From: an uncultured Alcaligenaceae bacterium
GTDB taxonomy: Bacteria > Pseudomonadota > Gammaproteobacteria > Burkholderiales > Casimicrobiaceae
Reading direction: 5' to 3'
Assembly (NCBI GenBank): GCA_964620265.1
Contig: CAZUGY010000002.1
Location: 13,504-77,503, forward strand
Length of the DNA stretch: 64,000 nt
In this document: positions 1 through 64,000 of the stretch, in pieces
How the letters are laid out: each line of letters starts with the position of its first letter
How positions within the stretch are numbered: the first letter of the stretch is position 1
Program-made: the position numbers and the translations under genes
The notes under the pieces: generated by a model
Databases searched by the model: none
The model's input: the letters and a program-made list of their open reading frames with translations, nothing else
What the model was told of the DNA's origin: nothing

Positions 1-622
1 CCTCACCTACGTGGCGGCACTCGACCCCATCTGGGTGAACTTCTCCATCTCGCAGAACCAGATGGCGCACTTCCAGGAGCTCGCCGAGAAGAATCTCGTC
101 GTGGCCCCCAAGGACGACAACTTCGACGTCGAGCTCGTGCTGCCCAACGGCAATGCGTTTCCGCAGCGCGGACGCATCGGCTTCGCCGATCCCTCGTTCA
201 GCCCCGACACGGGATCGTTCATGGTGCGCGCGGTGATCCCCAATCCGAAGTCCGAGCTGCGGCCCGGCATGTTCGTCACGGCCCGCCTGCTCGGCGCGGT
301 ACGCCCCAATGCGATCGTGGTGCCGCAGCTCGCCGTGCAGCAGGGCAACAACGGCCACGCCGTGTTCGTGGTGAATGCGAGCGGCGTGGCCGAGGTGCGG
401 CCGGTGATCGTGGGCGACTACATCGGCGAGCGCGACATCGTGGTCCGCACGGGGCTCGCCCAGGGTGACCAGGTGATCGTCGACGGCATGATGCGCGTGG
501 TGCCGGGGCAGCCGGTGCGCATCGCGGCGGCGATCGCGAGCGCTCCCGCGGACGCGACGGCCCCGGGCGCCGCGCCGAAAGCGATCGACAGCGCCAAGGC
601 TTCCGACGCCAAGAAGAAGTAG
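1..622 (+). CDS. RND efflux periplasmic adaptor (MFP), 5'-truncated by the window edge
   Basis: C-terminal AcrA/MexA-like sequence (LDPIWVNFSISQ, GRIGFADP, VIPNPKSELRPGMFV, VPQLAVQQG). The reading frame is open to the window start and the gene sits directly upstream of an RND permease. Confidence 0.93.
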   Translation, partial: LTYVAALDPIWVNFSISQNQMAHFQELAEKNLVVAPKDDNFDVELVLPNGNAFPQRGRIGFADPSFSPDTGSFMVRAVIPNPKSELRPGMFVTARLLGAVRPNAIVVPQLAVQQGNNGHAVFVVNASGVAEVRPVIVGDYIGERDIVVRTGLAQGDQVIVDGMMRVVPGQPVRIAAAIASAPADATAPGAAPKAIDSAKASDAKKK

Positions 623-624
623 CG

Positions 625-3600
625 ATGTTCACGCACTTCTTCATCGACCGGCCGATCCTGTCGTCGGTCATCTCGATCCTGTTCGTGCTCGCGGGCCTCG
701 TGGCGATGTCGGTCGCGCCCATCGAGCAGTATCCGGAGCTGGCACCGCCGTCCGTGGCGATCTCGGCCTCCTATCCCGGCGCCACCGCCGAGGTGATCGC
801 GAACCAGGTGGCCGCGCCCATCGAGGCGCAGATCAACGGGGTGGACAACCTCCTCTACTTCAGCTCGACGAGCTCGTCGTCGGGAAGCGTATCGATCCAG
901 GCGGTGTTCGCGCCGGGCAGCGATCCCGACATCAACCAGGTCAACGTGCAGAACCGCGTGAACCAGGCGCTGTCCCAGCTCCCGCAGGTGGTCACGCAGC
1001 AGGGCGTGACGGTCGAGAAGGTGTCGTCGGCCATCATGATGGTGCTGTCGATCTACTCCAACGACGACCGCTACACGTCGACCTACGTCGACAACTACAC
1101 CAACCTCTACGTCCTCGACGAGCTGAAGCGCGTGCCCGGGGCGAACCGCGCCTCCGTGCTCGGCATGCCCGACATCGCGATGCGCGTGTGGCTGCAGCCC
1201 GACCGCATGGCGCAGCTCGGCATCACGATCCGCGAAGTGTCCGACGCGCTGCAGAGCCAGAACCAGACGTTCGGCATCGGCCAGATCGGCGGCCAGCCCG
1301 CCGTGCCCGGCACGCAGCAGACGTTCGTGATCACGGCGCAGGGCCTGCTCACCCGACCGGAGGAATTCGAGGACGTGATCATCCGCGCCGACAAGGCGGG
1401 GGCGGCCACCGTGCGGCTGCGCGACATCGGCCGCGTGGAGCTCGACAAGCGCGACTACTCGGTGGTGAGCCGCATGAACGGCAAGATCTCCACCACCATC
1501 GCGATCTACCAGCAGCCGGGCGCCAATGCGGTGGCCACCGCCAAGGCCGTGCGCGCGCGCCTGGACGAGCTGCGCAAGTCCTTCCCCACCGGGCTCGACT
1601 ACCGCATCGCGCTCGACACGAGCCTCTTCACGCTGAACTCGATCGAGAAGGTGGTGCACACCTTCTTCGAGGCCGTCGTGCTCGTCGTGCTCGTGGTGTT
1701 CGTGTTCCTGCAGTCGCTGCGCGCCACGATCATCCCGATCCTCGCGGTGCCGGTGTCGATCATCGGCACGTTCGTGGGGATGCACCTGCTCGACTTCTCG
1801 ATCAACATGCTGACGCTCTTCGGCATGATCCTGGCCATCGGCCTCGTGGTGGACGACGCGATCGTGGTGGTCGAGGGTGTGGAGGCCAACATGGCGGAGA
1901 GGCACATCGGGCCGCTCGAGGCCGCCAAGCTCACGATGACGCAAATCGCGAGCGCGCTCATCTCGATCGTGCTGGTGCTCGTGGCGGTGTTCCTGCCGGT
2001 GGCCTTCCTGGGCGGGGTGACCGGCAAGCTCTACCAGCAGTTCGCGGTGACGATCGCGATCTCGATGGTGATTTCCGGGATCATGGCGCTCACGCTTTCG
2101 CCCGCGCTCGCGGCGATCATCCTCAAAGCGCAGCACGGCCAGAAGAACCGCTTCTTCCGCGCCTTCGAGCGCGGGTTCGAGAAGGTCCGCGACGGCTACC
2201 TGGGCATCATCGCGCGCACGCTGCGCGGCTGGCCGCTCGCGCTCATCGCCTTCGCCTTCATCCTCGCCGGCATCTGGGTCATGTTCCGCACGCTGCCGTC
2301 GAGCTTCGTGCCGGAGGAGGACCAGGGCTACTTCTTCACGGCGATCGTGGCGCCGGACACGGCGAGCCTCGAGGTCACCACGGCCATCACGCGGCGCGTG
2401 CAGGAGATCGTGTCGGCCGATCCGGCGGTGCAGGACGTGGCGTCGGTGGCGGGCTACAGCCTCCTCGACGGGCAGCTCGCCAACAACGGCGGGATCCTCT
2501 TCGCGTCGCTCAAGCCCTTCGAGCAGCGCACCGACGCGTCGATGCTCTCCTTTGCCGTGCTGCCGCGGATCAACGCCAAGCTGATGGAGATCCGGGACGC
2601 CTTCACCATCGCGATCAATCCGCCGTCGATCCCGGGCATGGGGTCCGTGGGCGGCTTCGAGTTCTACCTGCAAAGCCGCGGCAACCTCGATGCGCGCGCG
2701 CTGGGTGACGCGGTGAACGTGCTGATCGCCAAGGCCCGCGAGCGGCCCGAGCTGCAGGGCGTGTCGACCACCTATCGTCCGGCGACGCAGCAGCTCTTCG
2801 TGGACCTCGACCGCAGCAAGGCCGAGGTGCTGGGCGTGACGGTGTCGGAAGCGTTCGCCACGATGCAGGCGTTCTTCGGCTCGCAGGTGGTGGGCCAGTT
2901 CTCGCAGTTCTCGCGCGTGTGGTGGGTGATCCTGCAGGCCGATGCGAGCTACCGCATGAAGCCGTCGGACTTCGACAAGATCTTCGTGCGCTCGAGAAGC
3001 GGCGCCAACGTGCCGCTGTCGGCCCTCATCACCACGAAGTATGTCGCCTCGCCCAAGCTCGTGACGCGCTTCAACGGCTTCACGTCGGTCAAGATCACGG
3101 GCTCGCAGGCGCCGGGCTACAGCTCGGGCCAGGCGCTCGTCGCGATGGAGGAGATCGCACGCGAGCTGCCGGGCGATTTTTCCTACGCCTGGGCGGGACA
3201 GGCGCTGCAGGAGAAGCAATCGGGCAGCACGTCGAGCTCCGCCTTCATCTTCGGCCTGATCCTCGTGTTCCTGCTGCTCGCCGCGCAGTTCGAGAAGTGG
3301 ACGCTGCCGATCGCGGTCGTGCTCACGATCCCGATCGCGGTGCTGGGCGCGCTGCTGCTCACCTGGGCCGTGGGGCTCGAGAACGACGTGTATTTCCAGG
3401 TGGGGCTGGTGACGCTCGTGGGCCTGTCGGCCAAGAACGCGATCCTCATCTGCGAGGTGGCCATCGAGCACGTGCGCGAGGGCATGCCGCCGCGCGAGGC
3501 GGCGCTCGCCGCCGCCAGGGCGCGCCTGCGCGCGATCGTGATGACCTCGCTCGCCTTCGGCTTCGGCTGCATCCCGCTGGCCATCGCCACCGGCGCCGGT

Positions 3601-3810
3601 GCCAACAGCCTGCGCGCGATCGGCACCGGCGTGATCGGCGGGATACTCGCGTCGATGCTGGTGGCGGTGATCTTCGCGCCGCTCTTCTTCTTCCTGCTGG
3701 AATCGATGTCGCAGCGCTTCACGCGCCGGAAGGATGGCGGGCCGGACGCGCGCGACGGCGCCGTGCCGGCGGGGGACGAGGGAACCGCGCCGTCGTCGGG
3801 AGCGCACTGA
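625..3810 (+). CDS. HAE1-family RND efflux permease (AcrB/MexB-like)
   Basis: 1061 aa. Starts MFTHFFIDRPILSSVIS and carries the proton-relay motifs GLVVDDAIVVVE, GLSAKNAIL and RLRAIVMTSLAF. Confidence 0.96.
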   Translation: MFTHFFIDRPILSSVISILFVLAGLVAMSVAPIEQYPELAPPSVAISASYPGATAEVIANQVAAPIEAQINGVDNLLYFSSTSSSSGSVSIQAVFAPGSDPDINQVNVQNRVNQALSQLPQVVTQQGVTVEKVSSAIMMVLSIYSNDDRYTSTYVDNYTNLYVLDELKRVPGANRASVLGMPDIAMRVWLQPDRMAQLGITIREVSDALQSQNQTFGIGQIGGQPAVPGTQQTFVITAQGLLTRPEEFEDVIIRADKAGAATVRLRDIGRVELDKRDYSVVSRMNGKISTTIAIYQQPGANAVATAKAVRARLDELRKSFPTGLDYRIALDTSLFTLNSIEKVVHTFFEAVVLVVLVVFVFLQSLRATIIPILAVPVSIIGTFVGMHLLDFSINMLTLFGMILAIGLVVDDAIVVVEGVEANMAERHIGPLEAAKLTMTQIASALISIVLVLVAVFLPVAFLGGVTGKLYQQFAVTIAISMVISGIMALTLSPALAAIILKAQHGQKNRFFRAFERGFEKVRDGYLGIIARTLRGWPLALIAFAFILAGIWVMFRTLPSSFVPEEDQGYFFTAIVAPDTASLEVTTAITRRVQEIVSADPAVQDVASVAGYSLLDGQLANNGGILFASLKPFEQRTDASMLSFAVLPRINAKLMEIRDAFTIAINPPSIPGMGSVGGFEFYLQSRGNLDARALGDAVNVLIAKARERPELQGVSTTYRPATQQLFVDLDRSKAEVLGVTVSEAFATMQAFFGSQVVGQFSQFSRVWWVILQADASYRMKPSDFDKIFVRSRSGANVPLSALITTKYVASPKLVTRFNGFTSVKITGSQAPGYSSGQALVAMEEIARELPGDFSYAWAGQALQEKQSGSTSSSAFIFGLILVFLLLAAQFEKWTLPIAVVLTIPIAVLGALLLTWAVGLENDVYFQVGLVTLVGLSAKNAILICEVAIEHVREGMPPREAALAAARARLRAIVMTSLAFGFGCIPLAIATGAGANSLRAIGTGVIGGILASMLVAVIFAPLFFFLLESMSQRFTRRKDGGPDARDGAVPAGDEGTAPSSGAH

Positions 3811-3811
3811 C

Positions 3812-5329
3812 ATGGCCGCGCTCCCTTCGCGCACGAAACCTCCCCGCAGCCGGCGTGCGCGCCTGCGCGACGCGGCTCGCCTCGCCGCGTCGTGCGCGGC
3901 GCTCGCGCTCGCCGCCTGCACCCTGGGCCCGGATTACGTCCAGCCCGTGGTGGAGACGCCGCCCGCGTGGCGCGTGACCTACGAAACGGCCGCCGGCGCG
4001 GCCAACACGCGCTGGTGGGAGCAGTTCGACGACCCGGTGCTCACCGGCCTCGTCGAGAGCGCCTTGCGCGAGAACCTCGACCTCGTGACCGCAGCGGCGC
4101 GCGTGGACGCCTTCATCGGGCAATTGCAGACCACGCGCGCGCAGCTCTACCCGAAAGCGAGCTACAACCTCGATACGAGTCGCAATCGCATGTCGCTCGC
4201 GGGCACGCCGCCGTCGCCTGAAGGCACCGACCCCTACTATTCGATCTACAGCGGCGCGCTCGGCGCGTCGTGGCAGCTCGACCTTTTCGGCCGCGTGCGG
4301 CGGCAATCGGAGTCGGCGCAGGCACGCGTCTTTGCCACCGAGCAGGGGCGACGCGGCGTGGTGCTGTCGGTGGTCACCAGCATGGCGGCGAGCTACATCG
4401 CGCTGCGCGGGTTCGACAAGCAACTCGAGGTCTCGCAGCGAACTGCCGAGAATGCGGCGAACACGCTGCGCATCTTCGGCCTTCGCCACCAGGGAGGCGT
4501 GGTCTCGCGCGTCGAGCTCGAGCAGGCGCAGTCGCAGTACCAGCAGGCGCTCGCGGCGATCCCGGCCGTCGAGCAGCGCATCGCCGCGCAGGAGAATCTC
4601 ATCGCCACGCTGCAGGGCCGCAGCCCCTATCCGATTCCGCGCGGGAAGACGATCGACCAGCTCACGCTGCCGGCGATACCCGCCGACCTGCCGGCGTCGC
4701 TCCTCACGCGCCGTCCCGACATCCTGCAAGCCGAGCAGAACATGATCGCGGCCAACGCCGAAATCGGCGCGGCGGAGGCGCTCTACTACCCGCAGTTCAA
4801 CCTCACCGGGTCGCTCGGATCGGTCAGTGGCGCGCTCACGAACTTCCTGAGCGGTCCGGCCGCGACCTGGGCGCTCGCCGCGGCCGTTGCGGGGCCGCTG
4901 TTCACCGCCGGCTCCGTCGCGGGCCAGGTGGCCAGTGCCACGGCCACCACCGAGGCCACGGTCGCCGTCTACCGGCAAACGATCCTCATCGCCTTCCGCG
5001 AGACGAACGACGCGCTCGCGGGCACCGTCAAGAAACGCGCCGAGGCCGCCGCGCAGGCCAGGCGCGTGAAAGCGCTGAGCGAGCTGGCGCGCCTGTCGCG
5101 CGTGCGCTTCAACAGTGGCTACGGCGGCTACCTCGAGGTCATGTATGCGGAGAACGAGCTCTTCGCCGCCGAGCTCGCCGCCGTGCAGTCGTATTCCGAA
5201 GCCTACACGCAGCTCGTGGCGGTCTATCGCGCGATGGGCGGTGGCTGGATCGACCTCGCCGACGCCGGAACCGCCGCCGGCGGCGCCCCGCCGCTCGACG
5301 AGCGGGCGGCGAAGCAGCCCCTCTTCTAG
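3812..5329 (+). CDS. Outer-membrane efflux factor lipoprotein (OprM/NodT family)
   Basis: ATG at 3812 follows the permease stop. Lipobox LAAC-TLGPDY, SWQLDLFGR, LLTRRPDILQAE and YRAMGGGW are present. Confidence 0.94.
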   Translation: MAALPSRTKPPRSRRARLRDAARLAASCAALALAACTLGPDYVQPVVETPPAWRVTYETAAGAANTRWWEQFDDPVLTGLVESALRENLDLVTAAARVDAFIGQLQTTRAQLYPKASYNLDTSRNRMSLAGTPPSPEGTDPYYSIYSGALGASWQLDLFGRVRRQSESAQARVFATEQGRRGVVLSVVTSMAASYIALRGFDKQLEVSQRTAENAANTLRIFGLRHQGGVVSRVELEQAQSQYQQALAAIPAVEQRIAAQENLIATLQGRSPYPIPRGKTIDQLTLPAIPADLPASLLTRRPDILQAEQNMIAANAEIGAAEALYYPQFNLTGSLGSVSGALTNFLSGPAATWALAAAVAGPLFTAGSVAGQVASATATTEATVAVYRQTILIAFRETNDALAGTVKKRAEAAAQARRVKALSELARLSRVRFNSGYGGYLEVMYAENELFAAELAAVQSYSEAYTQLVAVYRAMGGGWIDLADAGTAAGGAPPLDERAAKQPLF

Positions 5330-6351
5330 CGCCCCGGGCGCGTCGGGCCCCTGGCGTTGCGTCCGGCACGCCGGGACGAAGGCGTCGCATCGTATTGCCG
5401 GCGGTACCAGTGGGAGAACCCGCTCGAGCCCGAGAAGCCGAGCAGCGTCGCGATCTCGGCGAGGCTGCGCCGGTCCTCGAGATAGCGTTCCGCGAGCTCG
5501 CGCCGCACGGCGTCGACGATGCCCGAGAACGTCGCGCCGTCCTTCGCGAGGCGGCGGTGGATCGTGCGCCGGTCCACCCCCAGGTGCTGCGCGGCGCGGT
5601 CGATCGTGCACGCGCCGGTGCCGAGCAGGGTCACGACGAGATCGCGCACCTGGGCCGCGATGTCCTCCTGCGCGCGCACGGCGCGCTGCCCGTCGAGCAT
5701 GCGCTGCGCGAGGCGCGCGAGCTCCGGGTCGGCGTGGGCATTGGGGCGCGCGAGATCCGCCAGCGCGCACACGATGCCGTTGAAGTCGTGGCCGAACTCG
5801 ACGTGACGCCCGAAGATGCGCTCGTGGATCGTGCGATCCGCGGGCGGATCGTGCGCGAAGCAGACGCGGCGCGGTCGCCAGTCGCTGCCGAGCAGGTTCT
5901 GCAGCGTGCGAAAGGCGACGCCGATCGCGAGCTCGGTCGCCTGGCGCACGGGGCCGCCGTGCCCGATTACCAGCAGCTCGCGCAGGACGAGCACGTCGGC
6001 GGCTTCCTCGATGGTGAGGTGCAGCGACTCGTTCAGGCGCCACCCGTGCTCGACGAAGGCCTGCAGCGCGAGCCGCGGCGTGGGCTGCTCGCGGATCAGG
6101 AGGCCGAGCGGCCCGAGGCTCGACAGCCGCCGCGTCTCCGCCATGAGCAGGCCAAAGGCGTCGACGCCGCTCCTGCCCGCCGACGCCTCGAGCAGCGCGC
6201 GGACGGCATCGATGGGAACGACCACCTCCGGGTCCTCGAGGCAGCGCGCGGGAAGGGCGAACTCGCGCAGCATGCACGCCGGATCGAGGCCGCAGGCGCG
6301 CGCCACGTCCGCGTAATTGGTGAGGCTCGCGCTCCTGATGAGGCCGTTCAC
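5326..6351 (-). CDS. AraC-family transcriptional regulator (OruR/VirS-like N-terminal ligand domain)
   Basis: LIRSASLTNY N-terminus and a C-terminal double HTH (AAQHLGVDRRTIHRRL; IATLLGFSGSSGFSHWYRR). The GTG at 6351 has a GGAGG RBS; the ORF track start at 6360 is an alternative. Confidence 0.9.
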   Translation of the reverse strand: MNGLIRSASLTNYADVARACGLDPACMLREFALPARCLEDPEVVVPIDAVRALLEASAGRSGVDAFGLLMAETRRLSSLGPLGLLIREQPTPRLALQAFVEHGWRLNESLHLTIEEAADVLVLRELLVIGHGGPVRQATELAIGVAFRTLQNLLGSDWRPRRVCFAHDPPADRTIHERIFGRHVEFGHDFNGIVCALADLARPNAHADPELARLAQRMLDGQRAVRAQEDIAAQVRDLVVTLLGTGACTIDRAAQHLGVDRRTIHRRLAKDGATFSGIVDAVRRELAERYLEDRRSLAEIATLLGFSGSSGFSHWYRRQYDATPSSRRAGRNARGPTRPGR

Positions 6352-6368
6352 GCCGGACACCTCCCCGC

Positions 6369-6431
6369 GTCCCGAATGAGCAAGTTTACGTCACAGGGGA
6401 TCAACCACCAATGGAGGGTGGCGCCGACAAT
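6369..6431 (+). promoter_or_regulatory. AraC-type activated promoter P1: two GTC-N9-CAA direct repeats 21 bp apart, plus -10-like GACAAT
   Basis: GTCccgaatgagCAA at 6369-6383, GTCacaggggatCAA at 6390-6404, GACAAT at 6426-6431. The same geometry recurs at 11171-11233. Confidence 0.7.
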
Positions 6432-6479
6432 GGCATCCGTCCCCCAAGTCCCCCACGAACACCCGAGCGCTCCCGCCCG

Positions 6480-7805
6480 ATGGCTCTCCACGCCGCCGCC
6501 TTCGACCTCGCACCCGACCGTCCCGCGCCGCGCCGGTACGCATGGACGGTGTTCGGCGTGCTGTTCGCGCTCATGGTGGTCGACTACGTCGACCGCCAGG
6601 TCATCGTGTCGATGTTCTCGCACCTCAAGGCGGAGTGGGACCTCTCCGACGGCCAGCTCGGCGCGCTCGTGTCGATCGTCTCCGTGACCGTCGCCGCCGG
6701 CGCCGTGCCGCTCTCGCTGCTCGCGGATCGCTGGAGCCGCGTCAAGAGCATCTTCCTGATGGCGGTGGTGTGGAGCCTCGCCACGATCTCGTGTGCATTC
6801 GCGGGCAGCTACATGCAGCTCTTCGCCGCGCGCGGGCTGGTGGGGCTGGGCGAGGCGGCCTACGGGACCGTGGGCGCCGCGCTGATCGCGACGCTGTTTC
6901 CCGTACGCATGCGCAGCTCCGTGCTCGGGGCGTTCTTCCTGGCCGGCATCCTGGGCTCGGTGCTGGGCGTGGTCCTGGGCGGCCTCATCGCGGAGCGCTG
7001 GAGCTGGCAGGCCGGCTTCGGCGTGGTCGGCGTGCCGGGCCTCCTCCTCGCCTTCGTGTTCCTGTTCGTCGTGCGCGATTACAAGACGGTCCCGCTGCCG
7101 CGGGCGAGCGGCAGCGGCAGCCGGGCCGCGCTCGCCACGCGCGCCATCGTCGCGGCACTGCTGAAGCCGCGCACGGCGCTCGTCGCGTCGCTCGGCGCGG
7201 GCTTCCAGCTCCTCACGCTGTCGATGACCTATGCATGGCTGCCGACGTACTTCAACCGCTACTACGGCCTCGCGCCGGACGTGGCGGGATTGAAGGCGGG
7301 CGTCGTCGTCCTCGTCGGCGGGATCGGCGCCTTCGTGTGGGGCGTGGTGGCGGACCGCCTGACGCCGCGCATCGCCTGCGCCCGCCTGTACGTGCCCGCG
7401 GTGGGTGCCGTCCTGACGGCGATCCTGATGGGCAGCGCCTTCGGGCTGCTGCCGCCCGGCAATGCGCAATTCGCGCTGATCGTCGCCGGCGGCCTCATGA
7501 TGGCCGTGAACGTCGGCCCCATCAGCGCGGCCGTGATCGACGTCGTGCATCCGTCGGTGCGGGCGACGGCCGCCTCGATCCTTTCGCTGATCCAGAACCT
7601 GTTCGGCCTCGCCGGCGGGCCGCTGCTCACCGGCATGCTGTCGGACCGCTACGGGCTGCAGTTCGCGCTCACCTGCGTGCCCGCCTTCTGCCTGCTGGCC
7701 GCGATCCTGTTCGCGCTCGCCGCACGGACCTACGTCTTCGACCTCCGCCAGGCGCAGCAAGTGGATGCCGCCGAGCGCGGCGCCGGCGCGCTGCAACCCG
7801 CGTGA
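6480..7805 (+). CDS. MFS transporter (spinster-like / aromatic acid:H+ symporter-like)
   Basis: 12 hydrophobic segments. Motifs VDYVDRQVI, LADRWSRVK, GLGEAAY and LSDRYG. Confidence 0.92.
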   Translation: MALHAAAFDLAPDRPAPRRYAWTVFGVLFALMVVDYVDRQVIVSMFSHLKAEWDLSDGQLGALVSIVSVTVAAGAVPLSLLADRWSRVKSIFLMAVVWSLATISCAFAGSYMQLFAARGLVGLGEAAYGTVGAALIATLFPVRMRSSVLGAFFLAGILGSVLGVVLGGLIAERWSWQAGFGVVGVPGLLLAFVFLFVVRDYKTVPLPRASGSGSRAALATRAIVAALLKPRTALVASLGAGFQLLTLSMTYAWLPTYFNRYYGLAPDVAGLKAGVVVLVGGIGAFVWGVVADRLTPRIACARLYVPAVGAVLTAILMGSAFGLLPPGNAQFALIVAGGLMMAVNVGPISAAVIDVVHPSVRATAASILSLIQNLFGLAGGPLLTGMLSDRYGLQFALTCVPAFCLLAAILFALAARTYVFDLRQAQQVDAAERGAGALQPA

Positions 7806-8221
7806 TGAAGAAGAAGATGAACACCCCCGCCGTCCACGATCCGCTGCCGACGCGCACGCAGCGCCTCGCGAGCGGGAACTGGAATCCCGACTGGGAGCCG
7901 TTCGCGCAGATCGATCCGGCGTGGACCGAGAAAGCCATCGCCTTCGCGATCGCGCCCGCGGTTGCCGGCGCGCTCGACAAGAAGACGATCGAGCTCATCG
8001 GCATCGCGCTCGACGCCTCGGTCACGCACCTGTACGCCCCCGGCGTGCGCCGCCACATCCAGCGCGCGCTGAAGGCAGGGGCCACGCGCGAGGAAATCAC
8101 CGCCGTGCTGCAACTGTGCTGCATGCAGGGCCTGCACAGCATGTGCCTCGCCGCGCCGATCCTCCTCGACGAGCTCGGCGAGGCGCCATCGACCATCACC
8201 ACCGAGAGGACCCGACCATGA
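7805..8221 (+). CDS. Carboxymuconolactone decarboxylase / AhpD-like family protein (no CxxC)
   Basis: The ATG overlaps the MFS stop (alternative ATG at 7817). LDKKTIELIGIALDA...HIQRALKAGATREEITAVL fits the CMD family pattern. Confidence 0.8.
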   Translation: MKKKMNTPAVHDPLPTRTQRLASGNWNPDWEPFAQIDPAWTEKAIAFAIAPAVAGALDKKTIELIGIALDASVTHLYAPGVRRHIQRALKAGATREEITAVLQLCCMQGLHSMCLAAPILLDELGEAPSTITTERTRP

Positions 8222-9276
8222 ACTTCCTAGACGGATCGCTGTTCCCCGAGAACCAGGACAAGCTCGTCATCACCGCCGCGCCGTACGGCCCCGAGTGGGT
8301 GCCGGCCGACTTTCCGGAGGACATCCCGGTCACGATGGAAGCGCAGATCCAGAAGGCGGTGGACTGCTACAACGCGGGGGCTGCCGTGCTGCACCTGCAC
8401 GTGCGCGAGCTCGACGGCAAGGGCAGCAAGCGGCTGTCGAAGTTCAACGAGCTGATCGCCGGCGTGCGCCGCGCCGTGCCGGACATGGTCATCCAGGTCG
8501 GCGGCTCGATCTCCTTCGCACCGGAGACCGAAGGCTCCGCCGCCAAGTGGCTGTCCGACGACACGCGCCACATGCTGGCCGAGCTCGACCCGCGGCCGGA
8601 CCAGGTCACGGTGACCGTGAACACCACGCAGATGAACGTCGTGGAGCAGATGGAGATCGACGACATCGCCGGCACGTCGATGGCGGAGCCTGCGAACTAC
8701 CAGGCCTACCGCGAGATGATCGTCCCCTCCGCCCCGAGCTGGGTCGAGGAGCACGTGCGCCGCCTGAGCGCCGCCGGCATCCAGAGCGCCTTCCAGTTCT
8801 ACAACATCAACAGCTACGAGACCGTGGAGCGCCTGATCCGCCGCGGCGTCTACAAGGGCCCGCTGGTGATGAACTGGGTGGCGATCGGCGGCGGGATGGA
8901 CCAGCCGACGATCTACAGCCTGTCCAATTTCCTGCGCGCCATTCCCGACGGCTCGATGCTGACCGTGGAGAGCAGCATGCGCAATGTGCTGCCGATCAAC
9001 ATGATGGGCATCGCCATGGGCCTGCACGTGCGCTGCGGCATCGAGGACAACCTCTGGAACCAGTCGCGCACGGCCAGGATGACCACCGTGCAGCAGATCG
9101 AGCAGCTGGTGCGCATCGCCGGCGAGTTCGGCCGTGACGTGGCCAACGGCAGGGAGGCGCGCGAGATCTGCAAGATCGGCGTGTTCTACGATACAGTGGA
9201 ACAGACGCTGGCCGCCAATGGCTTCGCCCCGAACGCCAGGGGCCGCCAGCAGGGTTTCCTGCGCAAGGTCGCGTGA
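8218..9276 (+). CDS. Beta-keto acid cleavage enzyme (3-keto-5-aminohexanoate cleavage / DUF849 family)
   Basis: ITAAPYG start, metal-binding LHLHVR, IQVGGS and HVRCGIEDNLW. ATGA overlap with the upstream gene. Confidence 0.88.
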   Translation: MNFLDGSLFPENQDKLVITAAPYGPEWVPADFPEDIPVTMEAQIQKAVDCYNAGAAVLHLHVRELDGKGSKRLSKFNELIAGVRRAVPDMVIQVGGSISFAPETEGSAAKWLSDDTRHMLAELDPRPDQVTVTVNTTQMNVVEQMEIDDIAGTSMAEPANYQAYREMIVPSAPSWVEEHVRRLSAAGIQSAFQFYNINSYETVERLIRRGVYKGPLVMNWVAIGGGMDQPTIYSLSNFLRAIPDGSMLTVESSMRNVLPINMMGIAMGLHVRCGIEDNLWNQSRTARMTTVQQIEQLVRIAGEFGRDVANGREAREICKIGVFYDTVEQTLAANGFAPNARGRQQGFLRKVA

Positions 9277-9284
9277 GGATGACC

Positions 9285-10277
9285 ATGGCACAAGCGATCC
9301 GCATGTACGCGACGGGCGGGCCCGAAGTGCTGCGCCTCGAGGAGGTCGCGGTGGGCGATCCCGGGCCCGGCCAGGCGCGCATCCGGCACGTCGCCGTCGG
9401 CCTCAATTTCGCCGACACCTACTTCCGCAGCGGCCTCTATCCGGTCCCGTTGCCGAACGGCATCGGTGTGGAAGCCGCGGGCATCGTCGAGAGCGTCGGC
9501 GACGGCGTGACCAACGTCGCGCCGGGCGATCGCGTGACGTACACGGGATTCGTCAACACGCTCGGCGCGTACAGCACCAAGCGCATCATCGCGGCGGCGC
9601 CGCTCATCAAGCTGCCCCCCGCCATCGCGTGCGAGACCGCCGCCGCGATGACCATGCGCGGGCTCACGTCGGCGTACCTGATGCGGCGCATCTGGCCGCT
9701 CCACGCGGGCGACACGATCCTGCTCCACGCGGCCGCGGGCGGCGTCGGCCTCATCGTCTCGCAGTGGGCGAAGCTGCTCGGGCTCGGCGTCATCGGCACG
9801 GTGTCGACGCCAGCCAAGGCCGATATCGCCCTCGCGCACGGATGCGACCACGTGATCCTCTACGGCCGGGAGGATGTCGCGGCGCGCGTGCGCGAGATCA
9901 CCGGCGGCGCCGGCGTGGCGGTGGTCTACGACAGCGTGGGCAAGGACACGTTCGCGGGCTCGCTCGCGTCGCTGCGCCGGCGCGGGCTGCTCGTGTGCGT
10001 CGGCACGGCGTCGGGTCCCATCCCGCCGATCGACGCGATGCAGCTGGCGCTGAAGGGATCGCTGTTCGTCACCCGCCCGGCGCTGGCCGACTACATCGCC
10101 GATCCGGCGGAGAAGGACGCGCTCGCCGCGGAGCTCTTCGACCACGTGGCGGCAGGACGCATCAGGATCGAGATCAACCAGCGCTACCGCCTCGAGGATG
10201 CGGCGCAGGCGCATCGCGACCTCGAGTCGCGCCGGACCATGGGCTCGTCCATCTTCGAGGTGACCTCACATGACTAA
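9285..10277 (+). CDS. NADPH:quinone oxidoreductase (Zn-independent MDR family, Qor-like)
   Basis: AIRMYATGGPEVL, GLNFADTYFRSGLY, HAAAGGVGL, VYDSVGKDTF and LESRRTMGS. A GAGGA RBS precedes the ATG at 9285. Confidence 0.92.
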   Translation: MAQAIRMYATGGPEVLRLEEVAVGDPGPGQARIRHVAVGLNFADTYFRSGLYPVPLPNGIGVEAAGIVESVGDGVTNVAPGDRVTYTGFVNTLGAYSTKRIIAAAPLIKLPPAIACETAAAMTMRGLTSAYLMRRIWPLHAGDTILLHAAAGGVGLIVSQWAKLLGLGVIGTVSTPAKADIALAHGCDHVILYGREDVAARVREITGGAGVAVVYDSVGKDTFAGSLASLRRRGLLVCVGTASGPIPPIDAMQLALKGSLFVTRPALADYIADPAEKDALAAELFDHVAAGRIRIEINQRYRLEDAAQAHRDLESRRTMGSSIFEVTSHD

Positions 10278-11166
10278 CGTCATCGACAACACGGCGCCCG
10301 CCGTGACCCCCACGCAGCTTCGCGTCGAGCCGCTGACCTGCGCCATCGGCGCGGAAGTCCTCGGCGTGAGTCTCGGCGACGCCGCGCGCGACGACGGGCT
10401 GTTCGCGCAGATTCGCGCCCTGCTCCTGCGGCACAAGGTGCTGTTCCTGCGCAACCAGGACATCACGCGCGCCGAGCACGTCGCGTTCGCGCGCAGGTTC
10501 GGCGACCTCGAGGATCACCCGGTGGCCGGCAGCGATCCCGACCACCCCGGCCTCGTGCGCATCTACAAGTCACCCGACCAGCCCAACGACCGCTACGAGA
10601 ACGCGTGGCATACCGACGCGACGTGGCGCGAGAAGCCGCCGTTCGGCTGCGTGCTGCGCTGTGTGGAGTGCCCGCCGGTGGGCGGCGACACCATGTGGGC
10701 GAACATGGCCCTTGCCTACGAGCGCCTGCCCGATCACGTGAAGGCACAGATCGCCGGCCTGCGCGCGCGCCACAGCATCGAGGCGACGTTCGGCGCCGCC
10801 ATGCCGATCGAGAGGCGCCTGGCGCTCAAGGCGCAGTTCCCGGACGCCGAGCACCCGGTCGTGCGCACGCACCCGGAAACCGGCGAGAAGGTCCTGTTCG
10901 TCAACGCGTTCACGACGCACTTCACGAACTTCCACACCCCGGAGCGCGTGCGCTACGGCCAGGACTACAGCCCCGGCGCCGCCCAGCTCCTCGAGTACCT
11001 CGTCAGCCAGGCGCTCATCCCCGAGTACCAGGTCCGCTGGCGCTGGGAGCCCAACGCGGTCGCCATCTGGGACAACCGCTGCACGCAGCATTACGCAGTC
11101 ATGGACTACCCGCCGTGTCACCGGAAGATGGAGCGCGCCGGGATCATGGGGGACACGCCTTTCTAG
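10270..11166 (+). CDS. TauD/TfdA-family Fe(II)/2-oxoglutarate dioxygenase
   Basis: WHTD (HxD), GGDTMW, EHPVVRTHPETG and IWDNRCTQHYA (distal His) followed by a conserved Arg. Confidence 0.93.
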   Translation: MTNVIDNTAPAVTPTQLRVEPLTCAIGAEVLGVSLGDAARDDGLFAQIRALLLRHKVLFLRNQDITRAEHVAFARRFGDLEDHPVAGSDPDHPGLVRIYKSPDQPNDRYENAWHTDATWREKPPFGCVLRCVECPPVGGDTMWANMALAYERLPDHVKAQIAGLRARHSIEATFGAAMPIERRLALKAQFPDAEHPVVRTHPETGEKVLFVNAFTTHFTNFHTPERVRYGQDYSPGAAQLLEYLVSQALIPEYQVRWRWEPNAVAIWDNRCTQHYAVMDYPPCHRKMERAGIMGDTPF

Positions 11167-11170
11167 CGCC

Positions 11171-11233
11171 GTCCCCGAAAGACAAGTTCGTGACACTCGC
11201 GATCAAGCATCGCGCGAGGCCGGCGCGGACAAT
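11171..11233 (+). promoter_or_regulatory. AraC-type activated promoter P2, same architecture as P1
   Basis: GTCcccgaaagaCAA at 11171-11185, GACactcgcgatCAA at 11192-11206 (21 bp period), and GACAAT at 11228-11233, 24 nt after the start of the second CAA, exactly as in P1. Confidence 0.68.
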
Positions 11234-11363
11234 GTGATTCACGGGTACGGCCGGCAACACGGCCGGCCCGCGAACAACGACGGCGCTTTCCGGGCGCCGC
11301 GGCAGCACCGAAGACCCGCACACAAGGGTAAATGAACTCCGAAGGGTTCAGGGAGGGCTACGC

Positions 11364-12404
11364 ATGTACCGTCACATCCTGGTTCCGATCGACGACTCGC
11401 CGCTCGCGATAGACACCGTGCAGCAGGCGGTCACGTTCGCGCGCTCGATCGGCGCGAAGGTGACATTCTTCCATGCCCAGCACGACTACGCCGCCTCGAG
11501 CCTCGGGGCGCTCGACCGGGTCATGTCGCCGGGCGCCTTCAACGAAGAGGTCGCCGGCGAGGCACGCGCGCTGCTCGCGAAGGCCGAGGTCGTCGCGCGC
11601 ACCGCGGGCGTCCCGCACGACGCGCTCGCGATGACCTGCGACCGTCCGCACGAGGCGATCCTCGGCGCCGCCGAGGCGCACGGCTGCGACCTCATCTTCA
11701 TGGCGTCGCACGGGCGCCGCGGCCTCACGGGCCTCGTGCTGGGCTCGCAGACGAGCAAGGTGCTGCAGGCGGCCTCCATCCCGGTGCTGGTCGCCACGGT
11801 GGAGAGCAACCGCGCGCCCTCGTCGGCCGACGCCGCACTCATGGTGGTGCGCGACGAGCACCGCTCGCTCGCGGCGGTCATCCACGGGCTCGAGTTCGTC
11901 GTCCGCGAGGCACGCGAGCGCGGCACGCCGGCGTCGGTGCCGCTCCTGCGCGCGATCGTGCGCTATGTCCATGACTTTCCGGAGACGCTGCATCACCCCA
12001 AGGAGGACACCTACCTCTTCCCGCTCCTGCGCGCGCGCACGACCGAGTACGACGCCACGCTCGACGCGCTCGCCCGGCAGCACGAGACGGGGACCGCGCT
12101 CACGCAGGCACTGTCGCGCGCGGTGGATGCCTACGCCGCGGATCCCGCGCAGGGCCTGCCCGTCCTCGCCGACGCGGCCGCGGCGTTCGCCACCGCGCAG
12201 ATGGAGCACATGCTCCTCGAGACGAAGGTGATCATCCCCGCGGCGCGCAGGCACCTCACCGCCGAGGACTGGACGCTCGTCGCGGACGCGTTCGGCCAGA
12301 ACGGCGATCCGCGCTTCTCCATCGATGCGGACGAGGAATACCGCCACCTCTTCGCACGCATCCTGAATCTCGCGCCGGCCGGCGTCGTCGGCAGCGCGCA
12401 ATGA
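11364..12404 (+). CDS. Universal stress protein fused to a hemerythrin-like (HHE) domain
   Basis: N-terminal USP (YRHILVPIDDS; DLIFMASHGRRGLTGLVLGSQTSKVL). C-terminal EHRSL, HHPKED, QHETG and EHMLLE metal-ligand pattern. Confidence 0.85.
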   Translation: MYRHILVPIDDSPLAIDTVQQAVTFARSIGAKVTFFHAQHDYAASSLGALDRVMSPGAFNEEVAGEARALLAKAEVVARTAGVPHDALAMTCDRPHEAILGAAEAHGCDLIFMASHGRRGLTGLVLGSQTSKVLQAASIPVLVATVESNRAPSSADAALMVVRDEHRSLAAVIHGLEFVVREARERGTPASVPLLRAIVRYVHDFPETLHHPKEDTYLFPLLRARTTEYDATLDALARQHETGTALTQALSRAVDAYAADPAQGLPVLADAAAAFATAQMEHMLLETKVIIPAARRHLTAEDWTLVADAFGQNGDPRFSIDADEEYRHLFARILNLAPAGVVGSAQ

Positions 12405-12430
12405 ACATCATTCCACAGGGGAGACCTGAC

Positions 12431-14275
12431 ATGCACCGTTCCTTCACGTTCCGCCGCACGGCGGCCGCCGCCGCACTTGCCGCGCTGTTCGCAGCGCCGG
12501 CGCTCGCCTTCGAGATCGACACCGGCAATCCCGACCTCGAGCTGCGCTGGGACAACACCTTCCGCTACAACCTGGGCGGTCGCGTGCAGGACCAGAACCC
12601 GGCGATCCTGGGCGCCGTGAACAACGACGACGGCGACCGCAACTTCGACAAGGGCTCGCTCGTCACCAACCGCCTCGACATCCTGTCCGAGTTCGACTTC
12701 GTGTGGCAGAAGAGCTACGGTGCGCGCGTGAGCGCGGCGCTGTGGTACGACGACGCCTACCGCAGCCTCGACAACACCTTCACGGCGACCGCCAACACGC
12801 TGGTCAACGGCCTGCCCGCGGCCGGCCAGCTGTCGCCGTACAGCAAGCGCTTCCTCGAGGGCCCGTCGGCCGAGTGGCTCGACGCCTTCGGCTTCGCGAA
12901 CTTCGAGGCACTCGGCATGCAATGGAACGTCAAGGCCGGCCAGCACACCGTGTACTGGGGCGACAGCCTCCTGCTCGGCGGCGCCGTCCATGGCGTGTCG
13001 TATGCGCAGAACTCGATCGACCTCATGAAAGGCTTCGGCACGCCGGGCGCGGAAGCGAAGGAGCTGTTCCGTCCCAAGGGCGGCATCACGCTGCAGACGC
13101 AGGCGACCAAGGACCTGTCGATCGCCGGCCAGTGGTTCTACAACTGGCAGGCCGTGCGCGCGCCCGAGTCGGGCAGCTACCTGACCGCGCACGACGCACT
13201 GCAGTTCGGCGGCGACTCGCTGGTCTTCGGCCCGAATCCGTTCGCCGCGGCGATCCCCGGCGCGCCGGCGTTCACCCGCCTGTGGAACCAGCAGGCGATC
13301 CCCGCGTCGCGCTACAGCGCGAGCCTGGGCGACTGGGGCATCTCCGCGCGCTGGAGCCCGGACTGGCTCGACGGCACGATGGGCTTCTATTTCCGCAACG
13401 CGACCGACATCCTGCCGCAGACGGTCGTCATCCCCGGCTTCGCGGCGCTGCCGGCGGCCACCTGCCAGGCCATCGGCGGCATCGTGGTGGCGCCCACCGC
13501 GTGCATCATCAATCCCAAGGCGACGAGCGTCGCCGACCTCACGCAGAGGGGCAAGGTCGGCGAATACCGGACGGCATACGGCGACAACATCCACATCTTC
13601 GGCGTGACGCTCTCCAAGAACATCGGCGGCGTCAGCGTGGGCGCGGAGCTCTCGTACCGCCAGAACATGCCGCTGCTGTCGGACCCGGTGCAGGCGCTGC
13701 CGACGCCGCTCGTCAATGCCGCCGCGGGCCAGATCTCGATCAACAACATTCCGGAGAACGGCACGCCCGGCGCGCTCGGCGACACCTTCCACGGCGTCCT
13801 CAACGGCTTCTGGATCATGTCCAAGACGCCGCTCTTCGACAGCGCGACGTTCGCGGCGGAAGGCACGTGGATGCGCTGGAGCCGGGTGACGCAGAACGAG
13901 GCGGTATTCAAGGGCCGCGACGGCTACACTGCGATCGACAAGCCGTCGCGCGACTTCTTCGGCATCGCCTTCAACGTCACGCCGACCTGGTTCCAGGTGT
14001 GGCCGGGCGTGGACCTGCTGGCGCCGATGTCGTATTCGCGCGGCGTGTCCGGCAATGCCGCCGTCTTCCTCGGGGGCAACGAAGCTGCCGGCAACTATGC
14101 CGTGGGCCTCGCCGCCGACATCTACTCGAAGTACCGCATCGACCTCAAGTACACCGGTTACTTCGGCGACTACTCGACCAATGAGGCGACGGGCGCGGCG
14201 ACCACGTTCAACGGCGTGTTCGGCTCGCTGTCCGACCGCGGCTGGGTCTCTCTCACGTTCAAGACCACGTTCTAA
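12431..14275 (+). CDS. DUF1302-family outer-membrane beta-barrel protein
   Basis: Signal peptide, WDNTFRYN, NNDDGDRNF, KAGQHTVYWGDSL and a terminal DRGWVSLTFKTTF beta-signal. Confidence 0.85.
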   Translation: MHRSFTFRRTAAAAALAALFAAPALAFEIDTGNPDLELRWDNTFRYNLGGRVQDQNPAILGAVNNDDGDRNFDKGSLVTNRLDILSEFDFVWQKSYGARVSAALWYDDAYRSLDNTFTATANTLVNGLPAAGQLSPYSKRFLEGPSAEWLDAFGFANFEALGMQWNVKAGQHTVYWGDSLLLGGAVHGVSYAQNSIDLMKGFGTPGAEAKELFRPKGGITLQTQATKDLSIAGQWFYNWQAVRAPESGSYLTAHDALQFGGDSLVFGPNPFAAAIPGAPAFTRLWNQQAIPASRYSASLGDWGISARWSPDWLDGTMGFYFRNATDILPQTVVIPGFAALPAATCQAIGGIVVAPTACIINPKATSVADLTQRGKVGEYRTAYGDNIHIFGVTLSKNIGGVSVGAELSYRQNMPLLSDPVQALPTPLVNAAAGQISINNIPENGTPGALGDTFHGVLNGFWIMSKTPLFDSATFAAEGTWMRWSRVTQNEAVFKGRDGYTAIDKPSRDFFGIAFNVTPTWFQVWPGVDLLAPMSYSRGVSGNAAVFLGGNEAAGNYAVGLAADIYSKYRIDLKYTGYFGDYSTNEATGAATTFNGVFGSLSDRGWVSLTFKTTF

Positions 14276-14287
14276 GGAGTACCGCAC

Positions 14288-15649
14288 ATGTTCGACAAGA
14301 CTCTCGTTGCCCTGGCCTTCGCGTCGCTCGCGGGCACCGCCTTCGCCGCGGTCTCCGCCGAGGAGGCGAAGCAGCTCGGCACCACGCTCACCGCCGTCGG
14401 TGCCGAGAAGGCCGGCAACAAGGAAGGCACCATTCCCGCCTACACCGGCGGGCTGAAGGAGATCCCCGCGTCCTACAAGCAGGGCAGCGGCATCCGTCCG
14501 TCGCCCTTCGAGGCGGAGAAGCCCCGGCTGGTCATCGATGCCAAGAACGCGGCGCAGCACGCGGACAAGCTGACGGAGGGCACCAAGGAGCTCCTGAAGC
14601 GCTACCCCGCCACGATGCGCCTCGACGTGTATCCCACGCAGCGCGTGGTCGCGTTGCCCGCGAAGGTGCTCGCCAACACCGCGAAGAACGCGGTCGGCAC
14701 CAAGAGCGTGAACGACGGCCTCGGCGTGGAGAACATGCTCCCGGGCATCCCGTTCCCCATTCCGAAGACGGGCAACGAGGCGATGTGGAACCACCTCGTG
14801 CGCTATCCGGGTGTGGCCTACGTGCAGAAGTACGAGAACTGGAACGTCGACTCGGCCGGCGTGCCGACGCTCGCCACCGCGGGCACGCTCACCAACGAGT
14901 TCCCGCTGTTCGATCCGAAGCGCCCCGAAGGCGCCGCGAAGGAGAGCGATCCCTTCTGGAAGATCAAGGTGCTCTACACGGGACCCGCGCGCCGGGCCGG
15001 CGAGGCGCTGATGGTCGTCGACTCGGTCAATCCGATCGTGCAGGGCCGGCGGGCGTGGCAATACCTCCCGGGACAGCGCCGCGTGAAGCTCGCGCCGGAC
15101 CTGTCCTACGACACGCCGAACGCAGGCACGGCGGGCACCTCGACCTATTCGGACGCGTTCGTGTTCAACGGCGCGATGGACCGCTTCGACTGGAAGCTCG
15201 TGGGCAAGAAGGAGATGTACGTCCCGTACAACGGCTACAAGCTCATGTACGCGAAGGACATCAAGCCCGCGCTCACGCCGAATCACGTCAATCCCGAGTT
15301 CATGCGCTGGGAGCTGCATCGCGTCTGGGTCGTGGAAGCGACGCTCAAGCCGGGCAAGCGCGACCTGTACAGCAAGCGCGTGTATTACCTCGACGAGGAC
15401 AGCTGGGCCGCGCTCGCCGCCGACCAGTACGACAACAAGGGGCAGCTCTACCGCGCCACGATCGTCAACCCGACGTGGAGCTACGACGCGAGTGCCGTGA
15501 ACATCGACAACTACACGTTCTACGACTTTTCCTCGGGCTCGTACGCCGTCGTCGGCGCCTCCGGAAGGTCCGATGGCATCCGCTACGTCGATCCGCTGCC
15601 CGAGCTGCAGTGGGCGTCGGAGTCGCTGGCGGGGTCGGGGATCCGTTGA
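14288..15649 (+). CDS. DUF1329-family periplasmic protein (LolA-like lipid-shuttle fold)
   Basis: Signal peptide, LTAVGAEKAGN, IPAYTGG, PFPIPKTGNEAMWNH, AWQYLPGQRRVK, RWELHRVWVVEATLKPGKR and YLDEDSW. Confidence 0.88.
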   Translation: MFDKTLVALAFASLAGTAFAAVSAEEAKQLGTTLTAVGAEKAGNKEGTIPAYTGGLKEIPASYKQGSGIRPSPFEAEKPRLVIDAKNAAQHADKLTEGTKELLKRYPATMRLDVYPTQRVVALPAKVLANTAKNAVGTKSVNDGLGVENMLPGIPFPIPKTGNEAMWNHLVRYPGVAYVQKYENWNVDSAGVPTLATAGTLTNEFPLFDPKRPEGAAKESDPFWKIKVLYTGPARRAGEALMVVDSVNPIVQGRRAWQYLPGQRRVKLAPDLSYDTPNAGTAGTSTYSDAFVFNGAMDRFDWKLVGKKEMYVPYNGYKLMYAKDIKPALTPNHVNPEFMRWELHRVWVVEATLKPGKRDLYSKRVYYLDEDSWAALAADQYDNKGQLYRATIVNPTWSYDASAVNIDNYTFYDFSSGSYAVVGASGRSDGIRYVDPLPELQWASESLAGSGIR

Positions 15650-16686
15650 AGCTTCTGCGCACCTTCGTCCTCTGCGCCGGCGCGGTCGCGCTGCCCGCCG
15701 GGGCAGCCGGCTTCGTCGACGTGCTGGCGCAGCCGGCCGTGATGTCGCCGCTGGCGAGCCGGTCGCTCATGCAGGCGGTGGCACGCGCAGGGACGAAGCT
15801 CGTCGCCGTCGGCCAGCGCGGGCACGTGCTCGTGTCGGCCGACGACGGCAAGACCTGGAAGCAGTCGCCGGTGCCCGTGAGCTCCGATCTCACGGCCGTG
15901 CATTTCGTCGACGACCGCAGGGGATGGGCCGTCGGCCACGACGGCGTGATCCTCGCTTCCGGGGACGGCGGTGCATCGTGGACGCTGCAGCTCGACGGCG
16001 CGCGCGCGAACCAGGCGCTGGTCGACGACCTCGCGCGCAAGCCCGAGGCGCAGGCGCTGCTCGCGGAAGCGAACCGCAATCTCGAGCAGGGTCCGGACAA
16101 GCCCTTCCTCGACGTGTGGTTCGCGGACGAGAAGGTCGGCTTCGCCGTCGGCGCCTACAACCTCGCATTCCGCACGGAAGACGGCGGGAAGACCTGGCAG
16201 CCGTGGTTCGATCGCATCGACAATCCCAAGCTGCTGAACCTGTATGCGATCCGCCCTGCGGCCGGCGAGCTGTTCATCGTCGGCGAGGCGGGCCTGGTGC
16301 TGAAGCTCGATGCGCCGGCGCAGCGCTTCCGCGCGGTCGAGCTGCCGTACCAGGGCACGCTCCTCGGCATCACCGGCAGCGCGGACGCGGTGATCGTGTT
16401 CGGCCTGCGCGGCCAGGCGTGGCGCAGCGAGGACGCCGGGAAGACATGGAGCAAGGTCGACGCGGGATTGCCGGCGACGATCGTCGCCGGAACGCCGGTG
16501 GCCGGCCAGGGATTCGCGCTCGCCGACGCGAGCGGACGCGTCAGCGTCTCGCGCGACGGCGGCCGCAACTTCCGGGCGGCGTCCCTTCCGCCCTCGATGA
16601 TGCTTGCCGGCATGGCCGACGCCGGCGAGGGCCGCCTCGCCCTCGCGGGCGCCCGCGGCGTGACGGTCGTCGCGCTGCCGCGCTGA
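15646..16686 (+). CDS. YCF48/BNR-repeat beta-propeller protein
   Basis: TTG start overlaps the upstream stop. Repeated Asp-box motifs (SADDGKTW, SGDGGASW, TEDGGKTW, SEDAGKTW, SRDGGRNF). Confidence 0.85.
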   Translation: MKLLRTFVLCAGAVALPAGAAGFVDVLAQPAVMSPLASRSLMQAVARAGTKLVAVGQRGHVLVSADDGKTWKQSPVPVSSDLTAVHFVDDRRGWAVGHDGVILASGDGGASWTLQLDGARANQALVDDLARKPEAQALLAEANRNLEQGPDKPFLDVWFADEKVGFAVGAYNLAFRTEDGGKTWQPWFDRIDNPKLLNLYAIRPAAGELFIVGEAGLVLKLDAPAQRFRAVELPYQGTLLGITGSADAVIVFGLRGQAWRSEDAGKTWSKVDAGLPATIVAGTPVAGQGFALADASGRVSVSRDGGRNFRAASLPPSMMLAGMADAGEGRLALAGARGVTVVALPR

Positions 16687-16702
16687 CCACCGCGGAACTG
16701 CC

Positions 16703-19180
16703 ATGATGACGAGCGACGACAGCGCGGGTGAGATGCCCGTCGTGCGGGCGCTGGGCGACTTCGACCGCAACTCCGGCAACGCCCTCGAGCGGCTCGTGTT
16801 CAACCACCGCCGCACCATGCTCGCGGTGTGCGCGGCGATCACCGTCGTGCTCGCCTTCTTCGCCGTCACGAAGCTCGTGCTCAATGCGAGCTTCGAGAAG
16901 ATGATTCCGCAGGGCCAGGCGTACATCCAGAACTACCTCACCTACCAGAAGGACCTGCGCGGCCTCGGCAACGTGCTGCGCGTCGTCGTGGAGAACACGA
17001 GTGGCGACATCTACGATCCCGCCTACCTCGAGACGCTGAAGGAGATCAACGACGAGCTCGTCGTGACGCCCGGCGTGGATCGCGCGTGGGTCAAGTCGCT
17101 GTGGATGCCTGCGGTGCGCTGGACCGAGGTCACCGAGGAGGGCTTCCGCGGCGGGCCGGTGATGCCGCCGAGCTTCGACGGCTCGCCCGCATCGGTGGAG
17201 CAGCTGAAGCAGAACGTCGCGCGTGCCGGGATCCTGGGCAGCCTCGTCGCCGACGACCGCAAGTCGTCCATGATCTTCGTGCCGCTGCTCGACCGCGAGC
17301 CCGGCACCGGCAAGCGCATCGATTATCACGGGCTGTCGCGCGTGCTGGAGGACAAGATCCGCGGCAAGTACGAGCTGGCCCACGCGGTGGACGCCGCGGC
17401 CGCGAAGGCGCCCGCGCACGTCAAGGTCCACGTGATCGGATTCGCCAAGCTGATCGGCGAGCTGATCGACGGGCTGGTCAAGGTCATGGCCTTCTTCGCC
17501 GTGGCCGCGGCGATCGCGACCGCCATCATCTACGCCTACACGCGCTGCGTGCGCAGCACGGCACTGGTGATCGCCTGCTCGCTCGTCGCCGTCATCTGGC
17601 AGCTCGGCCTGGTCGCGCTGCTGGGCTTCGAGCTCGACCCCTATTCGATCCTGGTGCCCTTCCTCGTATTCGCGATCGGCGTGTCGCACGGCGCGCAGAA
17701 GATGAACGGCATCATGCAGGACATCGGGCGCGGCACGCACAAGCTGGTCGCGGCGCGCTACACCTTCCGCCGCCTCTTCCTCGCCGGCCTCACCGCGCTG
17801 CTGGCCGACGCCGTCGGCTTCGGGGTGCTGATGGTGATCGACATCCCGGTCATCCGCGAGCTCGCCATCACCGCGAGTATCGGCGTCGCCGTGCTGATCT
17901 TCACCAACCTGCTGCTCCTGCCCGTGCTGCTGTCGTATACCGGCGTGAGCGCGTCCGCCGCGCAGCGCAGCCTCGCCGAAGAGCGCGCGGAAACGCGCGG
18001 ACGGGGCCTGGGCAAGCTGTGGCTGCTGCTCGACCGCTTCACCACGCGGCGCTATGCCACGGCGGCGGTCGCCGTCGCGGCGGTGCTGGCCGTCGGCGGC
18101 TTCGCGGTCGCGACGAAGCTCGCGATCGGCGACCTCGACCCCGGCGCGCCCGAGCTTCGCCGCGACTCGCGCTACAACCGCGACACGGCCTACGTCACGA
18201 GCCACTACGCGCTGTCGTCCGACCAGTTCGCCGTCATCGTGAAGACCGAGCGCGACGGCTGCCTCCACTACGAAACGCTGGTCGAAGCGGACCGCCTGGG
18301 CTGGACGCTGCGCCAGGTCCCCGGCGTGCAGGCGACCGTCTCGCTCGCCGATTCGGTGCGCCAGATCACCGCCGGCTCGTTCGAAGGCAGCCCCAAGTGG
18401 CTCACGATCAACCGCAACCAGGACGTCCTCAACTTCGCGGGACAGCAGACCTCGGTCAACAACCCCGACCTCTTCAATCTCGACTGCTCCGTGATGCCGG
18501 TGATCGCCTACCTGGCCGATCACAAGGCGGACACGCTCGATCGCGTGGTCGAGGCCGTGCGCGCCTTCGCCGCCGAGCACGACACCGAGGACCGCAAGTT
18601 CCTGCTCGCCGCCGGCACCGCCGGGATCGAGGCCGCCACCAACATCGTCGTGCGCGACGCCAACCGGACGATGCTCCTGTACGTCTACGCCGCGGTGATC
18701 GTGCTCTGCTTCATCACCTTCCGGAGCTGGCGCGCGGTGATCGTCGCCGTCGTGCCGCTCGCGATCACATCGATCCTCTGCGAGGCGCTGATGGTCGCGC
18801 TCGGCATGGGCGTCAAGGTGGCCACCCTCCCCGTCATCGCGCTCGGCGTCGGCATCGGCGTCGACTACGCGCTCTACCTGCTGTCGGTGCAGCTCGCGCA
18901 GCAACGCCGCGGCGTGCCGCTCACGCAGGCGTACCGCAACGCCGTGCAGTTCACCGGCAAGGTGGTGGCGCTCGTCGGCGTGACGCTCGCCGCGGGCGTG
19001 ATCACGTGGGCGTTCTCGCCCATCAAGTTCCAGGCCGACATGGGCATCCTGCTCACGTTCATGTTCCTGTGGAACATGATCGGCGCCCTGGTCCTCATTC
19101 CGGCGCTGTCGTACTTCCTGCTGCCGACGAGCGTCGTCGCAGGCCGGATCCCGGCCCGCCGCGCGATGGCGGCGGCCTGA
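16703..19180 (+). CDS. MMPL/HpnN-type RND transporter associated with DUF1302/DUF1329
   Basis: 825 aa with two membrane halves (AIGVSHGAQKMNG and GIGVDYALYLL), KFQADMGILLTFMF, and large periplasmic loops. Confidence 0.88.
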   Translation: MMTSDDSAGEMPVVRALGDFDRNSGNALERLVFNHRRTMLAVCAAITVVLAFFAVTKLVLNASFEKMIPQGQAYIQNYLTYQKDLRGLGNVLRVVVENTSGDIYDPAYLETLKEINDELVVTPGVDRAWVKSLWMPAVRWTEVTEEGFRGGPVMPPSFDGSPASVEQLKQNVARAGILGSLVADDRKSSMIFVPLLDREPGTGKRIDYHGLSRVLEDKIRGKYELAHAVDAAAAKAPAHVKVHVIGFAKLIGELIDGLVKVMAFFAVAAAIATAIIYAYTRCVRSTALVIACSLVAVIWQLGLVALLGFELDPYSILVPFLVFAIGVSHGAQKMNGIMQDIGRGTHKLVAARYTFRRLFLAGLTALLADAVGFGVLMVIDIPVIRELAITASIGVAVLIFTNLLLLPVLLSYTGVSASAAQRSLAEERAETRGRGLGKLWLLLDRFTTRRYATAAVAVAAVLAVGGFAVATKLAIGDLDPGAPELRRDSRYNRDTAYVTSHYALSSDQFAVIVKTERDGCLHYETLVEADRLGWTLRQVPGVQATVSLADSVRQITAGSFEGSPKWLTINRNQDVLNFAGQQTSVNNPDLFNLDCSVMPVIAYLADHKADTLDRVVEAVRAFAAEHDTEDRKFLLAAGTAGIEAATNIVVRDANRTMLLYVYAAVIVLCFITFRSWRAVIVAVVPLAITSILCEALMVALGMGVKVATLPVIALGVGIGVDYALYLLSVQLAQQRRGVPLTQAYRNAVQFTGKVVALVGVTLAAGVITWAFSPIKFQADMGILLTFMFLWNMIGALVLIPALSYFLLPTSVVAGRIPARRAMAAA

Positions 19181-19220
19181 CCCGGCCTGCATTCCCCGTC
19201 CAACGAACGAGATCCCCGTC

Positions 19221-20870
19221 ATGAATCCCCTCGCCATCCAGCGCACTCCGGCGGCGCACGACACGCCGCTGATCCTCCGCCACATCCTCGAGCGCGGCGT
19301 CTCACAGGCCCCGCAGCAGGAGATCGTGTACGCCGACCAGGCGCGCCACACGTACACCACGCTCGCGGAGCGGATCGCGCGGCTGGCCTCCGGCCTCGCC
19401 GCGCTCGGCGTGCGCCCCGGCTCGACGGTGGGCGTGATGGACTGGGACAGCCACCGCTACCTCGAGTGCTTCTTCGCGATCCCGATGATGGGTGCGGTGC
19501 TGCACACGATCAACGTGCGCATCTCGCCGGACCAGATCCTCTACACCATCAATCACGCCGAAGACGACGTGATCCTGGTCAACGCCGAGTTCCTGCCCAT
19601 CCTGGAGGCGATCCAGCACAAGCTCCGGCGCGGCGTGAAGCTCGTGCTGCTCTGTGATCTGCCGGCCGCGCCGGCGTCGAGCCTCGCGTTCGCGCACGGC
19701 TACGAGGAGATGCTGGCATCCGCCCCGGCGTCGTACGCCTTTCCCGATCTTCCCGACGACACCCGCGCCACCACGTTCTACACGACGGGCACGACGGGCC
19801 TGCCGAAGGGCGTCTACTACAGCCATCGCCAGCTCGTGCTGCACACGCTGGCCATCGCGGAGGCCTTCGCGAATGCGCCGCACGCCTCGTTCACCGCGCG
19901 CGACGTGTACATGCCCGTCACGCCGATGTTCCACGTGCACGCGTGGGGGCTGCCCTATCTCGCGACCCTGCTCGGCGTGAAGCAGGTCTACCCGGGACGC
20001 TACGTGCCGGACAGGCTGCTCGCGCTCGTCACCCGCGAAGGCGTCACGTTCTCGCATTGCGTGCCGACGATCCTGTCGATGCTGCTCGGCAGCCCGGCGG
20101 TATCGGACGCGAACCTTGCCGGGTGGAAGATGATCATCGGCGGCTCGGCGCTCCCGCTGCCGCTCGCGCGCAAGGCCCTGGACTGCGGCATCGACGTGAT
20201 CGCCGGCTACGGCATGTCCGAGACCTGCCCGATCCTGACGCTCGCGCACCTGCGTCCGCACATGAGCGAATGGGACGTCGAGCGCAAGCTGCCGGTCCTC
20301 GTGCGCGCCGGGCGTCCGATTCCCTTCGTCGAGCTGCGCATCGTCGACGCGGACATGAACGACGTCCCGCACGACGGTGTGGCGCAGGGCGAGGTCGTGG
20401 TCCGCTCGCCCTGGCTCACGCAGGGCTACCTGCACGATCCCGAGCGCTCCGCCGAGCTCTGGCACGGCGGCTGGCTGCACACGGGCGACGTGGGCATCAT
20501 CGACACCGAGGGCTATCTCAAGATCGTCGACCGCATCAAGGACGTCGTGAAGACCGGCGGCGAGTGGGTCTCGTCGCTCGACATCGAGGACCTGGTGCTG
20601 CGCGTGCCCGGCATCGTCGAGGCCGCCGTCATCGGCGTGCCCGACGACAAGTGGGGCGAGCGCCCGGTGGCCTTCGTCGTGCGCAAGGGCGATGCCGGTG
20701 CGACCGAGGACGCCATCCGCCGTCACGTCCAGGACTTCGCGGATCGCGGCGCGATCTCGAAGTACGCCGTGCCGGACCGCGTGTACTTCGTCGAGGCGAT
20801 TCCGAAGACCAGCGTCGGCAAGCTCGACAAGAAGGTGATCCGCGCGCAGCTCGCGGCCCCCGCGAAGTGA
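19221..20870 (+). CDS. Medium/long-chain acyl-CoA ligase (AlkK/DmdB-like)
   Basis: YTTGTTGLPKG AMP-binding motif, PMFHVHAWG, GYGMSET, WLHTGD, DRIKDVVKTGGEW and PKTSVGKLDKK. Confidence 0.93.
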   Translation: MNPLAIQRTPAAHDTPLILRHILERGVSQAPQQEIVYADQARHTYTTLAERIARLASGLAALGVRPGSTVGVMDWDSHRYLECFFAIPMMGAVLHTINVRISPDQILYTINHAEDDVILVNAEFLPILEAIQHKLRRGVKLVLLCDLPAAPASSLAFAHGYEEMLASAPASYAFPDLPDDTRATTFYTTGTTGLPKGVYYSHRQLVLHTLAIAEAFANAPHASFTARDVYMPVTPMFHVHAWGLPYLATLLGVKQVYPGRYVPDRLLALVTREGVTFSHCVPTILSMLLGSPAVSDANLAGWKMIIGGSALPLPLARKALDCGIDVIAGYGMSETCPILTLAHLRPHMSEWDVERKLPVLVRAGRPIPFVELRIVDADMNDVPHDGVAQGEVVVRSPWLTQGYLHDPERSAELWHGGWLHTGDVGIIDTEGYLKIVDRIKDVVKTGGEWVSSLDIEDLVLRVPGIVEAAVIGVPDDKWGERPVAFVVRKGDAGATEDAIRRHVQDFADRGAISKYAVPDRVYFVEAIPKTSVGKLDKKVIRAQLAAPAK

Positions 20871-21415
20871 CCGAGCCCACCGTCCTGATCGTGCCCGGCC
20901 TGCGCGATCATGTGCCGGAGCATTGGCAGGCGCTGCTCGAGGCCCGGCTCCCCAACGCGCGCTGCGTGCCGCGGATGGAGCACGACAAGCTCTCGCGCGC
21001 GGCGTGGGTCGCGGCGCTCGACCAATCGCTCGCCGCGATCGACGGACCGGTGATCCTCGTCGCGCACAGCGCGGGCGTGCTCATCACCGTGCACTGGGCG
21101 CAGGAACACCGCCGTCCGATCCGCGGCGCGCTGCTCGCGACGCCGCCTGACCTGTCGCGCCCGCTGCCGGCCGGCTATCCGGCGCAGAGCGTGCTGCTCG
21201 CCAATGGGTGGCTGCCCACGCCCCGCGCGCGCCTGCCGTTTCCGAGCATCGTCGCGGCGAGCACGAACGATCCGCTCGCCGAGCCCGTCCACGTGGCCGC
21301 ACTCGCCAGCTCGTGGGGCAGCCGGCTCGTCGACGTCGGCGCGGTCGGACATCTCAATCCCGCCGCAGGCTACGGCCCATGGCCGCGCGCGGAAGCGCTG
21401 ATCGCCGAGCTCTGA
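20867..21415 (+). CDS. RBBP9/YdeN-family alpha/beta hydrolase
   Basis: GTG overlaps the ligase stop. LIVPGL, HWQ, VAHSAG (nucleophile Ser), ASTNDP and GHLN. Confidence 0.88.
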   Translation: MTEPTVLIVPGLRDHVPEHWQALLEARLPNARCVPRMEHDKLSRAAWVAALDQSLAAIDGPVILVAHSAGVLITVHWAQEHRRPIRGALLATPPDLSRPLPAGYPAQSVLLANGWLPTPRARLPFPSIVAASTNDPLAEPVHVAALASSWGSRLVDVGAVGHLNPAAGYGPWPRAEALIAEL

Positions 21416-21453
21416 ACGGACCAGACGGACGACGACGGACCGAGGCGGAGCAC

Positions 21454-21468
21454 TGTCGAGATTTGCAT
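21454..21468 (+). promoter_or_regulatory. Partial copy of the TGTC-N4-WTTGCA motif upstream of the DUF3302 operon
   Basis: TGTCGAGATTTGCAT differs from TGTCGAGTTTTGCAA (minus strand, 38574-38588) at 2 of 15 positions. It also overlaps the palindrome CGAGAT-ttgc-ATCTCG at 21457-21472. Confidence 0.4.
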
Positions 21469-21610
21469 CTCGGATGCTCGCGCAAGGATTGACGCCTTCC
21501 GCGGACACCGCGCTGCACCCCAGCGACAACCCGTGCCTGGCGCCGCGTCGGGACGCAGAAGCGGCGCCGCTGTAAACTCCGCTGCTATCCATCTGCTGGA
21601 GCACGTCCGC

Positions 21611-22162
21611 ATGCCTTTCCGGCCGCGCATTTTCGCCGCGATCCTGGCCCTTCTCGTACCGAGCGTCGCAAGCGCTTCCTTCCTTTCCGGTGACGCCCTC
21701 GACACCATGGCCGACTGGATCGCCATCGTGGTGCTCGTGGTCGTGCCAGCCGGCGTGATCGTGGTGTTCTGGATGATCCACGTCCTGCCCGAGAAGATCG
21801 CCGAGAAGCGGCACCATCCGCAGAAGGACGCGATCAACACGCTCTGCCTGCTCTCGCTCGTGTTCGGCGGGCTCCTGTGGCCCCTCGCCTGGATCTGGGC
21901 CTACACCAAGCCCGTGGCCTACCGGTCCGCCTACGGCACCGACAAGCACGACGACTGGTTCGCCGACATGGAGGCCCGCGCTCGCGCCGGCGACCTGAGC
22001 GACATCGAGCTCGGCGTGCTGCGCGACGAGCTCGACCATCGGGCCGGCGGCGGCCGCCTGCCGCCCGCGCTGGCGCGCTTGCGCCGCGAGCTCGACGAGC
22101 TGCCCGTGCGCCATGCCGCGCCGCCGGACGCCGCGCCGCCCGCCGCTGCCGGGGAGGCGTAG
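21611..22162 (+). CDS. DUF3302 (YiaW/YibI-like) small membrane protein
   Basis: IHVLPEKIAEKRHHPQKDAINTLCLLSLVFGGLLWPLAWIWAY is the family signature. It lies directly upstream of a HlyD gene. Confidence 0.82.
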   Translation: MPFRPRIFAAILALLVPSVASASFLSGDALDTMADWIAIVVLVVVPAGVIVVFWMIHVLPEKIAEKRHHPQKDAINTLCLLSLVFGGLLWPLAWIWAYTKPVAYRSAYGTDKHDDWFADMEARARAGDLSDIELGVLRDELDHRAGGGRLPPALARLRRELDELPVRHAAPPDAAPPAAAGEA

Positions 22163-22165
22163 CGC

Positions 22166-23392
22166 ATGGAAGCCCTCCTGCTCGGCATCTATTCGTTCTT
22201 CGTCTGGCTGATCTTCATCAAGTTCAAGTGGCTGCCGTGGAACATCACGTCGCAGGTCATCGTGGTGATCATCCCGGTGGTGGCGCTCACGGCGATGATC
22301 CTAACCCTCAATGTCGTGGCGCCCACCTCGGCCAACCTGCGCGTGTACAAGTACACGATCCCCATCGTGTCGCAGGTGCGGGGCCGCGTGCTCGAGGTAC
22401 CGGTGGAGGAAGGCAATCGCCTCGTCCGCAAGGGCGACGTCCTCTTCAAGGTGGATCCCACGCCCTACCAGCTCGACGTGGCGAGCCTCGAGGCACAGCT
22501 GGCGCTCGCCGAAGGCGGCCAGCGCGAAACGCAGGAGTCGCTGGGCGGGGCGGTGGCCAAGGTCGCGGAGTCGCGCGCCGCGATCGCGCAGGCCACCGCA
22601 CGGATATCGGAAGTGGATGCCAAGCTCGCGCTGGCGCGCAAGCGTGTCGACCAGTATCGCGAGCTCGTGACCTCGGGGGCGGGCAACCGCTTCGACCTCG
22701 AGGAGGCCGAGGCGAGCCTCGCCGAGCTTTCCGGCCAGCGCGAGGCCGCGCGCAGCGCCGAGGCACAGGCGCGCGCCGGCGAGGCGCAGGCGCAGGCGTC
22801 GGTGGCGCAGGTGCGGCAGAAGCTCGGCACCAAGGTCGACGGCGGCACCTACGCGCAGGTCGCGCAGATCCGGGCCCAGCTCGAGAACGCGCGCTGGCTG
22901 CTCGAGCAGACCACCACCGTGTCGCCCTGCGATTGCCACGTGATCAACCTGCAGCTGCGCGCCGGCGCCTTCGTGGCCGGGCTGCCGCTCAATCCGGTGA
23001 TGACGCTGGTGGAGGCCGACGGCCAGGTCGTCGCCTTCTATGCGCAGAACGAGCTCACGCGGGTGGCCGCCGGCGACGAGGCGGAGTTCGCGCTGCAGAC
23101 CTATCCCGGGCGCATCGTGAAGGGCAAGGTGGACTCGGTCGTGTGGGCCATCGGCCAGGGCTCGCTCCCGCCGAGCGGCACGATCCCGCTGTCGACACTC
23201 GCCACGCAGCCGCCGGGCCAGTTCGCGGTGAAGTTCGACCTCGCCGATCGCGACCGCGAGCTCTTCCTCGCCGCGGGCGCCGTGGGCCAGGCGGCCATCT
23301 ACACGCAATACGGCGCGATGCTGCACGTGGTGCGCAAGGTCATCCTGCGCGTGGGCTCGTACCTCAACTACCTCATCCTCAAGCTGCACTAG
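22166..23392 (+). CDS. HlyD-family membrane fusion protein (YiaV/YibH-like)
   Basis: Two N-terminal hydrophobic segments, IVSQVRGRVLEVPV, VRKGDVLFKVDPTPYQ, a coiled coil, and YPGRIVKGKVDSV. Confidence 0.9.
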   Translation: MEALLLGIYSFFVWLIFIKFKWLPWNITSQVIVVIIPVVALTAMILTLNVVAPTSANLRVYKYTIPIVSQVRGRVLEVPVEEGNRLVRKGDVLFKVDPTPYQLDVASLEAQLALAEGGQRETQESLGGAVAKVAESRAAIAQATARISEVDAKLALARKRVDQYRELVTSGAGNRFDLEEAEASLAELSGQREAARSAEAQARAGEAQAQASVAQVRQKLGTKVDGGTYAQVAQIRAQLENARWLLEQTTTVSPCDCHVINLQLRAGAFVAGLPLNPVMTLVEADGQVVAFYAQNELTRVAAGDEAEFALQTYPGRIVKGKVDSVVWAIGQGSLPPSGTIPLSTLATQPPGQFAVKFDLADRDRELFLAAGAVGQAAIYTQYGAMLHVVRKVILRVGSYLNYLILKLH

Positions 23393-23393
23393 G

Positions 23394-24866
23394 GTGACGA
23401 TCCGACGCATGGGCGCACACGCGAACGAACCCCGCGGCCGGCGCGGCATCGCCGCCTCGCTTGCCGCGGCGTGCGTGCTCGGCGGCTGCGCGCTGGCGCC
23501 GCCGCCTCCGGTGGAGGAAACGCGCACCACCGCCCTGCCGCAGGTCGTGGTGCCCGCGCACTACACGGCGCAGCCCGCGCCGACCGGCGCCGGCGCCGTC
23601 GTCGACGGCTGGATCGACACGTTCAACGATCCCGCGCTGACGACGCTCGTGCGCGAGGCGATCCTGTACAACAGCGACCTGCGGATCGCGCAGGCGCGCG
23701 TCGAGCAGGCGGCGGCGTATCTCAAGGTGGCGGGCGCCCTCCTCTATCCGCAGGTGAACCTCATGGGCCGCGGCGGCGGCCAGATGTCCGACAGCAGCGG
23801 CCTTTCCGGCGTGGGCATCTTCGCCAACTGGGAGCTCGACCTGTGGGGTCGCGTGCGCTCGGGCCAGGCCTTCGCGCGGGCGCAGTACGAGGCCACGCAG
23901 CTCGATGCGGAGTACGCGCGGCAATCGATCGCCGCCCTCGTGGCCAAGGGCTGGTTCCTCGCCATCGAGGCGCGCCTGCAGCGCGCGCAGGCCACGGCGA
24001 TGCGCGAGTCGGCCACGAAGCTCGTGGACCTCGCGCAGGACCGCCTGCGCGTGGGTCGCGGCGACGAATACGACGTGGCGCTCGCCCGCGCCAACGTCGC
24101 CACGCTGCGCGATACCGAGCGCAACCTCGAGGCGGCCTACCAGCAGGCGGTGCGCAGCCTCGAGACGCTCGTGGGACGCTATCCCGCCGCGGCGCTCGTG
24201 GCGCCGGCGCAGCTCACCGCCTGGCCGGGCGACGTGCCCGTGGGACTGCCCTCCGAGCTCCTCGAACGGCGCCCCGACGTCATCGCGGCGGAGCGGCGCG
24301 TGGCGGGTGCGTTCTACCGCACCGAGGAAGCCAAGGCCGCGCGGCTGCCGCGCATCACGCTCACGGCGAGCGTGACCTCGATCTCGAGCGAGCTCTTCGT
24401 GCTGAAGGCCACCGACAATCCCGTGTGGAGCCTGGGTGCCGGGTTGCTGCAGCCGCTCTTCCTGGGTGGCCAGCTGCAGGGCCAGGTCGAGCTGCGCACG
24501 GCCGAACAGCTGCAGACCGTGGCCGAATACGGCCGCACCGGTGCCCGCGCCTTCGCCGAGGTCGAGGATTCGCTGTCCAACGGCTTCGCGCTCGCCGACC
24601 GCGAGGCGCTGCTGGCCACGGCGGTGCGCGAGAACGCGCGCGCCTACGACTTGGCCGGCGTGCGCTACCGCGTAGGTGCCGGCGACCTGCGGGCCGTGCA
24701 GCAGCAACAGCTCGCGCTCTACGCCGCGCAGGTGCAGTTGCTGCGCGTGCAGGCCGAGCGCCTCGTGCAGCGGGTCAACCTCCACCTGGCCCTGGGCGGC
24801 AGCTTCGAATCGCCGCCGGTGCGGGCCGCCGCGGTGGCGCCCGCCCCGAGCGGAACGACCCAGTAG
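23394..24866 (+). CDS. Outer-membrane efflux factor lipoprotein (NodT/TolC family)
   Basis: Lipobox LGGC, NWELDLWGRVR, LLERRPDVIAAE and LHLALGGSF. Start may be the ATG at 23409. Confidence 0.92.
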   Translation: MTIRRMGAHANEPRGRRGIAASLAAACVLGGCALAPPPPVEETRTTALPQVVVPAHYTAQPAPTGAGAVVDGWIDTFNDPALTTLVREAILYNSDLRIAQARVEQAAAYLKVAGALLYPQVNLMGRGGGQMSDSSGLSGVGIFANWELDLWGRVRSGQAFARAQYEATQLDAEYARQSIAALVAKGWFLAIEARLQRAQATAMRESATKLVDLAQDRLRVGRGDEYDVALARANVATLRDTERNLEAAYQQAVRSLETLVGRYPAAALVAPAQLTAWPGDVPVGLPSELLERRPDVIAAERRVAGAFYRTEEAKAARLPRITLTASVTSISSELFVLKATDNPVWSLGAGLLQPLFLGGQLQGQVELRTAEQLQTVAEYGRTGARAFAEVEDSLSNGFALADREALLATAVRENARAYDLAGVRYRVGAGDLRAVQQQQLALYAAQVQLLRVQAERLVQRVNLHLALGGSFESPPVRAAAVAPAPSGTTQ

Positions 24867-24879
24867 GAAGCGCGCCGCC

Positions 24880-24911
24880 GCGCCTGCCCGGGTCTCGGGC
24901 CCGGCAGGCGC
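24880..24911 (+). terminator. GC-rich hairpin after the OMF gene (no U-tract)
   Basis: GCGCCTGCC (24880-24888) and GGCAGGCGC (24903-24911) form a perfect 9-bp stem. Confidence 0.4.
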
Positions 24912-24938
24912 TCCCGCACGGCACGCGCCGGGGGCGGT

Positions 24939-24967
24939 TCGACAAACCGCAGCGGCTGCGGTACAAA
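24939..24967 (+). promoter_or_regulatory. Sigma70-like promoter with a perfect palindromic operator in the spacer
   Basis: TCGACA (24939-24944), 17 nt spacer, TACAAA (24962-24967). ACCGCAGC-g-GCTGCGGT spans 24946-24962. Confidence 0.55.
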
Positions 24968-25041
24968 GCCGAAGCCCGTTTCCCCCGCTGCCTGCCGACA
25001 GCGTTCCCGCCTTGCCCGCCGCCCGCTTCGCCCCAGCTGCC

Positions 25042-26583
25042 ATGAATCCATCGCACGTCAAGCCACGCTCGCGCGTGGTGCGCCCCGTCATGGCCGCGCT
25101 TGCCGCGGCACTCCTCGTCGCCGGCTGCGGGCGGGAGCCGCCCAAGCCGCCCGAAAAGGGACCCGCCGAGGTCGCCGTGCAGACGATCCAGCGGGCGGAT
25201 GTGCCGATCGCCGCGGTCTACGTCGCGCAGACCCAGAGCTCGCAGGCGGTCAACATCCAGGCGCGGGTGTCCGGCTGGCTCGACAAGCGGCTGTATCGGG
25301 AGGGCTCCGTGGTGAAGAGCGGCCAGGTCCTCTTCCAGATGGACCCCAAGCCGTTCCAGGCGTCGCTCGCGGCCGCCCAGGCCGCGCTCCAGCGCAACCA
25401 GGCGGCCCTCACGGTCGCCCAGCAGAACCTGAACCGCACCAAGCCGCTGGCCCAGCAGAATGCGCTGTCGCAAAAGGACCTGGACGACGCGCAGGGGCAA
25501 TACGAGCAGTCCGCCGCCGCGGTGGAGCAGGCCAAGGCGCAGGTCACGCAGGCGCAGCTCGACCTCTCCTACACCACGATCCGCTCGCCGGTGGACGGCG
25601 TGTCGAGCTTCGCGGTCGTGGCCGACGGCACCTACCTGTCGCCTTCCAATTCGCAGCTCACCACGGTGTCGGTCCTCTCGCCGATGTGGGTCAACTTCAG
25701 CGTTTCCGAGAACGAGATGGAGCGCATCCGCAACGAGGTGCGCGCCGGGCAGCTCCGGCTGCCCGAGGGCGGACGCTTCGTCGTCGAGATCGAGATGGTC
25801 GACGGCAACCTCTTCCCCTACACGGGGGCGATCACGTTTGCCGATCCGTCGTACAACCCCACGACCGGCACCTTCCTCCTGCGCGCGACCGTCGACAATC
25901 CTGCGGGCGTGCTGCGGCCCAACCAGTACGTGCGCGTGCGCCTGAACGGCGCCGTGCGGCCGAATGCGATCGTCGTGCCGCAACGCGCCGTCCAGCAGAG
26001 TGCCAAGGGGCACTTCGTGTGGATCGTGAACAAGGACAACCACGCCGAGCTGCGTCCGGTCGTGGTCGGCCAGTGGAAGGGCGAGGGCTGGATCATCGCC
26101 GAGGGCCTCGACGACGGAGACCGGGTCGTCGTCGACGGCGGCATCCGGCTGGCGGAAGGCGCGCCGGTCAAGGCCACGCCCTACGTCGCGCCACCGCCCG
26201 CGCCCGCGACCGTGGGTCGCAGCGCGAGCGCAGGCACGGCCACGCTGCCCGCGCCGTATCCTGCGGCCACGCCGTCCAGCGTCTCGGTCTACTTCGACAA
26301 GGGTTCCGCCGCGCTCGACAGCAGCGCGGAGCGCACGCTGCGCTTCGCGGCGGCAGCATATGTGGGCATCGGCACCAGGGTTCTCGTCACGGGCCATGCC
26401 GACCGCACCGGCCATGCCGATGCGAACGTGGAGCTCGCGAAGAAGCGCGCCCAGGCCGTGCGTGACGGGCTCGTGCGGCTGGGCGTCGAGGCGCGGCGCA
26501 TCGAGCTCACGCCGCCGGCCAGCGTGACGGGATCGGGCAGCGACGACCAGGCGCGCCGCGTCGACCTGCGCGTGCAGCAGTAA
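25042..26583 (+). CDS. RND periplasmic adaptor lipoprotein with a C-terminal OmpA-like peptidoglycan-binding domain
   Basis: Lipobox LLVAGC and an AcrA-like body (IQARVSGWLDKR, TIRSPVDG, LRPNQYVRV). After a Pro/Ala linker comes VYFDKGSAAL...VTGHADRTG...ANVELAKKRAQAV...RRVDL. Confidence 0.9.
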   Translation: MNPSHVKPRSRVVRPVMAALAAALLVAGCGREPPKPPEKGPAEVAVQTIQRADVPIAAVYVAQTQSSQAVNIQARVSGWLDKRLYREGSVVKSGQVLFQMDPKPFQASLAAAQAALQRNQAALTVAQQNLNRTKPLAQQNALSQKDLDDAQGQYEQSAAAVEQAKAQVTQAQLDLSYTTIRSPVDGVSSFAVVADGTYLSPSNSQLTTVSVLSPMWVNFSVSENEMERIRNEVRAGQLRLPEGGRFVVEIEMVDGNLFPYTGAITFADPSYNPTTGTFLLRATVDNPAGVLRPNQYVRVRLNGAVRPNAIVVPQRAVQQSAKGHFVWIVNKDNHAELRPVVVGQWKGEGWIIAEGLDDGDRVVVDGGIRLAEGAPVKATPYVAPPPAPATVGRSASAGTATLPAPYPAATPSSVSVYFDKGSAALDSSAERTLRFAAAAYVGIGTRVLVTGHADRTGHADANVELAKKRAQAVRDGLVRLGVEARRIELTPPASVTGSGSDDQARRVDLRVQQ

Positions 26584-26595
26584 GGAGCGCCCGGC

Positions 26596-29500
26596 ATGCT
26601 GTCGCGCTTCTTCATCGAGCGGCCCGTCTTCGCGGCGGTCGTCGCGCTCATCATCTGCCTCGCCGGCCTCGTGTCGATGACGCAGCTCCCGGTTTCGCAG
26701 TATCCCTCCATCACGCCGGTGCAGGTGACGGTCTCGGCCAGCTACCCCGGCGCCGACTCGCGCACGCTCGCCGAGTCCGTGGCCTCGCCCATCGAGCAGC
26801 AGATCAACGGCGTGGACAACATGCTCTACATGTCGTCGACGTCGAGCTCGACCGGCCAGCTCACGATGACGATCTACTTCTCGCTCGACACCGATCCCGA
26901 CATCGCGCAGGTGCAGGTGCAGAACCGCGTCAACCTCGCGATGCCGCAGCTGCCGTCGGCCGTGGTGCAGCAGGGCGTGAACGTGCAGAAGAAGTCGTCG
27001 TCGATCATGATGCTGCTGGCGGTCTACGCGAAGGACAACCGCTACAGCGCGAACTACATCGCCAACTACGCCAACGTCTACGTGCTCGATGCGCTGAAGC
27101 GCGTCAACGGCGCGGGCCAGGCGCAGATCATGGGTGTGCCCAACCAGGCGATGCGCATCTGGATGAATCCGGACCGCATGGCCTCGCTCGGCATCACCAC
27201 GAGCGACATCGCCAACGCCATCAACCAGCAGAACCAGCTCTTCGGCGCGGGCCAGATCGGCCAGCAGCCCAATGCCGGGCCGGTGGAGCTCACCTTCCCG
27301 GTCATCACGCAGCCGCAGTACACCGATCCGCAGCAGTACGAGAACATCGTCCTGCGCGCCTCGCAGGACGGCGCGGCGATCGTGCGCGTGGGCGATGTGG
27401 CGCGCGCCGAGATCGGCCTGCAGCAATACATCGTCAACAGCCAGATGAACGGCACGCCGGCCACGATCATCGCGGTCTACCAGCAGCCGGGCGCCAACGG
27501 GCTCCTCGTCTCCCAGGCCGTGCGCGAGACGATGGACAAGATGAAGTCCAAGTTTCCCGACGGGATGGAGTATCTCGTCGCGCTCGACACCAACGACTTC
27601 GTGCGGCTGTCGATCAAGGAAGTCATCAAGACGCTCTTCGAGGCGATGCTGCTCGTGGTGCTCGTGGTGTATCTCTTCCTGCAGAGCTTCCGCACCACGA
27701 TCATCTGCGCGGTGGCGATCGTGATCGCGCTCATTGCCACCTTCGCAGGGATGCTGGCCCTCGGCTTCTCGATCAACCTCCTCACGCTCTTCGGGCTCGT
27801 GCTCGCCATCGGGATGGTGGTGGACGACGCCATCGTGGTGGTCGAGAACGTCGAGCGCAACATGCAGCAGCACCACCTGTCGCCGAAGGACGCGACGATC
27901 CGCTCCATGGACGAGATCGCGAGCTCGCTCGTGGCCGTGGTGCTCGTGATGTGCTCGGTGTTCATCCCGGCGGCGTTCCTGCCCGGCACCACGGGACAGC
28001 TCTACAAGCAGTTCGCGATCACCATCGTGATCTCGGTCTCGGTATCGGGATTCGTCGCGCTCACGGTCACGCCGGCGATGTGCGCGGTACTGCTGAAGCA
28101 CACCCCACCGCCCACGCGCGGGCCGTTCGCCTGGTTCAACCGGCAGGTGGATCGCGTGACGCAGGCGTTCGGCGTGGCGGTGGGCTACGTCATCAAGTAC
28201 GCGGTGGTCGCACTGATCCTGCTCGCGGTGTTCCTCTACTCGATCTTCCACCTCTTCAAGATCCTGCCCACGAGCTTCGTCCCCAACGAGGACCAGGGTT
28301 ACGCCTTCGCCGCGATCATCATGCCGCAGGCCGCGAGCCTCGCGCGCACGCAGGAGATCACCAACCGCGCCGATGCGATCTTCAAGGACATCCCGGGGGT
28401 CAAGACGCGCACGGTCGTCACCGGCTACAGCCTGCTCGACAGCGGGTTCAAGACCAGCGCCGGCACGATCTTCGTGAACTTCGACGACTTCGACAAGCGC
28501 TACGAAAGCATCGAGACGGCCAAGGCGCAGAACGTGCGCACTATCCTGCAGACGTTCTATGCCAGGTCGAGCCAGATCGAGGAAGCGATCGTGGTGCCCA
28601 TCGCGCCGCCCGCCATTCCCGGCATCGGCACCACCGGTGGCTTCGAGTTCTGGATCCAGGACACCGGCACCGGCGATCCGGTGGCGCTGGAGCACGTGCT
28701 GCAGGACGTGATGAAGGCGGCGCGGGCGCGTCCCGAGCTCACCGGGCTCGCCACCACCTACAACGCGAGCACGCAGCAGCTCAAGGCCAACGTCGATCGC
28801 GAGAAATCGCAGCTCCTGGGCGTGCCGATCCAGGACGTCTACAGTGCCATCCAGGCGCAGTTCGGCTCGCTCGCGGTCAGCCAGTACAACCTCTTCTCCA
28901 ACGTGTGGTGGGTGATCCTGCAGTCGGATGCGCCCTACCGGCAGAATCCCGAGGACCTCACGCGCCTGTACACGCGCAACGGCCAGAACCAGATGGTGCC
29001 GCTGTCGGCGGTGGTGACGACGGAATGGACGTCGGGGCCGGACATCCTGCCGCACTTCAACGGCTTTGCGGCGGCCAAGATCAACGGGAACGCGGCGGCA
29101 GGCTACAGCTCGGGCGACGCGATCAGGGTGATGGAAGAGGTCGCGGGCGAGGTGCTGCCGCCCGGCTATACGTTCGCGTGGTCGGGGCTCGCCTTCGAGG
29201 AGAAGCAATCGGGCGGCACGTCGGGGCTCGCCTTCATCTTCGGCTTCATCATCGTGTTCCTGGTGCTCGCCGCGCAGTACGAATCGTGGACGCTGCCCGG
29301 GGCCGTGATGTCCGCGGTGCCCTTCGGCATCCTCGGCGCGCTCCTCACCAACCACCTGCGCGGGCTCGACAACGACGTCTACTTCCAGATCGGCCTTCTC
29401 GTGCTGATCGGCCTGGGTGCGAAGAATGCGGTGCTGCGCGTGTCCGCAGCGATCGACTTCCGCAAGCAGGGCAAGTCGATCATGGAAGCGACGATCCTCG

Positions 29501-29865
29501 CGGGCGAGCAGCGCCTGCGGCCGATCATCATGACCTCGCTCGCCTTTGCCATCGGCTGCCTGCCGCTGGCGCTCGCGGTGGGCGCGGGTGCCAATGCACG
29601 CCATTCGATCGGCACCGGCATCATCGGCGGCATGCTGGGGGAGACCACGCTCGCGATGCTCTACGTCCCGCTGCTCTTCTATCTCTTCGACCGCATGAAG
29701 GAAGGCCGCGAGGAGACGGTCGTGCACGTTGGTGAGACCGCGCACGCCGCGGCGGTGCCGACCGCTGCGGAAGATGCCGCCGGACCGCTTGCGGCTGACG
29801 TCCCGCCCGACGCTTCCACGCCCCCGCCGTCGGCTTCCACGCCGCCGTCGCGTCCGCAAGGCTGA
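26596..29865 (+). CDS. HAE1-family RND efflux permease
   Basis: 1089 aa. MLSRFFIERPVFAAV, GMVVDDAIVVVENVER, GLGAKNAV and RLRPIIMTSLAF. Pro/Ser-rich tail. Confidence 0.96.
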   Translation: MLSRFFIERPVFAAVVALIICLAGLVSMTQLPVSQYPSITPVQVTVSASYPGADSRTLAESVASPIEQQINGVDNMLYMSSTSSSTGQLTMTIYFSLDTDPDIAQVQVQNRVNLAMPQLPSAVVQQGVNVQKKSSSIMMLLAVYAKDNRYSANYIANYANVYVLDALKRVNGAGQAQIMGVPNQAMRIWMNPDRMASLGITTSDIANAINQQNQLFGAGQIGQQPNAGPVELTFPVITQPQYTDPQQYENIVLRASQDGAAIVRVGDVARAEIGLQQYIVNSQMNGTPATIIAVYQQPGANGLLVSQAVRETMDKMKSKFPDGMEYLVALDTNDFVRLSIKEVIKTLFEAMLLVVLVVYLFLQSFRTTIICAVAIVIALIATFAGMLALGFSINLLTLFGLVLAIGMVVDDAIVVVENVERNMQQHHLSPKDATIRSMDEIASSLVAVVLVMCSVFIPAAFLPGTTGQLYKQFAITIVISVSVSGFVALTVTPAMCAVLLKHTPPPTRGPFAWFNRQVDRVTQAFGVAVGYVIKYAVVALILLAVFLYSIFHLFKILPTSFVPNEDQGYAFAAIIMPQAASLARTQEITNRADAIFKDIPGVKTRTVVTGYSLLDSGFKTSAGTIFVNFDDFDKRYESIETAKAQNVRTILQTFYARSSQIEEAIVVPIAPPAIPGIGTTGGFEFWIQDTGTGDPVALEHVLQDVMKAARARPELTGLATTYNASTQQLKANVDREKSQLLGVPIQDVYSAIQAQFGSLAVSQYNLFSNVWWVILQSDAPYRQNPEDLTRLYTRNGQNQMVPLSAVVTTEWTSGPDILPHFNGFAAAKINGNAAAGYSSGDAIRVMEEVAGEVLPPGYTFAWSGLAFEEKQSGGTSGLAFIFGFIIVFLVLAAQYESWTLPGAVMSAVPFGILGALLTNHLRGLDNDVYFQIGLLVLIGLGAKNAVLRVSAAIDFRKQGKSIMEATILAGEQRLRPIIMTSLAFAIGCLPLALAVGAGANARHSIGTGIIGGMLGETTLAMLYVPLLFYLFDRMKEGREETVVHVGETAHAAAVPTAAEDAAGPLAADVPPDASTPPPSASTPPSRPQG
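29812..29850 (+). repeat. Short imperfect tandem repeat in the permease tail (ASTPPPS-ASTPPS)
   Basis: GCTTCCACGCCCCCGCCGTCG is followed directly by GCTTCCACGCCGCCGTCG. Confidence 0.55.
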
Positions 29866-29869
29866 TCCC

Positions 29870-31375
29870 GTGCGCGACCTGGCCTGCCCTGTGCGCCGCG
29901 CTGCCGATCCCGTGCGGCGCCTCGTCGCCTCCCTCGCCTGCGCGAGCCTCGTCGCGGGCTGCACCGTGGGTCCCGATTACGCGCGGCCCGCGATCGACAC
30001 GCCCGCCACCTTCCTCTATTCGCCGAAGGACGCCGCGGACACCGCGAACACCGCGTGGTGGAAGCAGTTCGACGATCCGGTGCTCGATGCGCTGATCGCG
30101 GAAGCGCTCGCCCACAACCAGAGCATCAGGGTCGCCGTGGGCAATGTCGAGCAAGCGGCGGGGGTGCTCACGCAGACGCGCTCGGCACTCTTCCCGCAAC
30201 TCGGCGGCAATGCGTCGGCGGGCCGCGCGCGCAGCTCCGAATCGGGCATCAGTCCCGAAGCCGCGAGCGTGCTGCGCAATCCGCAGAGCGCGTACCAGGC
30301 ATTGCTCTCCGCGAGCTGGGAGATCGACCTGTGGGGCCGCATCCAGCGGCTGTCGGAAGCGTCGCGGGCCAATCTTCTCGCCACCGACGAGGCGCGCAAG
30401 GGCGTGATCCTCACGCTGGTTTCCGGTGTTGCCACGAGCTACCTCACGCTGCGCGGCCTCGACCAGCAGCTCGTGGTGGCCAAGCGCACGCTCGATACCT
30501 ACGGCGAATCGCTGCGCCTTTTCAAGCTGCAGTTCCAGTACGGCCAGATCTCGCAGATGAACGTGTCGCAGGTGCAGTCGCAATACGAGACGGCCGCGGC
30601 GGCGATCCCGCAGATCGAATCGGAGATAGCGCAGCAGGAGCTGGCGCTGTGCGTGCTGCTCGGGCGCAACCCCGGCCCGATCGCGCGCGGCAAGTCGATC
30701 TACGACCTCGCGCTGCCCGCGGTGCCCGCCGGCGTGCCGTCGGACCTCCTCACCCGCCGTCCGGACCTCGTGCAGGCGGAGAACCAGCTCGTGGCCGCCA
30801 ATGCGCAGATCGGCGCGGCGCGTGCGCTGTACTTCCCGCAGATCTCGCTCACGGCCGCGGGGGGCTCGGGCAGCCCGGCGCTGTCGGATCTGTTCACCGG
30901 GCCCGCGCGCGTGTGGAGCTACGCGGGCTCGCTCGTAGGCCCCATCTTCACGTTCGGCGCGGTGAGCGGCCAGGTGGCGGCCGCCGAAGGCGCGCGCGAC
31001 GCGGCGGTCGCCAACTATCGCTATGCGATCCAGAATGCCTTCTCCGAGGTCGACCAGTCGCTCGTGGCCAGCGAGAAGGTGCAGGAGCAGCTCGCGGCCC
31101 AGCAGCGGCTCGTGAATGCGCTCGGCGACTACTCGCGACTCGCGCACCTGCAATACGACGGCGGATACACGTCGTACACGACGGTGCTGCAGGCGGAGCA
31201 GCAGCTCTTTCCGGCCGAGCTGCAGCTCGCCGCGGTGCGCGCGACGGTATTCACGTCGTCCGTCGCGATCTACAAGGCGATGGGCGGCGGCTGGGTGGTG
31301 GAAGCCGATCGCATGACGGGCAATGCTGCTCCACCGCCCGCCGAGCGCAGCACGGGAATGCCGCCGCTCTTCTAG
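29870..31375 (+). CDS. Outer-membrane efflux factor lipoprotein (OprM/NodT family)
   Basis: Lipobox VAGC-TVGPDY, SWEIDLWGR, LLTRRPDLVQAE and YKAMGGGW. GTG start at 29870 or 29912. Confidence 0.93.
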   Translation: MRDLACPVRRAADPVRRLVASLACASLVAGCTVGPDYARPAIDTPATFLYSPKDAADTANTAWWKQFDDPVLDALIAEALAHNQSIRVAVGNVEQAAGVLTQTRSALFPQLGGNASAGRARSSESGISPEAASVLRNPQSAYQALLSASWEIDLWGRIQRLSEASRANLLATDEARKGVILTLVSGVATSYLTLRGLDQQLVVAKRTLDTYGESLRLFKLQFQYGQISQMNVSQVQSQYETAAAAIPQIESEIAQQELALCVLLGRNPGPIARGKSIYDLALPAVPAGVPSDLLTRRPDLVQAENQLVAANAQIGAARALYFPQISLTAAGGSGSPALSDLFTGPARVWSYAGSLVGPIFTFGAVSGQVAAAEGARDAAVANYRYAIQNAFSEVDQSLVASEKVQEQLAAQQRLVNALGDYSRLAHLQYDGGYTSYTTVLQAEQQLFPAELQLAAVRATVFTSSVAIYKAMGGGWVVEADRMTGNAAPPPAERSTGMPPLF

Positions 31376-31574
31376 GCATCGCCGCAGCTCGCGGCAACCT
31401 GCACGCCACCACCGTTGTCACCGATGGCCCGCTCATGCACGGGAAGCTGACCCATGTCATCTCCTCCGGATCGCGACGCGCGCAGAATCGTCTTGCATTC
31501 GCGCGGCCACGCCGCGCGGGCGTTGATCCGCACACGCTCCATTCAAACATTCCGACAATCACGAGGAGACGACG

Positions 31575-32135
31575 ATGAACCACCGCAGCATCATGGCAGC
31601 CGCCCTGTTCTGGGCGATGAGTTCCGGATTCGCATTCGCCGCGGACAAGGCCAAGGACCAGGCCGAAGTGAAGGCGGCGGGCGAGGCCGCGCTCGCCGCG
31701 CTCTACAAGGCGCAGCCCTCCGCGCGCAAGGCTGTCGAGTCTGCCGCGGGCTACGCCGCCTTCAGCAATTTCGGGATGAAGATACTCGTGGCCGGCGGCG
31801 GCTCGGGGAAGGGCATCGCCGTGAACAACAAGACCAAGGCCATCACCTACATGAAGATGGCCGAGGTGCAGGCGGGACTTGGCATCGGTGCCAAGAAGTT
31901 CCAGGTCGTGTGGGTATTCGCGGACGACGCCGCGCTCAACAATTTCATCAACTCCGGCTGGGAGTTCGGCGGTCAGGCCACCGCGGCCGCGAAATCGGGC
32001 GACAAGGGCAGCGCCTACCAGGGGGCCGTTTCGGTGTCGCCGGGCGTGTGGCTCTACCAGGTCACCGACAAGGGCCTCGCGCTGGAGCTCACCGCCAAGG
32101 GGACCAAGTACTACAAGGATGCGGATCTCAACTGA
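31575..32135 (+). CDS. Secreted YSC84/SYLF-like lipid-binding domain protein
   Basis: Signal peptide, GYAAFSNFG, GGGSGKGIAV, EVQAGLGIGAKKFQVVWVF and GWEFGGQATAAA. GAGGAG RBS. Confidence 0.8.
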   Translation: MNHRSIMAAALFWAMSSGFAFAADKAKDQAEVKAAGEAALAALYKAQPSARKAVESAAGYAAFSNFGMKILVAGGGSGKGIAVNNKTKAITYMKMAEVQAGLGIGAKKFQVVWVFADDAALNNFINSGWEFGGQATAAAKSGDKGSAYQGAVSVSPGVWLYQVTDKGLALELTAKGTKYYKDADLN

Positions 32136-32147
32136 GCGCTCGCGCCG

Positions 32148-32174
32148 GAAGGCGCGGTGACCGGGCGCGCCTTC
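32148..32174. terminator. Hairpin between convergent genes (possible bidirectional terminator)
   Basis: GAAGGCGCG (32148-32156) and CGCGCCTTC (32166-32174) form a perfect 9-bp stem between two stop codons. Confidence 0.5.
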
Positions 32175-32175
32175 G

Positions 32176-33870
32176 CTATGCGATGAGCCGCACGATCACC
32201 GTGCCCCACGTCGTGAGGAGGATGTGGCCTATCGCCACGGTCCCCGAGTAGCCCAGCACGGCCACCGAGCTTCCCGAACGCTCCTGCACGGCGGCGAGCG
32301 CCGCCGTCATCGTCTGCGCGCCCGCGAGCCCGCCGAGCAGCAGCAACGGATTGAGCTTCAGCACGTAGCGTCCGAAGTAGAGGCCCACGAAGAGCGGCGC
32401 GAGGGTCACCAGCACGCCGCCCAGCAGCAGCCCGATGCCGGACTCGCGCACCGCCGTCATGAAGTGGGGACCCGCCCCCAGGCCGATCATCGCCACGAAC
32501 GCCGCCAGGCCCAGCGAGATCATCAGGGCGACCGCGCCCGACGGTATCCTGCCGAAGCGGGGCCGCACCGAGTGCAGGTAGCCCACGAGGAGCCCCGCGA
32601 GCAGGGTGCCCACGCTCGTCCCCATCGCGATGCGCAACTCCCCCAGCGGAACCACGATGGAAACGCCCACGATGGCGCCGGTGACGATGCCGAGGCCCAG
32701 CGCGACGAAGTCGGTCTGGTCCGTGGGCAGCACGATCTCGCCCAGGCTGTCGGCAGCGCGCTTGACCGCGGCGGTTCGTCCCGACAGATACACGATGTCG
32801 CCGGCCTCGATCACGGTACCGGGTGCAACCGGCAGCTCCTGCCCTCCGCGGGAGATCGAGCGCAGGAAGACGCCGCGCAGCGGCACGTCCGACTGCACGA
32901 TCTGCGCGATGGACTTGCCGGCGATCGCCCTGTTCGATACGAACACGCCGCACGCCATCACCGGAACGTCGAGCGCCTCGCGATCCTCGATCTCGGTGGC
33001 ACCTGCGCGGCCGATCACGTCGGTGAGGATCTCGCGCCGGCCCGACAACGCCAGCACGTCGCCCGCGAGCACGACCGTGGACATGTCCGGCTCGATGAGA
33101 CGGCCGTCGCGCCGGATCCGCTCCACGAAGACGCGCGCGTCCGGCACCATGCCTTCGATCTGCTGCACGGTATGGCCCGCCACCCGGCCGCCCTCTTGCA
33201 CCCGGTAGGCGCGCAGCTCGAACGGCCGCCACGCCGAGCCCACCCCGGCGCTCGTGCGCCCGATGCCCAGCGACTCCTCCACCGCCCTTCCTTCGGCGGC
33301 GAGGTCGATGCGCAGGAGCTTCGGTCCGATCACGCTGCAGAACACGATGACCCCGAGCGCGCCGAAGACGTAGCACAGCGCATCGGCGACCGCGACGTGT
33401 CCCACGAGGCGCTCGCGCACGTCCTCGGGCAGCGGCAGCGACTGGATCGCCTCGATCGCGGTGCCGATCGCCGGTGACTCGGTGAGGGCGCCCGACAGGA
33501 GTCCCGCCGCCAGCCCCGGATCGAGATCGAGAAAGCGCGCGACGGCATACGCGGCGCCCAGTCCCGTGAAGGACATGACCGTCGCGAGCGCCGCCCACCG
33601 CAATCCGTCGCCCTTCATCGCCTTGAAGAATTGCGGCCCGACGGAGTAGCCGATGGCGAACAGGAACAGCATGAACATCAGCGACTTGGCCATCGACGAC
33701 ACGGTGACCGGAAACACGTAGCCCACCACAAGCCCCACCAGGAGGGACCCCGTGACCGGCCCGAGCGCAAAGCCCATGACCTTCAGGTTGCCGAGCCAGT
33801 AGCCGATCCCCACCACGAAGAACACGGCGACTTCCGGATACTTCGCCAGCGTCGCGGCCATCCAGTCCAT
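32176..33870 (-). CDS. AspT/YidE-family (AAE) amino acid exchanger with two TrkA-C domains
   Basis: FMLFLFAIGYSVGPQFF, GLLSGALTESPAIG, central RCK-C loops, LFGGLAGAQT-like GGLAGAQTMTAAL and LGYSGTVAIGHILLT. Confidence 0.9.
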   Translation of the reverse strand: MDWMAATLAKYPEVAVFFVVGIGYWLGNLKVMGFALGPVTGSLLVGLVVGYVFPVTVSSMAKSLMFMLFLFAIGYSVGPQFFKAMKGDGLRWAALATVMSFTGLGAAYAVARFLDLDPGLAAGLLSGALTESPAIGTAIEAIQSLPLPEDVRERLVGHVAVADALCYVFGALGVIVFCSVIGPKLLRIDLAAEGRAVEESLGIGRTSAGVGSAWRPFELRAYRVQEGGRVAGHTVQQIEGMVPDARVFVERIRRDGRLIEPDMSTVVLAGDVLALSGRREILTDVIGRAGATEIEDREALDVPVMACGVFVSNRAIAGKSIAQIVQSDVPLRGVFLRSISRGGQELPVAPGTVIEAGDIVYLSGRTAAVKRAADSLGEIVLPTDQTDFVALGLGIVTGAIVGVSIVVPLGELRIAMGTSVGTLLAGLLVGYLHSVRPRFGRIPSGAVALMISLGLAAFVAMIGLGAGPHFMTAVRESGIGLLLGGVLVTLAPLFVGLYFGRYVLKLNPLLLLGGLAGAQTMTAALAAVQERSGSSVAVLGYSGTVAIGHILLTTWGTVIVRLIA

Positions 33871-33885
33871 GCGCGCTCCCGGTCG

Positions 33886-35613
33886 CTACTTCGACAGCAC
33901 CATCGCGAGATAGCCGAACACGGTGAGCAGCACGCCCGATACCGCGTAGCCCACGGGAAAGCCGATCCACGGCACCGAGCTGTCGATCTCCTTGGCCGCC
34001 TCGCGCGCAGGACCCGAGTGCGACCGCGCGCCGGCCACGCCGCCCATCAGCACCGCCGGATTGATCTTCATCCAGTGGTAGCCGATGGCCCACACGAGGA
34101 TCGGCGGGATGGTGGTGACGATGAAGCCCGCGAGGAAGATGTACAGCGCGACCGCGCCCGTGAGCTGCGAGATGAGGCCCGCGCCGGCGTTGATGCCCAC
34201 GATCGCGATGAACACGATGAGCCCCAGGTCCTCCAGGATGTTGCGCGCGGCATTGGGCGTGTTGCCGAAGAAGCGCAGGCGCGACACCACCGAGGACACG
34301 ATCACGCCCGAGACCAGCAGGCCCCCGGCGTTGCCGAGGCCCACGTTGGATCCGGCCAGCGGAAAGGAGATCGCGCCGATGAGGAAGCCCAGGATCATGC
34401 CGAGCGACAGCGTGAGGAGGTCGGTGGCGGTGCTCGGCCGCGCGACCTTGCCGAGGAGGCCGGAGAGCTTGCCGACGGCGGACTTGAGGCCCACCACGAA
34501 CAGCACGTCGAAGCGCTGCAGCTTGACGTGCAGGCCCACCGGGATCGGAACGCCGCCGCGCTCGAGGCGCTGCAGGCCGAGCTGGCCCGCGAATTCGGCG
34601 GTGCGCAGATCGCCCAGCTCCTTGCCTTCCATGTCCTTGTTGGTGACGAGGATCTCGGCCTGGTCGAGCGGGATGTTGAGCGCCTTCGCATCCGGCACCT
34701 CGGGGCCGATGAGCCCCATGCGCTCGGTCATCGAATCGAGGCGCCCGCCGAGCACGATCACGTCGCCCTCGCGCAGCACGAGGTCGTCGGGCGCGCCGAG
34801 CATGTCGGAGCGGTCGCTGTCGGGGAGGTCAGCGCCCGGCCGCCGCACGTTGACGATCTTGTATTCCGGATTGCGCTGCAGGAACTGCAGCACCGTGGAG
34901 CCCACGACCTGCGCATTGGTGAGGCGATAGGCGCGCAACGCGAGCGGCCGGTAGCCCGTGAGGCCGGCATCGTCGACATTGGGCACGCCCTCTTCCTCCT
35001 CGTAGCGCTTGGCGGCCGCCTTGGCATCGATGCCCCACCAGCGCGGCAGGTACTTGCAGATGAGGATGATGCCCACCGTCCCCCAGATGTACGTCAGCCC
35101 GTAGGACAGCGCGATCATGCCGCTCACGGTCTCGAAGGTCTGTCCAGGCCCCAGCGGGAACACGCCCTGCCGCACCGCTTCCTCCGCCGAGCCGATCGCC
35201 GCCGACATCGTCATCGCGCCGGCGAGGATGCCCCCCGCCGCGCCCGCGGGCAGGTCCCACAGCTTGGAGAAGAACACCGCGCCCAGGAGTCCCAGGATCG
35301 AGCAGAACACCGCGAGCACGGTGAACTTCAAGCCGTCGCCCTTCAGGCTGTTGATGAACGACGGCCCCACGCGCAGCCCCACCCCGTACATGAAGAGGTA
35401 GTAGAAGAGCGACTTCGTGAAGTTGTCGAGGCTCATCTTGATGCCGTAGGTGGACGCCCACGCGGAGATGCCCGCCCCCACCACGATGGCGGACGCCACC
35501 ATGCCCAGCCCATAGCCCTTGACCGTGAACTTGCCGAGGAGGACCGCGCCACCCACCGTGAAGAAGAGCAGGATGAAGGGATTCGCCGCCAGCCACTTGA
35601 GGAAGATTTCCAT
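33886..35613 (-). CDS. AspT/YidE-family (AAE) exchanger, second copy
   Basis: YLFMYGVGLRVGPSF, GILAGAMTMSAAIG, TrkA-C loops, GGVAGARSHSG and GFPVGYAVSGVLLT. Confidence 0.9.
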   Translation of the reverse strand: MEIFLKWLAANPFILLFFTVGGAVLLGKFTVKGYGLGMVASAIVVGAGISAWASTYGIKMSLDNFTKSLFYYLFMYGVGLRVGPSFINSLKGDGLKFTVLAVFCSILGLLGAVFFSKLWDLPAGAAGGILAGAMTMSAAIGSAEEAVRQGVFPLGPGQTFETVSGMIALSYGLTYIWGTVGIILICKYLPRWWGIDAKAAAKRYEEEEGVPNVDDAGLTGYRPLALRAYRLTNAQVVGSTVLQFLQRNPEYKIVNVRRPGADLPDSDRSDMLGAPDDLVLREGDVIVLGGRLDSMTERMGLIGPEVPDAKALNIPLDQAEILVTNKDMEGKELGDLRTAEFAGQLGLQRLERGGVPIPVGLHVKLQRFDVLFVVGLKSAVGKLSGLLGKVARPSTATDLLTLSLGMILGFLIGAISFPLAGSNVGLGNAGGLLVSGVIVSSVVSRLRFFGNTPNAARNILEDLGLIVFIAIVGINAGAGLISQLTGAVALYIFLAGFIVTTIPPILVWAIGYHWMKINPAVLMGGVAGARSHSGPAREAAKEIDSSVPWIGFPVGYAVSGVLLTVFGYLAMVLSK

Positions 35614-35633
35614 GACCGTTCCTTTCCGGTTGC

Positions 35634-38432
35634 CTAACGGGAGGTGGCTTTGGTGCGCGGCGCCGGCGCGCGCCCGGCCTTGGCACCATGGGCGGCGAGC
35701 GCCTCGGGCTTCAGGAGCTCGAGTCCGCGCGTGGCATTGAACCCATGGATCTCCTTCACGTCGAGCTTGCGCATGAAGGCGATGGTCTCCGGCGTGACCA
35801 CCTGCCCCGGCACCATGATCGGAAAGCCCGGGGGATAGGGAATCACGAACTTGGCCGACACGAGCTCGGGTCCGTTCTTGAGCCGCTCGTCGATGCGCTT
35901 GTCGTTGAGCTTCAGGTATTCGCAGTTGGCCGCGTCGTAGGCCATGTAGTAGGCCGCGCGCATGTCGCCTTCCGGCGTGGCGCTCTTGCCATCCAGCCGG
36001 AACGCATCGTGGAAGCGGCTGAAGTTGGGAAGGTCGGGCACGTCGTCGACGAGGGACTTCACGCGCTGCGCGAAGGCCTCGCGCTCCGCCTCGCCGCCGT
36101 CGGCGAGCCGCTTGTCGATGGCATGCGACATGTCGACGAGCGCCTTCACGAGATGCGCCATGTCGCTTCGCGTGTTGTTGATGTTGATCTGCACGAGCAC
36201 GCTGTTGCGCGAGGTCTTGTTGATCTGGATGTCGTAGTCGTTGGCGAGCAGCGCCTTGAACTGCGTGCCGTCGTACCCGGCCTTGCCGCAGAGCAGCGTG
36301 ATGCGCGTGGGATCGAGGAAGAACTCGTCCTCGCGCAGCGCCCGCAGCGTGTCGGCCAGCGTGCGGCCGGGCGTGCCGTAGTCGGCGAAGCCGGAACGCC
36401 GGTATTCCGCGGGGATCATCTCCTCCGGAGTCGCGGCACGGAAGTAGCGCGAGATGAGCGGATGCCCGTTGATCTCGCGGCGGATCTCGACGGCGAGCTG
36501 GATCGCCCGCTGCACGAGCTCGTAGCCCTCGAGCTCCATCTGCCGCCGCGCAAGGTCGAGCGAGGCGATGATCTGGAGGTTGGGCGAGGTGGAGGTGTGC
36601 GTGAAGAACGCCTCCTTGAAGGCGGCCTCGACGGACGGGAAGTCCTGGTCCGCCACCACGATGATCGAGCCCTGGCGCAATGCCGACATCGACTTGTGCA
36701 CGGAGTCGGACTCGTATACGCGGATGCGCACCTTGTCAGGGTCCGGCAGGAGCGCCATGTCGAGGAGCTTGGGATCGTTGGGCTTCAGCTTGGCGACCGC
36801 AGCCTTCGACGCCTCGTAGTGCTCGCGATACGCCGGATCGCGCATCAGCGCGCGCAGGCTCGCCGCGGCGCCCATCGCGGTGCGGCGGCGCAGGAACGGC
36901 GAGAAGCGCGCGTAGCCGTACCACGCCTCGTCCCAGAGGAAGACGAGGTCAGGCTTGATGGCGAGGCATTCGAGCATCGTCCGCTCGACGTTGGCGATGT
37001 GGCCGTCGAACGTGCAGTTGGTGAGCACGAGCATGCGCGCGCGGTCGAGCTTGCCCTCGGCCTTCAACTGCAGCAGCGCCTCCTTGATGGGACGGATCGC
37101 GAGGCTGCCATACATCGAGTACTGCGTGAGCGGGAAAGCATCGATGTACAGCGGCTCGCCGCCCGCGAGCACGAGGCCGTAGTGATGCGATTTGTGGCAG
37201 TCGCGGTCGATCAGCACGATGTCGCCGGGCCGCACCAGCGCCTGGTGGATGATCTTGTTGGACGTGGACGTGCCGTTGGTCACGAAGAACGTGCGGTCGC
37301 CGCCGAAGGCGCGCGCCGCCTTGTCCTGCGCGACCTTGATGTTGCCGGTGGGCTCGAGCAGGCTGTCGAGCCCGCCCGTGGTGGCGGAGGACTCGGCGAG
37401 GAAGAGGTTCGCGCCGTAGAACTCGCCCATGTCGCGGATCCAGTTCGACTTGAAGATCGACTTCCCGCGCGCCACCGGCAACGCATGGAAGGTGCCGATC
37501 GGCCGCGCGGCGTAACGCTTCAGGTTGTCGAAATACGGCGTGGCATAGCGGTCGGCCACGCCGGCCTGGATGGCGAGGTGGATCTCCATCGGCTCCTCCA
37601 CGCCGTAGAACACGCGGCGGATGATGTCGGCGTCCTCGGCGCCTGCGAGCTTGCCGACGTCGTGGTCGGTCACCACGAAGAGATCGAGCTCGGGCCGCAG
37701 GTTGTGCAGCAGGCGGCAGAGGGGAACACCCAGGTCGGACAGCCCCACCTGGATCCCGTCGGGCACGTGGGCCGACAGGAGCTCGCGCAAGGCCGGCGTG
37801 CTCAACTGCGACTCGAAGGCGAAGCCCTCGATGGCCACGATGGACTGGAGGTTGAAGTTGAAGAGCGTGGCGAGGACCGCATCCTCGAAGCTGCCGACCA
37901 CCACCGGCTCGTAGGTGAAGGCATCCTCGTCGCGGCGCAGGCGCCGGAAGGTGTCGCGCAGCGACGGCCACGTCGAGCGGTCGCCGGCGGCCACGATCAG
38001 CACCTCGAAGTAGGGACGCCGGCTCTGCCCGCGGCCGAGCGACGGCGGCAGGATGTCCGGCAATTGCGCCTCCGAGTCGTCGTCGGCCGTCCAGGCCTGC
38101 GCGTCGTCGCGGTAGCTGCCCGACATGAGCGCGCCGCTCACCCGGGCGACGAGGCGGGCGAAGCCGCGGGCATCGCCCGACTGGAGCAGATCGTGGATCT
38201 CCGCCATGAGGTGCGGACCCGGATACCCGTTGAGCTCCTCGAGCGAGGTGAGCTCGGCGAGTGCTGCGGCCGCGCGCTTGCGCAGGCCCGCGGCGTCACC
38301 CCCGGCCAGGAGCGCCTTGGCGACCCGGTTGAGATCGCGCCAGCGATCGATGCGCGCCTCGGCGGCGGAGAAGAACTGGCTGAAGGCACCGGCGACCGGT
38401 CCCGCGGCGGACTTGCTTGCGCTCTTGCTCAT
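35634..38432 (-). CDS. Orn/Lys/Arg-type PLP-dependent amino acid decarboxylase (about 932 aa, extended N-terminus)
   Basis: FHALPVARGKS, FVTNGTSTSNK, DRDCHKSHHY, WDEAW, PLP-lysine motif SVHKS, HTSTSPN, LDPTRITL and PYPPGFPIMVPG. Start placed at the ATG after a GGAGGAAG RBS. Confidence 0.9.
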   Translation of the reverse strand: MSKSASKSAAGPVAGAFSQFFSAAEARIDRWRDLNRVAKALLAGGDAAGLRKRAAAALAELTSLEELNGYPGPHLMAEIHDLLQSGDARGFARLVARVSGALMSGSYRDDAQAWTADDDSEAQLPDILPPSLGRGQSRRPYFEVLIVAAGDRSTWPSLRDTFRRLRRDEDAFTYEPVVVGSFEDAVLATLFNFNLQSIVAIEGFAFESQLSTPALRELLSAHVPDGIQVGLSDLGVPLCRLLHNLRPELDLFVVTDHDVGKLAGAEDADIIRRVFYGVEEPMEIHLAIQAGVADRYATPYFDNLKRYAARPIGTFHALPVARGKSIFKSNWIRDMGEFYGANLFLAESSATTGGLDSLLEPTGNIKVAQDKAARAFGGDRTFFVTNGTSTSNKIIHQALVRPGDIVLIDRDCHKSHHYGLVLAGGEPLYIDAFPLTQYSMYGSLAIRPIKEALLQLKAEGKLDRARMLVLTNCTFDGHIANVERTMLECLAIKPDLVFLWDEAWYGYARFSPFLRRRTAMGAAASLRALMRDPAYREHYEASKAAVAKLKPNDPKLLDMALLPDPDKVRIRVYESDSVHKSMSALRQGSIIVVADQDFPSVEAAFKEAFFTHTSTSPNLQIIASLDLARRQMELEGYELVQRAIQLAVEIRREINGHPLISRYFRAATPEEMIPAEYRRSGFADYGTPGRTLADTLRALREDEFFLDPTRITLLCGKAGYDGTQFKALLANDYDIQINKTSRNSVLVQININNTRSDMAHLVKALVDMSHAIDKRLADGGEAEREAFAQRVKSLVDDVPDLPNFSRFHDAFRLDGKSATPEGDMRAAYYMAYDAANCEYLKLNDKRIDERLKNGPELVSAKFVIPYPPGFPIMVPGQVVTPETIAFMRKLDVKEIHGFNATRGLELLKPEALAAHGAKAGRAPAPRTKATSR

Positions 38433-38573
38433 CGACTTCCTCCTTGTGTTGTCACCGCGGCCGCGCGCCGGACGCGTCCGGCGGGGGCTGCCATGCGCTG
38501 CTGGCGAACAGCGGATGGCTGCATCGGGGCGAACCTCGGTGCGCATCATTGCCCGCGCGAGCGGAATGCGTCC

Positions 38574-38641
38574 TTGCAAAACTCGACAAATGGAGACCGC
38601 CGTGGCACATGCCTGCCGTCCTTGCACAATGAGACGCAATG
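38574..38641 (-). promoter_or_regulatory. Two copies of a YGTC-N12-GACG motif with an internal TGCAA, upstream of the decarboxylase operon
   Basis: On the minus strand, CGTCTCATTGTGCAAGGACG starts at 38636 and TGTCGAGTTTTGCAAGGACG starts at 38588, 48 bp apart. Confidence 0.55.
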
Positions 38642-38643
38642 TC

Positions 38644-38657
38644 TTGATGCACGTCAA
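38644..38657. promoter_or_regulatory. FNR/FixK-type box
   Basis: TTGAT-gcac-GTCAA, one mismatch to TTGAT-N4-ATCAA. It sits inside the perfect palindrome GTCTTGA-N6-TCAAGAC (38641-38660). Confidence 0.7.
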
Positions 38658-38750
38658 GACCAAGGGAGGACGTGCCGTCCGCGCGTCGTGCGACGCAGCG
38701 CACGAAGTGGGAGCGCAAGAGCCCGCCGGAGCGAGCGGCCGCGGACGTCG

Positions 38751-39842
38751 CTAGGCCCTCACCTCGACGCTCGAGGTCCGGTGCGCGGCGCGCGCTTCGT
38801 TGCGCCACCGTCCGGGCGTGTTTCCGGACCAGCGCCGGAAGGTCCGCTGGAACGAGCTCAATCCGCTGTAGCCCAGCGTCATCGCGATCTCGTCCATCGG
38901 AATCTCGCCGTCGGCCAGGAGCTGGCGGGCGAAGTCGTAGCGCACGCCATCGAGCACCGCCTGGAAGCTCGTGCCATGCGCCTTCAGGCGCCGGTTGAGC
39001 GTGCGCCGATGCAGGGCCAGCGACTGCGCCACGTCGTCACCCGAGTGGCGGCCGACGATGAGCAGCGTGCGCAACGCGCGCACCACGCGATCGACGAAAG
39101 CGCCGGGACCGAATTCCTGCGCCCGCGCCTCGAGGACGCGTCGCTGCGCGGCATCGGCGCCGGGTACCGGATGCGCGAGCCACTCGCGCGGAAAGCGCAG
39201 GGCGGCGCGATCCGAGTCGAAGCGGAGGCTCCCATGGAAGACCCGCCGGTATTCCGCGATGTGCGCGGGGCGCGCATGGGGAAGCAGCACGGTCTGGATC
39301 GGCCACGCGCCCCCGCACAGCTCCCGCAGGAGGTTGACGGCACCGGCGAGGGCGGAGGCATAGATATGCTCGCTGCCGGCGACCTCGGGTTGATAGATCG
39401 CATAGCCGAAGTCGGCGCTTGCTCCGTGGTCGACCAGGAAGGTCATGGCGCCGCCGCTATTGAGCCGCTGGTAGAGCACGAACATCCGCAGCGCGGCGCC
39501 CACCGTTTCGCAATTGCGGGCGATCTCGCCGGCAAAGCCATAGTCGCGCAGTTGCCATGCCTCGCCGCAGAGGAGCCCGAAGTGCGGGCACTTGGTCTGC
39601 TCCGCCGCCACGCAGAGCAGGCGGCCGAGGCTCGCATAGGGAACCCGCTGGTCGGCCCGATCGAGCGCGTCGGGGGAGAGCCCCGCCATCGCCAGGATGC
39701 GCCCGGGATCGGCGCCCATGCTGGAAAGCAGGCCGGGCACGCTGGTGAACGCGCCCACCCGCTGGTCGGGCCAGGAAGGGGACGCGTCGTCGTGACGCGA
39801 ACCGTGGATACTCGAATTTGCCGCCAAAAGCGCTCCTGTCAT
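38751..39842 (-). CDS. AraC-family transcriptional regulator (same subfamily as 5326-6351)
   Basis: PHFGLLCG, NCETVGAAL, and C-terminal HTHs VAQSLALHRRTLNRRL and IAMTLGYSGLSSFQRTFRRW. Alternative start at 39719. Confidence 0.88.
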   Translation of the reverse strand: MTGALLAANSSIHGSRHDDASPSWPDQRVGAFTSVPGLLSSMGADPGRILAMAGLSPDALDRADQRVPYASLGRLLCVAAEQTKCPHFGLLCGEAWQLRDYGFAGEIARNCETVGAALRMFVLYQRLNSGGAMTFLVDHGASADFGYAIYQPEVAGSEHIYASALAGAVNLLRELCGGAWPIQTVLLPHARPAHIAEYRRVFHGSLRFDSDRAALRFPREWLAHPVPGADAAQRRVLEARAQEFGPGAFVDRVVRALRTLLIVGRHSGDDVAQSLALHRRTLNRRLKAHGTSFQAVLDGVRYDFARQLLADGEIPMDEIAMTLGYSGLSSFQRTFRRWSGNTPGRWRNEARAAHRTSSVEVRA

Positions 39843-39918
39843 GTCTGCGCACACCGCATCGGCAAGCCCACGGTCGATGCCGTGGCGGCACCCGATTATG
39901 CCGACGGCCCTGAACGAA

Positions 39919-39938
39919 TGTCCAGATTTGCAAAGACG
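39919..39938 (+). promoter_or_regulatory. Third copy of the YGTC-N12-GACG motif, upstream of the pfl operon
   Basis: TGTCCAGATTTGCAAAGACG, in the divergent intergenic region between AraC and the pfl operon. Confidence 0.55.
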
Positions 39939-40010
39939 GCGCGCAAAGGGCGCGCCGAGAATTCTCGATACCACAGGCGGATTCCGCCAATACCCCGAAG
40001 GAGGAAGTAT

Positions 40011-40418
40011 ATGAACAAGTCTCATATGGCCGTGGCGATTGTCGCCGCCACCGCCCTCATCGGCGTCGCTGCGGCGCAACAGCCCGCGACGTCCACCGAC
40101 AAGGCCACGGCGAAGGCGCAACGCGATGCCGCCGCGCAGAAGAACCTGAAGAGCGCCACCGAGGGTACCGCCAAGGGGTACACCGGCGGCGCCGCCGAGG
40201 GCTCCGCGAAGGCCGCCGCGACCAAGGACATGCCGAGGACGGCACCCGACGCCGCCGCCAAGCAGCAGGCCGTCAAGTCGGCCACCAAGGGTGCGGGCAC
40301 CGGATACGGCGAGGCCGCCGCCGACTCCGCCGCCATCGCCGCCAAGGACAAGTCGGGCAAGACGCCCCTGCCCAAGCCGAAGGCGGATGCACCGGAGATG
40401 CGCAAGGTCGTTCCGTAA
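40011..40418 (+). CDS. Hypothetical secreted Ala/Lys-rich protein with two internal repeats
   Basis: Strong AAGGAGG RBS and signal peptide MNKSHMAVAIVAATALIGVAAA. Repeats KSATEGTAKGY..AAEGSA and KSATKGAGTGY..AAADSA. Ends 18 nt before pflB. Confidence 0.7.
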   Translation: MNKSHMAVAIVAATALIGVAAAQQPATSTDKATAKAQRDAAAQKNLKSATEGTAKGYTGGAAEGSAKAAATKDMPRTAPDAAAKQQAVKSATKGAGTGYGEAAADSAAIAAKDKSGKTPLPKPKADAPEMRKVVP

Positions 40419-40436
40419 GCCTGACAGGAGACGCTG

Positions 40437-42689
40437 ATGGCAACTGCGCTGAAGGCTGCCGCGCGCAGCCAGGATCCATGGCGGGATTTCACCCCTGGCG
40501 TGTGGCAGTCGCGCGTCGACGTGCGCGACTTCATCCAGCGCAACTACACGCCGTACGAAGGTGACGGCGCGTTCCTCGCCGGCCCCACCGCCCGCACCAC
40601 GAACCTGTGGAAGTCCCTGGCGCCGCTGCTGGCCGAAGAGCGCAAGAAGGGCATCCTCGACGTCTCGCAGGTGCCCGCGGGCATCCTCGCCCATGGTCCC
40701 GGCTACATCGACCGCGACCACGAGATCATCGTCGGACTGCAGACCGACGCGCCGCTGAAGCGCGCGATCATGCCCAACGGCGGCTGGCGCGTGGTGGCAG
40801 CAAGCCTCGAGGCCTACGGCTACAAGCCCGACGAGCGCGTGGGCGAGATCTTCACCAAGTACCGCAAGACGCACAACGACGGCGTGTTCGATGCCTACAC
40901 GCCCGCGATCCGCAAGGCGCGCAAGTCCGGCGTGGTGACGGGCCTGCCCGATGCCTACGGCCGCGGCCGCATCATCGGCGACTACCGGCGCGTCGCGCTG
41001 TACGGCGTCGATTTCCTCATCGAGGACAAGCAGCGCGAGAAGGCCGAGCTCGACGACCGCCACTCCATCGAGGAGGTGATCCGCGTGCGCGAGGAGCTCG
41101 CCGAGCAGATCCGGTCGCTGCAGGAGCTGAAGGAGATGGCCGCGAGCTATGGCCACGACATCGCAGGTCCCGCGGCCAATGCGCGCGAGGCCGTGCAGTG
41201 GACCTACTTCGGCTACCTCGCCGCGATCAAGCAGCAGAACGGCGCCGCGATGTCCGCCGGGCGGCTGTCCACGTTCTGGGACATCTACTTCGAGCGCGAC
41301 CTGCGCGACGGCACGCTCACCGAGGCGCAGGCGCAGGAGATCATCGACGACGTCGTGATCAAGTGGCGCCTCGTGCGCTTCCTCCGCGCGCCCGAATACA
41401 ACGCGCTCTTCTCCGGCGATCCCGTGTGGGTCACCGAGGTGGTGGGCGGCATGGGCGACGACGGGCGCACGCTGGTGACGAAGAGCGCGTTCCGCATGCT
41501 GCACACGCTGAACAACCTGGGCCCCGCGCCGGAGCCCAACCTGACCGTCTTCTGGTCCACGCGCCTGCCCGAGGGCTTCAAGCGCTTCGCGATCAAGGTG
41601 TCGATCGACACCAGCTCCATCCAGTACGAGGCCGACGACCTCATGCGGCCCAAGTGGGGCGACGACTGTGCCATCGCCTGCTGCGTGTCCGCCATGCGCC
41701 TCGGCAAGCAGATGCAGTTCTTCGGCGCGCGGGTCAACCTGCCCAAGACGCTGCTCTACGCGCTCAACGGCGGCCGCGACGAGATCAGCGGCGAGCAGAT
41801 CGCCCCGCGCCTGGCCCCCGTGACCGGCGACGTCCTCGACTACGACGAGGTGATGGCGCGCCTCGATCCGATGCTCGACTGGCTCGCGCAGACCTACGTG
41901 AATGCGCTGAACGTCATCCACTACATGCACGACAAGTACTGCTACGAGGCGATCGAGATGGCGCTGCACGATCGCGACGTGCTGCGCACGCTGGCCTGCG
42001 GCATCGCCGGCCTCTCGCATGCCGCCGACAGCCTGTCGGCGATCCGGTACGCCAAGGTACGTCCGGTCCGCGACGAGCGCGGGATCATCGTCGACTTCCA
42101 CACCGAGGGCGAGTTCCCCTGCTTCGGCAACAACGACGACCGCGCCGACGACATCGCCAAGGCACTGGTGTCGACGATGATGAACAAGATCCGCCGCTTC
42201 CCGACCTACCGCAACGCCGTGCACACGCAATCGGTGCTCACGATCACGTCCAACGTGGTGTACGGCAAGGCCACCGGCAACACGCCCGACGGCCGCAAGA
42301 AGGGCGAGGCCTTCGCCCCCGGCGCCAATCCCTCCAACGGCCGCGATACGCATGGCGCGCTGGCGGCGCTCATGTCGGTGGCCAAGATCCCCTACGACGA
42401 CGCCGAGGACGGCATCTCGCTCACGCTCTCGGTGGTGCCGTCCGCGCTCGGCAACGCGCAGGAGCGCCTCGACCGCGGCGTGGGCGCGCTCGACGCCTAC
42501 TTCGGCACCGGCGGCTTCCACGTCAACATCAACGTGCTGAACCGCGAGACGCTGCAGGATGCGATGAAGCATCCGGAGAAGTATCCGCAGCTCACGATCC
42601 GGGTGTCGGGCTACGCGGTGAACTTCGTCAAGCTCACGAAGGAGCAGCAGCAGGACGTCATCAACCGCACGTTCCACGGCGCGATCTAG
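40437..42689 (+). CDS. pflB: Pyruvate formate-lyase (formate C-acetyltransferase)
   Basis: 750 aa. [31 protein letters not shown], catalytic IACCVS, and glycyl-radical motif [11 protein letters not shown]. Confidence 0.97.
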
Positions 42690-42696
42690 GACCCCC

Positions 42697-43554
42697 ATGG
42701 CGGACACGCTGGTGGGCAGCCGCTATTCGCTGCATGTCGCAAGGCGTGGCGCAAACGAGACGAAGGCCTCGCGCGACTATTTTGCCGTGCAGCCCGGGGA
42801 CACCGAGCTCGATGCCCCCGGCGAGGACATCGCGGGCTTCGTCCACTCCTACGAGGTGGGCAGCACGGTGGACGGGCCGGGACTGCGCTTCGTGGCCTTC
42901 CTCACCGGCTGCCTGCTGCGCTGCCAGTACTGCCACAACCCGGATACCTGGCACAAGCACAACGGCCACCCCGTGACCGTGTCGCGCGCCATGAAGACGA
43001 TCGGCAAGTACGCCGCGGTGCTCAAGCTCTCCAGGGGCGGCATCACGATCTCCGGCGGCGAGCCCGTGGTGCAGAAGGCCTTCGTCGTGGAGGTGTTCCG
43101 CCGCTGCAAGGCACTCGGCCTGCACACCTGCCTCGACACGTCGGGGCGACTGGGCGAGCGCCTCACCGACGAGGACCTCGCGTCCATCGACCTCAACCTG
43201 CTCGACATCAAGTCGGGCGACCCCGAGATCTACGAGCGCGTGACGCGGCAGCCGCTGCAGCCCACGCTCGACTATGCGCGGCGGCTGTCGGCGCTCGGCC
43301 GTCCCATGTGGATCCGCTACGTGCTCGTGCCGGGCCTCACCGACGGCGTCGACAACGTCGAGAAGGTCGCGCAGTTCTGCGGGAGCCTCGCGACCGTCGA
43401 GCGCGTGGAGATCCTGCGCTTCCACCAGATGGGCCGCGACAAGTGGGAAAAGCTGGGCCTCGAATACACGCTGGGCAACGTCGAGCCGCCCGACGCCGCG
43501 CTGACCGAGCGGGTGCGCGGGCAGTTCCGCAGCCACGGCCTCACCGTCTACTAG
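42697..43554 (+). CDS. pflA: PFL-activating enzyme (radical SAM)
   Basis: GSTVDGPGLRFVAF, CLLRCQYCHNPDTW (CxxxCxxC), GGITISGGEP and WIRYVLVPGLTD. Confidence 0.96.
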   Translation: MADTLVGSRYSLHVARRGANETKASRDYFAVQPGDTELDAPGEDIAGFVHSYEVGSTVDGPGLRFVAFLTGCLLRCQYCHNPDTWHKHNGHPVTVSRAMKTIGKYAAVLKLSRGGITISGGEPVVQKAFVVEVFRRCKALGLHTCLDTSGRLGERLTDEDLASIDLNLLDIKSGDPEIYERVTRQPLQPTLDYARRLSALGRPMWIRYVLVPGLTDGVDNVEKVAQFCGSLATVERVEILRFHQMGRDKWEKLGLEYTLGNVEPPDAALTERVRGQFRSHGLTVY

Positions 43555-43588
43555 ACGACGATCACCAGGCAACTCATCGGGGAAGACC

Positions 43589-45178
43589 TTGGAATTCCTG
43601 CGCACCCTGCTCGAGCAGCAACCGCTGATGGCGGTATTCCTCACCATCGCCATCGGCTATCTCGTGGGCGAGATCAACATCAAGGGCTTCTCGCTCGGGG
43701 TGGGCGCCGTCCTCTTCGTGGCGCTCGCGGTCGGCTGGTTCGCACCCAAGTCGGCGCCCGCGCCGATGGTCGGCACGCTCGGCCTCGCGCTCTTCCTCTA
43801 TGCCGTGGGCGTGCAGTACGGCAAGCAGTTCTTCCTGGGCCTCACCAGCGCGGAGGGACGCAAGGCGAACTTCATCGCCCTCGTGGGCGTGCTGTGCGCG
43901 GGGCTCGTGAGCCTCCTCTTCGTGAAGGTGATGGGGCTGAACCTGGGCCATGCGCTCGGGCTCTTCGCCGGCTCCGGCACGAGCACGCCCACGCTGCAGG
44001 CCGCGATCGTGACGCTGGGCAACGACGATCCCGCCGTCGGCTACTCGGTGTCCTACCCCTTCGGCGTGGCCGGACCGATCCTCCTGCTCTACATCGCCTT
44101 CATGGTCATGAAGCCGCGGCTCGACCGGCCGGGTGCCGGCGGCATGGAGCTGCTCGAGATCGCGCTGCGCAATCCCGAGCACATCGGCCGCACGCTCTCC
44201 GAGGTGAGCGCGGCCCTGCCCGCGGGCGTGAGCATCGCGGCCCTGCGCCGGCAAAGCCAGAACGAGCCGGCCGCCCCCGCCACGGTGCTCGCCGAGGACG
44301 ACGTGCTCCTCGCCGTCGCCTCGACGCAGGTCGCGCTCGAAAGCGCGCGCAAGATGCTGGGCGAAGCGGCGCCGGGCCGCATCGCCAAGGACCGCCGCGA
44401 CCTCGACTATGTCCGCGTGTTCGCCTCCCGGCCCGCCATCGTGGGCCGCGCGCTCGGCGACCTGGCGTTGCCGGGCCGGAAGGCCTCGATCGTGGCGCAC
44501 GTGCGCCGGGGGGACACCGACATCCTGCCGCGACCCGACCTCGTGCTCGAGTTCGGCGATCGCATCGGCCTCCTCGCGCATCGCGACGATTTCGCCGCGC
44601 TGCGCAAGCACTTCGGCGATTCGATCAAGGGCACCGCCGAGTTCAGCTACGTGTCGATCGGGCTCGGCATGGCGGCGGGCTTCCTGCTCGGCGCGATCCA
44701 GCTGCCGCTGCCGGGCATCGGCAAGATCGCCGTGGGCCTGTCGGGCGTGCTCATCATGGCGCTGATCCTCGGCAACTTCCGCCGTACGGGCGGGCTCAAC
44801 TGGACGATTCCCTTGTCGGCCAACCTCGTGCTGCGCAACCTGGGGCTGACGCTGTTCCTGGCCCAGGTCGGCATGGCCTCCGGGCCGAAGTTCGCCGCCA
44901 CCGTCTCGCAGACCGGCTTCATGATGCTGGGCCTGGGCGCGCTCGTGCTGCTCGCCCTCGTGATCCCGATCATGATCCTGGGCTTCCTCGTCTTCCGCAT
45001 GCCCTACGACGAGGTCGCGGGCATCGTCGCGGGCGCGTGCGGCAATCCCGCGATCCTCGCCTACGCCAACAAGCTCGCCCCCACCGATCGCCCGGACCTG
45101 GGCTACGCGATGATCTTTCCCGGCATGACGATCGTGAAGATCATCTTCGTCGACGTGGTTCCCGCATTGGTCACATGA
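43589..45178 (+). CDS. AspT/YidE/YbjL-family (AAE) exchanger, third copy
   Basis: TTG start after a GGGAAG RBS. LFLYAVGVQYG, GLFAGSGTSTPTLQAA, TrkA-C loops, and GACGNPAILAYA...YAMIFP. Confidence 0.88.
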   Translation: MEFLRTLLEQQPLMAVFLTIAIGYLVGEINIKGFSLGVGAVLFVALAVGWFAPKSAPAPMVGTLGLALFLYAVGVQYGKQFFLGLTSAEGRKANFIALVGVLCAGLVSLLFVKVMGLNLGHALGLFAGSGTSTPTLQAAIVTLGNDDPAVGYSVSYPFGVAGPILLLYIAFMVMKPRLDRPGAGGMELLEIALRNPEHIGRTLSEVSAALPAGVSIAALRRQSQNEPAAPATVLAEDDVLLAVASTQVALESARKMLGEAAPGRIAKDRRDLDYVRVFASRPAIVGRALGDLALPGRKASIVAHVRRGDTDILPRPDLVLEFGDRIGLLAHRDDFAALRKHFGDSIKGTAEFSYVSIGLGMAAGFLLGAIQLPLPGIGKIAVGLSGVLIMALILGNFRRTGGLNWTIPLSANLVLRNLGLTLFLAQVGMASGPKFAATVSQTGFMMLGLGALVLLALVIPIMILGFLVFRMPYDEVAGIVAGACGNPAILAYANKLAPTDRPDLGYAMIFPGMTIVKIIFVDVVPALVT

Positions 45179-45933
45179 GCGATCTCGCCACGAGTCCCGC
45201 GTCGGTCTCCGCCACCGGCCGTGGCGCGGCGCAGGCACGGCCCCGTGACGAGGCGGGCGGCGATTCGCGGCGGGCGGCGGAGGTGCTGCGCGCACGCGAG
45301 CTGGCGTGGCGCCTGTCCACGCCGGGCGCCAGCAGCGTCAGGGTCCCGCGCGGGCACGTCCTCGTGCGCAGCGGCGCCCGTTTCGAGGGGCTGTACGTGA
45401 TCCGCTCCGGCTCCTGCATGCTGGTCGTCACGAGTCCCGATGGCGAGGAGCACATCGCCTCGTTCCGCCTTCCCGGCGAGGTCCTGGGCTTCGAGGCGCT
45501 CGCCAGCGGCGTGCACGAAGCCACGGTCCATGCGCTCGAGCCCATGACCTGCTGGCGGCTTCCCGCCGAGCGTGTCGACGCGCTCCTGCGCCAGGACCCG
45601 GCGTTCGCGCAGACGCTGGTCCACGCGCTGTCGCTCGAGGCGGGACGGGGCCTGGCGGGCATGCTCCTGCTCGGAACCATGACGGCCGACCAGCGAGTGG
45701 CGTCGTTCCTGCTCGATCTCGCCGAGCGGTATCGCCAGCTCGGCTTCTCCGACAGCGCCTTCGAGCTCCGGATGACGCGCGCCGAGATCGGCCGCCACCT
45801 GGGCCTCTCCACGGAGACCGTGAGCCGCGTGCTCTCGCGCTTCCGCGCCGACGACCTCGCGATCGTGGACGGACGCAGCGTGCGCCTGCCCGATCGCGCG
45901 GCGCTGGGCCGGATCCTGGTCCACGGCGGCTGA
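45175..45933 (+). CDS. Crp/Fnr-family regulator, FixK-like (no N-terminal Cys cluster)
   Basis: LYVIRSGS, F.LPGEVLGFE, TADQRVASFLLDL, and MTRAEIGRHLGLSTETVSR (FNR-type recognition helix). ATGA overlap with the transporter. Confidence 0.9.
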   Translation: MSDLATSPASVSATGRGAAQARPRDEAGGDSRRAAEVLRARELAWRLSTPGASSVRVPRGHVLVRSGARFEGLYVIRSGSCMLVVTSPDGEEHIASFRLPGEVLGFEALASGVHEATVHALEPMTCWRLPAERVDALLRQDPAFAQTLVHALSLEAGRGLAGMLLLGTMTADQRVASFLLDLAERYRQLGFSDSAFELRMTRAEIGRHLGLSTETVSRVLSRFRADDLAIVDGRSVRLPDRAALGRILVHGG

Positions 45934-46053
45934 ACGGGACGGGGCCGCCGGCGCCGTCGAGCGCGCGGTGGCCACGGGCAGCGGGGGACAATCGCACCGT
46001 GCCGTGACGGCGCGGCGGCCCACGCCGTGCGGGCTGTTGCAGAATGCGGCCCC

Positions 46054-46628
46054 ATGCCGCCCTCCGCCACGCCCTCCGGAACGGGCGCCCATGCCTTCGC
46101 GCACCAGGCGTTCGCGCTGCTCTTCCTCCTCATGGCGATCAATCACCTCGACCGGCATGTCGTGGTGGGCATGTTCGGCCCGCTCGCGGCAGCGTGGAGC
46201 CTCACCGACACGAAGCTCGCCATGCTCGTGTCGATCGTGTCGATCGTGGTCGCGGCGGCCTCGGTGCCGCTTTCCATGCTGGCCGACCGCTGGGGCCGGG
46301 TACGCAGCATCGTGGCGATGGCGCTCGTGTGGAGCCTCGCCACGGATCCGTCGTGATGATGGCGGGCGTGGGCCCGGTCATCGCCGTAGCCCTGGACGTG
46401 GTCCCGCCGCACGTCCGCGCGACCGCCGCCGCCATCGTCGCCATGGCGCAGAACCTGATCGGCCTCGCCGGGGGTGCGTTCATCGCAGGCGCCTTGTCCG
46501 ATCGATACGGCTTGCAGGCCGCACTGGCGATCGTGCCGGCCTTTGCCCTGCCCGCTGCCTTGTGCCATGCGCTGGCGTGCCGCACCTATGTGGCCGACAT
46601 GCATCGCGCAGCACAACGCGAACGCTGA
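46054..46628 (+). pseudogene. Internally deleted, frameshifted paralog of the MFS at 6480-7805 (about TM1-3 joined to TM10-12)
   Basis: 46054-46356 aligns by eye to the N-terminus of the MFS (INHLDRHVV vs VDYVDRQVI; LADRWGRVRSI..WSLAT vs LADRWSRVKSI..WSLAT). 46356-46628 aligns to its C-terminus (VRATAAAI..QNLIGLAGG..LSDRYGLQ). The middle is missing. Confidence 0.8.
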
Positions 46629-46774
46629 AGAGCGAACGCCACGCGCAGTCGCCGCTGCGTTATCCTTGCGGTAGATCATGCCGCCCGGGCTTCCGGGCCA
46701 GTACCCTTGCCGCATCGCCATCCTGGTGCGCTGCGGCTCCTCGAAACAGCGCAGCGCAACCTCAAGTGACTTCC

Positions 46775-48085
46775 ATGCCCCTCGCATCACACTCGCGCTG
46801 GATCGCAGCCTTCGCCTGCGCCACGCTCCTCCCCCCGCTGCACGCCCAGACGCCCACCGCGCCCGCCACCGCGCCGCCCGCGGCCGCCAGCACCCAGGCC
46901 GCCGCCCCGGCGAGTGCCACGTTCTCGCAGGAGGAGCTCGACCAGCTCGTTGCTCCGATCGCGCTCTACCCTGATGCCTTGCTCGCACAGGTGCTGATGG
47001 CCTCCACCTATCCGCTCGAGGTGGTCGAGGCCGAGCGCTGGGTCAAGGCGAACCCGGGACTCAAGGACAAGGCGCTCGAGGATGCGCTGCAACAGCAGAA
47101 GTGGGACCCGAGCGTGAAGTCGCTCGCGGTGTTTCCGCAGGTCCTCACGATGATGAGCGAGAAGCTCGACTGGACGCAGAAGCTCGGCGACGCTTTCCTC
47201 GCGCAGCAGAAGGACGTGCTTGCCACGGCGCAGGCGCTGCGCAGCAAGGCTTCCGCGCAAGGGGCGCTCAAGGACACGAAGGAGCAGAAGGTCATCACCA
47301 CGCAGGAGAACAACACCACGGTGATCAAGATCGAGCCCACGAATCCGGAGGTGGTGTACGTCCCGTCCTACAACCCCACCGTGGTGTACGGCGCATGGCC
47401 CTATCCCGCCTATCCGCCGTACTACTGGTATCCGCCGGGGTACGTGGCCGGAGGCGCGCTCCTGGGCTTCACGGCCGGGGTCATCGTGGGCGGTGCGCTC
47501 TGGGGTGGAGTGGGCTGGGGCCGCGGCGACGTGGACATCAACGTGAATCGCTACAACAACTTCAACAAGACGAACATCAGTAACGGCAACTGGAAGCACA
47601 ACGCCGAGCACCGCGGCGCGGTTCCCTATCGCGACAAGGGCGTTGCACAGCAGAACGGCCGCGGCCAGGCCGCCGACGCCGCGTCGCGCGACGCCTTCCG
47701 CGGTCATGCCGACGCCGGCCGCCAGCAGATCCAGCGCGGCGAGGTAGCGGCTCCGCGCAACACGCAAATGGATAGAGGCGGTGCGGGCGCGGGCGACCGC
47801 GGCGGCGCGGGCGCCGGCAACCGACCGGGCGGAGGCGCAGGTGGCAATTACGGCGGCGCAGGCAATCGCGGAGGCTACAGCGGCGCCAGCGCGGGACAGC
47901 ACGACATGAGCGGCCGCGGCAGCTCGGCATTCGACACGCGCAGCGCGTCGCAGGCACGCAGCTCGAGCAACCGCGGCGCATCGAGCATGAACTCGTCGAT
48001 GGGAGCCGGACACATGTCCCGGGGTGGCGGAGGTGGTGGTGGAGCAAGAGGCGGCGGTGGTGGTGGACGGGGAGGACGGCGATGA
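46775..48085 (+). CDS. DUF3300-family exported protein with a Gly/Arg-rich disordered tail
   Basis: Signal peptide, ELDQLVAPIALYPDALLAQVLMASTYP, WDPSVKSL, IEPTNPEVVYVPSYNP and WKHNAEHRGAVPY. Confidence 0.88.
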   Translation: MPLASHSRWIAAFACATLLPPLHAQTPTAPATAPPAAASTQAAAPASATFSQEELDQLVAPIALYPDALLAQVLMASTYPLEVVEAERWVKANPGLKDKALEDALQQQKWDPSVKSLAVFPQVLTMMSEKLDWTQKLGDAFLAQQKDVLATAQALRSKASAQGALKDTKEQKVITTQENNTTVIKIEPTNPEVVYVPSYNPTVVYGAWPYPAYPPYYWYPPGYVAGGALLGFTAGVIVGGALWGGVGWGRGDVDINVNRYNNFNKTNISNGNWKHNAEHRGAVPYRDKGVAQQNGRGQAADAASRDAFRGHADAGRQQIQRGEVAAPRNTQMDRGGAGAGDRGGAGAGNRPGGGAGGNYGGAGNRGGYSGASAGQHDMSGRGSSAFDTRSASQARSSSNRGASSMNSSMGAGHMSRGGGGGGGARGGGGGGRGGRR

Positions 48086-49056
48086 TCGGCATCTCCATGT
48101 CACCTTTGCTGATGCTTCCCGCGCAATTTTCCGGCCGGTCGATGCAACGCGCCGCACGCGTGGCTACCCTCGCCGTCCTGCTGCTCGCGTCGCCGTACCT
48201 TCTCGCGGCGGAGGCTGCGCAGCGAACCTTTGCGACGCCGGACGATGCCGTGGCGGCGCTTGTCGCAGCCGCCAAAGCTGATGACGCGAAAGCGCTGCGT
48301 GCGGTGCTCGGCAACGACCGTGGCGACCTCGCATCGGGTGACGCCGTGGCCGATCGCACGCTGCGCGAGCAGTTCGTCGCGGCCTACACGGCCAAGCACG
48401 CGCTCGTCCCGGCGGGCGACGCCATGCAGCTCAACGTCGGCAACGACGATTTCCCCTTCGCGTTCCCGTTGGTGAAAAAAGGGGATCGCTGGCGCTTCGA
48501 TACGGCGGCCGGACGCACCGAGCTTCTCGCCCGGCGCATCGGCGCGAACGAGCTCGACGCCATCAAGGTCATGCAGGCCATCGTGGATGCCCAGCGCGAA
48601 TATGCGTCGGTGGACCGCAACGGCGACGGCACCGTCGAGTATGCGCGACGCTTCGCCAGCAGCGCAGGCAAGCACGACGGCCTGTACTGGCCCGCCGCTG
48701 CCGGCGAGGCCCCGAGCCCGCTCGGCAACCTCGTGGCACGCGCCGCCGGCGAGGGCTACCAGGGCAAGGCCGGCACGCCCACGCCCTATCGCGGCTACTA
48801 CTACCGGATGCTCGCAGGCCAGACGGCAAAGGCGAGCGGAGGTGCCACCGACTACGTCGTGCGCCGCCGTGCCATCGGCGGGTTCGCCGTGGTGGCGTAT
48901 CCGGCGAAGTACGCCAGCTCGGGCATCATGACCTTCATCGTGAACCACGACGGCGTCGTCTACCAGGCCGACCTCGGTCCCGATTCCGCCGCCAAGGCGA
49001 AGGCCATGCGCAAGTTCGATCCCGGCAGCGCGTGGACGCGCGTCGCCACGCCCTGA
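48082..49056 (+). CDS. DUF2950-family exported protein
   Basis: FATPDDAVAAL, RRIGANELDAI, GKHDGLYWP, PYRGYYYRML and AYPAKYASSGIMTFIVNHDG. Coupled to DUF3300. Confidence 0.88.
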   Translation: MIGISMSPLLMLPAQFSGRSMQRAARVATLAVLLLASPYLLAAEAAQRTFATPDDAVAALVAAAKADDAKALRAVLGNDRGDLASGDAVADRTLREQFVAAYTAKHALVPAGDAMQLNVGNDDFPFAFPLVKKGDRWRFDTAAGRTELLARRIGANELDAIKVMQAIVDAQREYASVDRNGDGTVEYARRFASSAGKHDGLYWPAAAGEAPSPLGNLVARAAGEGYQGKAGTPTPYRGYYYRMLAGQTAKASGGATDYVVRRRAIGGFAVVAYPAKYASSGIMTFIVNHDGVVYQADLGPDSAAKAKAMRKFDPGSAWTRVATP

Positions 49057-49110
49057 TTCTCGGCGCGTCGGCGCGCTCGCGCCGACGCCGCTCTCCTCCA
49101 AGGAACTGAC

Positions 49111-49701
49111 ATGAACCACAAGACATTGCTGCTCGCTCCCCTCCTCGCCGTCGCTGCGGCGGCATCACCCCTTTACGCGCAGTCCGGTGGCGTCGTCGCG
49201 GCATCGGCGCCGGGCGTGGTGGGAGCCGCCAAGACCGTCGACATCACCGCGTCCATCGTGTCCATCGACAAGGCGACACGCGACGTCGCGCTCAAAGGCC
49301 CCCAAGGGAACGTCGTCACCGTGACCGCCGGTCCGCAGGTCACGAATTTCGACAAGCTCAAGGTGGGCGACTCGGTCAGGATCAAGTACGTCGAAGCCGT
49401 GGCCGTTTCGCTGAAGAAGGGTGGCGGCCTCGTGGTGGGCACCACCGCGACAGCCGGTGCGGCAGGTGCCAAGGCGGGTGAGACTCCCGCCGGCGTGGGC
49501 GGTCGCGAGGTCACGCTCGTCGCCGATGTCGTGGCGGTCGATCCCGCCAGCCAGAGGGTCACGCTCAAGGGGCCCAACCGCACGGTCGACGTGCGCATCG
49601 CCGACCCCGAGCAATTCAAGCGCATCGCCAAGGGCGACCAGGTCGAGGCGAAGTACGTGCAGGCCGTCGCCATCGCGGTCGAGTCCCCGCCGCCGAAGTG
49701 A
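49111..49701 (+). CDS. Hypothetical secreted protein with two tandem beta-rich (OB-like) repeats
   Basis: AAGGA RBS and signal peptide. IVSIDKATRDVALKGPQG..DKLKVGDSVRIKYVEAVAV repeats as VVAVDPASQRVTLKGPNR..KRIAKGDQVEAKYVQAVAI. Confidence 0.75.
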   Translation: MNHKTLLLAPLLAVAAAASPLYAQSGGVVAASAPGVVGAAKTVDITASIVSIDKATRDVALKGPQGNVVTVTAGPQVTNFDKLKVGDSVRIKYVEAVAVSLKKGGGLVVGTTATAGAAGAKAGETPAGVGGREVTLVADVVAVDPASQRVTLKGPNRTVDVRIADPEQFKRIAKGDQVEAKYVQAVAIAVESPPPK

Positions 49702-50225
49702 TCGACCCTCGCTCGTACCTGACGGCAGAGACCGCGAAGGGTGGCCTCTCCGTCACGATACGTGCGCTGCGCCCCGATGATCGCGACCGCATGGCGGCCG
49801 CGGTGCGCGGGCTCGATCCCGAATCGATCTATCTTCGCCTCTTCAGCCGCGGTCGCGAGCTCACGGAGAGCGCGATCGACCGCATCATGCGCTTCGATCC
49901 CGAGCGCGAGGTCGTCCTCGTGGCCACCACCGACGACGACACGCGTGTCATCGGCTCCGCGCGCTACGTGGTAGCGGCCCCCGGCACCGCGGAGGTCGCC
50001 TTCGTCGTCGACGAGGACTTCCGGGGCCAGGGCATCGCCGGCCACCTCCTGCGCCATCTCGCCCGTGTCGCCTCGGCGCAGGGCATCGGCACCTTCGAGG
50101 CCGACGTCCTCGCGCGCAATCGCGCCATGCAGGCCGTGTTTGCGCGCGCCGGCTGGGCCGTGCAGTCGCGGCGCCAGGGCGATTCCGTGCATCTCACGAT
50201 GGCCTTGCCGCGTGACCCGGAATAA
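49698..50225 (+). CDS. GNAT N-acetyltransferase
   Basis: IRALRPDD, SIYLRLFS, GSARYV, AEVAFVVDEDFRGQGIAGHLL and VLARNRAMQAVF. Confidence 0.88.
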   Translation: MIDPRSYLTAETAKGGLSVTIRALRPDDRDRMAAAVRGLDPESIYLRLFSRGRELTESAIDRIMRFDPEREVVLVATTDDDTRVIGSARYVVAAPGTAEVAFVVDEDFRGQGIAGHLLRHLARVASAQGIGTFEADVLARNRAMQAVFARAGWAVQSRRQGDSVHLTMALPRDPE

Positions 50226-50280
50226 CGCCGGCACGCCACCTCGCAAGCGAACCTCGCGGCGCCTTCTCCTGCGTGCCGAG

Positions 50281-51621
50281 GTGCGCCTGCGGCGGTTCGC
50301 GCGCCACCTGCGCGGCCGCCTCGCATGGGGCCGCCTCTACTGGCTCACGAGCTACCTGCGCTCGGCACTGTGGACGGTGCCGCTCATCGCCATCGCGATC
50401 GTGATCGTCGCGGTGCCGGCGCTGCGCTGGCTCGACCGCTGGCTGCACTGGGAGTGGACCGCCCTCGCTCCGGCCGGCGCGGAAGCGCTCTACCAGACCG
50501 CGATCACGCTCACGCTGTCGTTCCTCGTCTTCACGTTCGGCTCGCTGCTGGTGGCGATCCAGGTCGCGGGCGGGCAGCTCACGCCGCGCATCATCGCCAC
50601 GATCCTGCTGCGCAACAACGTGGTCCGCTACAGCGTGGGCCTGTTCACCTTCACGCTCGTGTTCGCGGTGATGGCGTTGAACCGCCAGGAAGCCGCGGTG
50701 AGCCAGCTCGTGGCGTTCCTCGTCGCATTGCTGGGCATCGCGAGCATCGCGGACTTCCTCTTCCTCATCGACTACGCCGCGCGGCTCCTGCGCCCGGTGA
50801 GTGTCGTGGCCCACGTGGGCAATGCCGCGGTGGACGTGATCCGCAGCGTCTATCCGGTGCTGCTCACCGAGGCGATGGCCGACGTGCAGCCGCTGCGCAT
50901 CGGCACCGACAAGCCCGTGCGCCTGGTCGTGCACCGCAGCGCTCCCGGCATCGTGCTCGCCGTGGACCTGCGCTCGATCGTGAGCCACGTGCGCCGCCAC
51001 GGGGGCGTGGTGGAGTTCATGCCGCGCGTGGGCGACTTCGTGTCCGAGGACGATCCGCTGTTCGCCCTCTTCGGCGCCGCCGCATCGATCGACGACCGCG
51101 TGCTGCACGCGACCGTCGCGGTGGGTGTCGAACGCACGCTCGAGCAGGATCCGATGTTCGCCTTCCGCATCCTCGTCGACATCGCCTTGAAGGCGCTGTC
51201 GCCCGCCATCAACGATCCCACCACCGCGGTGCTGGCCCTCGACCAGATCCACCGCCTCCTGCGGCTCGTGGGCAAGCGGCGGCTGCGCAGCGAGCTCGTG
51301 CACGACGACGCGGGCGCGCCGCGGATCATCTTCCGCACGCCGAACTGGGAGGACTACGTCGAGGTCTCCTGCAAGGAGATCCGCCACTGCGGCGGCGCAA
51401 GCCTCCAGGTCGTGCGGCGGATGCGCGCGATGCTCGAGGACCTGCACGAGGCCGTCCCCGCGTCGCGCCGGACCGCGCTGGAGCAGGAGCTGCGCCTCCT
51501 CGACGCGACAGTCGATGCCTCCTTCCCCGCTCGCGAGGATCGCGAGCTCGCACGCATCGGCGATCTCCAGGGCCTGGGCAGCGCGACGCCACGCGGCGGC
51601 GACCCGGTGACGCATCCATGA
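50281..51621 (+). CDS. DUF2254-family membrane protein (start uncertain)
   Basis: QVAGGQLTPRII, ERTLEQDPMFAFRILVDIALKALSPAINDPTTAV and NWEDYV. Confidence 0.82.
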   Translation: MRLRRFARHLRGRLAWGRLYWLTSYLRSALWTVPLIAIAIVIVAVPALRWLDRWLHWEWTALAPAGAEALYQTAITLTLSFLVFTFGSLLVAIQVAGGQLTPRIIATILLRNNVVRYSVGLFTFTLVFAVMALNRQEAAVSQLVAFLVALLGIASIADFLFLIDYAARLLRPVSVVAHVGNAAVDVIRSVYPVLLTEAMADVQPLRIGTDKPVRLVVHRSAPGIVLAVDLRSIVSHVRRHGGVVEFMPRVGDFVSEDDPLFALFGAAASIDDRVLHATVAVGVERTLEQDPMFAFRILVDIALKALSPAINDPTTAVLALDQIHRLLRLVGKRRLRSELVHDDAGAPRIIFRTPNWEDYVEVSCKEIRHCGGASLQVVRRMRAMLEDLHEAVPASRRTALEQELRLLDATVDASFPAREDRELARIGDLQGLGSATPRGGDPVTHP

Positions 51622-52511
51622 TCCCCGGTGGCATCGTGCCCGACTGGCTGCTGTCGATCACGGCCGCCTGCACGCTCTTCGTCGTGATGTTCGACCTGGG
51701 GCTCGCGGTGGTGCCGGGGGAATTCCGCGCGGTGCTGCGCCCGCCCGGGCTCCTCACCCGCGCGCTCTTCGCGGTGCTCGTGGCCGTGCCGTGCATGGTC
51801 TGGCTCGTGTGCAGGGTGTTCGACCTCTCCCGTCCGGTCGAGATCGGGATGATGCTCATGGCGATCGCTCCGGGGGCGCCATTCGCGCTGCGCAACTCGC
51901 TCGGCGCGGGCGGCCACCCGGCCTTCGCGCCGGTGCTGCAGATCGGCCTCGCCTTCGCGGCGATCGTGTCGATGCCGCTGTGGATCCTGGGCCTCGACGA
52001 GTACTACGCGGGCACGGCGTCGGTCGATCCGCGCCACCTCGCCCGCCAGGTGATGGTGGCGCAGCTCCTGCCGCTCGCGCTCGGCATGCTCGCGCGCTGG
52101 CGCTTCGAGGGCCTGGTCGCGCGGCTCGAGCCCGCGCTGCGGCAGGTCGGCTCGGGCCTCCTCGGGCTGTTGCTGGTGCTGGCGCTCCTCGACGTGTACC
52201 AGACCGTGCTCGATGCCGGGCCGCGCGTCGCGGTGGCCATCGTCGTGGCCACGCTGCTCGCCCTCGCGGCGGGACATCTGCTGGGCGGGCCGGCCGCGGG
52301 CACGCGCACGGCCACCGCCATCTCGAGCGCCTCGCGCAACGCGGGGCTCGCGCTCCTGGTGGCCACGCTCAATCACGCGAGCGCCGCGATCGTCGCGACG
52401 GTGCTCGCCTATTTCGTGCTCTCGGCGAGCACCGTAGTCGTCTACGCGCTGTGGCGCCGCCGCACGGCGGCCGCGACGGCGATTCCACCACCGGCAAGAG
52501 GAGTGCAATGA
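51618..52511 (+). CDS. Bile acid:Na+ symporter (BASS)-family transporter
   Basis: VMFDLGL, MAIAPGAPF, QLLPLALGM, AISSASRNAGLALLVA. About 9-10 hydrophobic segments. Confidence 0.8.
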   Translation: MIPGGIVPDWLLSITAACTLFVVMFDLGLAVVPGEFRAVLRPPGLLTRALFAVLVAVPCMVWLVCRVFDLSRPVEIGMMLMAIAPGAPFALRNSLGAGGHPAFAPVLQIGLAFAAIVSMPLWILGLDEYYAGTASVDPRHLARQVMVAQLLPLALGMLARWRFEGLVARLEPALRQVGSGLLGLLLVLALLDVYQTVLDAGPRVAVAIVVATLLALAAGHLLGGPAAGTRTATAISSASRNAGLALLVATLNHASAAIVATVLAYFVLSASTVVVYALWRRRTAAATAIPPPARGVQ

Positions 52512-53410
52512 TGGCGAAGGACAAGGGCAAGGCGCGCGGTGCGAGCCGCGCAACGACGGACAAGGCAGTGAAGGAGGCGACGGCCACGAAGCGGCCCGCG
52601 CGCAAGGCGTCCGCGGACGCAGGCAACCAGGCGGGCGGCGAGCTCAGCGGCAAGCAGTACGACGCGGAGCTGAAGAAGCTGCACATCGAGCTCGTGAAGC
52701 TGCAGCAATGGGTGCAGGCCAAGGGCCTCAAGGTCTGCATCGTGTTCGAGGGGCGCGACGGCGCGGGCAAGGGCGGTACCATCAAGGCGATCACGGAGCG
52801 GGTGAGCCCGCGCGTGTTCCGGGTGGTCGCGCTGCCCGCTCCGACGGAGCGCGAGAAGTCGCAGATGTACGTGCAGCGCTACCTGCCGCACCTCCCCGCC
52901 GGCGGCGAGATCGTGATCTTCGACCGCAGCTGGTACAACCGCGCGGGCGTGGAGCGCGTGATGGGCTTCACGCCCGAGCACCAGGTCGAGCGCTTCCTCA
53001 AGGGCGTGCCGCTGGTGGAGAAGACGATCACCGACTCGGGGATCATCCTCCTCAAGTACTGGCTCGAGGTGAGCGAAGCGGAGCAGACGCGCCGGCTCGC
53101 GTCGCGCATCGAGGACGGCCGCAAGATCTGGAAGCTCTCGCCGATGGACCTCGAGTCGTACAGCCGCTGGTACGACTACTCGCGCGCCCGCGATGCGATG
53201 TTCGAGGCGACCGATACCGCGTGGGCGCCGTGGTACGTCGCCAATTCCGAGAACAAGAAGCGCGTGCGGCTCAACATCATCTCGCACATATTGTCGAGGA
53301 TTCCGTACGAGGAATTGCCGCGGGCGAAGATCGTGCTGCCCAAGCGGCAGAAGGCCAAGGGCTACAAGGACCCCGACTACGCCTACAAGCGGGTGCCGGA
53401 GAAGTACTGA
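52508..53410 (+). CDS. ppk2: Polyphosphate kinase 2
   Basis: FEGRDGAGKGGTIK Walker A, FDRSWYNRAGVERVMGF, WKLSPMD and WYDYSRARD. Confidence 0.95.
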   Translation: MMAKDKGKARGASRATTDKAVKEATATKRPARKASADAGNQAGGELSGKQYDAELKKLHIELVKLQQWVQAKGLKVCIVFEGRDGAGKGGTIKAITERVSPRVFRVVALPAPTEREKSQMYVQRYLPHLPAGGEIVIFDRSWYNRAGVERVMGFTPEHQVERFLKGVPLVEKTITDSGIILLKYWLEVSEAEQTRRLASRIEDGRKIWKLSPMDLESYSRWYDYSRARDAMFEATDTAWAPWYVANSENKKRVRLNIISHILSRIPYEELPRAKIVLPKRQKAKGYKDPDYAYKRVPEKY

Positions 53411-53438
53411 CCGTGCCGGGCCGCGGCAGCTCGGGCAC

Positions 53439-53466
53439 CGGGCGCGGGGCGGCGCGCCCGCGCCCG
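53439..53466. terminator. Hairpin between convergent ppk2 and fabI
   Basis: CGGGCGCGGG (53439-53448) and CCCGCGCCCG (53457-53466) form a perfect 10-bp stem. No U-tract. Confidence 0.5.
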
Positions 53467-53468
53467 TG

Positions 53469-54251
53469 TCACGCCATGATGTTGACGCCGCCGTCGATGT
53501 AGAGCGTCTCGCCCGACAGGCGCCGGGCGTAGGGCGTGGCGAGGTAGGCGCAGGTGAAGCCCACGTCCATGATGTCCACGAGCTCGCCCAGCGGCGCGCG
53601 CTGGGCGGCCTCGGTGAGGAGGAGGTCGAAGTCCTTCAAGCCCGACGCGGCGCGCGTCTTGAGCGGGCCGGGCGAGATCGCATGCACGCGGATGCCCTGC
53701 CCGCCGAGCTCGTAGGCGAGGTAGCGGCACGAGGCTTCGAGCGCGGCCTTGACCGGACCCATCACGCTGTAGGTGGGCACGACCTTGTTGGCGCCGTAGT
53801 AGCTCATCGCGAGCATGGTGCCGCCTTCGTCCATCAGCGGCGCCGCGAGGCGGGCCATGCGCACGAACGAATGGCAGGAGACGTCCATCGCCTTGGCGAA
53901 GCCCGCCGCCGAGCACTGCAGCAGCCCGCCCTGCAGGTCCTCCTTCGGCGCGAAGGCGATCGAGTGCACGAGGATGTCGAGGCGCCCCCAGGTGCGGCGG
54001 ATCTCGTCGAACACCGCTTCGAGCTCGCCCTCCACGGACACGTCGAGCGGCATGAAGATGGCAGCGCCGAGGTCGCGCGCGAGCGGCTCGACATACGGGC
54101 GCGCCTTGGCATTGAGGTGCGTCACGGCGAGATCGGCGCCGAGCTCGCGGAAGGCCTTGGCGCAGCCCCAGGCGATCGACTGGTCGTTGGCGATCCCCAC
54201 CACGAGCGCCTTGCGGCCCTCGAGGATGCGCGTGTGCGATGCGGCGGTCAT
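53469..54251 (-). CDS. fabI: Enoyl-ACP reductase (NADH)
   Basis: VVGIANDQSIAWG, LDILVHSIAFAP, YSVMGPVKAALE (Y..M...K), ISPGPLKTRAASG and YIDGG. Confidence 0.92.
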   Translation of the reverse strand: MTAASHTRILEGRKALVVGIANDQSIAWGCAKAFRELGADLAVTHLNAKARPYVEPLARDLGAAIFMPLDVSVEGELEAVFDEIRRTWGRLDILVHSIAFAPKEDLQGGLLQCSAAGFAKAMDVSCHSFVRMARLAAPLMDEGGTMLAMSYYGANKVVPTYSVMGPVKAALEASCRYLAYELGGQGIRVHAISPGPLKTRAASGLKDFDLLLTEAAQRAPLGELVDIMDVGFTCAYLATPYARRLSGETLYIDGGVNIMA

Positions 54252-54264
54252 TCCGGTCTCTTCC

Positions 54265-55458
54265 TCAGGAAGCGTTCGCGGGCGAGAGCACGTTGCGCGT
54301 GTGGCGCGCGATCATGAGCTCTTCGTTGGTGGGAAGTGCGAGCACCGCCACGCGGCTTTCGGGGGTGCTGATGCGGATGGCGCCGGCGGCATTGGCCGCG
54401 GGGTCGAGCGCCACGCCGAGCCACGCGGCATCGCGGCACACGCGCTCGCGCAGCGATACGCTGTGCTCGCCGATGCCCGCCGTGAACACGATCGCATCGA
54501 GCCCGCCCAGCGCCGCTGCGAGCGAGCCCAGCTCGCGGCCGATGCGGTAGACGAAGAGGTCGATCGCCTCGCGCGCGTGCGGATCGGCGCTCGCCTCGAG
54601 CGTGCGCATGTCGCTCGACACGCCGGACACGCCGAGGAGCCCGGACTGCTGGTAGATGAGCTTCTCGATGGCGCGCGCATCCATGTGCAGCTCGTTCATG
54701 CAGTAGAGCAGCACGCCGGGATCGATGTTGCCGCAGCGCGTGCCCATCGGGAGGCCGTCGACGGCGGTGAAGCCCATCGTGCTCGCCACGCTGCGCCCGG
54801 CGGCGAGCGCGCACATGCTGGCGCCGTTGCCCAGGTGCAGCACGACCGTCCGGCCCGTCGCCGCGCGCGCGTCGTGCCCGGGCAGCGCCTGCGCGATGTA
54901 CTCGTATGAGAGGCCATGGAAGCCGTAGCGCACGACACCACGCTCGCCGAATTCGCGCGGCAGCGCGAAGGCCTGCGCCACCGCGGGCTGGCTGCGGTGA
55001 AAGGCGGTGTCGAAGCACGCCACCTGCGGCAAATCGGGTTGTCGCGCCATCAGCAGGCGGATGGGTGCCAGGTTGTGCGGCTGGTGCAGCGGGGCGAGCG
55101 GCACGAAGCGCTCGAGCGCGGCGAGCACCCCGGCATCCACGCGGATGGGCCGCGCGTAATCCGGGCCGCCGTGCACCACGCGATGCCCCACGGCCGTGAG
55201 CGTGTACGCCGAGAAGCGCGCACGCAACAGCGCGATGAGGTAGTCGAGCGCGCCTTCGTGCCCGAGGCTCGCGCCGTCGCCCCAGGACTTCTCGTCGAAC
55301 ACCTTGCCGCTGCTGTCGCGCGCGACGAAGCGCGGCGAGGTGAACAGGCCCTCGGCCTGGCCGCTGGCGAAGACGGACAGCTCGCCTCCGCGCGGTTCGA
55401 AGAGCGAGAACTTGAGGCTCGACGAGCCCGCGTTGAGGACGGCGATCGCGTCGGGCAT
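54265..55458 (-). CDS. ackA: Acetate/propionate kinase
   Basis: LNAGSSSLKF, GHRVVHGG, FDTAFH, RYGFHGLSY, HLGNGAS, PMGTRCG and PTNEELMIA. Confidence 0.95.
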   Translation of the reverse strand: MPDAIAVLNAGSSSLKFSLFEPRGGELSVFASGQAEGLFTSPRFVARDSSGKVFDEKSWGDGASLGHEGALDYLIALLRARFSAYTLTAVGHRVVHGGPDYARPIRVDAGVLAALERFVPLAPLHQPHNLAPIRLLMARQPDLPQVACFDTAFHRSQPAVAQAFALPREFGERGVVRYGFHGLSYEYIAQALPGHDARAATGRTVVLHLGNGASMCALAAGRSVASTMGFTAVDGLPMGTRCGNIDPGVLLYCMNELHMDARAIEKLIYQQSGLLGVSGVSSDMRTLEASADPHAREAIDLFVYRIGRELGSLAAALGGLDAIVFTAGIGEHSVSLRERVCRDAAWLGVALDPAANAAGAIRISTPESRVAVLALPTNEELMIARHTRNVLSPANAS

Positions 55459-55460
55459 CG

Positions 55461-56402
55461 TCAGGCGAGCGCCTTGCCGGGCGCTTCGCGCCGCGCGCTG
55501 GCAACGAGCGACGCGATGCCGCACGAGGCAAGGCGGGTGGTGTTGGAGTCGGCGCGGCTGGTGAGGATGATCGGCACGCGCGCGCCGAGCACGATGCCGG
55601 CGGCGTCGGCGCCGGCGAGGAACGACAGGCTCTTGGCGAGCATGTTGCCCGCCTCGAGATCCGGCACGACAAGCACGTTGGCCCGTCCGGCCACCGGCGA
55701 ATCGATCTTCTTGATCTTCACCGACTCGAGGCTGATCGCGTTGTCGAGCGCGAGCGGACCGTCGAGGATGGCGCCCGTGATCTGCCCGCGATCGGCCATC
55801 TTGCACAGCGCGCCCGCCTCGACCGTGGACGGGACCTTGGGATTCACCGTCTCCATCGCGGAGAGGATGGCGACACGCACTTCGGGAAAGCGCATGGCGT
55901 GCCCGAGGTCGATGGCGTTCTGGATGATGTGGACCTTGTCCTCCATCGTGGGGGCGATGTTGATCGCCGCGTCGGTGACGATGAGGGTCTCGCTGTACGA
56001 GGGCACGTCCATGACGAAGCAGTGGCTGACCCGGCGCGAGGTGCGCAAGCCCGTCTCGCGCCGCACCACCGCACCCATGAGCTCGTCGGTATGCAGGCTC
56101 CCCTTCATGAGCGCCTCCGCCTTGCCCTCGCGCACGAGGGCCACCGCCCTGGCGGCGGAGGCCTCGGTATCCGCGGCATCGACGAGCGGCAGCGCGGCGA
56201 TGTCGATCCCGTGCTTGCGTGCGACCTCCTCGATGAGCGCCTTGGGACCCACGAGGATCGGGGCGATGAGCCCGAGCGCCGCGGCGTCCACCACTCCCCG
56301 CAGCGAGCTCTCGTCGCATGGGTACGCCACCGCGGTGGGCACCGGTGGCAGCGTCTTGCAGAAATCGAGGAGACGCTGGTATTTCTCGCGCGTTCGTTCC
56401 AT
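55461..56402 (-). CDS. pta: Phosphate acetyl/butyryltransferase (no MaoC domain)
   Basis: LMKGSLHT, DAAINIAP, DGPLALDNA, VPDLEAGNMLAK and GARVPIILTSRAD. Directly upstream of ackA. Confidence 0.88.
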   Translation of the reverse strand: MERTREKYQRLLDFCKTLPPVPTAVAYPCDESSLRGVVDAAALGLIAPILVGPKALIEEVARKHGIDIAALPLVDAADTEASAARAVALVREGKAEALMKGSLHTDELMGAVVRRETGLRTSRRVSHCFVMDVPSYSETLIVTDAAINIAPTMEDKVHIIQNAIDLGHAMRFPEVRVAILSAMETVNPKVPSTVEAGALCKMADRGQITGAILDGPLALDNAISLESVKIKKIDSPVAGRANVLVVPDLEAGNMLAKSLSFLAGADAAGIVLGARVPIILTSRADSNTTRLASCGIASLVASARREAPGKALA

Positions 56403-56412
56403 GAGGGGCTCG

Positions 56413-58851
56413 CTAGGGGCGTGAAGAGGTCTTGGTCCCGGGTTTGCGCACGGTGCCGCGCTTGCGCACCGTCTTGCGTGCCCGCGGCGGGGCCGTGCCC
56501 CGGGTCACAGCCTTGGGCGCGGGCGTCTTCGCCTTCTTCGCGGGCGCCGCGGCAGGCGGGGATTGCAGCGCTAGCACGTGGCTCAGCTCCTCCACCATCG
56601 CGAGCTGGCCCTTGGTGGGATCGGTGCGCCGTACGCGCGGATCCTGCACGAGGCGGCGCACCAGCGTGACGAGGCGCGCGCGGTCGCGGGGGTCGCGCAG
56701 CAGCTCGGGCAAGGTGGCGAGCGCCTCGTCGGGCGCATAGCGGACGACGATGTCCTGCTCGCCCCGGATGCGCCGCCACTGGTCGGGCGGCATGTCGGGG
56801 AGAAGGTCGCGATACTCGCCCAGGAGCTGCTGGCGCGTGGACAGCCGCGACAGCAGCACGGGCTCGCCCTTGCGCGCCAGGAGGCAGGCCACGCGCGCCA
56901 GCGCCTCGGGATAGCCCCCCTGCGCCATCGAGGCCAGCGCCTCCTGCACGAAAGGCAGGTCGCGCGGCTCCGCCACGCCCGCCGGCGCGGACGGGCGCTT
57001 GTCCGCCACGTAGAGCGAGAAGACGTTGCCGTAGGTGAGGAAGAATGCCGCCTCGCTGGCGGCATCGCGCACTGCGCGATAGTGGTCGAGCGAGGCGCTG
57101 ATCGCCGCGGAGGCGGCCTTCTCCAGCTTCACGTAGGCATTGTCAGTGGCCGCGCTCGTGCGCTGCTCGCGCACCGCATGCGCGGCAGGGCCGAGCCAGG
57201 CAAGCCACGGATTGAGGTCGGAGACCGCCCAGCGCTGCGCGCGCAACGGATGCAGCGTGCGCGCGAGCTTGGCCGTGTACTCGTTGGCGCCTGCCTGCAC
57301 GAGCGGCTGCAGGAACAATTCGTAGGCGCGCTGGTTGAACTCGGAGACGGCGGCGAGCGCCTCGAACGGCTGCTCGTCGGCGCGCTGGAAGCGGTTCAGC
57401 CGCGCCATCACGCTCTCGAGCGTGCGCTCCTCGAAGGCGACGTCGAATTCGGTCGCCCCGCCGCGCCCCTTGCGCTCGCGGATGTGCATCGCATAGAGTC
57501 CGGGCGGGAGCATCTCGATCGAATGCAGCACCTCGACGATCTGCGCGTGCTCCTTGTTCGCCACCTTGCCGGAGACGAAGATGCCGAGATGGCCCACGCT
57601 CTCGTGCACCAGCCCCACGATGACCTGGCCGCGCGACTTGATCTCGTCGGTGGATCCGTAGACGTCGGCCACCCAGTTGAAGGCCTGCTGCGGCGGCGTG
57701 ATGTTGTCGCCCATCGACGCGAACAGGATGATCGGCGCCTTGATCGAGCGCAGGTCGAACACCTCGCCGCCCGGACCCTTCGTATCGCCCGTCCACAGCT
57801 TGTTGCCGACGAAGAGGTTGCGGGTGATCCACTCGATCTCCTCGCGGTTCATGAGGTAGAAGCCGCCCCACCAGCGCTCGAACTCGAGGAAGCGCGGGGG
57901 CTCGGTGTCGACGTTCGAGTAGAGGTGGTAGTACTTGTCCCAGAAGGTGTTGGCGGGATTGAGGTTCTCGAAGTTGTCGACGAGGTGCGCGCCGTCGAAC
58001 ACGCCGTCGCCCAGGTCGGCGGTGAGCGAGGCGAGCCAGGCGCCGCCCAGCATGCCGCCGGCGTAGCGCATCGGATTGTCGCCCGCGCCTTCGTCCCACG
58101 CGCCGCCCCAGTAGGACATCGGCGCGCCGTTGATCACGATGGGGCCGGTGTCGTCGGGATCGGCGGCGGCGAGCATCATCGCCGCCCACCCGCCCTGGCA
58201 GTTGCCGATGATGGCGGGCTTGGGGCTTTGCGGATGCAGCTCCCGCACCTTGCGCACGAAGGCCTGCTCCGCGCGGCACACGTCGAGCAGCGTCTGCCCG
58301 GGCTCGGGGTCGCGGAAGAAGATCACGAAGTAGACGGGATGGCCCGCGCGCAGCGCCACGCCCACCTGCGAGTCGTCCTTGAAGCCGCCGATGCCGGGAC
58401 CATGGCCCGCGCGCGGATCGATGATGACGTAAGGGCGGGACGTGGGATCGATCTGCGTGCCCGCGGGCGGCACGATGCGCACGAGCGCGTAGTTCACCGG
58501 GCGCGCGAGCGTGCGGCCATCGACCACGATCTCGTGCTCGAAGTGGAGCACGGGGGGCAGTCCGGCGTTGGCGTGCTCGAGGAAGGCATTGCCGCGCTGG
58601 CGCAACGTGTCCCAGAAGAGCACGGCGCGCTGGCTCGCGTCGACCGCGTAGGCGTACGCGTCGGTCCACAGGCGGGCGGCGTCGGCGGGCGTGGCGGGAG
58701 GCGCGCCCACGCCGTGGTCCTCGCGCGCCTGCGCGAGGCGCCGCGAGAGGGCATCCTGCGCGATCTCCACGCGCTTGCGGAAGACGGTGCCGACCTTGGT
58801 GGCGATGTCCTGGCTGCGTGCGAGCTTGCTCGCCGGGCTCGGCCTGCTCAT
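56413..58851 (-). CDS. DUF3141-family PhaC-like alpha/beta hydrolase
   Basis: IDPRAGHGPGIGGFK, nucleophile motif GNCQGG, SMGDNITPP (Asp), VGHLGIF (His) and RFLEFERWW. Basic C-terminal tail. Confidence 0.85.
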   Translation of the reverse strand: MSRPSPASKLARSQDIATKVGTVFRKRVEIAQDALSRRLAQAREDHGVGAPPATPADAARLWTDAYAYAVDASQRAVLFWDTLRQRGNAFLEHANAGLPPVLHFEHEIVVDGRTLARPVNYALVRIVPPAGTQIDPTSRPYVIIDPRAGHGPGIGGFKDDSQVGVALRAGHPVYFVIFFRDPEPGQTLLDVCRAEQAFVRKVRELHPQSPKPAIIGNCQGGWAAMMLAAADPDDTGPIVINGAPMSYWGGAWDEGAGDNPMRYAGGMLGGAWLASLTADLGDGVFDGAHLVDNFENLNPANTFWDKYYHLYSNVDTEPPRFLEFERWWGGFYLMNREEIEWITRNLFVGNKLWTGDTKGPGGEVFDLRSIKAPIILFASMGDNITPPQQAFNWVADVYGSTDEIKSRGQVIVGLVHESVGHLGIFVSGKVANKEHAQIVEVLHSIEMLPPGLYAMHIRERKGRGGATEFDVAFEERTLESVMARLNRFQRADEQPFEALAAVSEFNQRAYELFLQPLVQAGANEYTAKLARTLHPLRAQRWAVSDLNPWLAWLGPAAHAVREQRTSAATDNAYVKLEKAASAAISASLDHYRAVRDAASEAAFFLTYGNVFSLYVADKRPSAPAGVAEPRDLPFVQEALASMAQGGYPEALARVACLLARKGEPVLLSRLSTRQQLLGEYRDLLPDMPPDQWRRIRGEQDIVVRYAPDEALATLPELLRDPRDRARLVTLVRRLVQDPRVRRTDPTKGQLAMVEELSHVLALQSPPAAAPAKKAKTPAPKAVTRGTAPPRARKTVRKRGTVRKPGTKTSSRP

Positions 58852-58901
58852 GTCCTGGAACTCCAAAAGCCGAGCACCCGCGGCGTGCCAGCGCGTTGAG
58901 A

Positions 58902-59234
58902 CTATGAAGGCTCGCCGCCGAGCTTGTCGCCGATCCGCGTGCGGATGTTGGCGACGATGTCCTTGATCACTTCGGCGGTGAGGGTCTCGCCCATCGCACT
59001 CGAGGCCTTGTCGCGGATGTGGTAGTGGAGCATGAGCGCGTTGCGCAGCTTGTCGAAGGCAGGCTTGTTGGCCGTGCCGCAGACCGAGGCGTCGTTGGCG
59101 AGCACGCGCTCGATGATGCCCGGATCGAGCAGGCGAACCTTGCACAGCGTGGCGAGACGCGCGACCTCGCGATCGACGTCTTCGAGGTTCTTGGCCCACC
59201 ACTTCGTGCCCAGATTGCTCTTGTCGTCACTCAT
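58902..59234 (-). CDS. Hypothetical 110-aa cytoplasmic protein
   Basis: Clean ORF with protein-like composition (WWAKNLEDVDREVARLATLCKVRLLDPG...). Fills the gap between same-strand genes. Confidence 0.72.
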   Translation of the reverse strand: MSDDKSNLGTKWWAKNLEDVDREVARLATLCKVRLLDPGIIERVLANDASVCGTANKPAFDKLRNALMLHYHIRDKASSAMGETLTAEVIKDIVANIRTRIGDKLGGEPS

Positions 59235-59240
59235 GGTGTC

Positions 59241-59283
59241 ACCTTAGCCGCTCGATCGTGTCAAGACCATGACATGAATCATA
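59241..59283 (-). promoter_or_regulatory. AT-rich putative promoter with a Crp/Fnr-like palindrome
   Basis: ATGAT-tcat-GTCAT on the minus strand (59269-59282) is centred 41.5 nt upstream of the ATG at 59234. TAAGGT at 59246-59241 could be a -10 or an RBS. Confidence 0.35.
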
Positions 59284-59319
59284 TACTGCGGTTCCCGGGT
59301 GCGGGGCAAGCCGTCCCGG

Positions 59320-60531
59320 CTAGGGGCGGAACCAGGCATTGCCGACCACGAGATAGACCGCGCGCGTGCCCGGGCTCGCGGCGACGTCGATGCCCACGTG
59401 CATGCCGAACCTGCTCGCGAGCTCGTAGCGCACGCCGGCCCCGCCCGCACCGACGCTTTGCGTGAAGGAGCCGCGACTGTTGCTGGTCCATGCGCGGCCG
59501 GCGCCGCCGAAGCCGACCACGCTCCACCGGCCGTGGAACTGCCAGCGTGCCTCCACTTCCACCGAGCCGGCGTCGTCGCCCTGGTAGCGCATCGCGGGGA
59601 CGCCGCGCAGCTGCACGAACGGACGCATGAAGAAGGGGGTGCCCTCCGAGGTCCAGGTGTAAAGGCCGCGCGCGCCGAGGAAGACGTCGTCGCGCACCGG
59701 GTGCCAGCCGAGCAGCGTCTGGTCGAAGCGCTCGAAGTCCACCGAGGCGCCGAAGGATTCACGCGAGACGAAGTACGACGACTCGGCGTAGATCCCGTTC
59801 GTGGGCGTGAAGAGGCTGTCGCGCGTGTCGTACTCGAGCACGGCCGCCGGCGTGGAGAGGTTCACCCGGACGCGGTCGGCGAGGTTGGGGAAGAGCGGCT
59901 GGTCGCGCAGCCGCGGCTCCACTTCCGCGTAGAGATAGCGCAGCCCCACCGCCCACGGCGACTTCGGCGCGACCTGCCAGTTGGCCTGCAGAAGCGCGCC
60001 GGACATGGCGAGCGTGTAGCGTACGGCGACGTCGCGCGAGGTCGCGTCGCCCGACAGCCCGTAGAAGTCGAGGTTGACGAGGCCGGTGGCAGCGCCCGCG
60101 AGCGTGCGCAGGCGGCCGTCCAGCCACTTGCTCGAGTCGCCGGCCAGCGCCATCCAGGTCCCGTTCTCGGTGGCGATGGCGCCCACGGCCGAGATGTCGG
60201 GACGGGCGAAGCCCTCGTCGCCGGCGGCGTGGCGCGGGCGCAGGAACATGCCCACGATGCCGCCGCCGTAGCCCACCGCGGGCTCGGTCACCACGACCGG
60301 CACCGGGAGGAAATTGCGGGGCATGGCCAGGAACTTCGACAGGTCGAACTGGCCGTCGCGCGGATCGAAGAAGTCGCTCCAGGCGAGGCGCGGACCGAAC
60401 ACCGGCTTCTTCGCCGGATCGACCGCGGCGGCTTCGGCCTCGATCGCGTCCACGGTGGGCACCTGCGCATGCGCGGGAACGCCCGCCAGGAGAAGCGAGG
60501 CAACGATGCAGCATCGCAATGGCACGCGCAT
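59320..60531 (-). CDS. Omp85/BamA-TamA-family outer-membrane barrel without POTRA domains
   Basis: Signal peptide, then PVVVTEPAVGYGGG, LEYDTRDSLFTPTNG, QLRGVPAMRYQG (lid-loop RG motif) and GAGVRYEL..GIDVA. Confidence 0.78.
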   Translation of the reverse strand: MRVPLRCCIVASLLLAGVPAHAQVPTVDAIEAEAAAVDPAKKPVFGPRLAWSDFFDPRDGQFDLSKFLAMPRNFLPVPVVVTEPAVGYGGGIVGMFLRPRHAAGDEGFARPDISAVGAIATENGTWMALAGDSSKWLDGRLRTLAGAATGLVNLDFYGLSGDATSRDVAVRYTLAMSGALLQANWQVAPKSPWAVGLRYLYAEVEPRLRDQPLFPNLADRVRVNLSTPAAVLEYDTRDSLFTPTNGIYAESSYFVSRESFGASVDFERFDQTLLGWHPVRDDVFLGARGLYTWTSEGTPFFMRPFVQLRGVPAMRYQGDDAGSVEVEARWQFHGRWSVVGFGGAGRAWTSNSRGSFTQSVGAGGAGVRYELASRFGMHVGIDVAASPGTRAVYLVVGNAWFRP

Positions 60532-60614
60532 GACGAACCGACACCCGCGCGCGGAAGGCACCATCATGCCATCGGGCGCGCGCACGCTACCGCGGAAGGG
60601 ACGGCGCGAAATGA

Positions 60615-61238
60615 TCAGGGCTTCGGCAGGTTCGCCGCCGACAGGTCGCGTGCGAGCTCGGCGAGGATCTGCGACAGGGCCGTGTTCTGCGCCTCGACGT
60701 ACGCCGCGGCGCTTCCGGTCGTGAACGGGATCGCGCGCTCGTAGCTGCGCGTCCACACCGGCACGCCGGCATCGCCCGAGTGCGGGCGCAGGAACCAGGT
60801 GATGCGCAGCACGGCATTGGGCTTGGCCGGCACGCGGCCGTCGCCGTAGAGCGCCTCGACGAAGCCGTCGAGCACCCAGTTCGATTCCACCGCCACGCCG
60901 CCCGGCGCCACCGCATCGAAGACCCGGGCCGCCCTCAACGCGCGCACGGTGGCCTCGGCGACGTTGGCGCCCGGCGCCACGAGGAACTCGTGGTAGTAGT
61001 CGGTCTCGTACTTGAGGTCGGTCTCGCGATAGACGAACGTGCGCCCGCGATAGGGCGCGGCCACGGTGACGTTGCCCACGCGCAGCAGGCCCGGATGCGT
61101 GCGCACCACCGCAGGCGGCATCGCGGGCTCGAGGACGTAGGTCCCCTTGATGGGCGCCGGCCGCGAGCATCCCCCCACGAATCCGGACGCGGCGATCGCC
61201 GCGGCGGCGTGAACGAACTGACGGCGCGAAACGATCAT
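60615..61238 (-). CDS. ABC-type transport auxiliary lipoprotein (PqiC-like), probable Tat lipoprotein
   Basis: SRRQFV twin-arginine motif and VGGC lipobox. YRETDLKYETDYYHEFLVAPG. Overlaps the MCE gene. Confidence 0.8.
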   Translation of the reverse strand: MIVSRRQFVHAAAAIAASGFVGGCSRPAPIKGTYVLEPAMPPAVVRTHPGLLRVGNVTVAAPYRGRTFVYRETDLKYETDYYHEFLVAPGANVAEATVRALRAARVFDAVAPGGVAVESNWVLDGFVEALYGDGRVPAKPNAVLRITWFLRPHSGDAGVPVWTRSYERAIPFTTGSAAAYVEAQNTALSQILAELARDLSAANLPKP

Positions 61239-62296
61239 GGCTTGCGCTCCAGCGGTGCGGGCGGCTTGCCGAAGATCACGCTCGCGGGATAGCGTTTGGT
61301 GTCCTCGGTGAGATCGCGGAGGTTGTCCGTGATCGTCCGCAGGTTGTCGAAGGTGGTGGCGATGTCGGCATCCGAGGAACCGAAGAGGCGGTCGAAGCGG
61401 CCGGTGATGCGCTCGAGGTCGGCGATCGTCTTCGCGAGCTTGGGATCGCTCACGAGCTTGCGCACGCCGTCGATGGCCGCCGAGGTGTCCTCCGGGATCC
61501 TCGCCCATGCCGGATTCTCGAGCTGGGCTTTCAGCGCGGCATTGGACTGGCGCATCTCGGAGATGAGCGAATTGGCCTCGTCGGAGAGCTTCTTGACCTG
61601 CAGCTGCTCGAGGGCGGACTCGAGCTTCCCGAGCGTCCTTTCCGCCTGGGCGGAGAGCTTTCTCGTGTCGAGCCCCGCCACGCGCTCGTTGGTGGTGTCG
61701 AGGAGCCTGTCGATGCGCGCGACGGTCGCCTCGATGTCGACGCGATGCAGCTTCTCCAGGATGTCCTGCGCAGCATTCACGATGGCGGTGACCGTGGACG
61801 GCGCGCTCGGGATGTACAGGTTGTCGGGCGTCCAGTCGATCGGCAGCACGGGCGGCGGCGGATCGATGTAGTCCATCTCGAGGTAGCTCGTGCCGGTGAT
61901 GCCCTGCGGTGCGAGGCGCAGGCGCAGGCCCTTTTCCACTTCCATGCGGCCGCTCTCGGGATCGGTCATGTCGCCCGCCGCGGCGCGTCCGCCCACGAGA
62001 CGCGGCTGCAATTGCGCCTCCACGAGCACGTAGCGCTCGCGCTGGTTGATCGGCAGGTCGAGCTGGTAGCGCGTATAGGTGAAGGTGATCTTGGTGACCT
62101 CGCCGATGGTCACGCCGCGATACTTGAGGCGCGACCCGACGTCCAGGCCCTGCACCGACTCCTTGAAGTACGTCTCGATGAGGACCTTGCGCTCGAACCA
62201 GCGCCCGGTGCCGATGATGAGGAGCACGAGCACGCCGGCGACGATCGCGCCGATCACGAACAGGCCCAGCTTGAAGTAGTTGGCTTTCTGGCTCAT
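61235..62296 (-). CDS. MCE/MlaD-family protein with a long helical C-terminus
   Basis: FKLGLFVIG anchor, ESVQGLDVGSRLKYRGVTIGEV, LAPQGITGTSYLEM and terminal YPASVIFG. Confidence 0.92.
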   Translation of the reverse strand: MSQKANYFKLGLFVIGAIVAGVLVLLIIGTGRWFERKVLIETYFKESVQGLDVGSRLKYRGVTIGEVTKITFTYTRYQLDLPINQRERYVLVEAQLQPRLVGGRAAAGDMTDPESGRMEVEKGLRLRLAPQGITGTSYLEMDYIDPPPPVLPIDWTPDNLYIPSAPSTVTAIVNAAQDILEKLHRVDIEATVARIDRLLDTTNERVAGLDTRKLSAQAERTLGKLESALEQLQVKKLSDEANSLISEMRQSNAALKAQLENPAWARIPEDTSAAIDGVRKLVSDPKLAKTIADLERITGRFDRLFGSSDADIATTFDNLRTITDNLRDLTEDTKRYPASVIFGKPPAPLERKP

Positions 62297-62307
62297 GGCG
62301 CTCGAGG

Positions 62308-63126
62308 CTAGGCGGATTCCGGGGCAAGCTCCGCCTGCCGGTGGAAGAACTGGCGCACGTAGGGATCGGCGCTCTCGTCGCGCAGCGTGCGCGGGTCGCC
62401 GCTGGCGATGATCCCCTTGACCCGCTTGTCCAGCATGATGACACGATCGGCGATCGCGTAGATCGAGGCGAGCTCGTGCGTGACGATCACGAACGTCACG
62501 CCGAGGCTCTCGGCCAGGCGCCGGATCAGCGCATCGAGCTCGGCGGAGGTGATGGGATCGAGGCCCGCGGAAGGCTCGTCGAGGAAGAGGATCGGCGGAT
62601 CGAGCGCCATCGCGCGCGCGATGGCGGCGCGCTTCTGCATGCCGCCGGAGATCTCGTTGGGCAGGTGCCCCGTGAACTGCACGAGGCCCACGAGCGAGAG
62701 CTTCATGCGCGCGAGCAGCTCCATCTGCCCGGCATCGAGCGCGGTGAACACCTCCATCGGCAGGCGCACGTTCTCGAGCAGCGTCATCGAACCGAAGAGC
62801 GCGCCCGACTGGTACATGACGCCGAAGCGGCGCAGGATCGCGTCGCGCGCCGGGCCGTCGGCGGCGACGATGTCCTGGCCCTCGATGTACACGTGGCCGG
62901 CCACCACGTCGTAGAGGCCGATCATGTGCTTCAGCAGCGTGCTCTTGCCGCAGCCCGAGCCGCCGAGGATCACGAAGACCTCGCCGCGCTTCACGTCGAA
63001 GCTCACGTTCTCGAGGATCGTGCGGCCGTCGTAGCCGGCGGTGAGGCCGTCGACGCGGATGATGGGCGCGCCGCGCGGGACGACGGAGCCGTCGTCGGCC
63101 ATCGCCGGCGTCGTATCGGCGCTCAT
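62308..63126 (-). CDS. MlaF/Mkl-type ABC ATPase
   Basis: GGSGCGKST, YQSGALFGSMT, ISGGMQKRAAIARA, LFLDEPSAGLDP and IVTHEL. Confidence 0.94.
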   Translation of the reverse strand: MSADTTPAMADDGSVVPRGAPIIRVDGLTAGYDGRTILENVSFDVKRGEVFVILGGSGCGKSTLLKHMIGLYDVVAGHVYIEGQDIVAADGPARDAILRRFGVMYQSGALFGSMTLLENVRLPMEVFTALDAGQMELLARMKLSLVGLVQFTGHLPNEISGGMQKRAAIARAMALDPPILFLDEPSAGLDPITSAELDALIRRLAESLGVTFVIVTHELASIYAIADRVIMLDKRVKGIIASGDPRTLRDESADPYVRQFFHRQAELAPESA

Positions 63127-64000
63127 ATGTCGAGCATGAAGTAGATGACGGCGAAGACGCCGTCGACGATCACGATCAGCACGATGCCCGACACCACCGC
63201 GCGCGTGGCCGAGTCACCCACGGCGGAGGCGCCCGCGGCCGTCTGCAACCCGCGCAGGCAGCCGATGCCGGCGATGAGCAGGCCGAACACGAACGACTTC
63301 ACCCAGCCCGCCATGAAGTCCTGGAACGACACGATCGCCTCCACCTCGTTCACGAACGTGACGAAGGGGATCGAGAACGACAGCATCGTGAAGGCGCCGC
63401 CCAGGAGACCCACGAGATTCGCGAAGAGCGTGAGCAGCGGCGTCATCAGCACGGCGGCGATCACGCGCGTGGTCACGAGGAACCGGACCGGATCGAGACC
63501 CATGGTGGTGAGCGCGTCGATCTCCTGATTGACGCGCATCGTGCCGATCTCGGCCGCGAAGGCCGCGCCCGTGCGCCCGGCAAGCAGGATCGCCGTCATC
63601 AGCGCGCCGAGCTCGCGCAGCATCGCGAGGCCGATCAAGTCGGCCACGAAGATCTCCGCGCCGAACTTCTTCATCGGCACCGCCGACTGGAACGCGAGGA
63701 TCGAGCCCAGCAGGAACGAGATGAGCGCCACGATCGGCAGCGCATCGGCGCCCACGCGCTCGCAGATCACCCCCACGTCGCGCCAGCGCACCGACGACGG
63801 ATGGCGGATGGCGCCGGCCAGTGCGGCCACCGACTGGCCGAGGAACTCGACCTGCACGCGCAGGTCGCGGAACACGCCGGCGGCGGTACGCCCGACCTCC
63901 TCCACGGCGGGCCGCCGCGGGGGCTCCGGATCGAGGTCGTGGTCGAGCGCCTCGGGATCGTATTGGGCGAGCAGCGCCCCGAACGCGGGATCGAGGTTGG
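63123..64000 (-). CDS. MlaE-family ABC permease, 5' end outside the window
   Basis: RELGALMTAILLAGRTGAAFAAEIGTMRVNQEIDAL and VGDSATRAVV. The frame stays open to the window edge. Confidence 0.93.
   Translation of the reverse strand, partial: NLDPAFGALLAQYDPEALDHDLDPEPPRRPAVEEVGRTAAGVFRDLRVQVEFLGQSVAALAGAIRHPSSVRWRDVGVICERVGADALPIVALISFLLGSILAFQSAVPMKKFGAEIFVADLIGLAMLRELGALMTAILLAGRTGAAFAAEIGTMRVNQEIDALTTMGLDPVRFLVTTRVIAAVLMTPLLTLFANLVGLLGGAFTMLSFSIPFVTFVNEVEAIVSFQDFMAGWVKSFVFGLLIAGIGCLRGLQTAAGASAVGDSATRAVVSGIVLIVIVDGVFAVIYFMLDI

Follow-up and report, generated by a model that had tools for sequence, protein, structure and literature searches.

Conserved clustering of pyruvate formate-lyase, Pta-AckA, PPK2 and DUF3141 genes in an uncultured soil betaproteobacterium

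Described systems and how the locus compares with them

In Escherichia coli, focA-pflB-pflA together with pta-ackA underlies an FNR- and ArcA-controlled mixed-acid fermentation, and the pfl genes are not clustered with pta-ackA. The lxa locus of Burkholderia cenocepacia J2315 has a TGA-N6-TCA motif, and at low oxygen its ackA gene is induced 75-fold and its pta/ptb gene 116-fold (Sass et al. 2013, PMC3721108). Burkholderia sensu lato also contain phaC(group D)-pta-ack-fabI clusters, as well as phaJ-pta fusions (PMC8231600). In Sinorhizobium meliloti, an orfA-pta-ackA-fabI operon is reported to be PhoB-dependent and induced by phosphate stress, according to the work of Summers, Denton and McDermott (1999) as recounted in PMC8231600. 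The orfA product is a DUF3141 protein, and we confirmed the gene order in locus L081. The DUF3141-pta-ackA-fabI operon has been known since 1999, and the comparative pattern is the best available handle on its function; its partners now include the oxygen-labile pyruvate formate-lyase (PFL) and a polyphosphate kinase.

The Casimicrobiaceae and their relatives among the soil Burkholderiales occur in abundance, are taken to be aerobes and have for the most part not been cultured. We analysed a 64,000-nucleotide stretch of DNA, hereafter the window, from the metagenome-assembled genome (99.7% complete) of an uncultured soil betaproteobacterium of this family, in which a sequence-only reading had seen a low-oxygen energy island. 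The clustering of PFL, Pta-AckA, PPK2 and DUF3141 genes is real, but this low-oxygen survival neighbourhood has precedents. We think it probable that it is a modular, evolutionarily maintained neighbourhood that conserves energy when oxygen runs out in a mainly respiratory bacterium. If this is true, conserved, FNR-marked enzymes for respiration-independent ATP formation would explain how such bacteria outlast the spells of anoxia that are frequent in wet soil and activated sludge.

The comparison with lxa drawn in the sequence-only reading is apt. Both hosts are nominally aerobic betaproteobacteria, and both loci contain genes for acetate kinase, a phosphate acetyl/butyryl-transferase, a PhaC-type enzyme, an Orn/Lys/Arg-type decarboxylase and a CRP/FNR regulator. 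Particular to the window are pflBA, PPK2, a dedicated FabI, AAE exchangers and, in place of a class I PhaC, DUF3141. The characteristic content of lxa is missing from the region, in which no Usp, RNR, phaB or adh genes were found; multiple Usp, a class II RNR, phaB, alcohol dehydrogenases and cytochromes are the lxa hallmarks that it lacks. Low-oxygen induction and a survival phenotype have been demonstrated for lxa (PMC3721108); for the window they are predictions.

With the S. meliloti operon the window shares four genes and their order, at 47% identity for OrfA, 63% for Pta, about 62% for AckA and 59% for FabI; the genes for DUF3141, a short Pta, AckA and FabI lie on one strand with short gaps between them. 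In contrast to S. meliloti, the window has sm110 upstream of the four, and pflBA and PPK2 nearby. The Burkholderia clusters join a PhaC-type enzyme to the same Pta, AckA and FabI, but their first enzyme is PhaC-like or a short alpha/beta hydrolase rather than DUF3141, and no link to PFL or PPK2 is described for them. The chemistry is that of E. coli, in which pyruvate yields acetyl-CoA and formate, and acetyl-CoA is converted through acetyl phosphate to acetate and ATP, and PflB and PflA are equivalogs; control by oxygen would be a further common trait. In the window, however, FocA is replaced by an AAE transporter, pfl is clustered with pta-ackA, and Pta is of the short phosphate acetyl/butyryl-transferase (Ptb) type, not the long E. 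coli type.

Gene content and layout of the region

The region is neither a single operon nor an acquired or transferred island. Three or more transcription units make it up, two of which converge, and unrelated envelope genes lie between them. GC content stays at 0.67-0.72 throughout the window, the region contains no tRNA genes, and no integrase was seen among the open reading frames scanned at 32-64 kb; patchy occurrence is limited to the pfl cassette, since just 4-5 of the 36 genus genomes carry pflB. With flat GC, no tRNA and several transcription units, the earlier label "island" is a misnomer. The gene identifications behind it held: all the named genes were found at the positions given for them, and those for the route from pyruvate to acetate and ATP, for PPK2, for the PhaC-like protein and for FabI match their families above curated cut-offs. 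A promoter and terminator consensus scan was uninformative in this 69% GC DNA.

The pfl unit, on the forward strand, opens with a gene for a small Ala/Lys-rich exported protein of 135 aa (40011..40418), homologues of which lie directly upstream of DUF3141 in L036, L070, L048 and L057 (tblastn). It is followed by PflB (40437..42689; TIGR01255, 1153 bits against a cut-off of 994), which has the active-site pair Cys415-Cys416 and the glycyl-radical motif RVSGY, and by PflA, the PFL-activating radical-SAM enzyme (42697..43554; TIGR02493, 303 bits against a cut-off of 232), whose CX3CX2C cluster reads CLLRCQYC; in scores and motifs these are the features of a pyruvate formate-lyase system. Because oxygen destroys the glycyl radical of PFL, the enzyme is of use only under anoxia. 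The next gene encodes a third AAE/AspT-family transporter (43589..45178; PF06826, PF02080). This transporter accompanies pflBA in six of seven loci, and the FNT/FocA formate channel family (PF01226) is absent from the whole 99.7%-complete genome; we regard the protein as a candidate exporter of an organic anion, perhaps formate. In the reading that we favour, the pfl unit would be an accessory cassette that feeds pyruvate-derived acetyl-CoA into Pta-AckA without producing NADH. It would also export an anion and provide another FNR-type regulator, the second in the genome.

The gene for that regulator (45175..45933, forward strand; PF00027, PF13545) has a start codon that overlaps the transporter's stop codon. 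Its best NCBIfam match is Fnr, in an alignment that starts only at model position 53, and the N-terminal cysteine cluster (CX2CX5C plus a central Cys for [4Fe-4S]) is absent. The cNMP-like domain, the HTH_Crp_2 domain and an E--SR recognition helix are those of the DNA-specificity class of the FNR/FixK clade; the helix reads ETVSR, as it does in a true Cys-cluster FNR paralogue encoded on contig C78 of the same genome. The protein is thus of the FNR clade without the N-terminal cluster and FixK/Dnr-like, and the earlier description "FixK-like" fits it. The regulator was considered as a member of the pfl cassette and rejected in this role: none of the 80 loci has a CRP-family homologue in the 10 kb around DUF3141, and the gene is kept only in the closest relative, G061, where an orthologue of 67% identity stands at the same place. 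On its other side the pfl unit, which has no FNR-type box, adjoins an AraC-family regulator gene (38751..39842, reverse strand; PF12625, PF12833) that separates it from the decarboxylase operon.

The earlier claim of a decarboxylase system just upstream was confirmed, in the form of a decarboxylase and two AAE exchangers at 32176-38432 on the reverse strand. The long-form Orn/Lys/Arg-type decarboxylase (35634..38432; OKR_DC_1, PF01276 at 1e-67) is followed by two distal genes for exchangers of the AAE/AspT-YidE-YbjL type (33886-35613 and 32176-33885; both PF06826 and PF02080). Orthologues of the decarboxylase occur in seven genomes of the genus, in one of which (G035) the gene is on the contig that carries DUF3141 and PPK2. 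Such an operon would add proton consumption or proton-motive force.

About 6.5 kb encoding unrelated proteins separate the pfl block from PPK2. The first is an MFS transporter remnant (46027..46628, forward strand), with a weak MFS_1 match and its N- and C-terminal pieces in different frames; the gene is intact in G061 (453 aa). Genes for DUF3300, DUF2950, a small exported protein, GNAT and DUF2254 proteins follow (46775..51621), all in the same direction as PPK2, and then comes an SBF/BASS-family transporter (51620..52511, start approximate, forward strand; PF01758), whose stop codon overlaps the PPK2 start and which has homologues in 21 of 80 loci. No tie to energy metabolism is evident for the roughly 5 kb that lie between the modules and hold envelope genes and genes of unknown function. 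PPK2 itself (52508..53410, forward strand) matches TIGR03707 at 340 bits against a cut-off of 302 and has a single domain of about 226 aa within a 300-aa protein, with the Walker A motif GRDGAGKG, features that place it among the single-domain (class I type) enzymes. Presumably co-transcribed with the SBF transporter at the end of its unit, it would serve to regenerate NTPs from polyphosphate.

The DUF3141 operon lies on the reverse strand. Its first gene, sm110 (58902..59234), encodes a conserved 110-aa protein with no Pfam or NCBIfam match and with orthologues in 22 of 80 loci. The DUF3141 protein (56413..58851; PF11339, 842 bits) is a distant relative of PhaC: it carries a GNCQG box, the Cys-containing GxCxG of PhaC-type enzymes, and its local alignment with this genome's own PhaC spans the Asp/His region. 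Next come the short Ptb-type phosphate acetyl/butyryl-transferase (55461..56402; PRK11890, 515 bits, above the cut-off), an acetate/propionate-family kinase (54265..55458; TIGR00016, above the cut-off), whose gene is single-copy in the genome, and, as the last gene, a dedicated FabI-type enoyl reductase (53469..54251; PRK07533, 448 bits, above the cut-off), of which a second version with 42% identity is encoded elsewhere in the genome. This operon is the conserved core of the neighbourhood. Its promoter is probably of the FNR/FixK type with class II geometry, and its end step would be substrate-level phosphorylation, from acyl-CoA through acyl-phosphate to acid and ATP. DUF3141 and FabI would possibly mobilise C4 units from PHA with the help of CoA and reduce them.

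Flow in the other direction, reminiscent of polyphosphate-accumulating metabolism, has also been considered. AckA and Pta would then activate external acetate with ATP that PPK2 regenerates from polyphosphate, and DUF3141 would polymerise the product to PHA as an electron and carbon sink. The PhaC-type Cys box of DUF3141 accords with such anaerobic uptake, as do the PhaR, phasin and PhaC genes that recur near DUF3141 in relatives, the PPK1 and two class I PhaC enzymes encoded on other contigs of the genome, and the removal of phosphorus from wastewater by a cultured member of the Casimicrobiaceae (PMC13515534). The neighbourhood, however, has no phaA or phaB, the FabI step would be without a role in PHB synthesis from acetate, and the internal acetyl-CoA given by PFL fits acid production better than acetate uptake, so that we consider this reading improbable. 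It remains an analogy, because the enzymes of polyphosphate and PHA synthesis are encoded elsewhere.

FNR/FixK-type sites and the question of the signal

FNR-type sites were scored with a position weight matrix built from relatives, and upstream regions were aligned. A perfect FNR/FixK-type box, TTGATGCACGTCAA (38644..38657), is located upstream of the decarboxylase gene, at a distance of about 210 nt from its start. It scores 18.5 bits, and no other site in the window reaches the score range of true sites; it is not kept in G061. At the promoter of the DUF3141 operon (59241..59282, reverse strand), a variant box, ATGATTCATGTCAT (59269-59282), is followed after 22 nt by TAAGGT (59241-59246) and, after 6 nt more, by the ATG of sm110. 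The box is centred at -41.5 from this ATG and is combined with a TAnnnT -10 element, which is a class II geometry. It deviates at both outer positions and scores 4.6 bits, but the same promoter architecture is found in L001, L005, L007 and L010, and also in L006, where the box has degenerated further; this positional conservation points to a putative functional site. Low-oxygen induction itself, and which regulator binds which site, we infer.

No FNR-type box was found by the matrix upstream of the pfl unit or of the DUF3300-to-PPK2 unit in the window. The motif resembling that of lxa (core TGA-N6-TCA) is likewise seen at the decarboxylase and DUF3141 operons and not at the pfl and PPK2 units. 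A search with the canonical E. coli box, TTGAT-N4-ATCAA, at up to one mismatch gave no match in the pfl, PPK2 or DUF3141 promoters; the variant site came to light only with the matrix and the aligned upstream regions.

Among relatives, 30 of 78 loci have a perfect TTGA-N6-TCAA box ahead of DUF3141. These 30, all less than 500 bp upstream of the gene, are among 55 such boxes in 1.56 Mb of loci; a box with at most one mismatch is present in 52 of the 78 upstream regions, against about 8 expected. B. cenocepacia has a perfect FNR-type box 86 bp upstream of pta in a pta-ackA-hydrolase-fabI locus found by tblastn, which is distinct from the lxa locus itself. Over the window's genome as a whole, the strongest boxes are found ahead of ccoN, a ccoI/fixI-type ATPase gene, napA, nnrS, a narX-like kinase gene, ccmC and two Usp genes; the box-marked gene set in this genome is a classic hypoxia and denitrification regulon. 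The view of the region as a low-oxygen module is upheld in part: the conserved clustering and the FNR/FixK-type boxes at the DUF3141 operon speak for it, but the pfl and PPK2 units are without a box.

Oxygen need not be the sole or main signal, because the orthologous S. meliloti operon is reported, in the account available through PMC8231600, to be PhoB-controlled. From this report and the identical gene order, together with the strong association of PPK2 with the DUF3141 operon, one could argue for a phosphate-economy module that responds mainly to phosphate stress, with PPK2 linked to it since both handle high-energy phosphate (acetyl phosphate and polyphosphate). We hold this to be very improbable. 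In contrast to the PhoB control reported for S. meliloti, the window has an FNR-type promoter, and no Pho box was found in its 64 kb at up to three mismatches to the direct repeat CTGTCAT-N4-CTGTCAT, a consensus of the E. coli type only; FNR-type boxes dominate the orthologous promoters, and an oxygen-labile PFL has been recruited into the same operon. A palindrome at 59259, TGTCAAGACCATGACA, was dropped as a CRP- or Pho-like site: about half of the shuffled sequences contain it by chance, and L001 has not kept it.

Conservation of the neighbourhood among relatives

We compared 80 orthologous DUF3141 loci, mostly from Casimicrobiaceae metagenome-assembled genomes, 50 of them with full flanks. 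Pta is present in 75 of the 80, AckA in 71 and FabI in 62, nearly always adjacent to DUF3141, although such locus counts overstate the number of independent events because the loci are phylogenetically related. Of the 50 full-flank loci, 23 have a PPK2 orthologue no more than 10 kb away from DUF3141, against a chance expectation of about 2% by our own estimate (three PPK2 copies in a 4-Mb genome). As for pflB, in the three genus genomes with enough contig (G008, G001 and G011) it is less than 20 kb from DUF3141 and PPK2, and likewise in G065. G061 keeps the same 30-kb layout. Thus the clustering is well beyond chance across relatives: the DUF3141-pta-ackA-fabI core is kept, PPK2 is often near, and pflBA is near wherever this could be judged. 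A lack of conserved clustering, which the sequence-only reading had named as a refutation, is thus not what the relatives show.

It could nevertheless be that independent operons merely lie close together, with an ordinary mixed-acid PFL-Pta-AckA pathway, unrelated PPK2-SBF and DUF3300/DUF2950 genes, and a proximity that reflects the genome history of one family. The convergent units and the unrelated genes between them agree with this, as do the pfl and PPK2 units that carry no FNR-type site in the window; moreover, roughly every second locus has no PPK2 in its 10-kb flanks, and the loci of Azotobacter and Eleftheria lack it. The proximity of PPK2, however, survives many arrangements and orientations. 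The strand is the same in 26 of 31 loci, and several genomes have PPK2 immediately after fabI on one strand (by 19-160 nt in L064, L060 and L047). The pflB-pflA-AAE cassette, in turn, is found inserted at four different positions of the DUF3141 operon: after DUF3141 (L036), after pta (L071), after ackA (L073 and L077) and after fabI (L013 and L016). Such varied placements of PPK2 and pfl near DUF3141 are as expected under selection for co-expression, and we therefore judge mere proximity unlikely.

The same insertions of pflBA inside the operon, with PPK2 after fabI, would under a stronger proposal mark one integrated pathway, an FNR-type-switched maintenance metabolism independent of respiration. 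DUF3141 would mobilise PHA by CoA-dependent thiolysis. Part of the resulting C4-CoA would be reduced by the dedicated FabI, which would thereby consume NADH, and transacylase (Ptb-type) and kinase would then yield acid and ATP. With acetyl-CoA added by PFL from pyruvate, free of NADH production, and NTP added by PPK2 from polyphosphate, three internal or cheap reserves would be drawn on together in bacteria otherwise regarded as obligate aerobes. We offer this version only tentatively, as a doubtful though conceivable extension of the modular, energy-conserving neighbourhood that we favour.

Other genes also travel with the operon. The DUF3300-to-DUF2254 genes are met again close to DUF3141 in relatives, as well as in Eleftheria terrae, which is among the cultured carriers of the operon together with Azotobacter chroococcum DSM 2286, Caballeronia and S. 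meliloti, and SulP transporters recur near DUF3141 in relatives.

Genes and transcription units of the neighbourhood

The genes on which the sequence-only reading based a low-oxygen energy island at 40437-59234 are real, as judged by profile scores and catalytic motifs; gene choice relied first on the codon-position GC pattern and second on profile searches. GC content is 67-72% along the whole window, without a compositional step. The region comprises at least three transcription units rather than one. On the plus strand, an Ala/Lys-rich exported protein of 135 aa (40011-40418) precedes pflB (40437-42689; 1153 bits with TIGR01255 against a cut-off of 994, with Cys415-Cys416 and the RVSGY motif), pflA (42697-43554; above the TIGR02493 cut-off, with a CX3CX2C cluster), an AAE/AspT-family transporter (43589-45178) and a CRP/FNR-family regulator (45175-45933), whose ATG overlaps the transporter stop codon. 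Genes for DUF3300, DUF2950, a small exported protein, GNAT, DUF2254 and an SBF/BASS transporter follow on the same strand (46775-52511), and the start of a single-domain PPK2 (52508-53410, plus strand; above the TIGR03707 cut-off) overlaps the SBF stop codon. Converging on PPK2 from the minus strand is the DUF3141 operon, which encodes the 110-aa protein sm110 (58902-59234), DUF3141 (56413-58851), a short Ptb-type phosphotransacylase (55461-56402), an acetate/propionate kinase (54265-55458) and FabI (53469-54251). An AraC regulator (38751-39842) and a decarboxylase operon that includes two AAE exchanger genes (32176-38432), both on the minus strand, lie upstream of 40437.

Between the regulator and DUF3300 lies a broken MFS gene (46027-46628, plus strand), whose N-terminal and C-terminal parts are read in different frames; it may be the scar of a rearrangement or reflect a mistake in the assembly. 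G061, the closest relative, has a complete orthologue of 453 aa, which is coupled translationally to the FNR-like regulator.

DUF3141 proteins have barely been studied in the literature. The protein in the window has a PhaC-like GNCQG box, and its local alignment with the genome's own PhaC spans the catalytic Asp region and a stretch beside the candidate His. In this 4.19-Mb genome (287 contigs, 99.7% complete, the window being C2:13504-77503), the kinase of the window is the sole AckA. A second DUF3141-Pta pair is found at C142:4098-7779 (55% identity for DUF3141, 57% for the Ptb-type Pta), a second FabI on contig C1 (42% identity), and two further PPK2 genes elsewhere. Within the genus, the C142 type of DUF3141 is the more frequent of the two. 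The genes for PPK1 (C37) and for two class I PhaC enzymes (C12 and C39) lie on other contigs; the neighbourhood therefore holds reserve-consuming enzymes, not those that synthesise polyP or PHA.

Conservation around the DUF3141 operon

We considered how stable this arrangement is among relatives. Across 36 species-level genomes of the genus, DUF3141 occurs as two types: that of the window (70-78% identity) in about 13 genomes, and a 54%-identity paralogue in most of the 36. A scan of species genomes yielded 80 loci of the window type, with flanks of up to 10 kb per side, whose content was scored by tblastn with the window's proteins. Pta is present at 75 of the 80 loci, AckA at 71, FabI at 62, PPK2 at 31, sm110 at 22, GNAT at 20, DUF2950 at 14, the small exported protein (49111-49701) at 12, DUF3300 at 8, PflB at 7, and PflA and the AAE transporter at 6 each. 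PPK2 is found at 23 of the 50 loci with full flanks; by our estimate, chance alone would place it at about 2% of loci, given three copies in a 4-Mb genome. The strand of PPK2 is that of the operon in 26 of 31 cases, and in three loci (L064, L060 and L047) it lies 19-160 nt 3' of fabI. SulP, beta-carbonic anhydrase, PhaR, phasin and PhaC also recur as neighbours in relatives.

G061 retains the window's 30-kb order; in that genome it runs from the exchangers, decarboxylase and AraC genes through an orphan pflA, the FNR-like regulator (67% identity), the intact MFS gene and DUF3300 through PPK2, to fabI through sm110 and finally the Mla genes. On these locus counts and the G061 layout, the clustering is conserved, contrary to the refuting outcome that the sequence-only reading named for its island. 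The proximity of these genes has been maintained through repeated rearrangement, and the neighbourhood is real and non-random.

In many relatives, and also on a replicon of Eleftheria terrae (L082, 8487-10712), the DUF3300-DUF2950 pair (46775-49701 in the window) adjoins the DUF3141 operon. The E. terrae replicon additionally carries DUF3302-HlyD-TolC genes; a functional link between the pair and the operon is not evident.

The pfl cassette is a rarer companion. Only 4-5 of the 36 genus genomes have pflB, and in the three whose contigs are long enough to assess distance (G008, G001 and G011) it lies less than 20 kb from window-type DUF3141 and PPK2. In G065, another relative, pflBA-AAE and DUF3141 share a strand and are 16 kb apart. 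Elsewhere the cassette sits inside the operon, on the same strand, after DUF3141 (L036), pta (L071), ackA (L073, L077) or fabI (L013, L016), and homologues of the 135-aa exported protein found 5' of pflB in the window are directly upstream of DUF3141 in L036, L070, L048 and L057. The G061 pflA is full-length (69% identity; C15:45199-46287, loci L088/L001) and no pflB exists anywhere in that genome, which leaves either an orphan activase or a recent loss of pflB. The G065 pflB orthologue (L086, C4:172264-174367; 87-91% identity) is divided between two overlapping frames, owing either to a frameshift or to an error in the long-read consensus.

An AAE-family transporter lies 3' of pflBA in six of seven loci. 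Because it follows pflBA in a 99.7%-complete genome with no FNT/FocA channel, we consider the transporter at 43589-45178 a candidate exporter of formate or organic acids. That pflBA has been recruited together with an AAE transporter instead of FocA appears to be undescribed in the literature on DUF3141, the lxa locus and Casimicrobium, as do the frequent PPK2 linkage and the second, Cys-less FNR-type regulator discussed below.

FNR-type boxes and regulators

The canonical E. coli FNR box is absent from the relevant window promoters (pfl, PPK2 and DUF3141). The perfect palindrome TTGA-N6-TCAA occurs 55 times in the 1.56 Mb of the 80 loci, mostly as TTGAC-N4-GTCAA, and 30 of these sites fall within the 500 bp on the 5' side of DUF3141; when up to one mismatch is allowed, a box is present in 52 of 78 upstream regions, against about 8 expected. 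We scanned the whole genome with a PWM built from the relatives' sites. Among intergenic sites, the top scores lie in front of genes for a NapA-type reductase, a CcoI/FixI-type ATPase, a NarX-like kinase and a SLAC1/TehA channel, and in front of nnrS, ccoN, a ccmC-like gene and two Usp genes; together these genes are a textbook hypoxia and denitrification regulon. A true FNR, with CX2CX5C and a central Cys, is encoded on C78. The window regulator lacks the FNR cysteines of that protein and has an identical recognition helix, ETVSR.

The sole window site scoring in the true-site range (18.5 bits) is at 38644-38657, upstream of the decarboxylase operon, and has no conserved counterpart in G061. 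A variant box, ATGATTCATGTCAT, stands before the DUF3141 operon at 59269-59282 and scores only 4.6 bits. Its promoter has the layout nTGATCyAnGTCAy, a 21-23 nt spacer, TAnnnT, and 6-8 nt to the sm110 ATG; this recurs in L001, L005, L007 and L010, and in L006 with a more degenerate box. In the window (59235-59282), the sm110 ATG follows a -10-like TAAGGT after 6 nt, and the box is centred at about -41.5 from that ATG. This is class II FNR geometry and would imply a leaderless sm110 mRNA. The PWM found no FNR-type site for the pfl unit or the DUF3300-to-PPK2 unit in the window, and a search with an E. coli-type consensus found no Pho box there. The neighbourhood, or at least its core operon, is most probably oxygen-regulated. 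The window begins about 3.9 kb after a 20.1-bit box at C2:9609, which precedes the gene of a SLAC1/TehA-type anion channel; the hypoxia-marked neighbourhood may thus reach beyond the window.

Relation to known systems

The lxa locus of Burkholderia cenocepacia, required for anoxic persistence, contains acetate kinase, phosphate acetyl/butyryl-transferase, PhaC, phaB, a lysine-decarboxylase-type enzyme, a SulP transporter, a CRP/FNR regulator and a TGA-N6-TCA motif (PMC3721108). The likeness to lxa drawn in the sequence-only reading holds for the logic but not for the content. The cultured family member Casimicrobium huifangae has been described as an obligate aerobe that removes phosphorus from wastewater (PMC13515534).

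Clusters of phaC-pta-ack-fabI and phaJ-pta fusions have been described in Burkholderia (PMC8231600), and an ORF-pta-ackA-fabI operon of S. meliloti is PhoB-induced, according to a citation in PMC8231600. We confirmed that this ORF is a DUF3141 gene and that the gene order is that of the window. Besides S. meliloti, cultured bacteria that carry DUF3141-pta-ackA-fabI include Eleftheria terrae, Azotobacter chroococcum DSM 2286 and Caballeronia zhejiangensis. A micro-oxic context is suggested for the DUF3141 operon in S. meliloti too. On pSymA (L081), two near-identical FNR/FixK-type box pairs (5604-5794 and 14289-14497) flank the DUF3141-pta-ackA-fabI region, one of them near adhP and a CBS-domain gene.

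Chromosome 2 of B. cenocepacia carries a cluster of pta, ackA, a gene for an alpha/beta hydrolase of about 390 aa, and fabI (L090, 17482-21657), which is distinct from the lxa locus since pta and ackA adjoin. This cluster has a perfect FNR-type box, TTGACGGAAATCAA, 86 bp upstream of pta.

Follow-up and report, generated by a model that had tools for sequence, protein, structure and literature searches.

A five-gene unit around a DUF3141 gene

The window, by which we mean the whole stretch of 64,000 nucleotides that was analysed, harbours a five-gene unit composed of a small open reading frame (ORF), a DUF3141 gene and the genes for a Ptb-like phosphotransacylase, an acetate/propionate kinase and a FabI-type reductase (Table 1). 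The last four had been described as an operon, DUF3141-pta-ackA-fabI, in an earlier note made from the letters of this DNA, and this arrangement stands: the gaps between the genes measure 10, 2 and 13 nt, an operon-like packing, and the four family assignments are solid. The upper limit of 59234 in the same note had to be corrected. The ATG at this position is ruled out as the DUF3141 start, because it belongs to the separate 110-aa ORF in a different frame, and DUF3141 begins at 58851.

The 110-aa ORF has a coding-type codon bias (GC of 0.61/0.42/0.89 by codon position) and 196 homologues, and its residues C31, C52, H70 and Y71 are invariant. Its AF2 model is a helical bundle (pLDDT 89.9); despite this confident model, a fold search in the PDB yielded no match (best E 3.7), and no Pfam domain was found in the protein. 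Of 80 related loci, about 25 have it immediately 5' of DUF3141, and it probably opens the unit. At the other end, a gene for polyphosphate kinase 2 (PPK2) converges with fabI, and in roughly 30 of the 80 related loci a PPK2 gene is found no more than 8 kb from DUF3141. We treat it as a neighbour only; its membership in the system is uncertain.

Table 1. Coordinates of the genes, catalytic codons and other features of the locus, numbered along the window
Feature	Position	Strand	Remarks
Candidate FNR/FixK/Dnr-type box ATGATTCATGTCAT	59269-59282	(-)	Sequence match
Small ORF, 110 aa	58902-59234	(-)	Conserved, helical; presumed first gene of the unit
DUF3141 protein, 812 aa	56413-58851	(-)	PF11339
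Cys218, nucleophile, codon TGC	58198-58200	(-)	In GNCQGG, residues 216-221
Asp382 codon	57706-57708	(-)	In GDNITP
His421 codon	57589-57591	(-)	In GHLGIF
Basic tail, residues 764-812 (49 residues)	56416-56562	(-)	Predicted disordered
Ptb-like phosphotransacylase, short, 313 aa	55461-56402	(-)	NF008852
Acetate/propionate-family kinase	54265-55458	(-)	PF00871 and TIGR00016, above cut-off
FabI-type NADH enoyl reductase, operon copy	53469-54251	(-)	NF005717
Polyphosphate kinase 2 (PPK2)	52508-53410	(+)	PF03976, E 1e-91; convergent with fabI

Phosphotransacylase, kinase and enoyl reductase

The phosphotransacylase matches PF01515 (E 1.8e-41) and scores 515 bits against NF008852, above the cut-off of 413. 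It also reaches 488 bits against the MaoC-Pta fusion model NF006045, over the C-terminal half of that model, and just 76 bits against canonical Pta (TIGR00651), and it stays below the cut-offs of the Ptb equivalogs. Judged by these profile scores, the operon enzyme is of the Ptb / MaoC-Pta type. The kinase scores 345.6 bits against TIGR00016 (cut-off 293.4) and falls far below the cut-offs of the butyrate kinase models. By tblastn it is a single-copy gene, and the sole ackA of the genome is the one in the DUF3141 operon. DUF3141 itself is present as two paralogues, each of them followed by a Pta paralogue. The operon FabI exceeds the cut-off of NF005717 (447.9 bits, cut-off 337), and a second FabI-like gene, 42% identical to it, is found on another contig. 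A gene for an (R)-enoyl-CoA hydratase is missing from the operon as it stands here.

DUF3141 has a PhaC-like fold and a Cys-Asp-His triad

What kind of enzyme might DUF3141 be? The protein matches PF11339 at 842 bits (E 2.8e-253; profile positions 1-543 of 582), where the gathering cut-off is 29.7 bits, and is thus a member of a family of at least 8000 close sequences (3501 cluster representatives), on no protein of which our literature search found biochemical data. From N- to C-terminus the protein consists of a helical hairpin, an alpha/beta-hydrolase core resembling PhaC, a helical domain and the basic tail. The earlier note had read the motifs GNCQGG, GDNITP and GHLGIF in the protein and PAKKA in its tail, and motifs and coordinates all check out. 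Within an alignment of 39 diverse family members (alignment A1), Cys218 is kept in at least 90%, and Asp382 and His421 are invariant.

The proposed kinship with PhaC is borne out in both sequence and structure. When DUF3141 is compared by hhalign with the genome's own PhaC (E 1e-5), GNCQGG pairs with GYCLGG, GDNITP with EDHIAP and GHLGIF with GHIAGM, and C218, D382 and H421 align to the Cys, Asp and His of the synthase in the same order and register. A Foldseek search with the AF2 model (pLDDT 77) returned PhaC chains as all of its seven best matches, the best structural matches being 6k3c, 5hz2, 5xav and 9knl, and the sole match at E <0.001 in a sequence search of the PDB is a PHA synthase. 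The likeness to class I PhaC (5hz2, 5xav, 6k3c, 9knj) comprises the alpha/beta-hydrolase core and the Cys in G-x-C-x-G-G with its Asp and His, and extends through the cap region before the Asp. The best reading is that DUF3141 is a PhaC-like alpha/beta hydrolase that acts via an acyl-S-Cys218 intermediate with Asp382 and His421.

DUF3141 nevertheless departs from class I PhaC in several respects. PhaC_N (PF07167) was not found in the protein, and its scores against the synthase models TIGR01838 (28.3 bits, cut-off 622) and TIGR01836 (29.9 bits, cut-off 365) are below both cut-offs. The catalytic Asp is followed by Asn (GDNITP), whereas the genome's PhaCs have His at this place (EDHIAP, REDHIV), and DUF3141 adds a C-terminal helical domain of about 270 residues and the tail. 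Intracellular PHB depolymerases of the PhaZa1 type (PHB_depo_C, PF06850) likewise use Cys-Asp-His and release 3HB-CoA by thiolysis. DUF3141 shares with them the Gln after the Cys nucleophile (CQ), and its His motif, GH-x-G-[IV]-F, has a counterpart in the GHYGVF of the genome's PhaZ, but the profile comparison with that PhaZ gives E 0.27, a local motif likeness only, and a search with a limit as loose as E 10 found no PF06850 in DUF3141. On these grounds we reject it as a member of the PhaZa family. Weak Pfam matches were obtained to DLH and Abhydrolase families. As far as can be told from sequence and model, the triad and fold would suit a synthase equally well as a thiolytic depolymerase.

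Spread of the operon and its ties to PHB genes

About 70 of 80 relatives at species level, Azotobacter included, preserve the DUF3141-pta-ackA-fabI synteny, which upholds the proposed tie of DUF3141 to Pta, AckA and FabI, and the same operon is annotated in Eleftheria, Burkholderia sp. RPE67 and S. meliloti pSymA. A tie to PHA biology, also put forward before, gains support from two sides. In a class-wide sample, PhaC_N is present in 8/8 other DUF3141 genomes versus 42/200 overall (Fisher p = 2e-6), and on a P. veronii plasmid the operon is located between a phasin gene and phbB-phbC. Together, co-occurrence and adjacency argue for a granule-related role of DUF3141.

Within the window there is indeed no phaA or phaB, as had been remarked; a phaB-phasin-phaR cluster is found about 56 kb off on the same contig, just beyond the window. 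The genome moreover holds two canonical PhaC genes (PF07167 at E 9e-79 and 6e-65), a PhaZ of the PhaZa type, a PhaR, a PhaB and phasins, and DUF3141 would therefore provide an extra function. We read the operon, as the best reading, as part of the PHB economy of a PHB-accumulating betaproteobacterium.

Both the operon type (1999, 2021, 2025) and the Cys-Asp-His triad (2024) are already published. The gene order phosphotransacylase, kinase, FabI recurs in two published cases, both described in PMC8231600: an ORF-pta-ackA-fabI operon in S. meliloti, for which that paper cites Summers, Denton and McDermott (1999), and, in Burkholderia sensu lato, the 'group D' phaC-pta-ack-fabI clusters. A DUF3141 gene is found 5' of pta on S. 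meliloti pSymA and in Burkholderia sp. RPE67. This copy differs from both in its additional 110-aa ORF upstream, and from S. meliloti also in the strongly basic tail, which the S. meliloti protein lacks. For PHB islands of Pseudomonas, the lists quoted (bioRxiv 10.1101/2025.03.12.642780) name phaC, phaR, phaP, phbB, paaJ and DUF3141 and no depolymerase. In these islands and on the P. veronii 1YdBTEX2 plasmid, DUF3141 is accompanied, as here, by eutD/pta, ackA and fabI and lies beside the other island genes, whereas in the present genome the operon is apart from phaC, and the PHB genes are scattered, 56 kb off and on other contigs.

A candidate FNR-type box upstream of the unit

A strict FNR consensus scan of the window gave no site upstream of the operon at up to two mismatches, and a promoter/terminator scan of 53300-59400 yielded no useful signal on the coding strand and detected no intrinsic terminator. 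The candidate box listed in Table 1 emerged from alignment with relatives only. It has two to three mismatches here, and its centre precedes the small ORF's ATG by 41.5 nt. The sequence TTGAT-N4-GTCAT occupies the same position in the closest relatives (L006, L008, L010, L012, L015), and many other orthologues are preceded by TTGAC-N4-GTCAA boxes. This conservation of an FNR/FixK-type element suggests expression under oxygen shortage, although a site centred only 41.5 nt from the start codon does not sit easily with class II activation. The S. meliloti operon differs in this respect: it is reported, according to the citation in PMC8231600, to be controlled by PhoB and induced by phosphate stress, not by oxygen limitation.

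A basic, predicted disordered C-terminal tail

The one new point is the positively charged, predicted disordered tail, and it is only partly conserved. Its sequence, SPPAAAPAKKAKTPAPKAVTRGTAPPRARKTVRKRGTVRKPGTKTSSRP, carries a net charge of +14; the last 40 residues include 14 Lys and Arg and no Asp or Glu. In the AF2 model pLDDT stays below 50 over residues 764-812, and the coding frame of the tail keeps a GC3 of 0.86. Among the 1498 confident ORFs of the genome, a net charge of at least +12 over the final 40 residues is found in only 3, and one of at least +7 in only 2%, which argues that the tail is not a chance feature.

The earlier note had seen in it a PAKKA-bearing basic segment and a built-in nucleoid tether, and had let this reading depend on conservation of the tail. 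Its basic nature is real and its disorder predicted, and a basic composition recurs in 236/236 close homologues from both paralogue groups, but the motif is a different matter: PAKKA occurs once (56530-56544) and in 0/236 close homologues, which rules it out as a conserved motif. Across the wider family the tail is patchier: among 45 family representatives nine have a strongly basic tail and 23 have none, and in cultured relatives (S. meliloti, Burkholderia, C. necator N-1) the tail shrinks or vanishes. The P. veronii 1YdBTEX2 protein, like the present one, ends in a Pro/Ala/Lys-rich tail, and long AKK/KPA repeat tails are found in several diverged representatives (P0144, P0155, P0173).

How does the tail compare with known granule tethers? 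Lysines of the PAKKA motifs in PhaM attach PHA granules to the nucleoid (PMC9049629, PMC11352279). With the C-terminal segments of PhaM (Cupriavidus necator) and PhaF (Pseudomonas putida) the DUF3141 tail has in common that it contains Lys, Ala and Pro and is basic and disordered. It differs from them in that it carries a single non-conserved PAKKA instead of a defined motif set, is Arg/Lys-rich with more Arg, has neither a repeat of their (AAKP) type nor a phasin-like part, and is attached to an enzyme rather than to a scaffold protein. Of the proposed tether there remains a basic, predicted disordered segment, but one with a unique PAKKA, without the PhaM/PhaF-type repeat and shortened or lost in cultured relatives, and nucleoid tethering must be called weakly supported by these sequence comparisons. 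A role as a localisation signal on an enzyme is speculative and would concern some lineages only. The tail, a predicted disordered polycation that differs from lineage to lineage, probably keeps the enzyme close to the granules by binding a polyanion, be it nucleoid DNA, polyphosphate or RNA.

Alternatively, it is conceivable, if somewhat unlikely, that the tail is a neutral low-complexity extension without a specific partner, of the Arg/Ala/Pro-rich kind that grows readily in high-GC genomes. The unconserved sequence, the variable length, a PAKKA unique to this copy and the absence from about half of the representatives (23/45) would fit such an origin. It would, however, leave unexplained why every one of the 236 close homologues, whichever its paralogue group, retains a net positive charge, why the tail is Lys-rich, which GC drift would not lead one to expect, in a frame that has stayed coding-type, and why diverged members carry long AKK/KPA repeats; the low proteome background at +7 speaks against it as well.

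Discussion

How might such an operon serve a cell that accumulates PHB? We tentatively envision DUF3141 as a PHB-linked acyl-Cys enzyme, probably one of CoA-dependent mobilisation, that feeds substrate-level phosphorylation, possibly at low oxygen; we give this scenario a serious but by no means assured chance of being correct. DUF3141 would attack stored polyester or oligomers and hand 3-hydroxybutyryl units to CoA, a thiolytic mobilisation that is synthesis in reverse. The phosphotransacylase and the kinase would then turn CoA esters into ATP, with acetyl-CoA arising by oxidation and subsequent thiolysis and butyryl-CoA by dehydration and subsequent FabI-type reduction, which would re-oxidise NADH. 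Expression would occur when oxygen is short, by way of the FNR/FixK-type box, and the tail would anchor the enzyme on a polyanion near the granules. The analysis itself establishes the genes, their synteny, the triad and PhaC-like fold, the co-occurrence with PhaC and the composition and predicted disorder of the tail; we infer in this scenario the substrate of DUF3141, the direction of its reaction, the regulation of the operon and the partner of the tail.

Several observations count for this proposal, namely, besides the fold and triad, the synteny, the ties to PHB genes, the conserved upstream box and the tail, a transacylase of Ptb / MaoC-Pta type, the placement of the sole ackA in the operon and a Pta beside both DUF3141 paralogues. 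Others count against it, since a PhaZa-type depolymerase is already present in the genome, the kinase belongs to the acetate/propionate rather than the butyrate kinase family, and the operon copy includes no (R)-enoyl-CoA hydratase. The proposal as a whole is further weakened by the short or missing tail of many family members, by the mismatches and position of the FNR-like box and by the PhoB control reported in S. meliloti. The question that it addresses is how aerobic accumulators obtain energy from PHB once respiration stops, and it offers a candidate pathway that leads from PHB via acyl-CoA and acyl phosphate to ATP and contains its own sink for NADH. Such a pathway would matter for how soil, sludge and host-associated bacteria survive, and for the engineering of PHB turnover. 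A bolder version, which we consider unlikely to hold in full, takes DUF3141 for a PHB 'reverse synthase', that is a granule-bound CoA-dependent thiolytic depolymerase held by its tail on the nucleoid or polyphosphate; in concert with the operon enzymes, and possibly with PPK2, it would enable bacteria that live strictly by respiration to ferment their PHB stores to acetate and butyrate without oxygen and with a net gain of ATP.

The same fold and triad could instead belong to an alternative PHA synthase that operates at low oxygen, in which case PHB or a copolymer would be an electron sink, Pta-AckA would make ATP from acetyl-CoA and FabI would provide a second sink. Precedent exists in the lxa locus of Burkholderia cenocepacia, which is induced at low oxygen and likewise groups PHA genes with acetate kinase and phosphate acetyl/butyryl transferase, and whose authors proposed this very logic for its PhaC, PhaB, Pta/Ptb and AckA (PMC3721108); phaC-pta-ack-fabI are also treated as synthase genes in a review on Burkholderia (PMC8231600). 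The lxa enzyme, however, is annotated as a class I PhaC, and the sole B. cenocepacia replicon match in a plasmid collection (H29) covers 36% of the query at 25% identity, on a replicon that may or may not be the one with lxa. The absent PhaC_N domain, scores of 28-30 bits that are far under the class I/III cut-offs, the Asn in place of His after the catalytic Asp and the canonical synthases that exist already, in this genome and beside DUF3141 in the Pseudomonas islands, make a synthase a rather doubtful choice.

Quite unlikely, in our judgement, is a soluble acyl-CoA/acyl-ACP thioesterase, transacylase or 3HB-oligomer hydrolase that leaves the polymer untouched, within an operon that would be a module of short-chain acyl-CoA fermentation or acetate activation. 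The reversibility of AckA-Pta would accord with this, and its overexpression is described, as cited in PMC8231600, to aid acetate assimilation into PHA in E. coli. Cys-Asp-His alpha/beta hydrolases are capable of many acyl transfers, and the weak DLH and Abhydrolase matches point the same way. Such an enzyme is nonetheless difficult to reconcile with the strict PhaC co-occurrence and with the adjoining phasin, phbB and phbC. In C. necator H16, the putative DUF3141 homologues A0671 and B1632 were reportedly detected on PHB granules, which would likewise speak against a soluble enzyme; a literature search on C. necator H16 locus tags found nothing relevant.

That the operon is mainly a phosphate-stress device, making or using acetyl phosphate under PhoB, with PPK2 and the polycationic tail pointing to polyphosphate and not DNA, appears improbable: it would agree with the PhoB-dependent, phosphate-starvation-induced ORF-pta-ack-fabI of S. 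meliloti (as cited in PMC8231600) and with the convergent PPK2, but inspection of the upstream sequence by eye showed no direct repeat resembling a Pho box, the linkage of PPK2 is loose in both position and orientation, and the element that is conserved upstream is a palindromic FNR-type box.

The DUF3141 enzyme and PHA synthases

The motifs of the DUF3141 protein fall into the register of PhaC, with IIGNCQGG on VIGYCLGG, SMGDNITP on AMEDHIAP and VGHLGIF on SGHIAGM, and the putative triad is well kept: D382 and H421 do not vary across 39 aligned, diverse members of the family, and C218 is present in at least 90% of them. Among solved structures, only a PHA synthase (9knj, E 9e-4) matched the family profile at E below 0.001, and this match spans the cap region preceding the Asp; profile comparison with the canonical PhaC of the same genome gave E 1e-5. 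In the AlphaFold model (mean pLDDT 77, pTM 0.71), a helical hairpin at the N-terminus is followed by an alpha/beta core, then by a helical domain of ~270 residues and an end without structure. The top seven Foldseek matches of this model are all PhaC chains, with E-values from 2e-6 to 2e-5 and target-normalised TM-scores of ~0.37-0.55.

By family criteria, DUF3141 is not a PhaC. A domain profile search found no PhaC_N domain in it, and its scores of 28-30 bits against PHA synthase models do not reach their cut-offs of 365 and 622. Whereas the PhaCs of its own genome have a His after the catalytic Asp, DUF3141 has an Asn at that place. Local likeness to the PhaZa-type depolymerase of the genome is seen in the C-Q after the elbow and in GH-x-G-I-F; the profile comparison with that depolymerase was not significant. 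We infer that an acyl-thioester intermediate would form on Cys218, in a reaction whose direction cannot be read from the sequence. That the DUF3141/PhaC cluster is of the Cys-Asp-His type was pointed out in 2024.

Organization of the operon

Real frames in this DNA (~70% G+C) were chosen by codon-position G+C, and the family assignments of the operon genes are unambiguous. Spacers of 10, 2 and 13 nt separate the genes for DUF3141, phosphotransacylase, kinase and FabI-type reductase. Re-reading bore out all motifs and coordinates of the earlier note; the upper limit of its range, 59234, is the ATG of a separate small ORF in another frame and not the start of DUF3141. The ORF list also has a long frame with a GTG start (56413-59202), which is an upstream extension; alignments with homologues begin at residue 1 of the protein starting at 58851. 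The nearest curated family of the phosphotransacylase is NF006045 (488 bits), in which Pta carries a fused (R)-enoyl-CoA hydratase domain, and this fits C4 substrates. The ackA gene is the sole copy in the genome.

Features of the operon, its surroundings and related loci of the source genome
Feature	Location	Positions	Strand	Length
Small ORF	window	58902-59234	minus	110 aa
DUF3141	window	56413-58851	minus	812 aa
Ptb-like phosphotransacylase	window	55461-56402	minus	313 aa
Acetate/propionate-family kinase	window	54265-55458	minus	397 aa
FabI-type reductase	window	53469-54251	minus	260 aa
Polyphosphate kinase 2 (PPK2)	window	52508-53410	plus	
Candidate box, ATGATTCATGTCAT	window	59269-59282		
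DUF2254 membrane protein; SBF-family (bile acid:sodium symporter-like) transporter	window	50065-52511	plus	
Omp85-like outer-membrane protein; lipoprotein-like ORF; MlaD-like/MlaF-like/MlaE-like ABC transporter genes	window	59320-64000	minus	
PhaB, Phasin_2 protein, PhaR	contig C2	4809-10994		
Second DUF3141 (region)	contig C142	4098-7806	minus	774 aa
Histone-H1-like protein	contig C73	~9376-10072 (reverse-complement)	minus	225 aa

The small ORF encodes a helical, conserved protein with invariant C31, C52, H70 and Y71. Its 196 homologues are restricted to its Burkholderiales lineage, searches returned neither a Pfam domain nor a fold match, and it lies directly upstream of DUF3141 in ~25 of 80 related loci; the protein may act together with DUF3141, as an accessory or a regulator. 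PPK2 is convergent with fabI here. Roughly 30 of the 80 loci have a PPK2 gene no more than 8 kb from DUF3141, in varying position and orientation, which hints at a loose link between the module and polyphosphate. PPK2 is adjoined by the DUF2254 and SBF-family genes; upstream of the operon lie the Omp85-like and Mla-like genes, and a few relatives (loci L018, L029 and L069) also have a homologue of the Omp85-like protein in the vicinity of the operon.

Association with PHB genes

The genome (99.7% complete) encodes two canonical PhaC, one PhaZ (PHB_depo_C), one PhaR, one PhaB (above the equivalog cut-off of TIGR01829) and two phasins. That no phaA or phaB is nearby, as had been noted, holds for the window; phaB, a phasin gene and phaR lie on the same contig, a short way ahead of the window and ~56 kb from the operon. 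PhaZ and the second phasin sit together on contig C9. A second DUF3141, 55% identical to the operon copy, ends in a basic tail (...SRRTRGRKTASRKRA), and its gene stands before another Ptb-like pta (57% identity), so that each of the two phosphotransacylases in the genome has a DUF3141 gene as its partner; neither ackA nor fabI follows this pair.

In a sample of 200 further genomes from across the class, true DUF3141 was present in eight, all of which carry PhaC_N, versus 42 of 200 overall (Fisher p 2e-6; 1e-5 when the two genomes from a single family are counted as one). Of 80 species-level relatives (66-80% identity), which are mainly MAGs of Casimicrobiaceae-like and other Burkholderiales bacteria and also include Azotobacter, ~70 keep the order DUF3141-pta-ackA-fabI, and the operon is also annotated in Eleftheria terrae, in Burkholderia sp. 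RPE67 and on S. meliloti pSymA. A P. veronii plasmid carries, in this order, phasin, DUF3141, pta, ackA, fabI, permease, AraC regulator, phbB, phbC. Around DUF3141 in Pseudomonas PHB islands, a 2025 preprint reports the same gene company, and its island gene lists name synthase, thiolase, reductase, phasin and regulator, and no depolymerase (bioRxiv 10.1101/2025.03.12.642780). In Burkholderia sensu lato, this operon type has been described as phaC-pta-ack-fabI (PMC8231600). Both family and operon have been described before but are uncharacterised.

How might the operon act on PHB?

We envision a scenario whereby DUF3141 would act at PHB granules and, by way of Cys218, would hand 3-hydroxybutyryl units from the ends of polymer or oligomer over to CoA. 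The CoA esters would then take one of two routes, oxidation and thiolysis to acetyl-CoA, or dehydration and FabI-type reduction to butyryl-CoA, which would re-oxidise NADH; the Ptb-like transacylase and the kinase would convert CoA esters to free acids and ATP. We hold this whole scheme tentatively, rating its chances a little below even. The observation of the earlier note, a PhaC-type triad and basic tail encoded beside pta-ackA-fabI, is confirmed, and its interpretation as a tethered polyester enzyme linked to ATP recovery finds support in part.

An alignment with the closest relatives revealed a conserved TTGAT-N4-GTCAT box upstream of the small ORF, and TTGAC-N4-GTCAA boxes precede many orthologues without the small ORF. 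These are candidate sites of the FNR/FixK/Dnr type, which makes low-oxygen control of the operon plausible, as a lead; the window copy is degenerate and only 41.5 nt from the start codon.

As the main rival to this scheme, DUF3141 may be a low-oxygen synthase with PHB as electron sink, which we consider unlikely. Smaller rivals are that DUF3141 is a soluble thioesterase or transacylase, and that the operon serves in phosphate stress; the S. meliloti operon of this type is reported to be PhoB-controlled (PMC8231600).

The basic C-terminal tail

Residues 764-812 of DUF3141 are predicted to be disordered, and the tail stays in a coding-type frame. Within its last 40 residues there are 14 Lys+Arg and not a single acidic residue. 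Of 1498 confident ORFs in the genome, only 3 carry a tail with a net charge of at least +12, and +7 is reached by only 2%. PhaM attaches granules to the nucleoid via lysines of PAKKA motifs (PMC9049629, PMC11352279). The PAKKA reported in DUF3141 is indeed there, as a single copy, and the motif occurs in 0 of 236 close homologues. Basic character is kept in all 236, across both paralogue groups (mean 11 K+R in the last 40), without conservation of the tail sequence. In 45 full-length proteins that represent 50%-identity clusters, basic tails are strong in 9, mild in 13 and missing in 23, with long AKK/KPA repeats of the histone-H1 kind in three. Cultured relatives differ as well: Burkholderia, C. 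necator N-1 and Azotobacter have a short tail, S. meliloti has none, and that of P. veronii is long and Pro/Ala/Lys-rich. This variability argues for a recurrent, dispensable polycationic appendage rather than a PhaM-type motif, a modest new point that holds for part of the family. Its partner could equally be DNA, polyphosphate or RNA, polyphosphate being suggested by the PPK2 neighbor.

Comparably basic C-terminal tails were seen in only two other proteins of the genome, on contigs C82 and C13; by eye, these are SET-domain-like with a terminal poly-Lys tract and D-Ala-D-Ala peptidase-like (PBP-type) with an AKK-rich end. The histone-H1-like protein, which has no Pfam match, consists of a short helical N-terminal part and ~130 residues of AKK/TAKK repeats, with one PAKKA among them, and may be a nucleoid or granule protein like PhaF, PhaM or AlgP.
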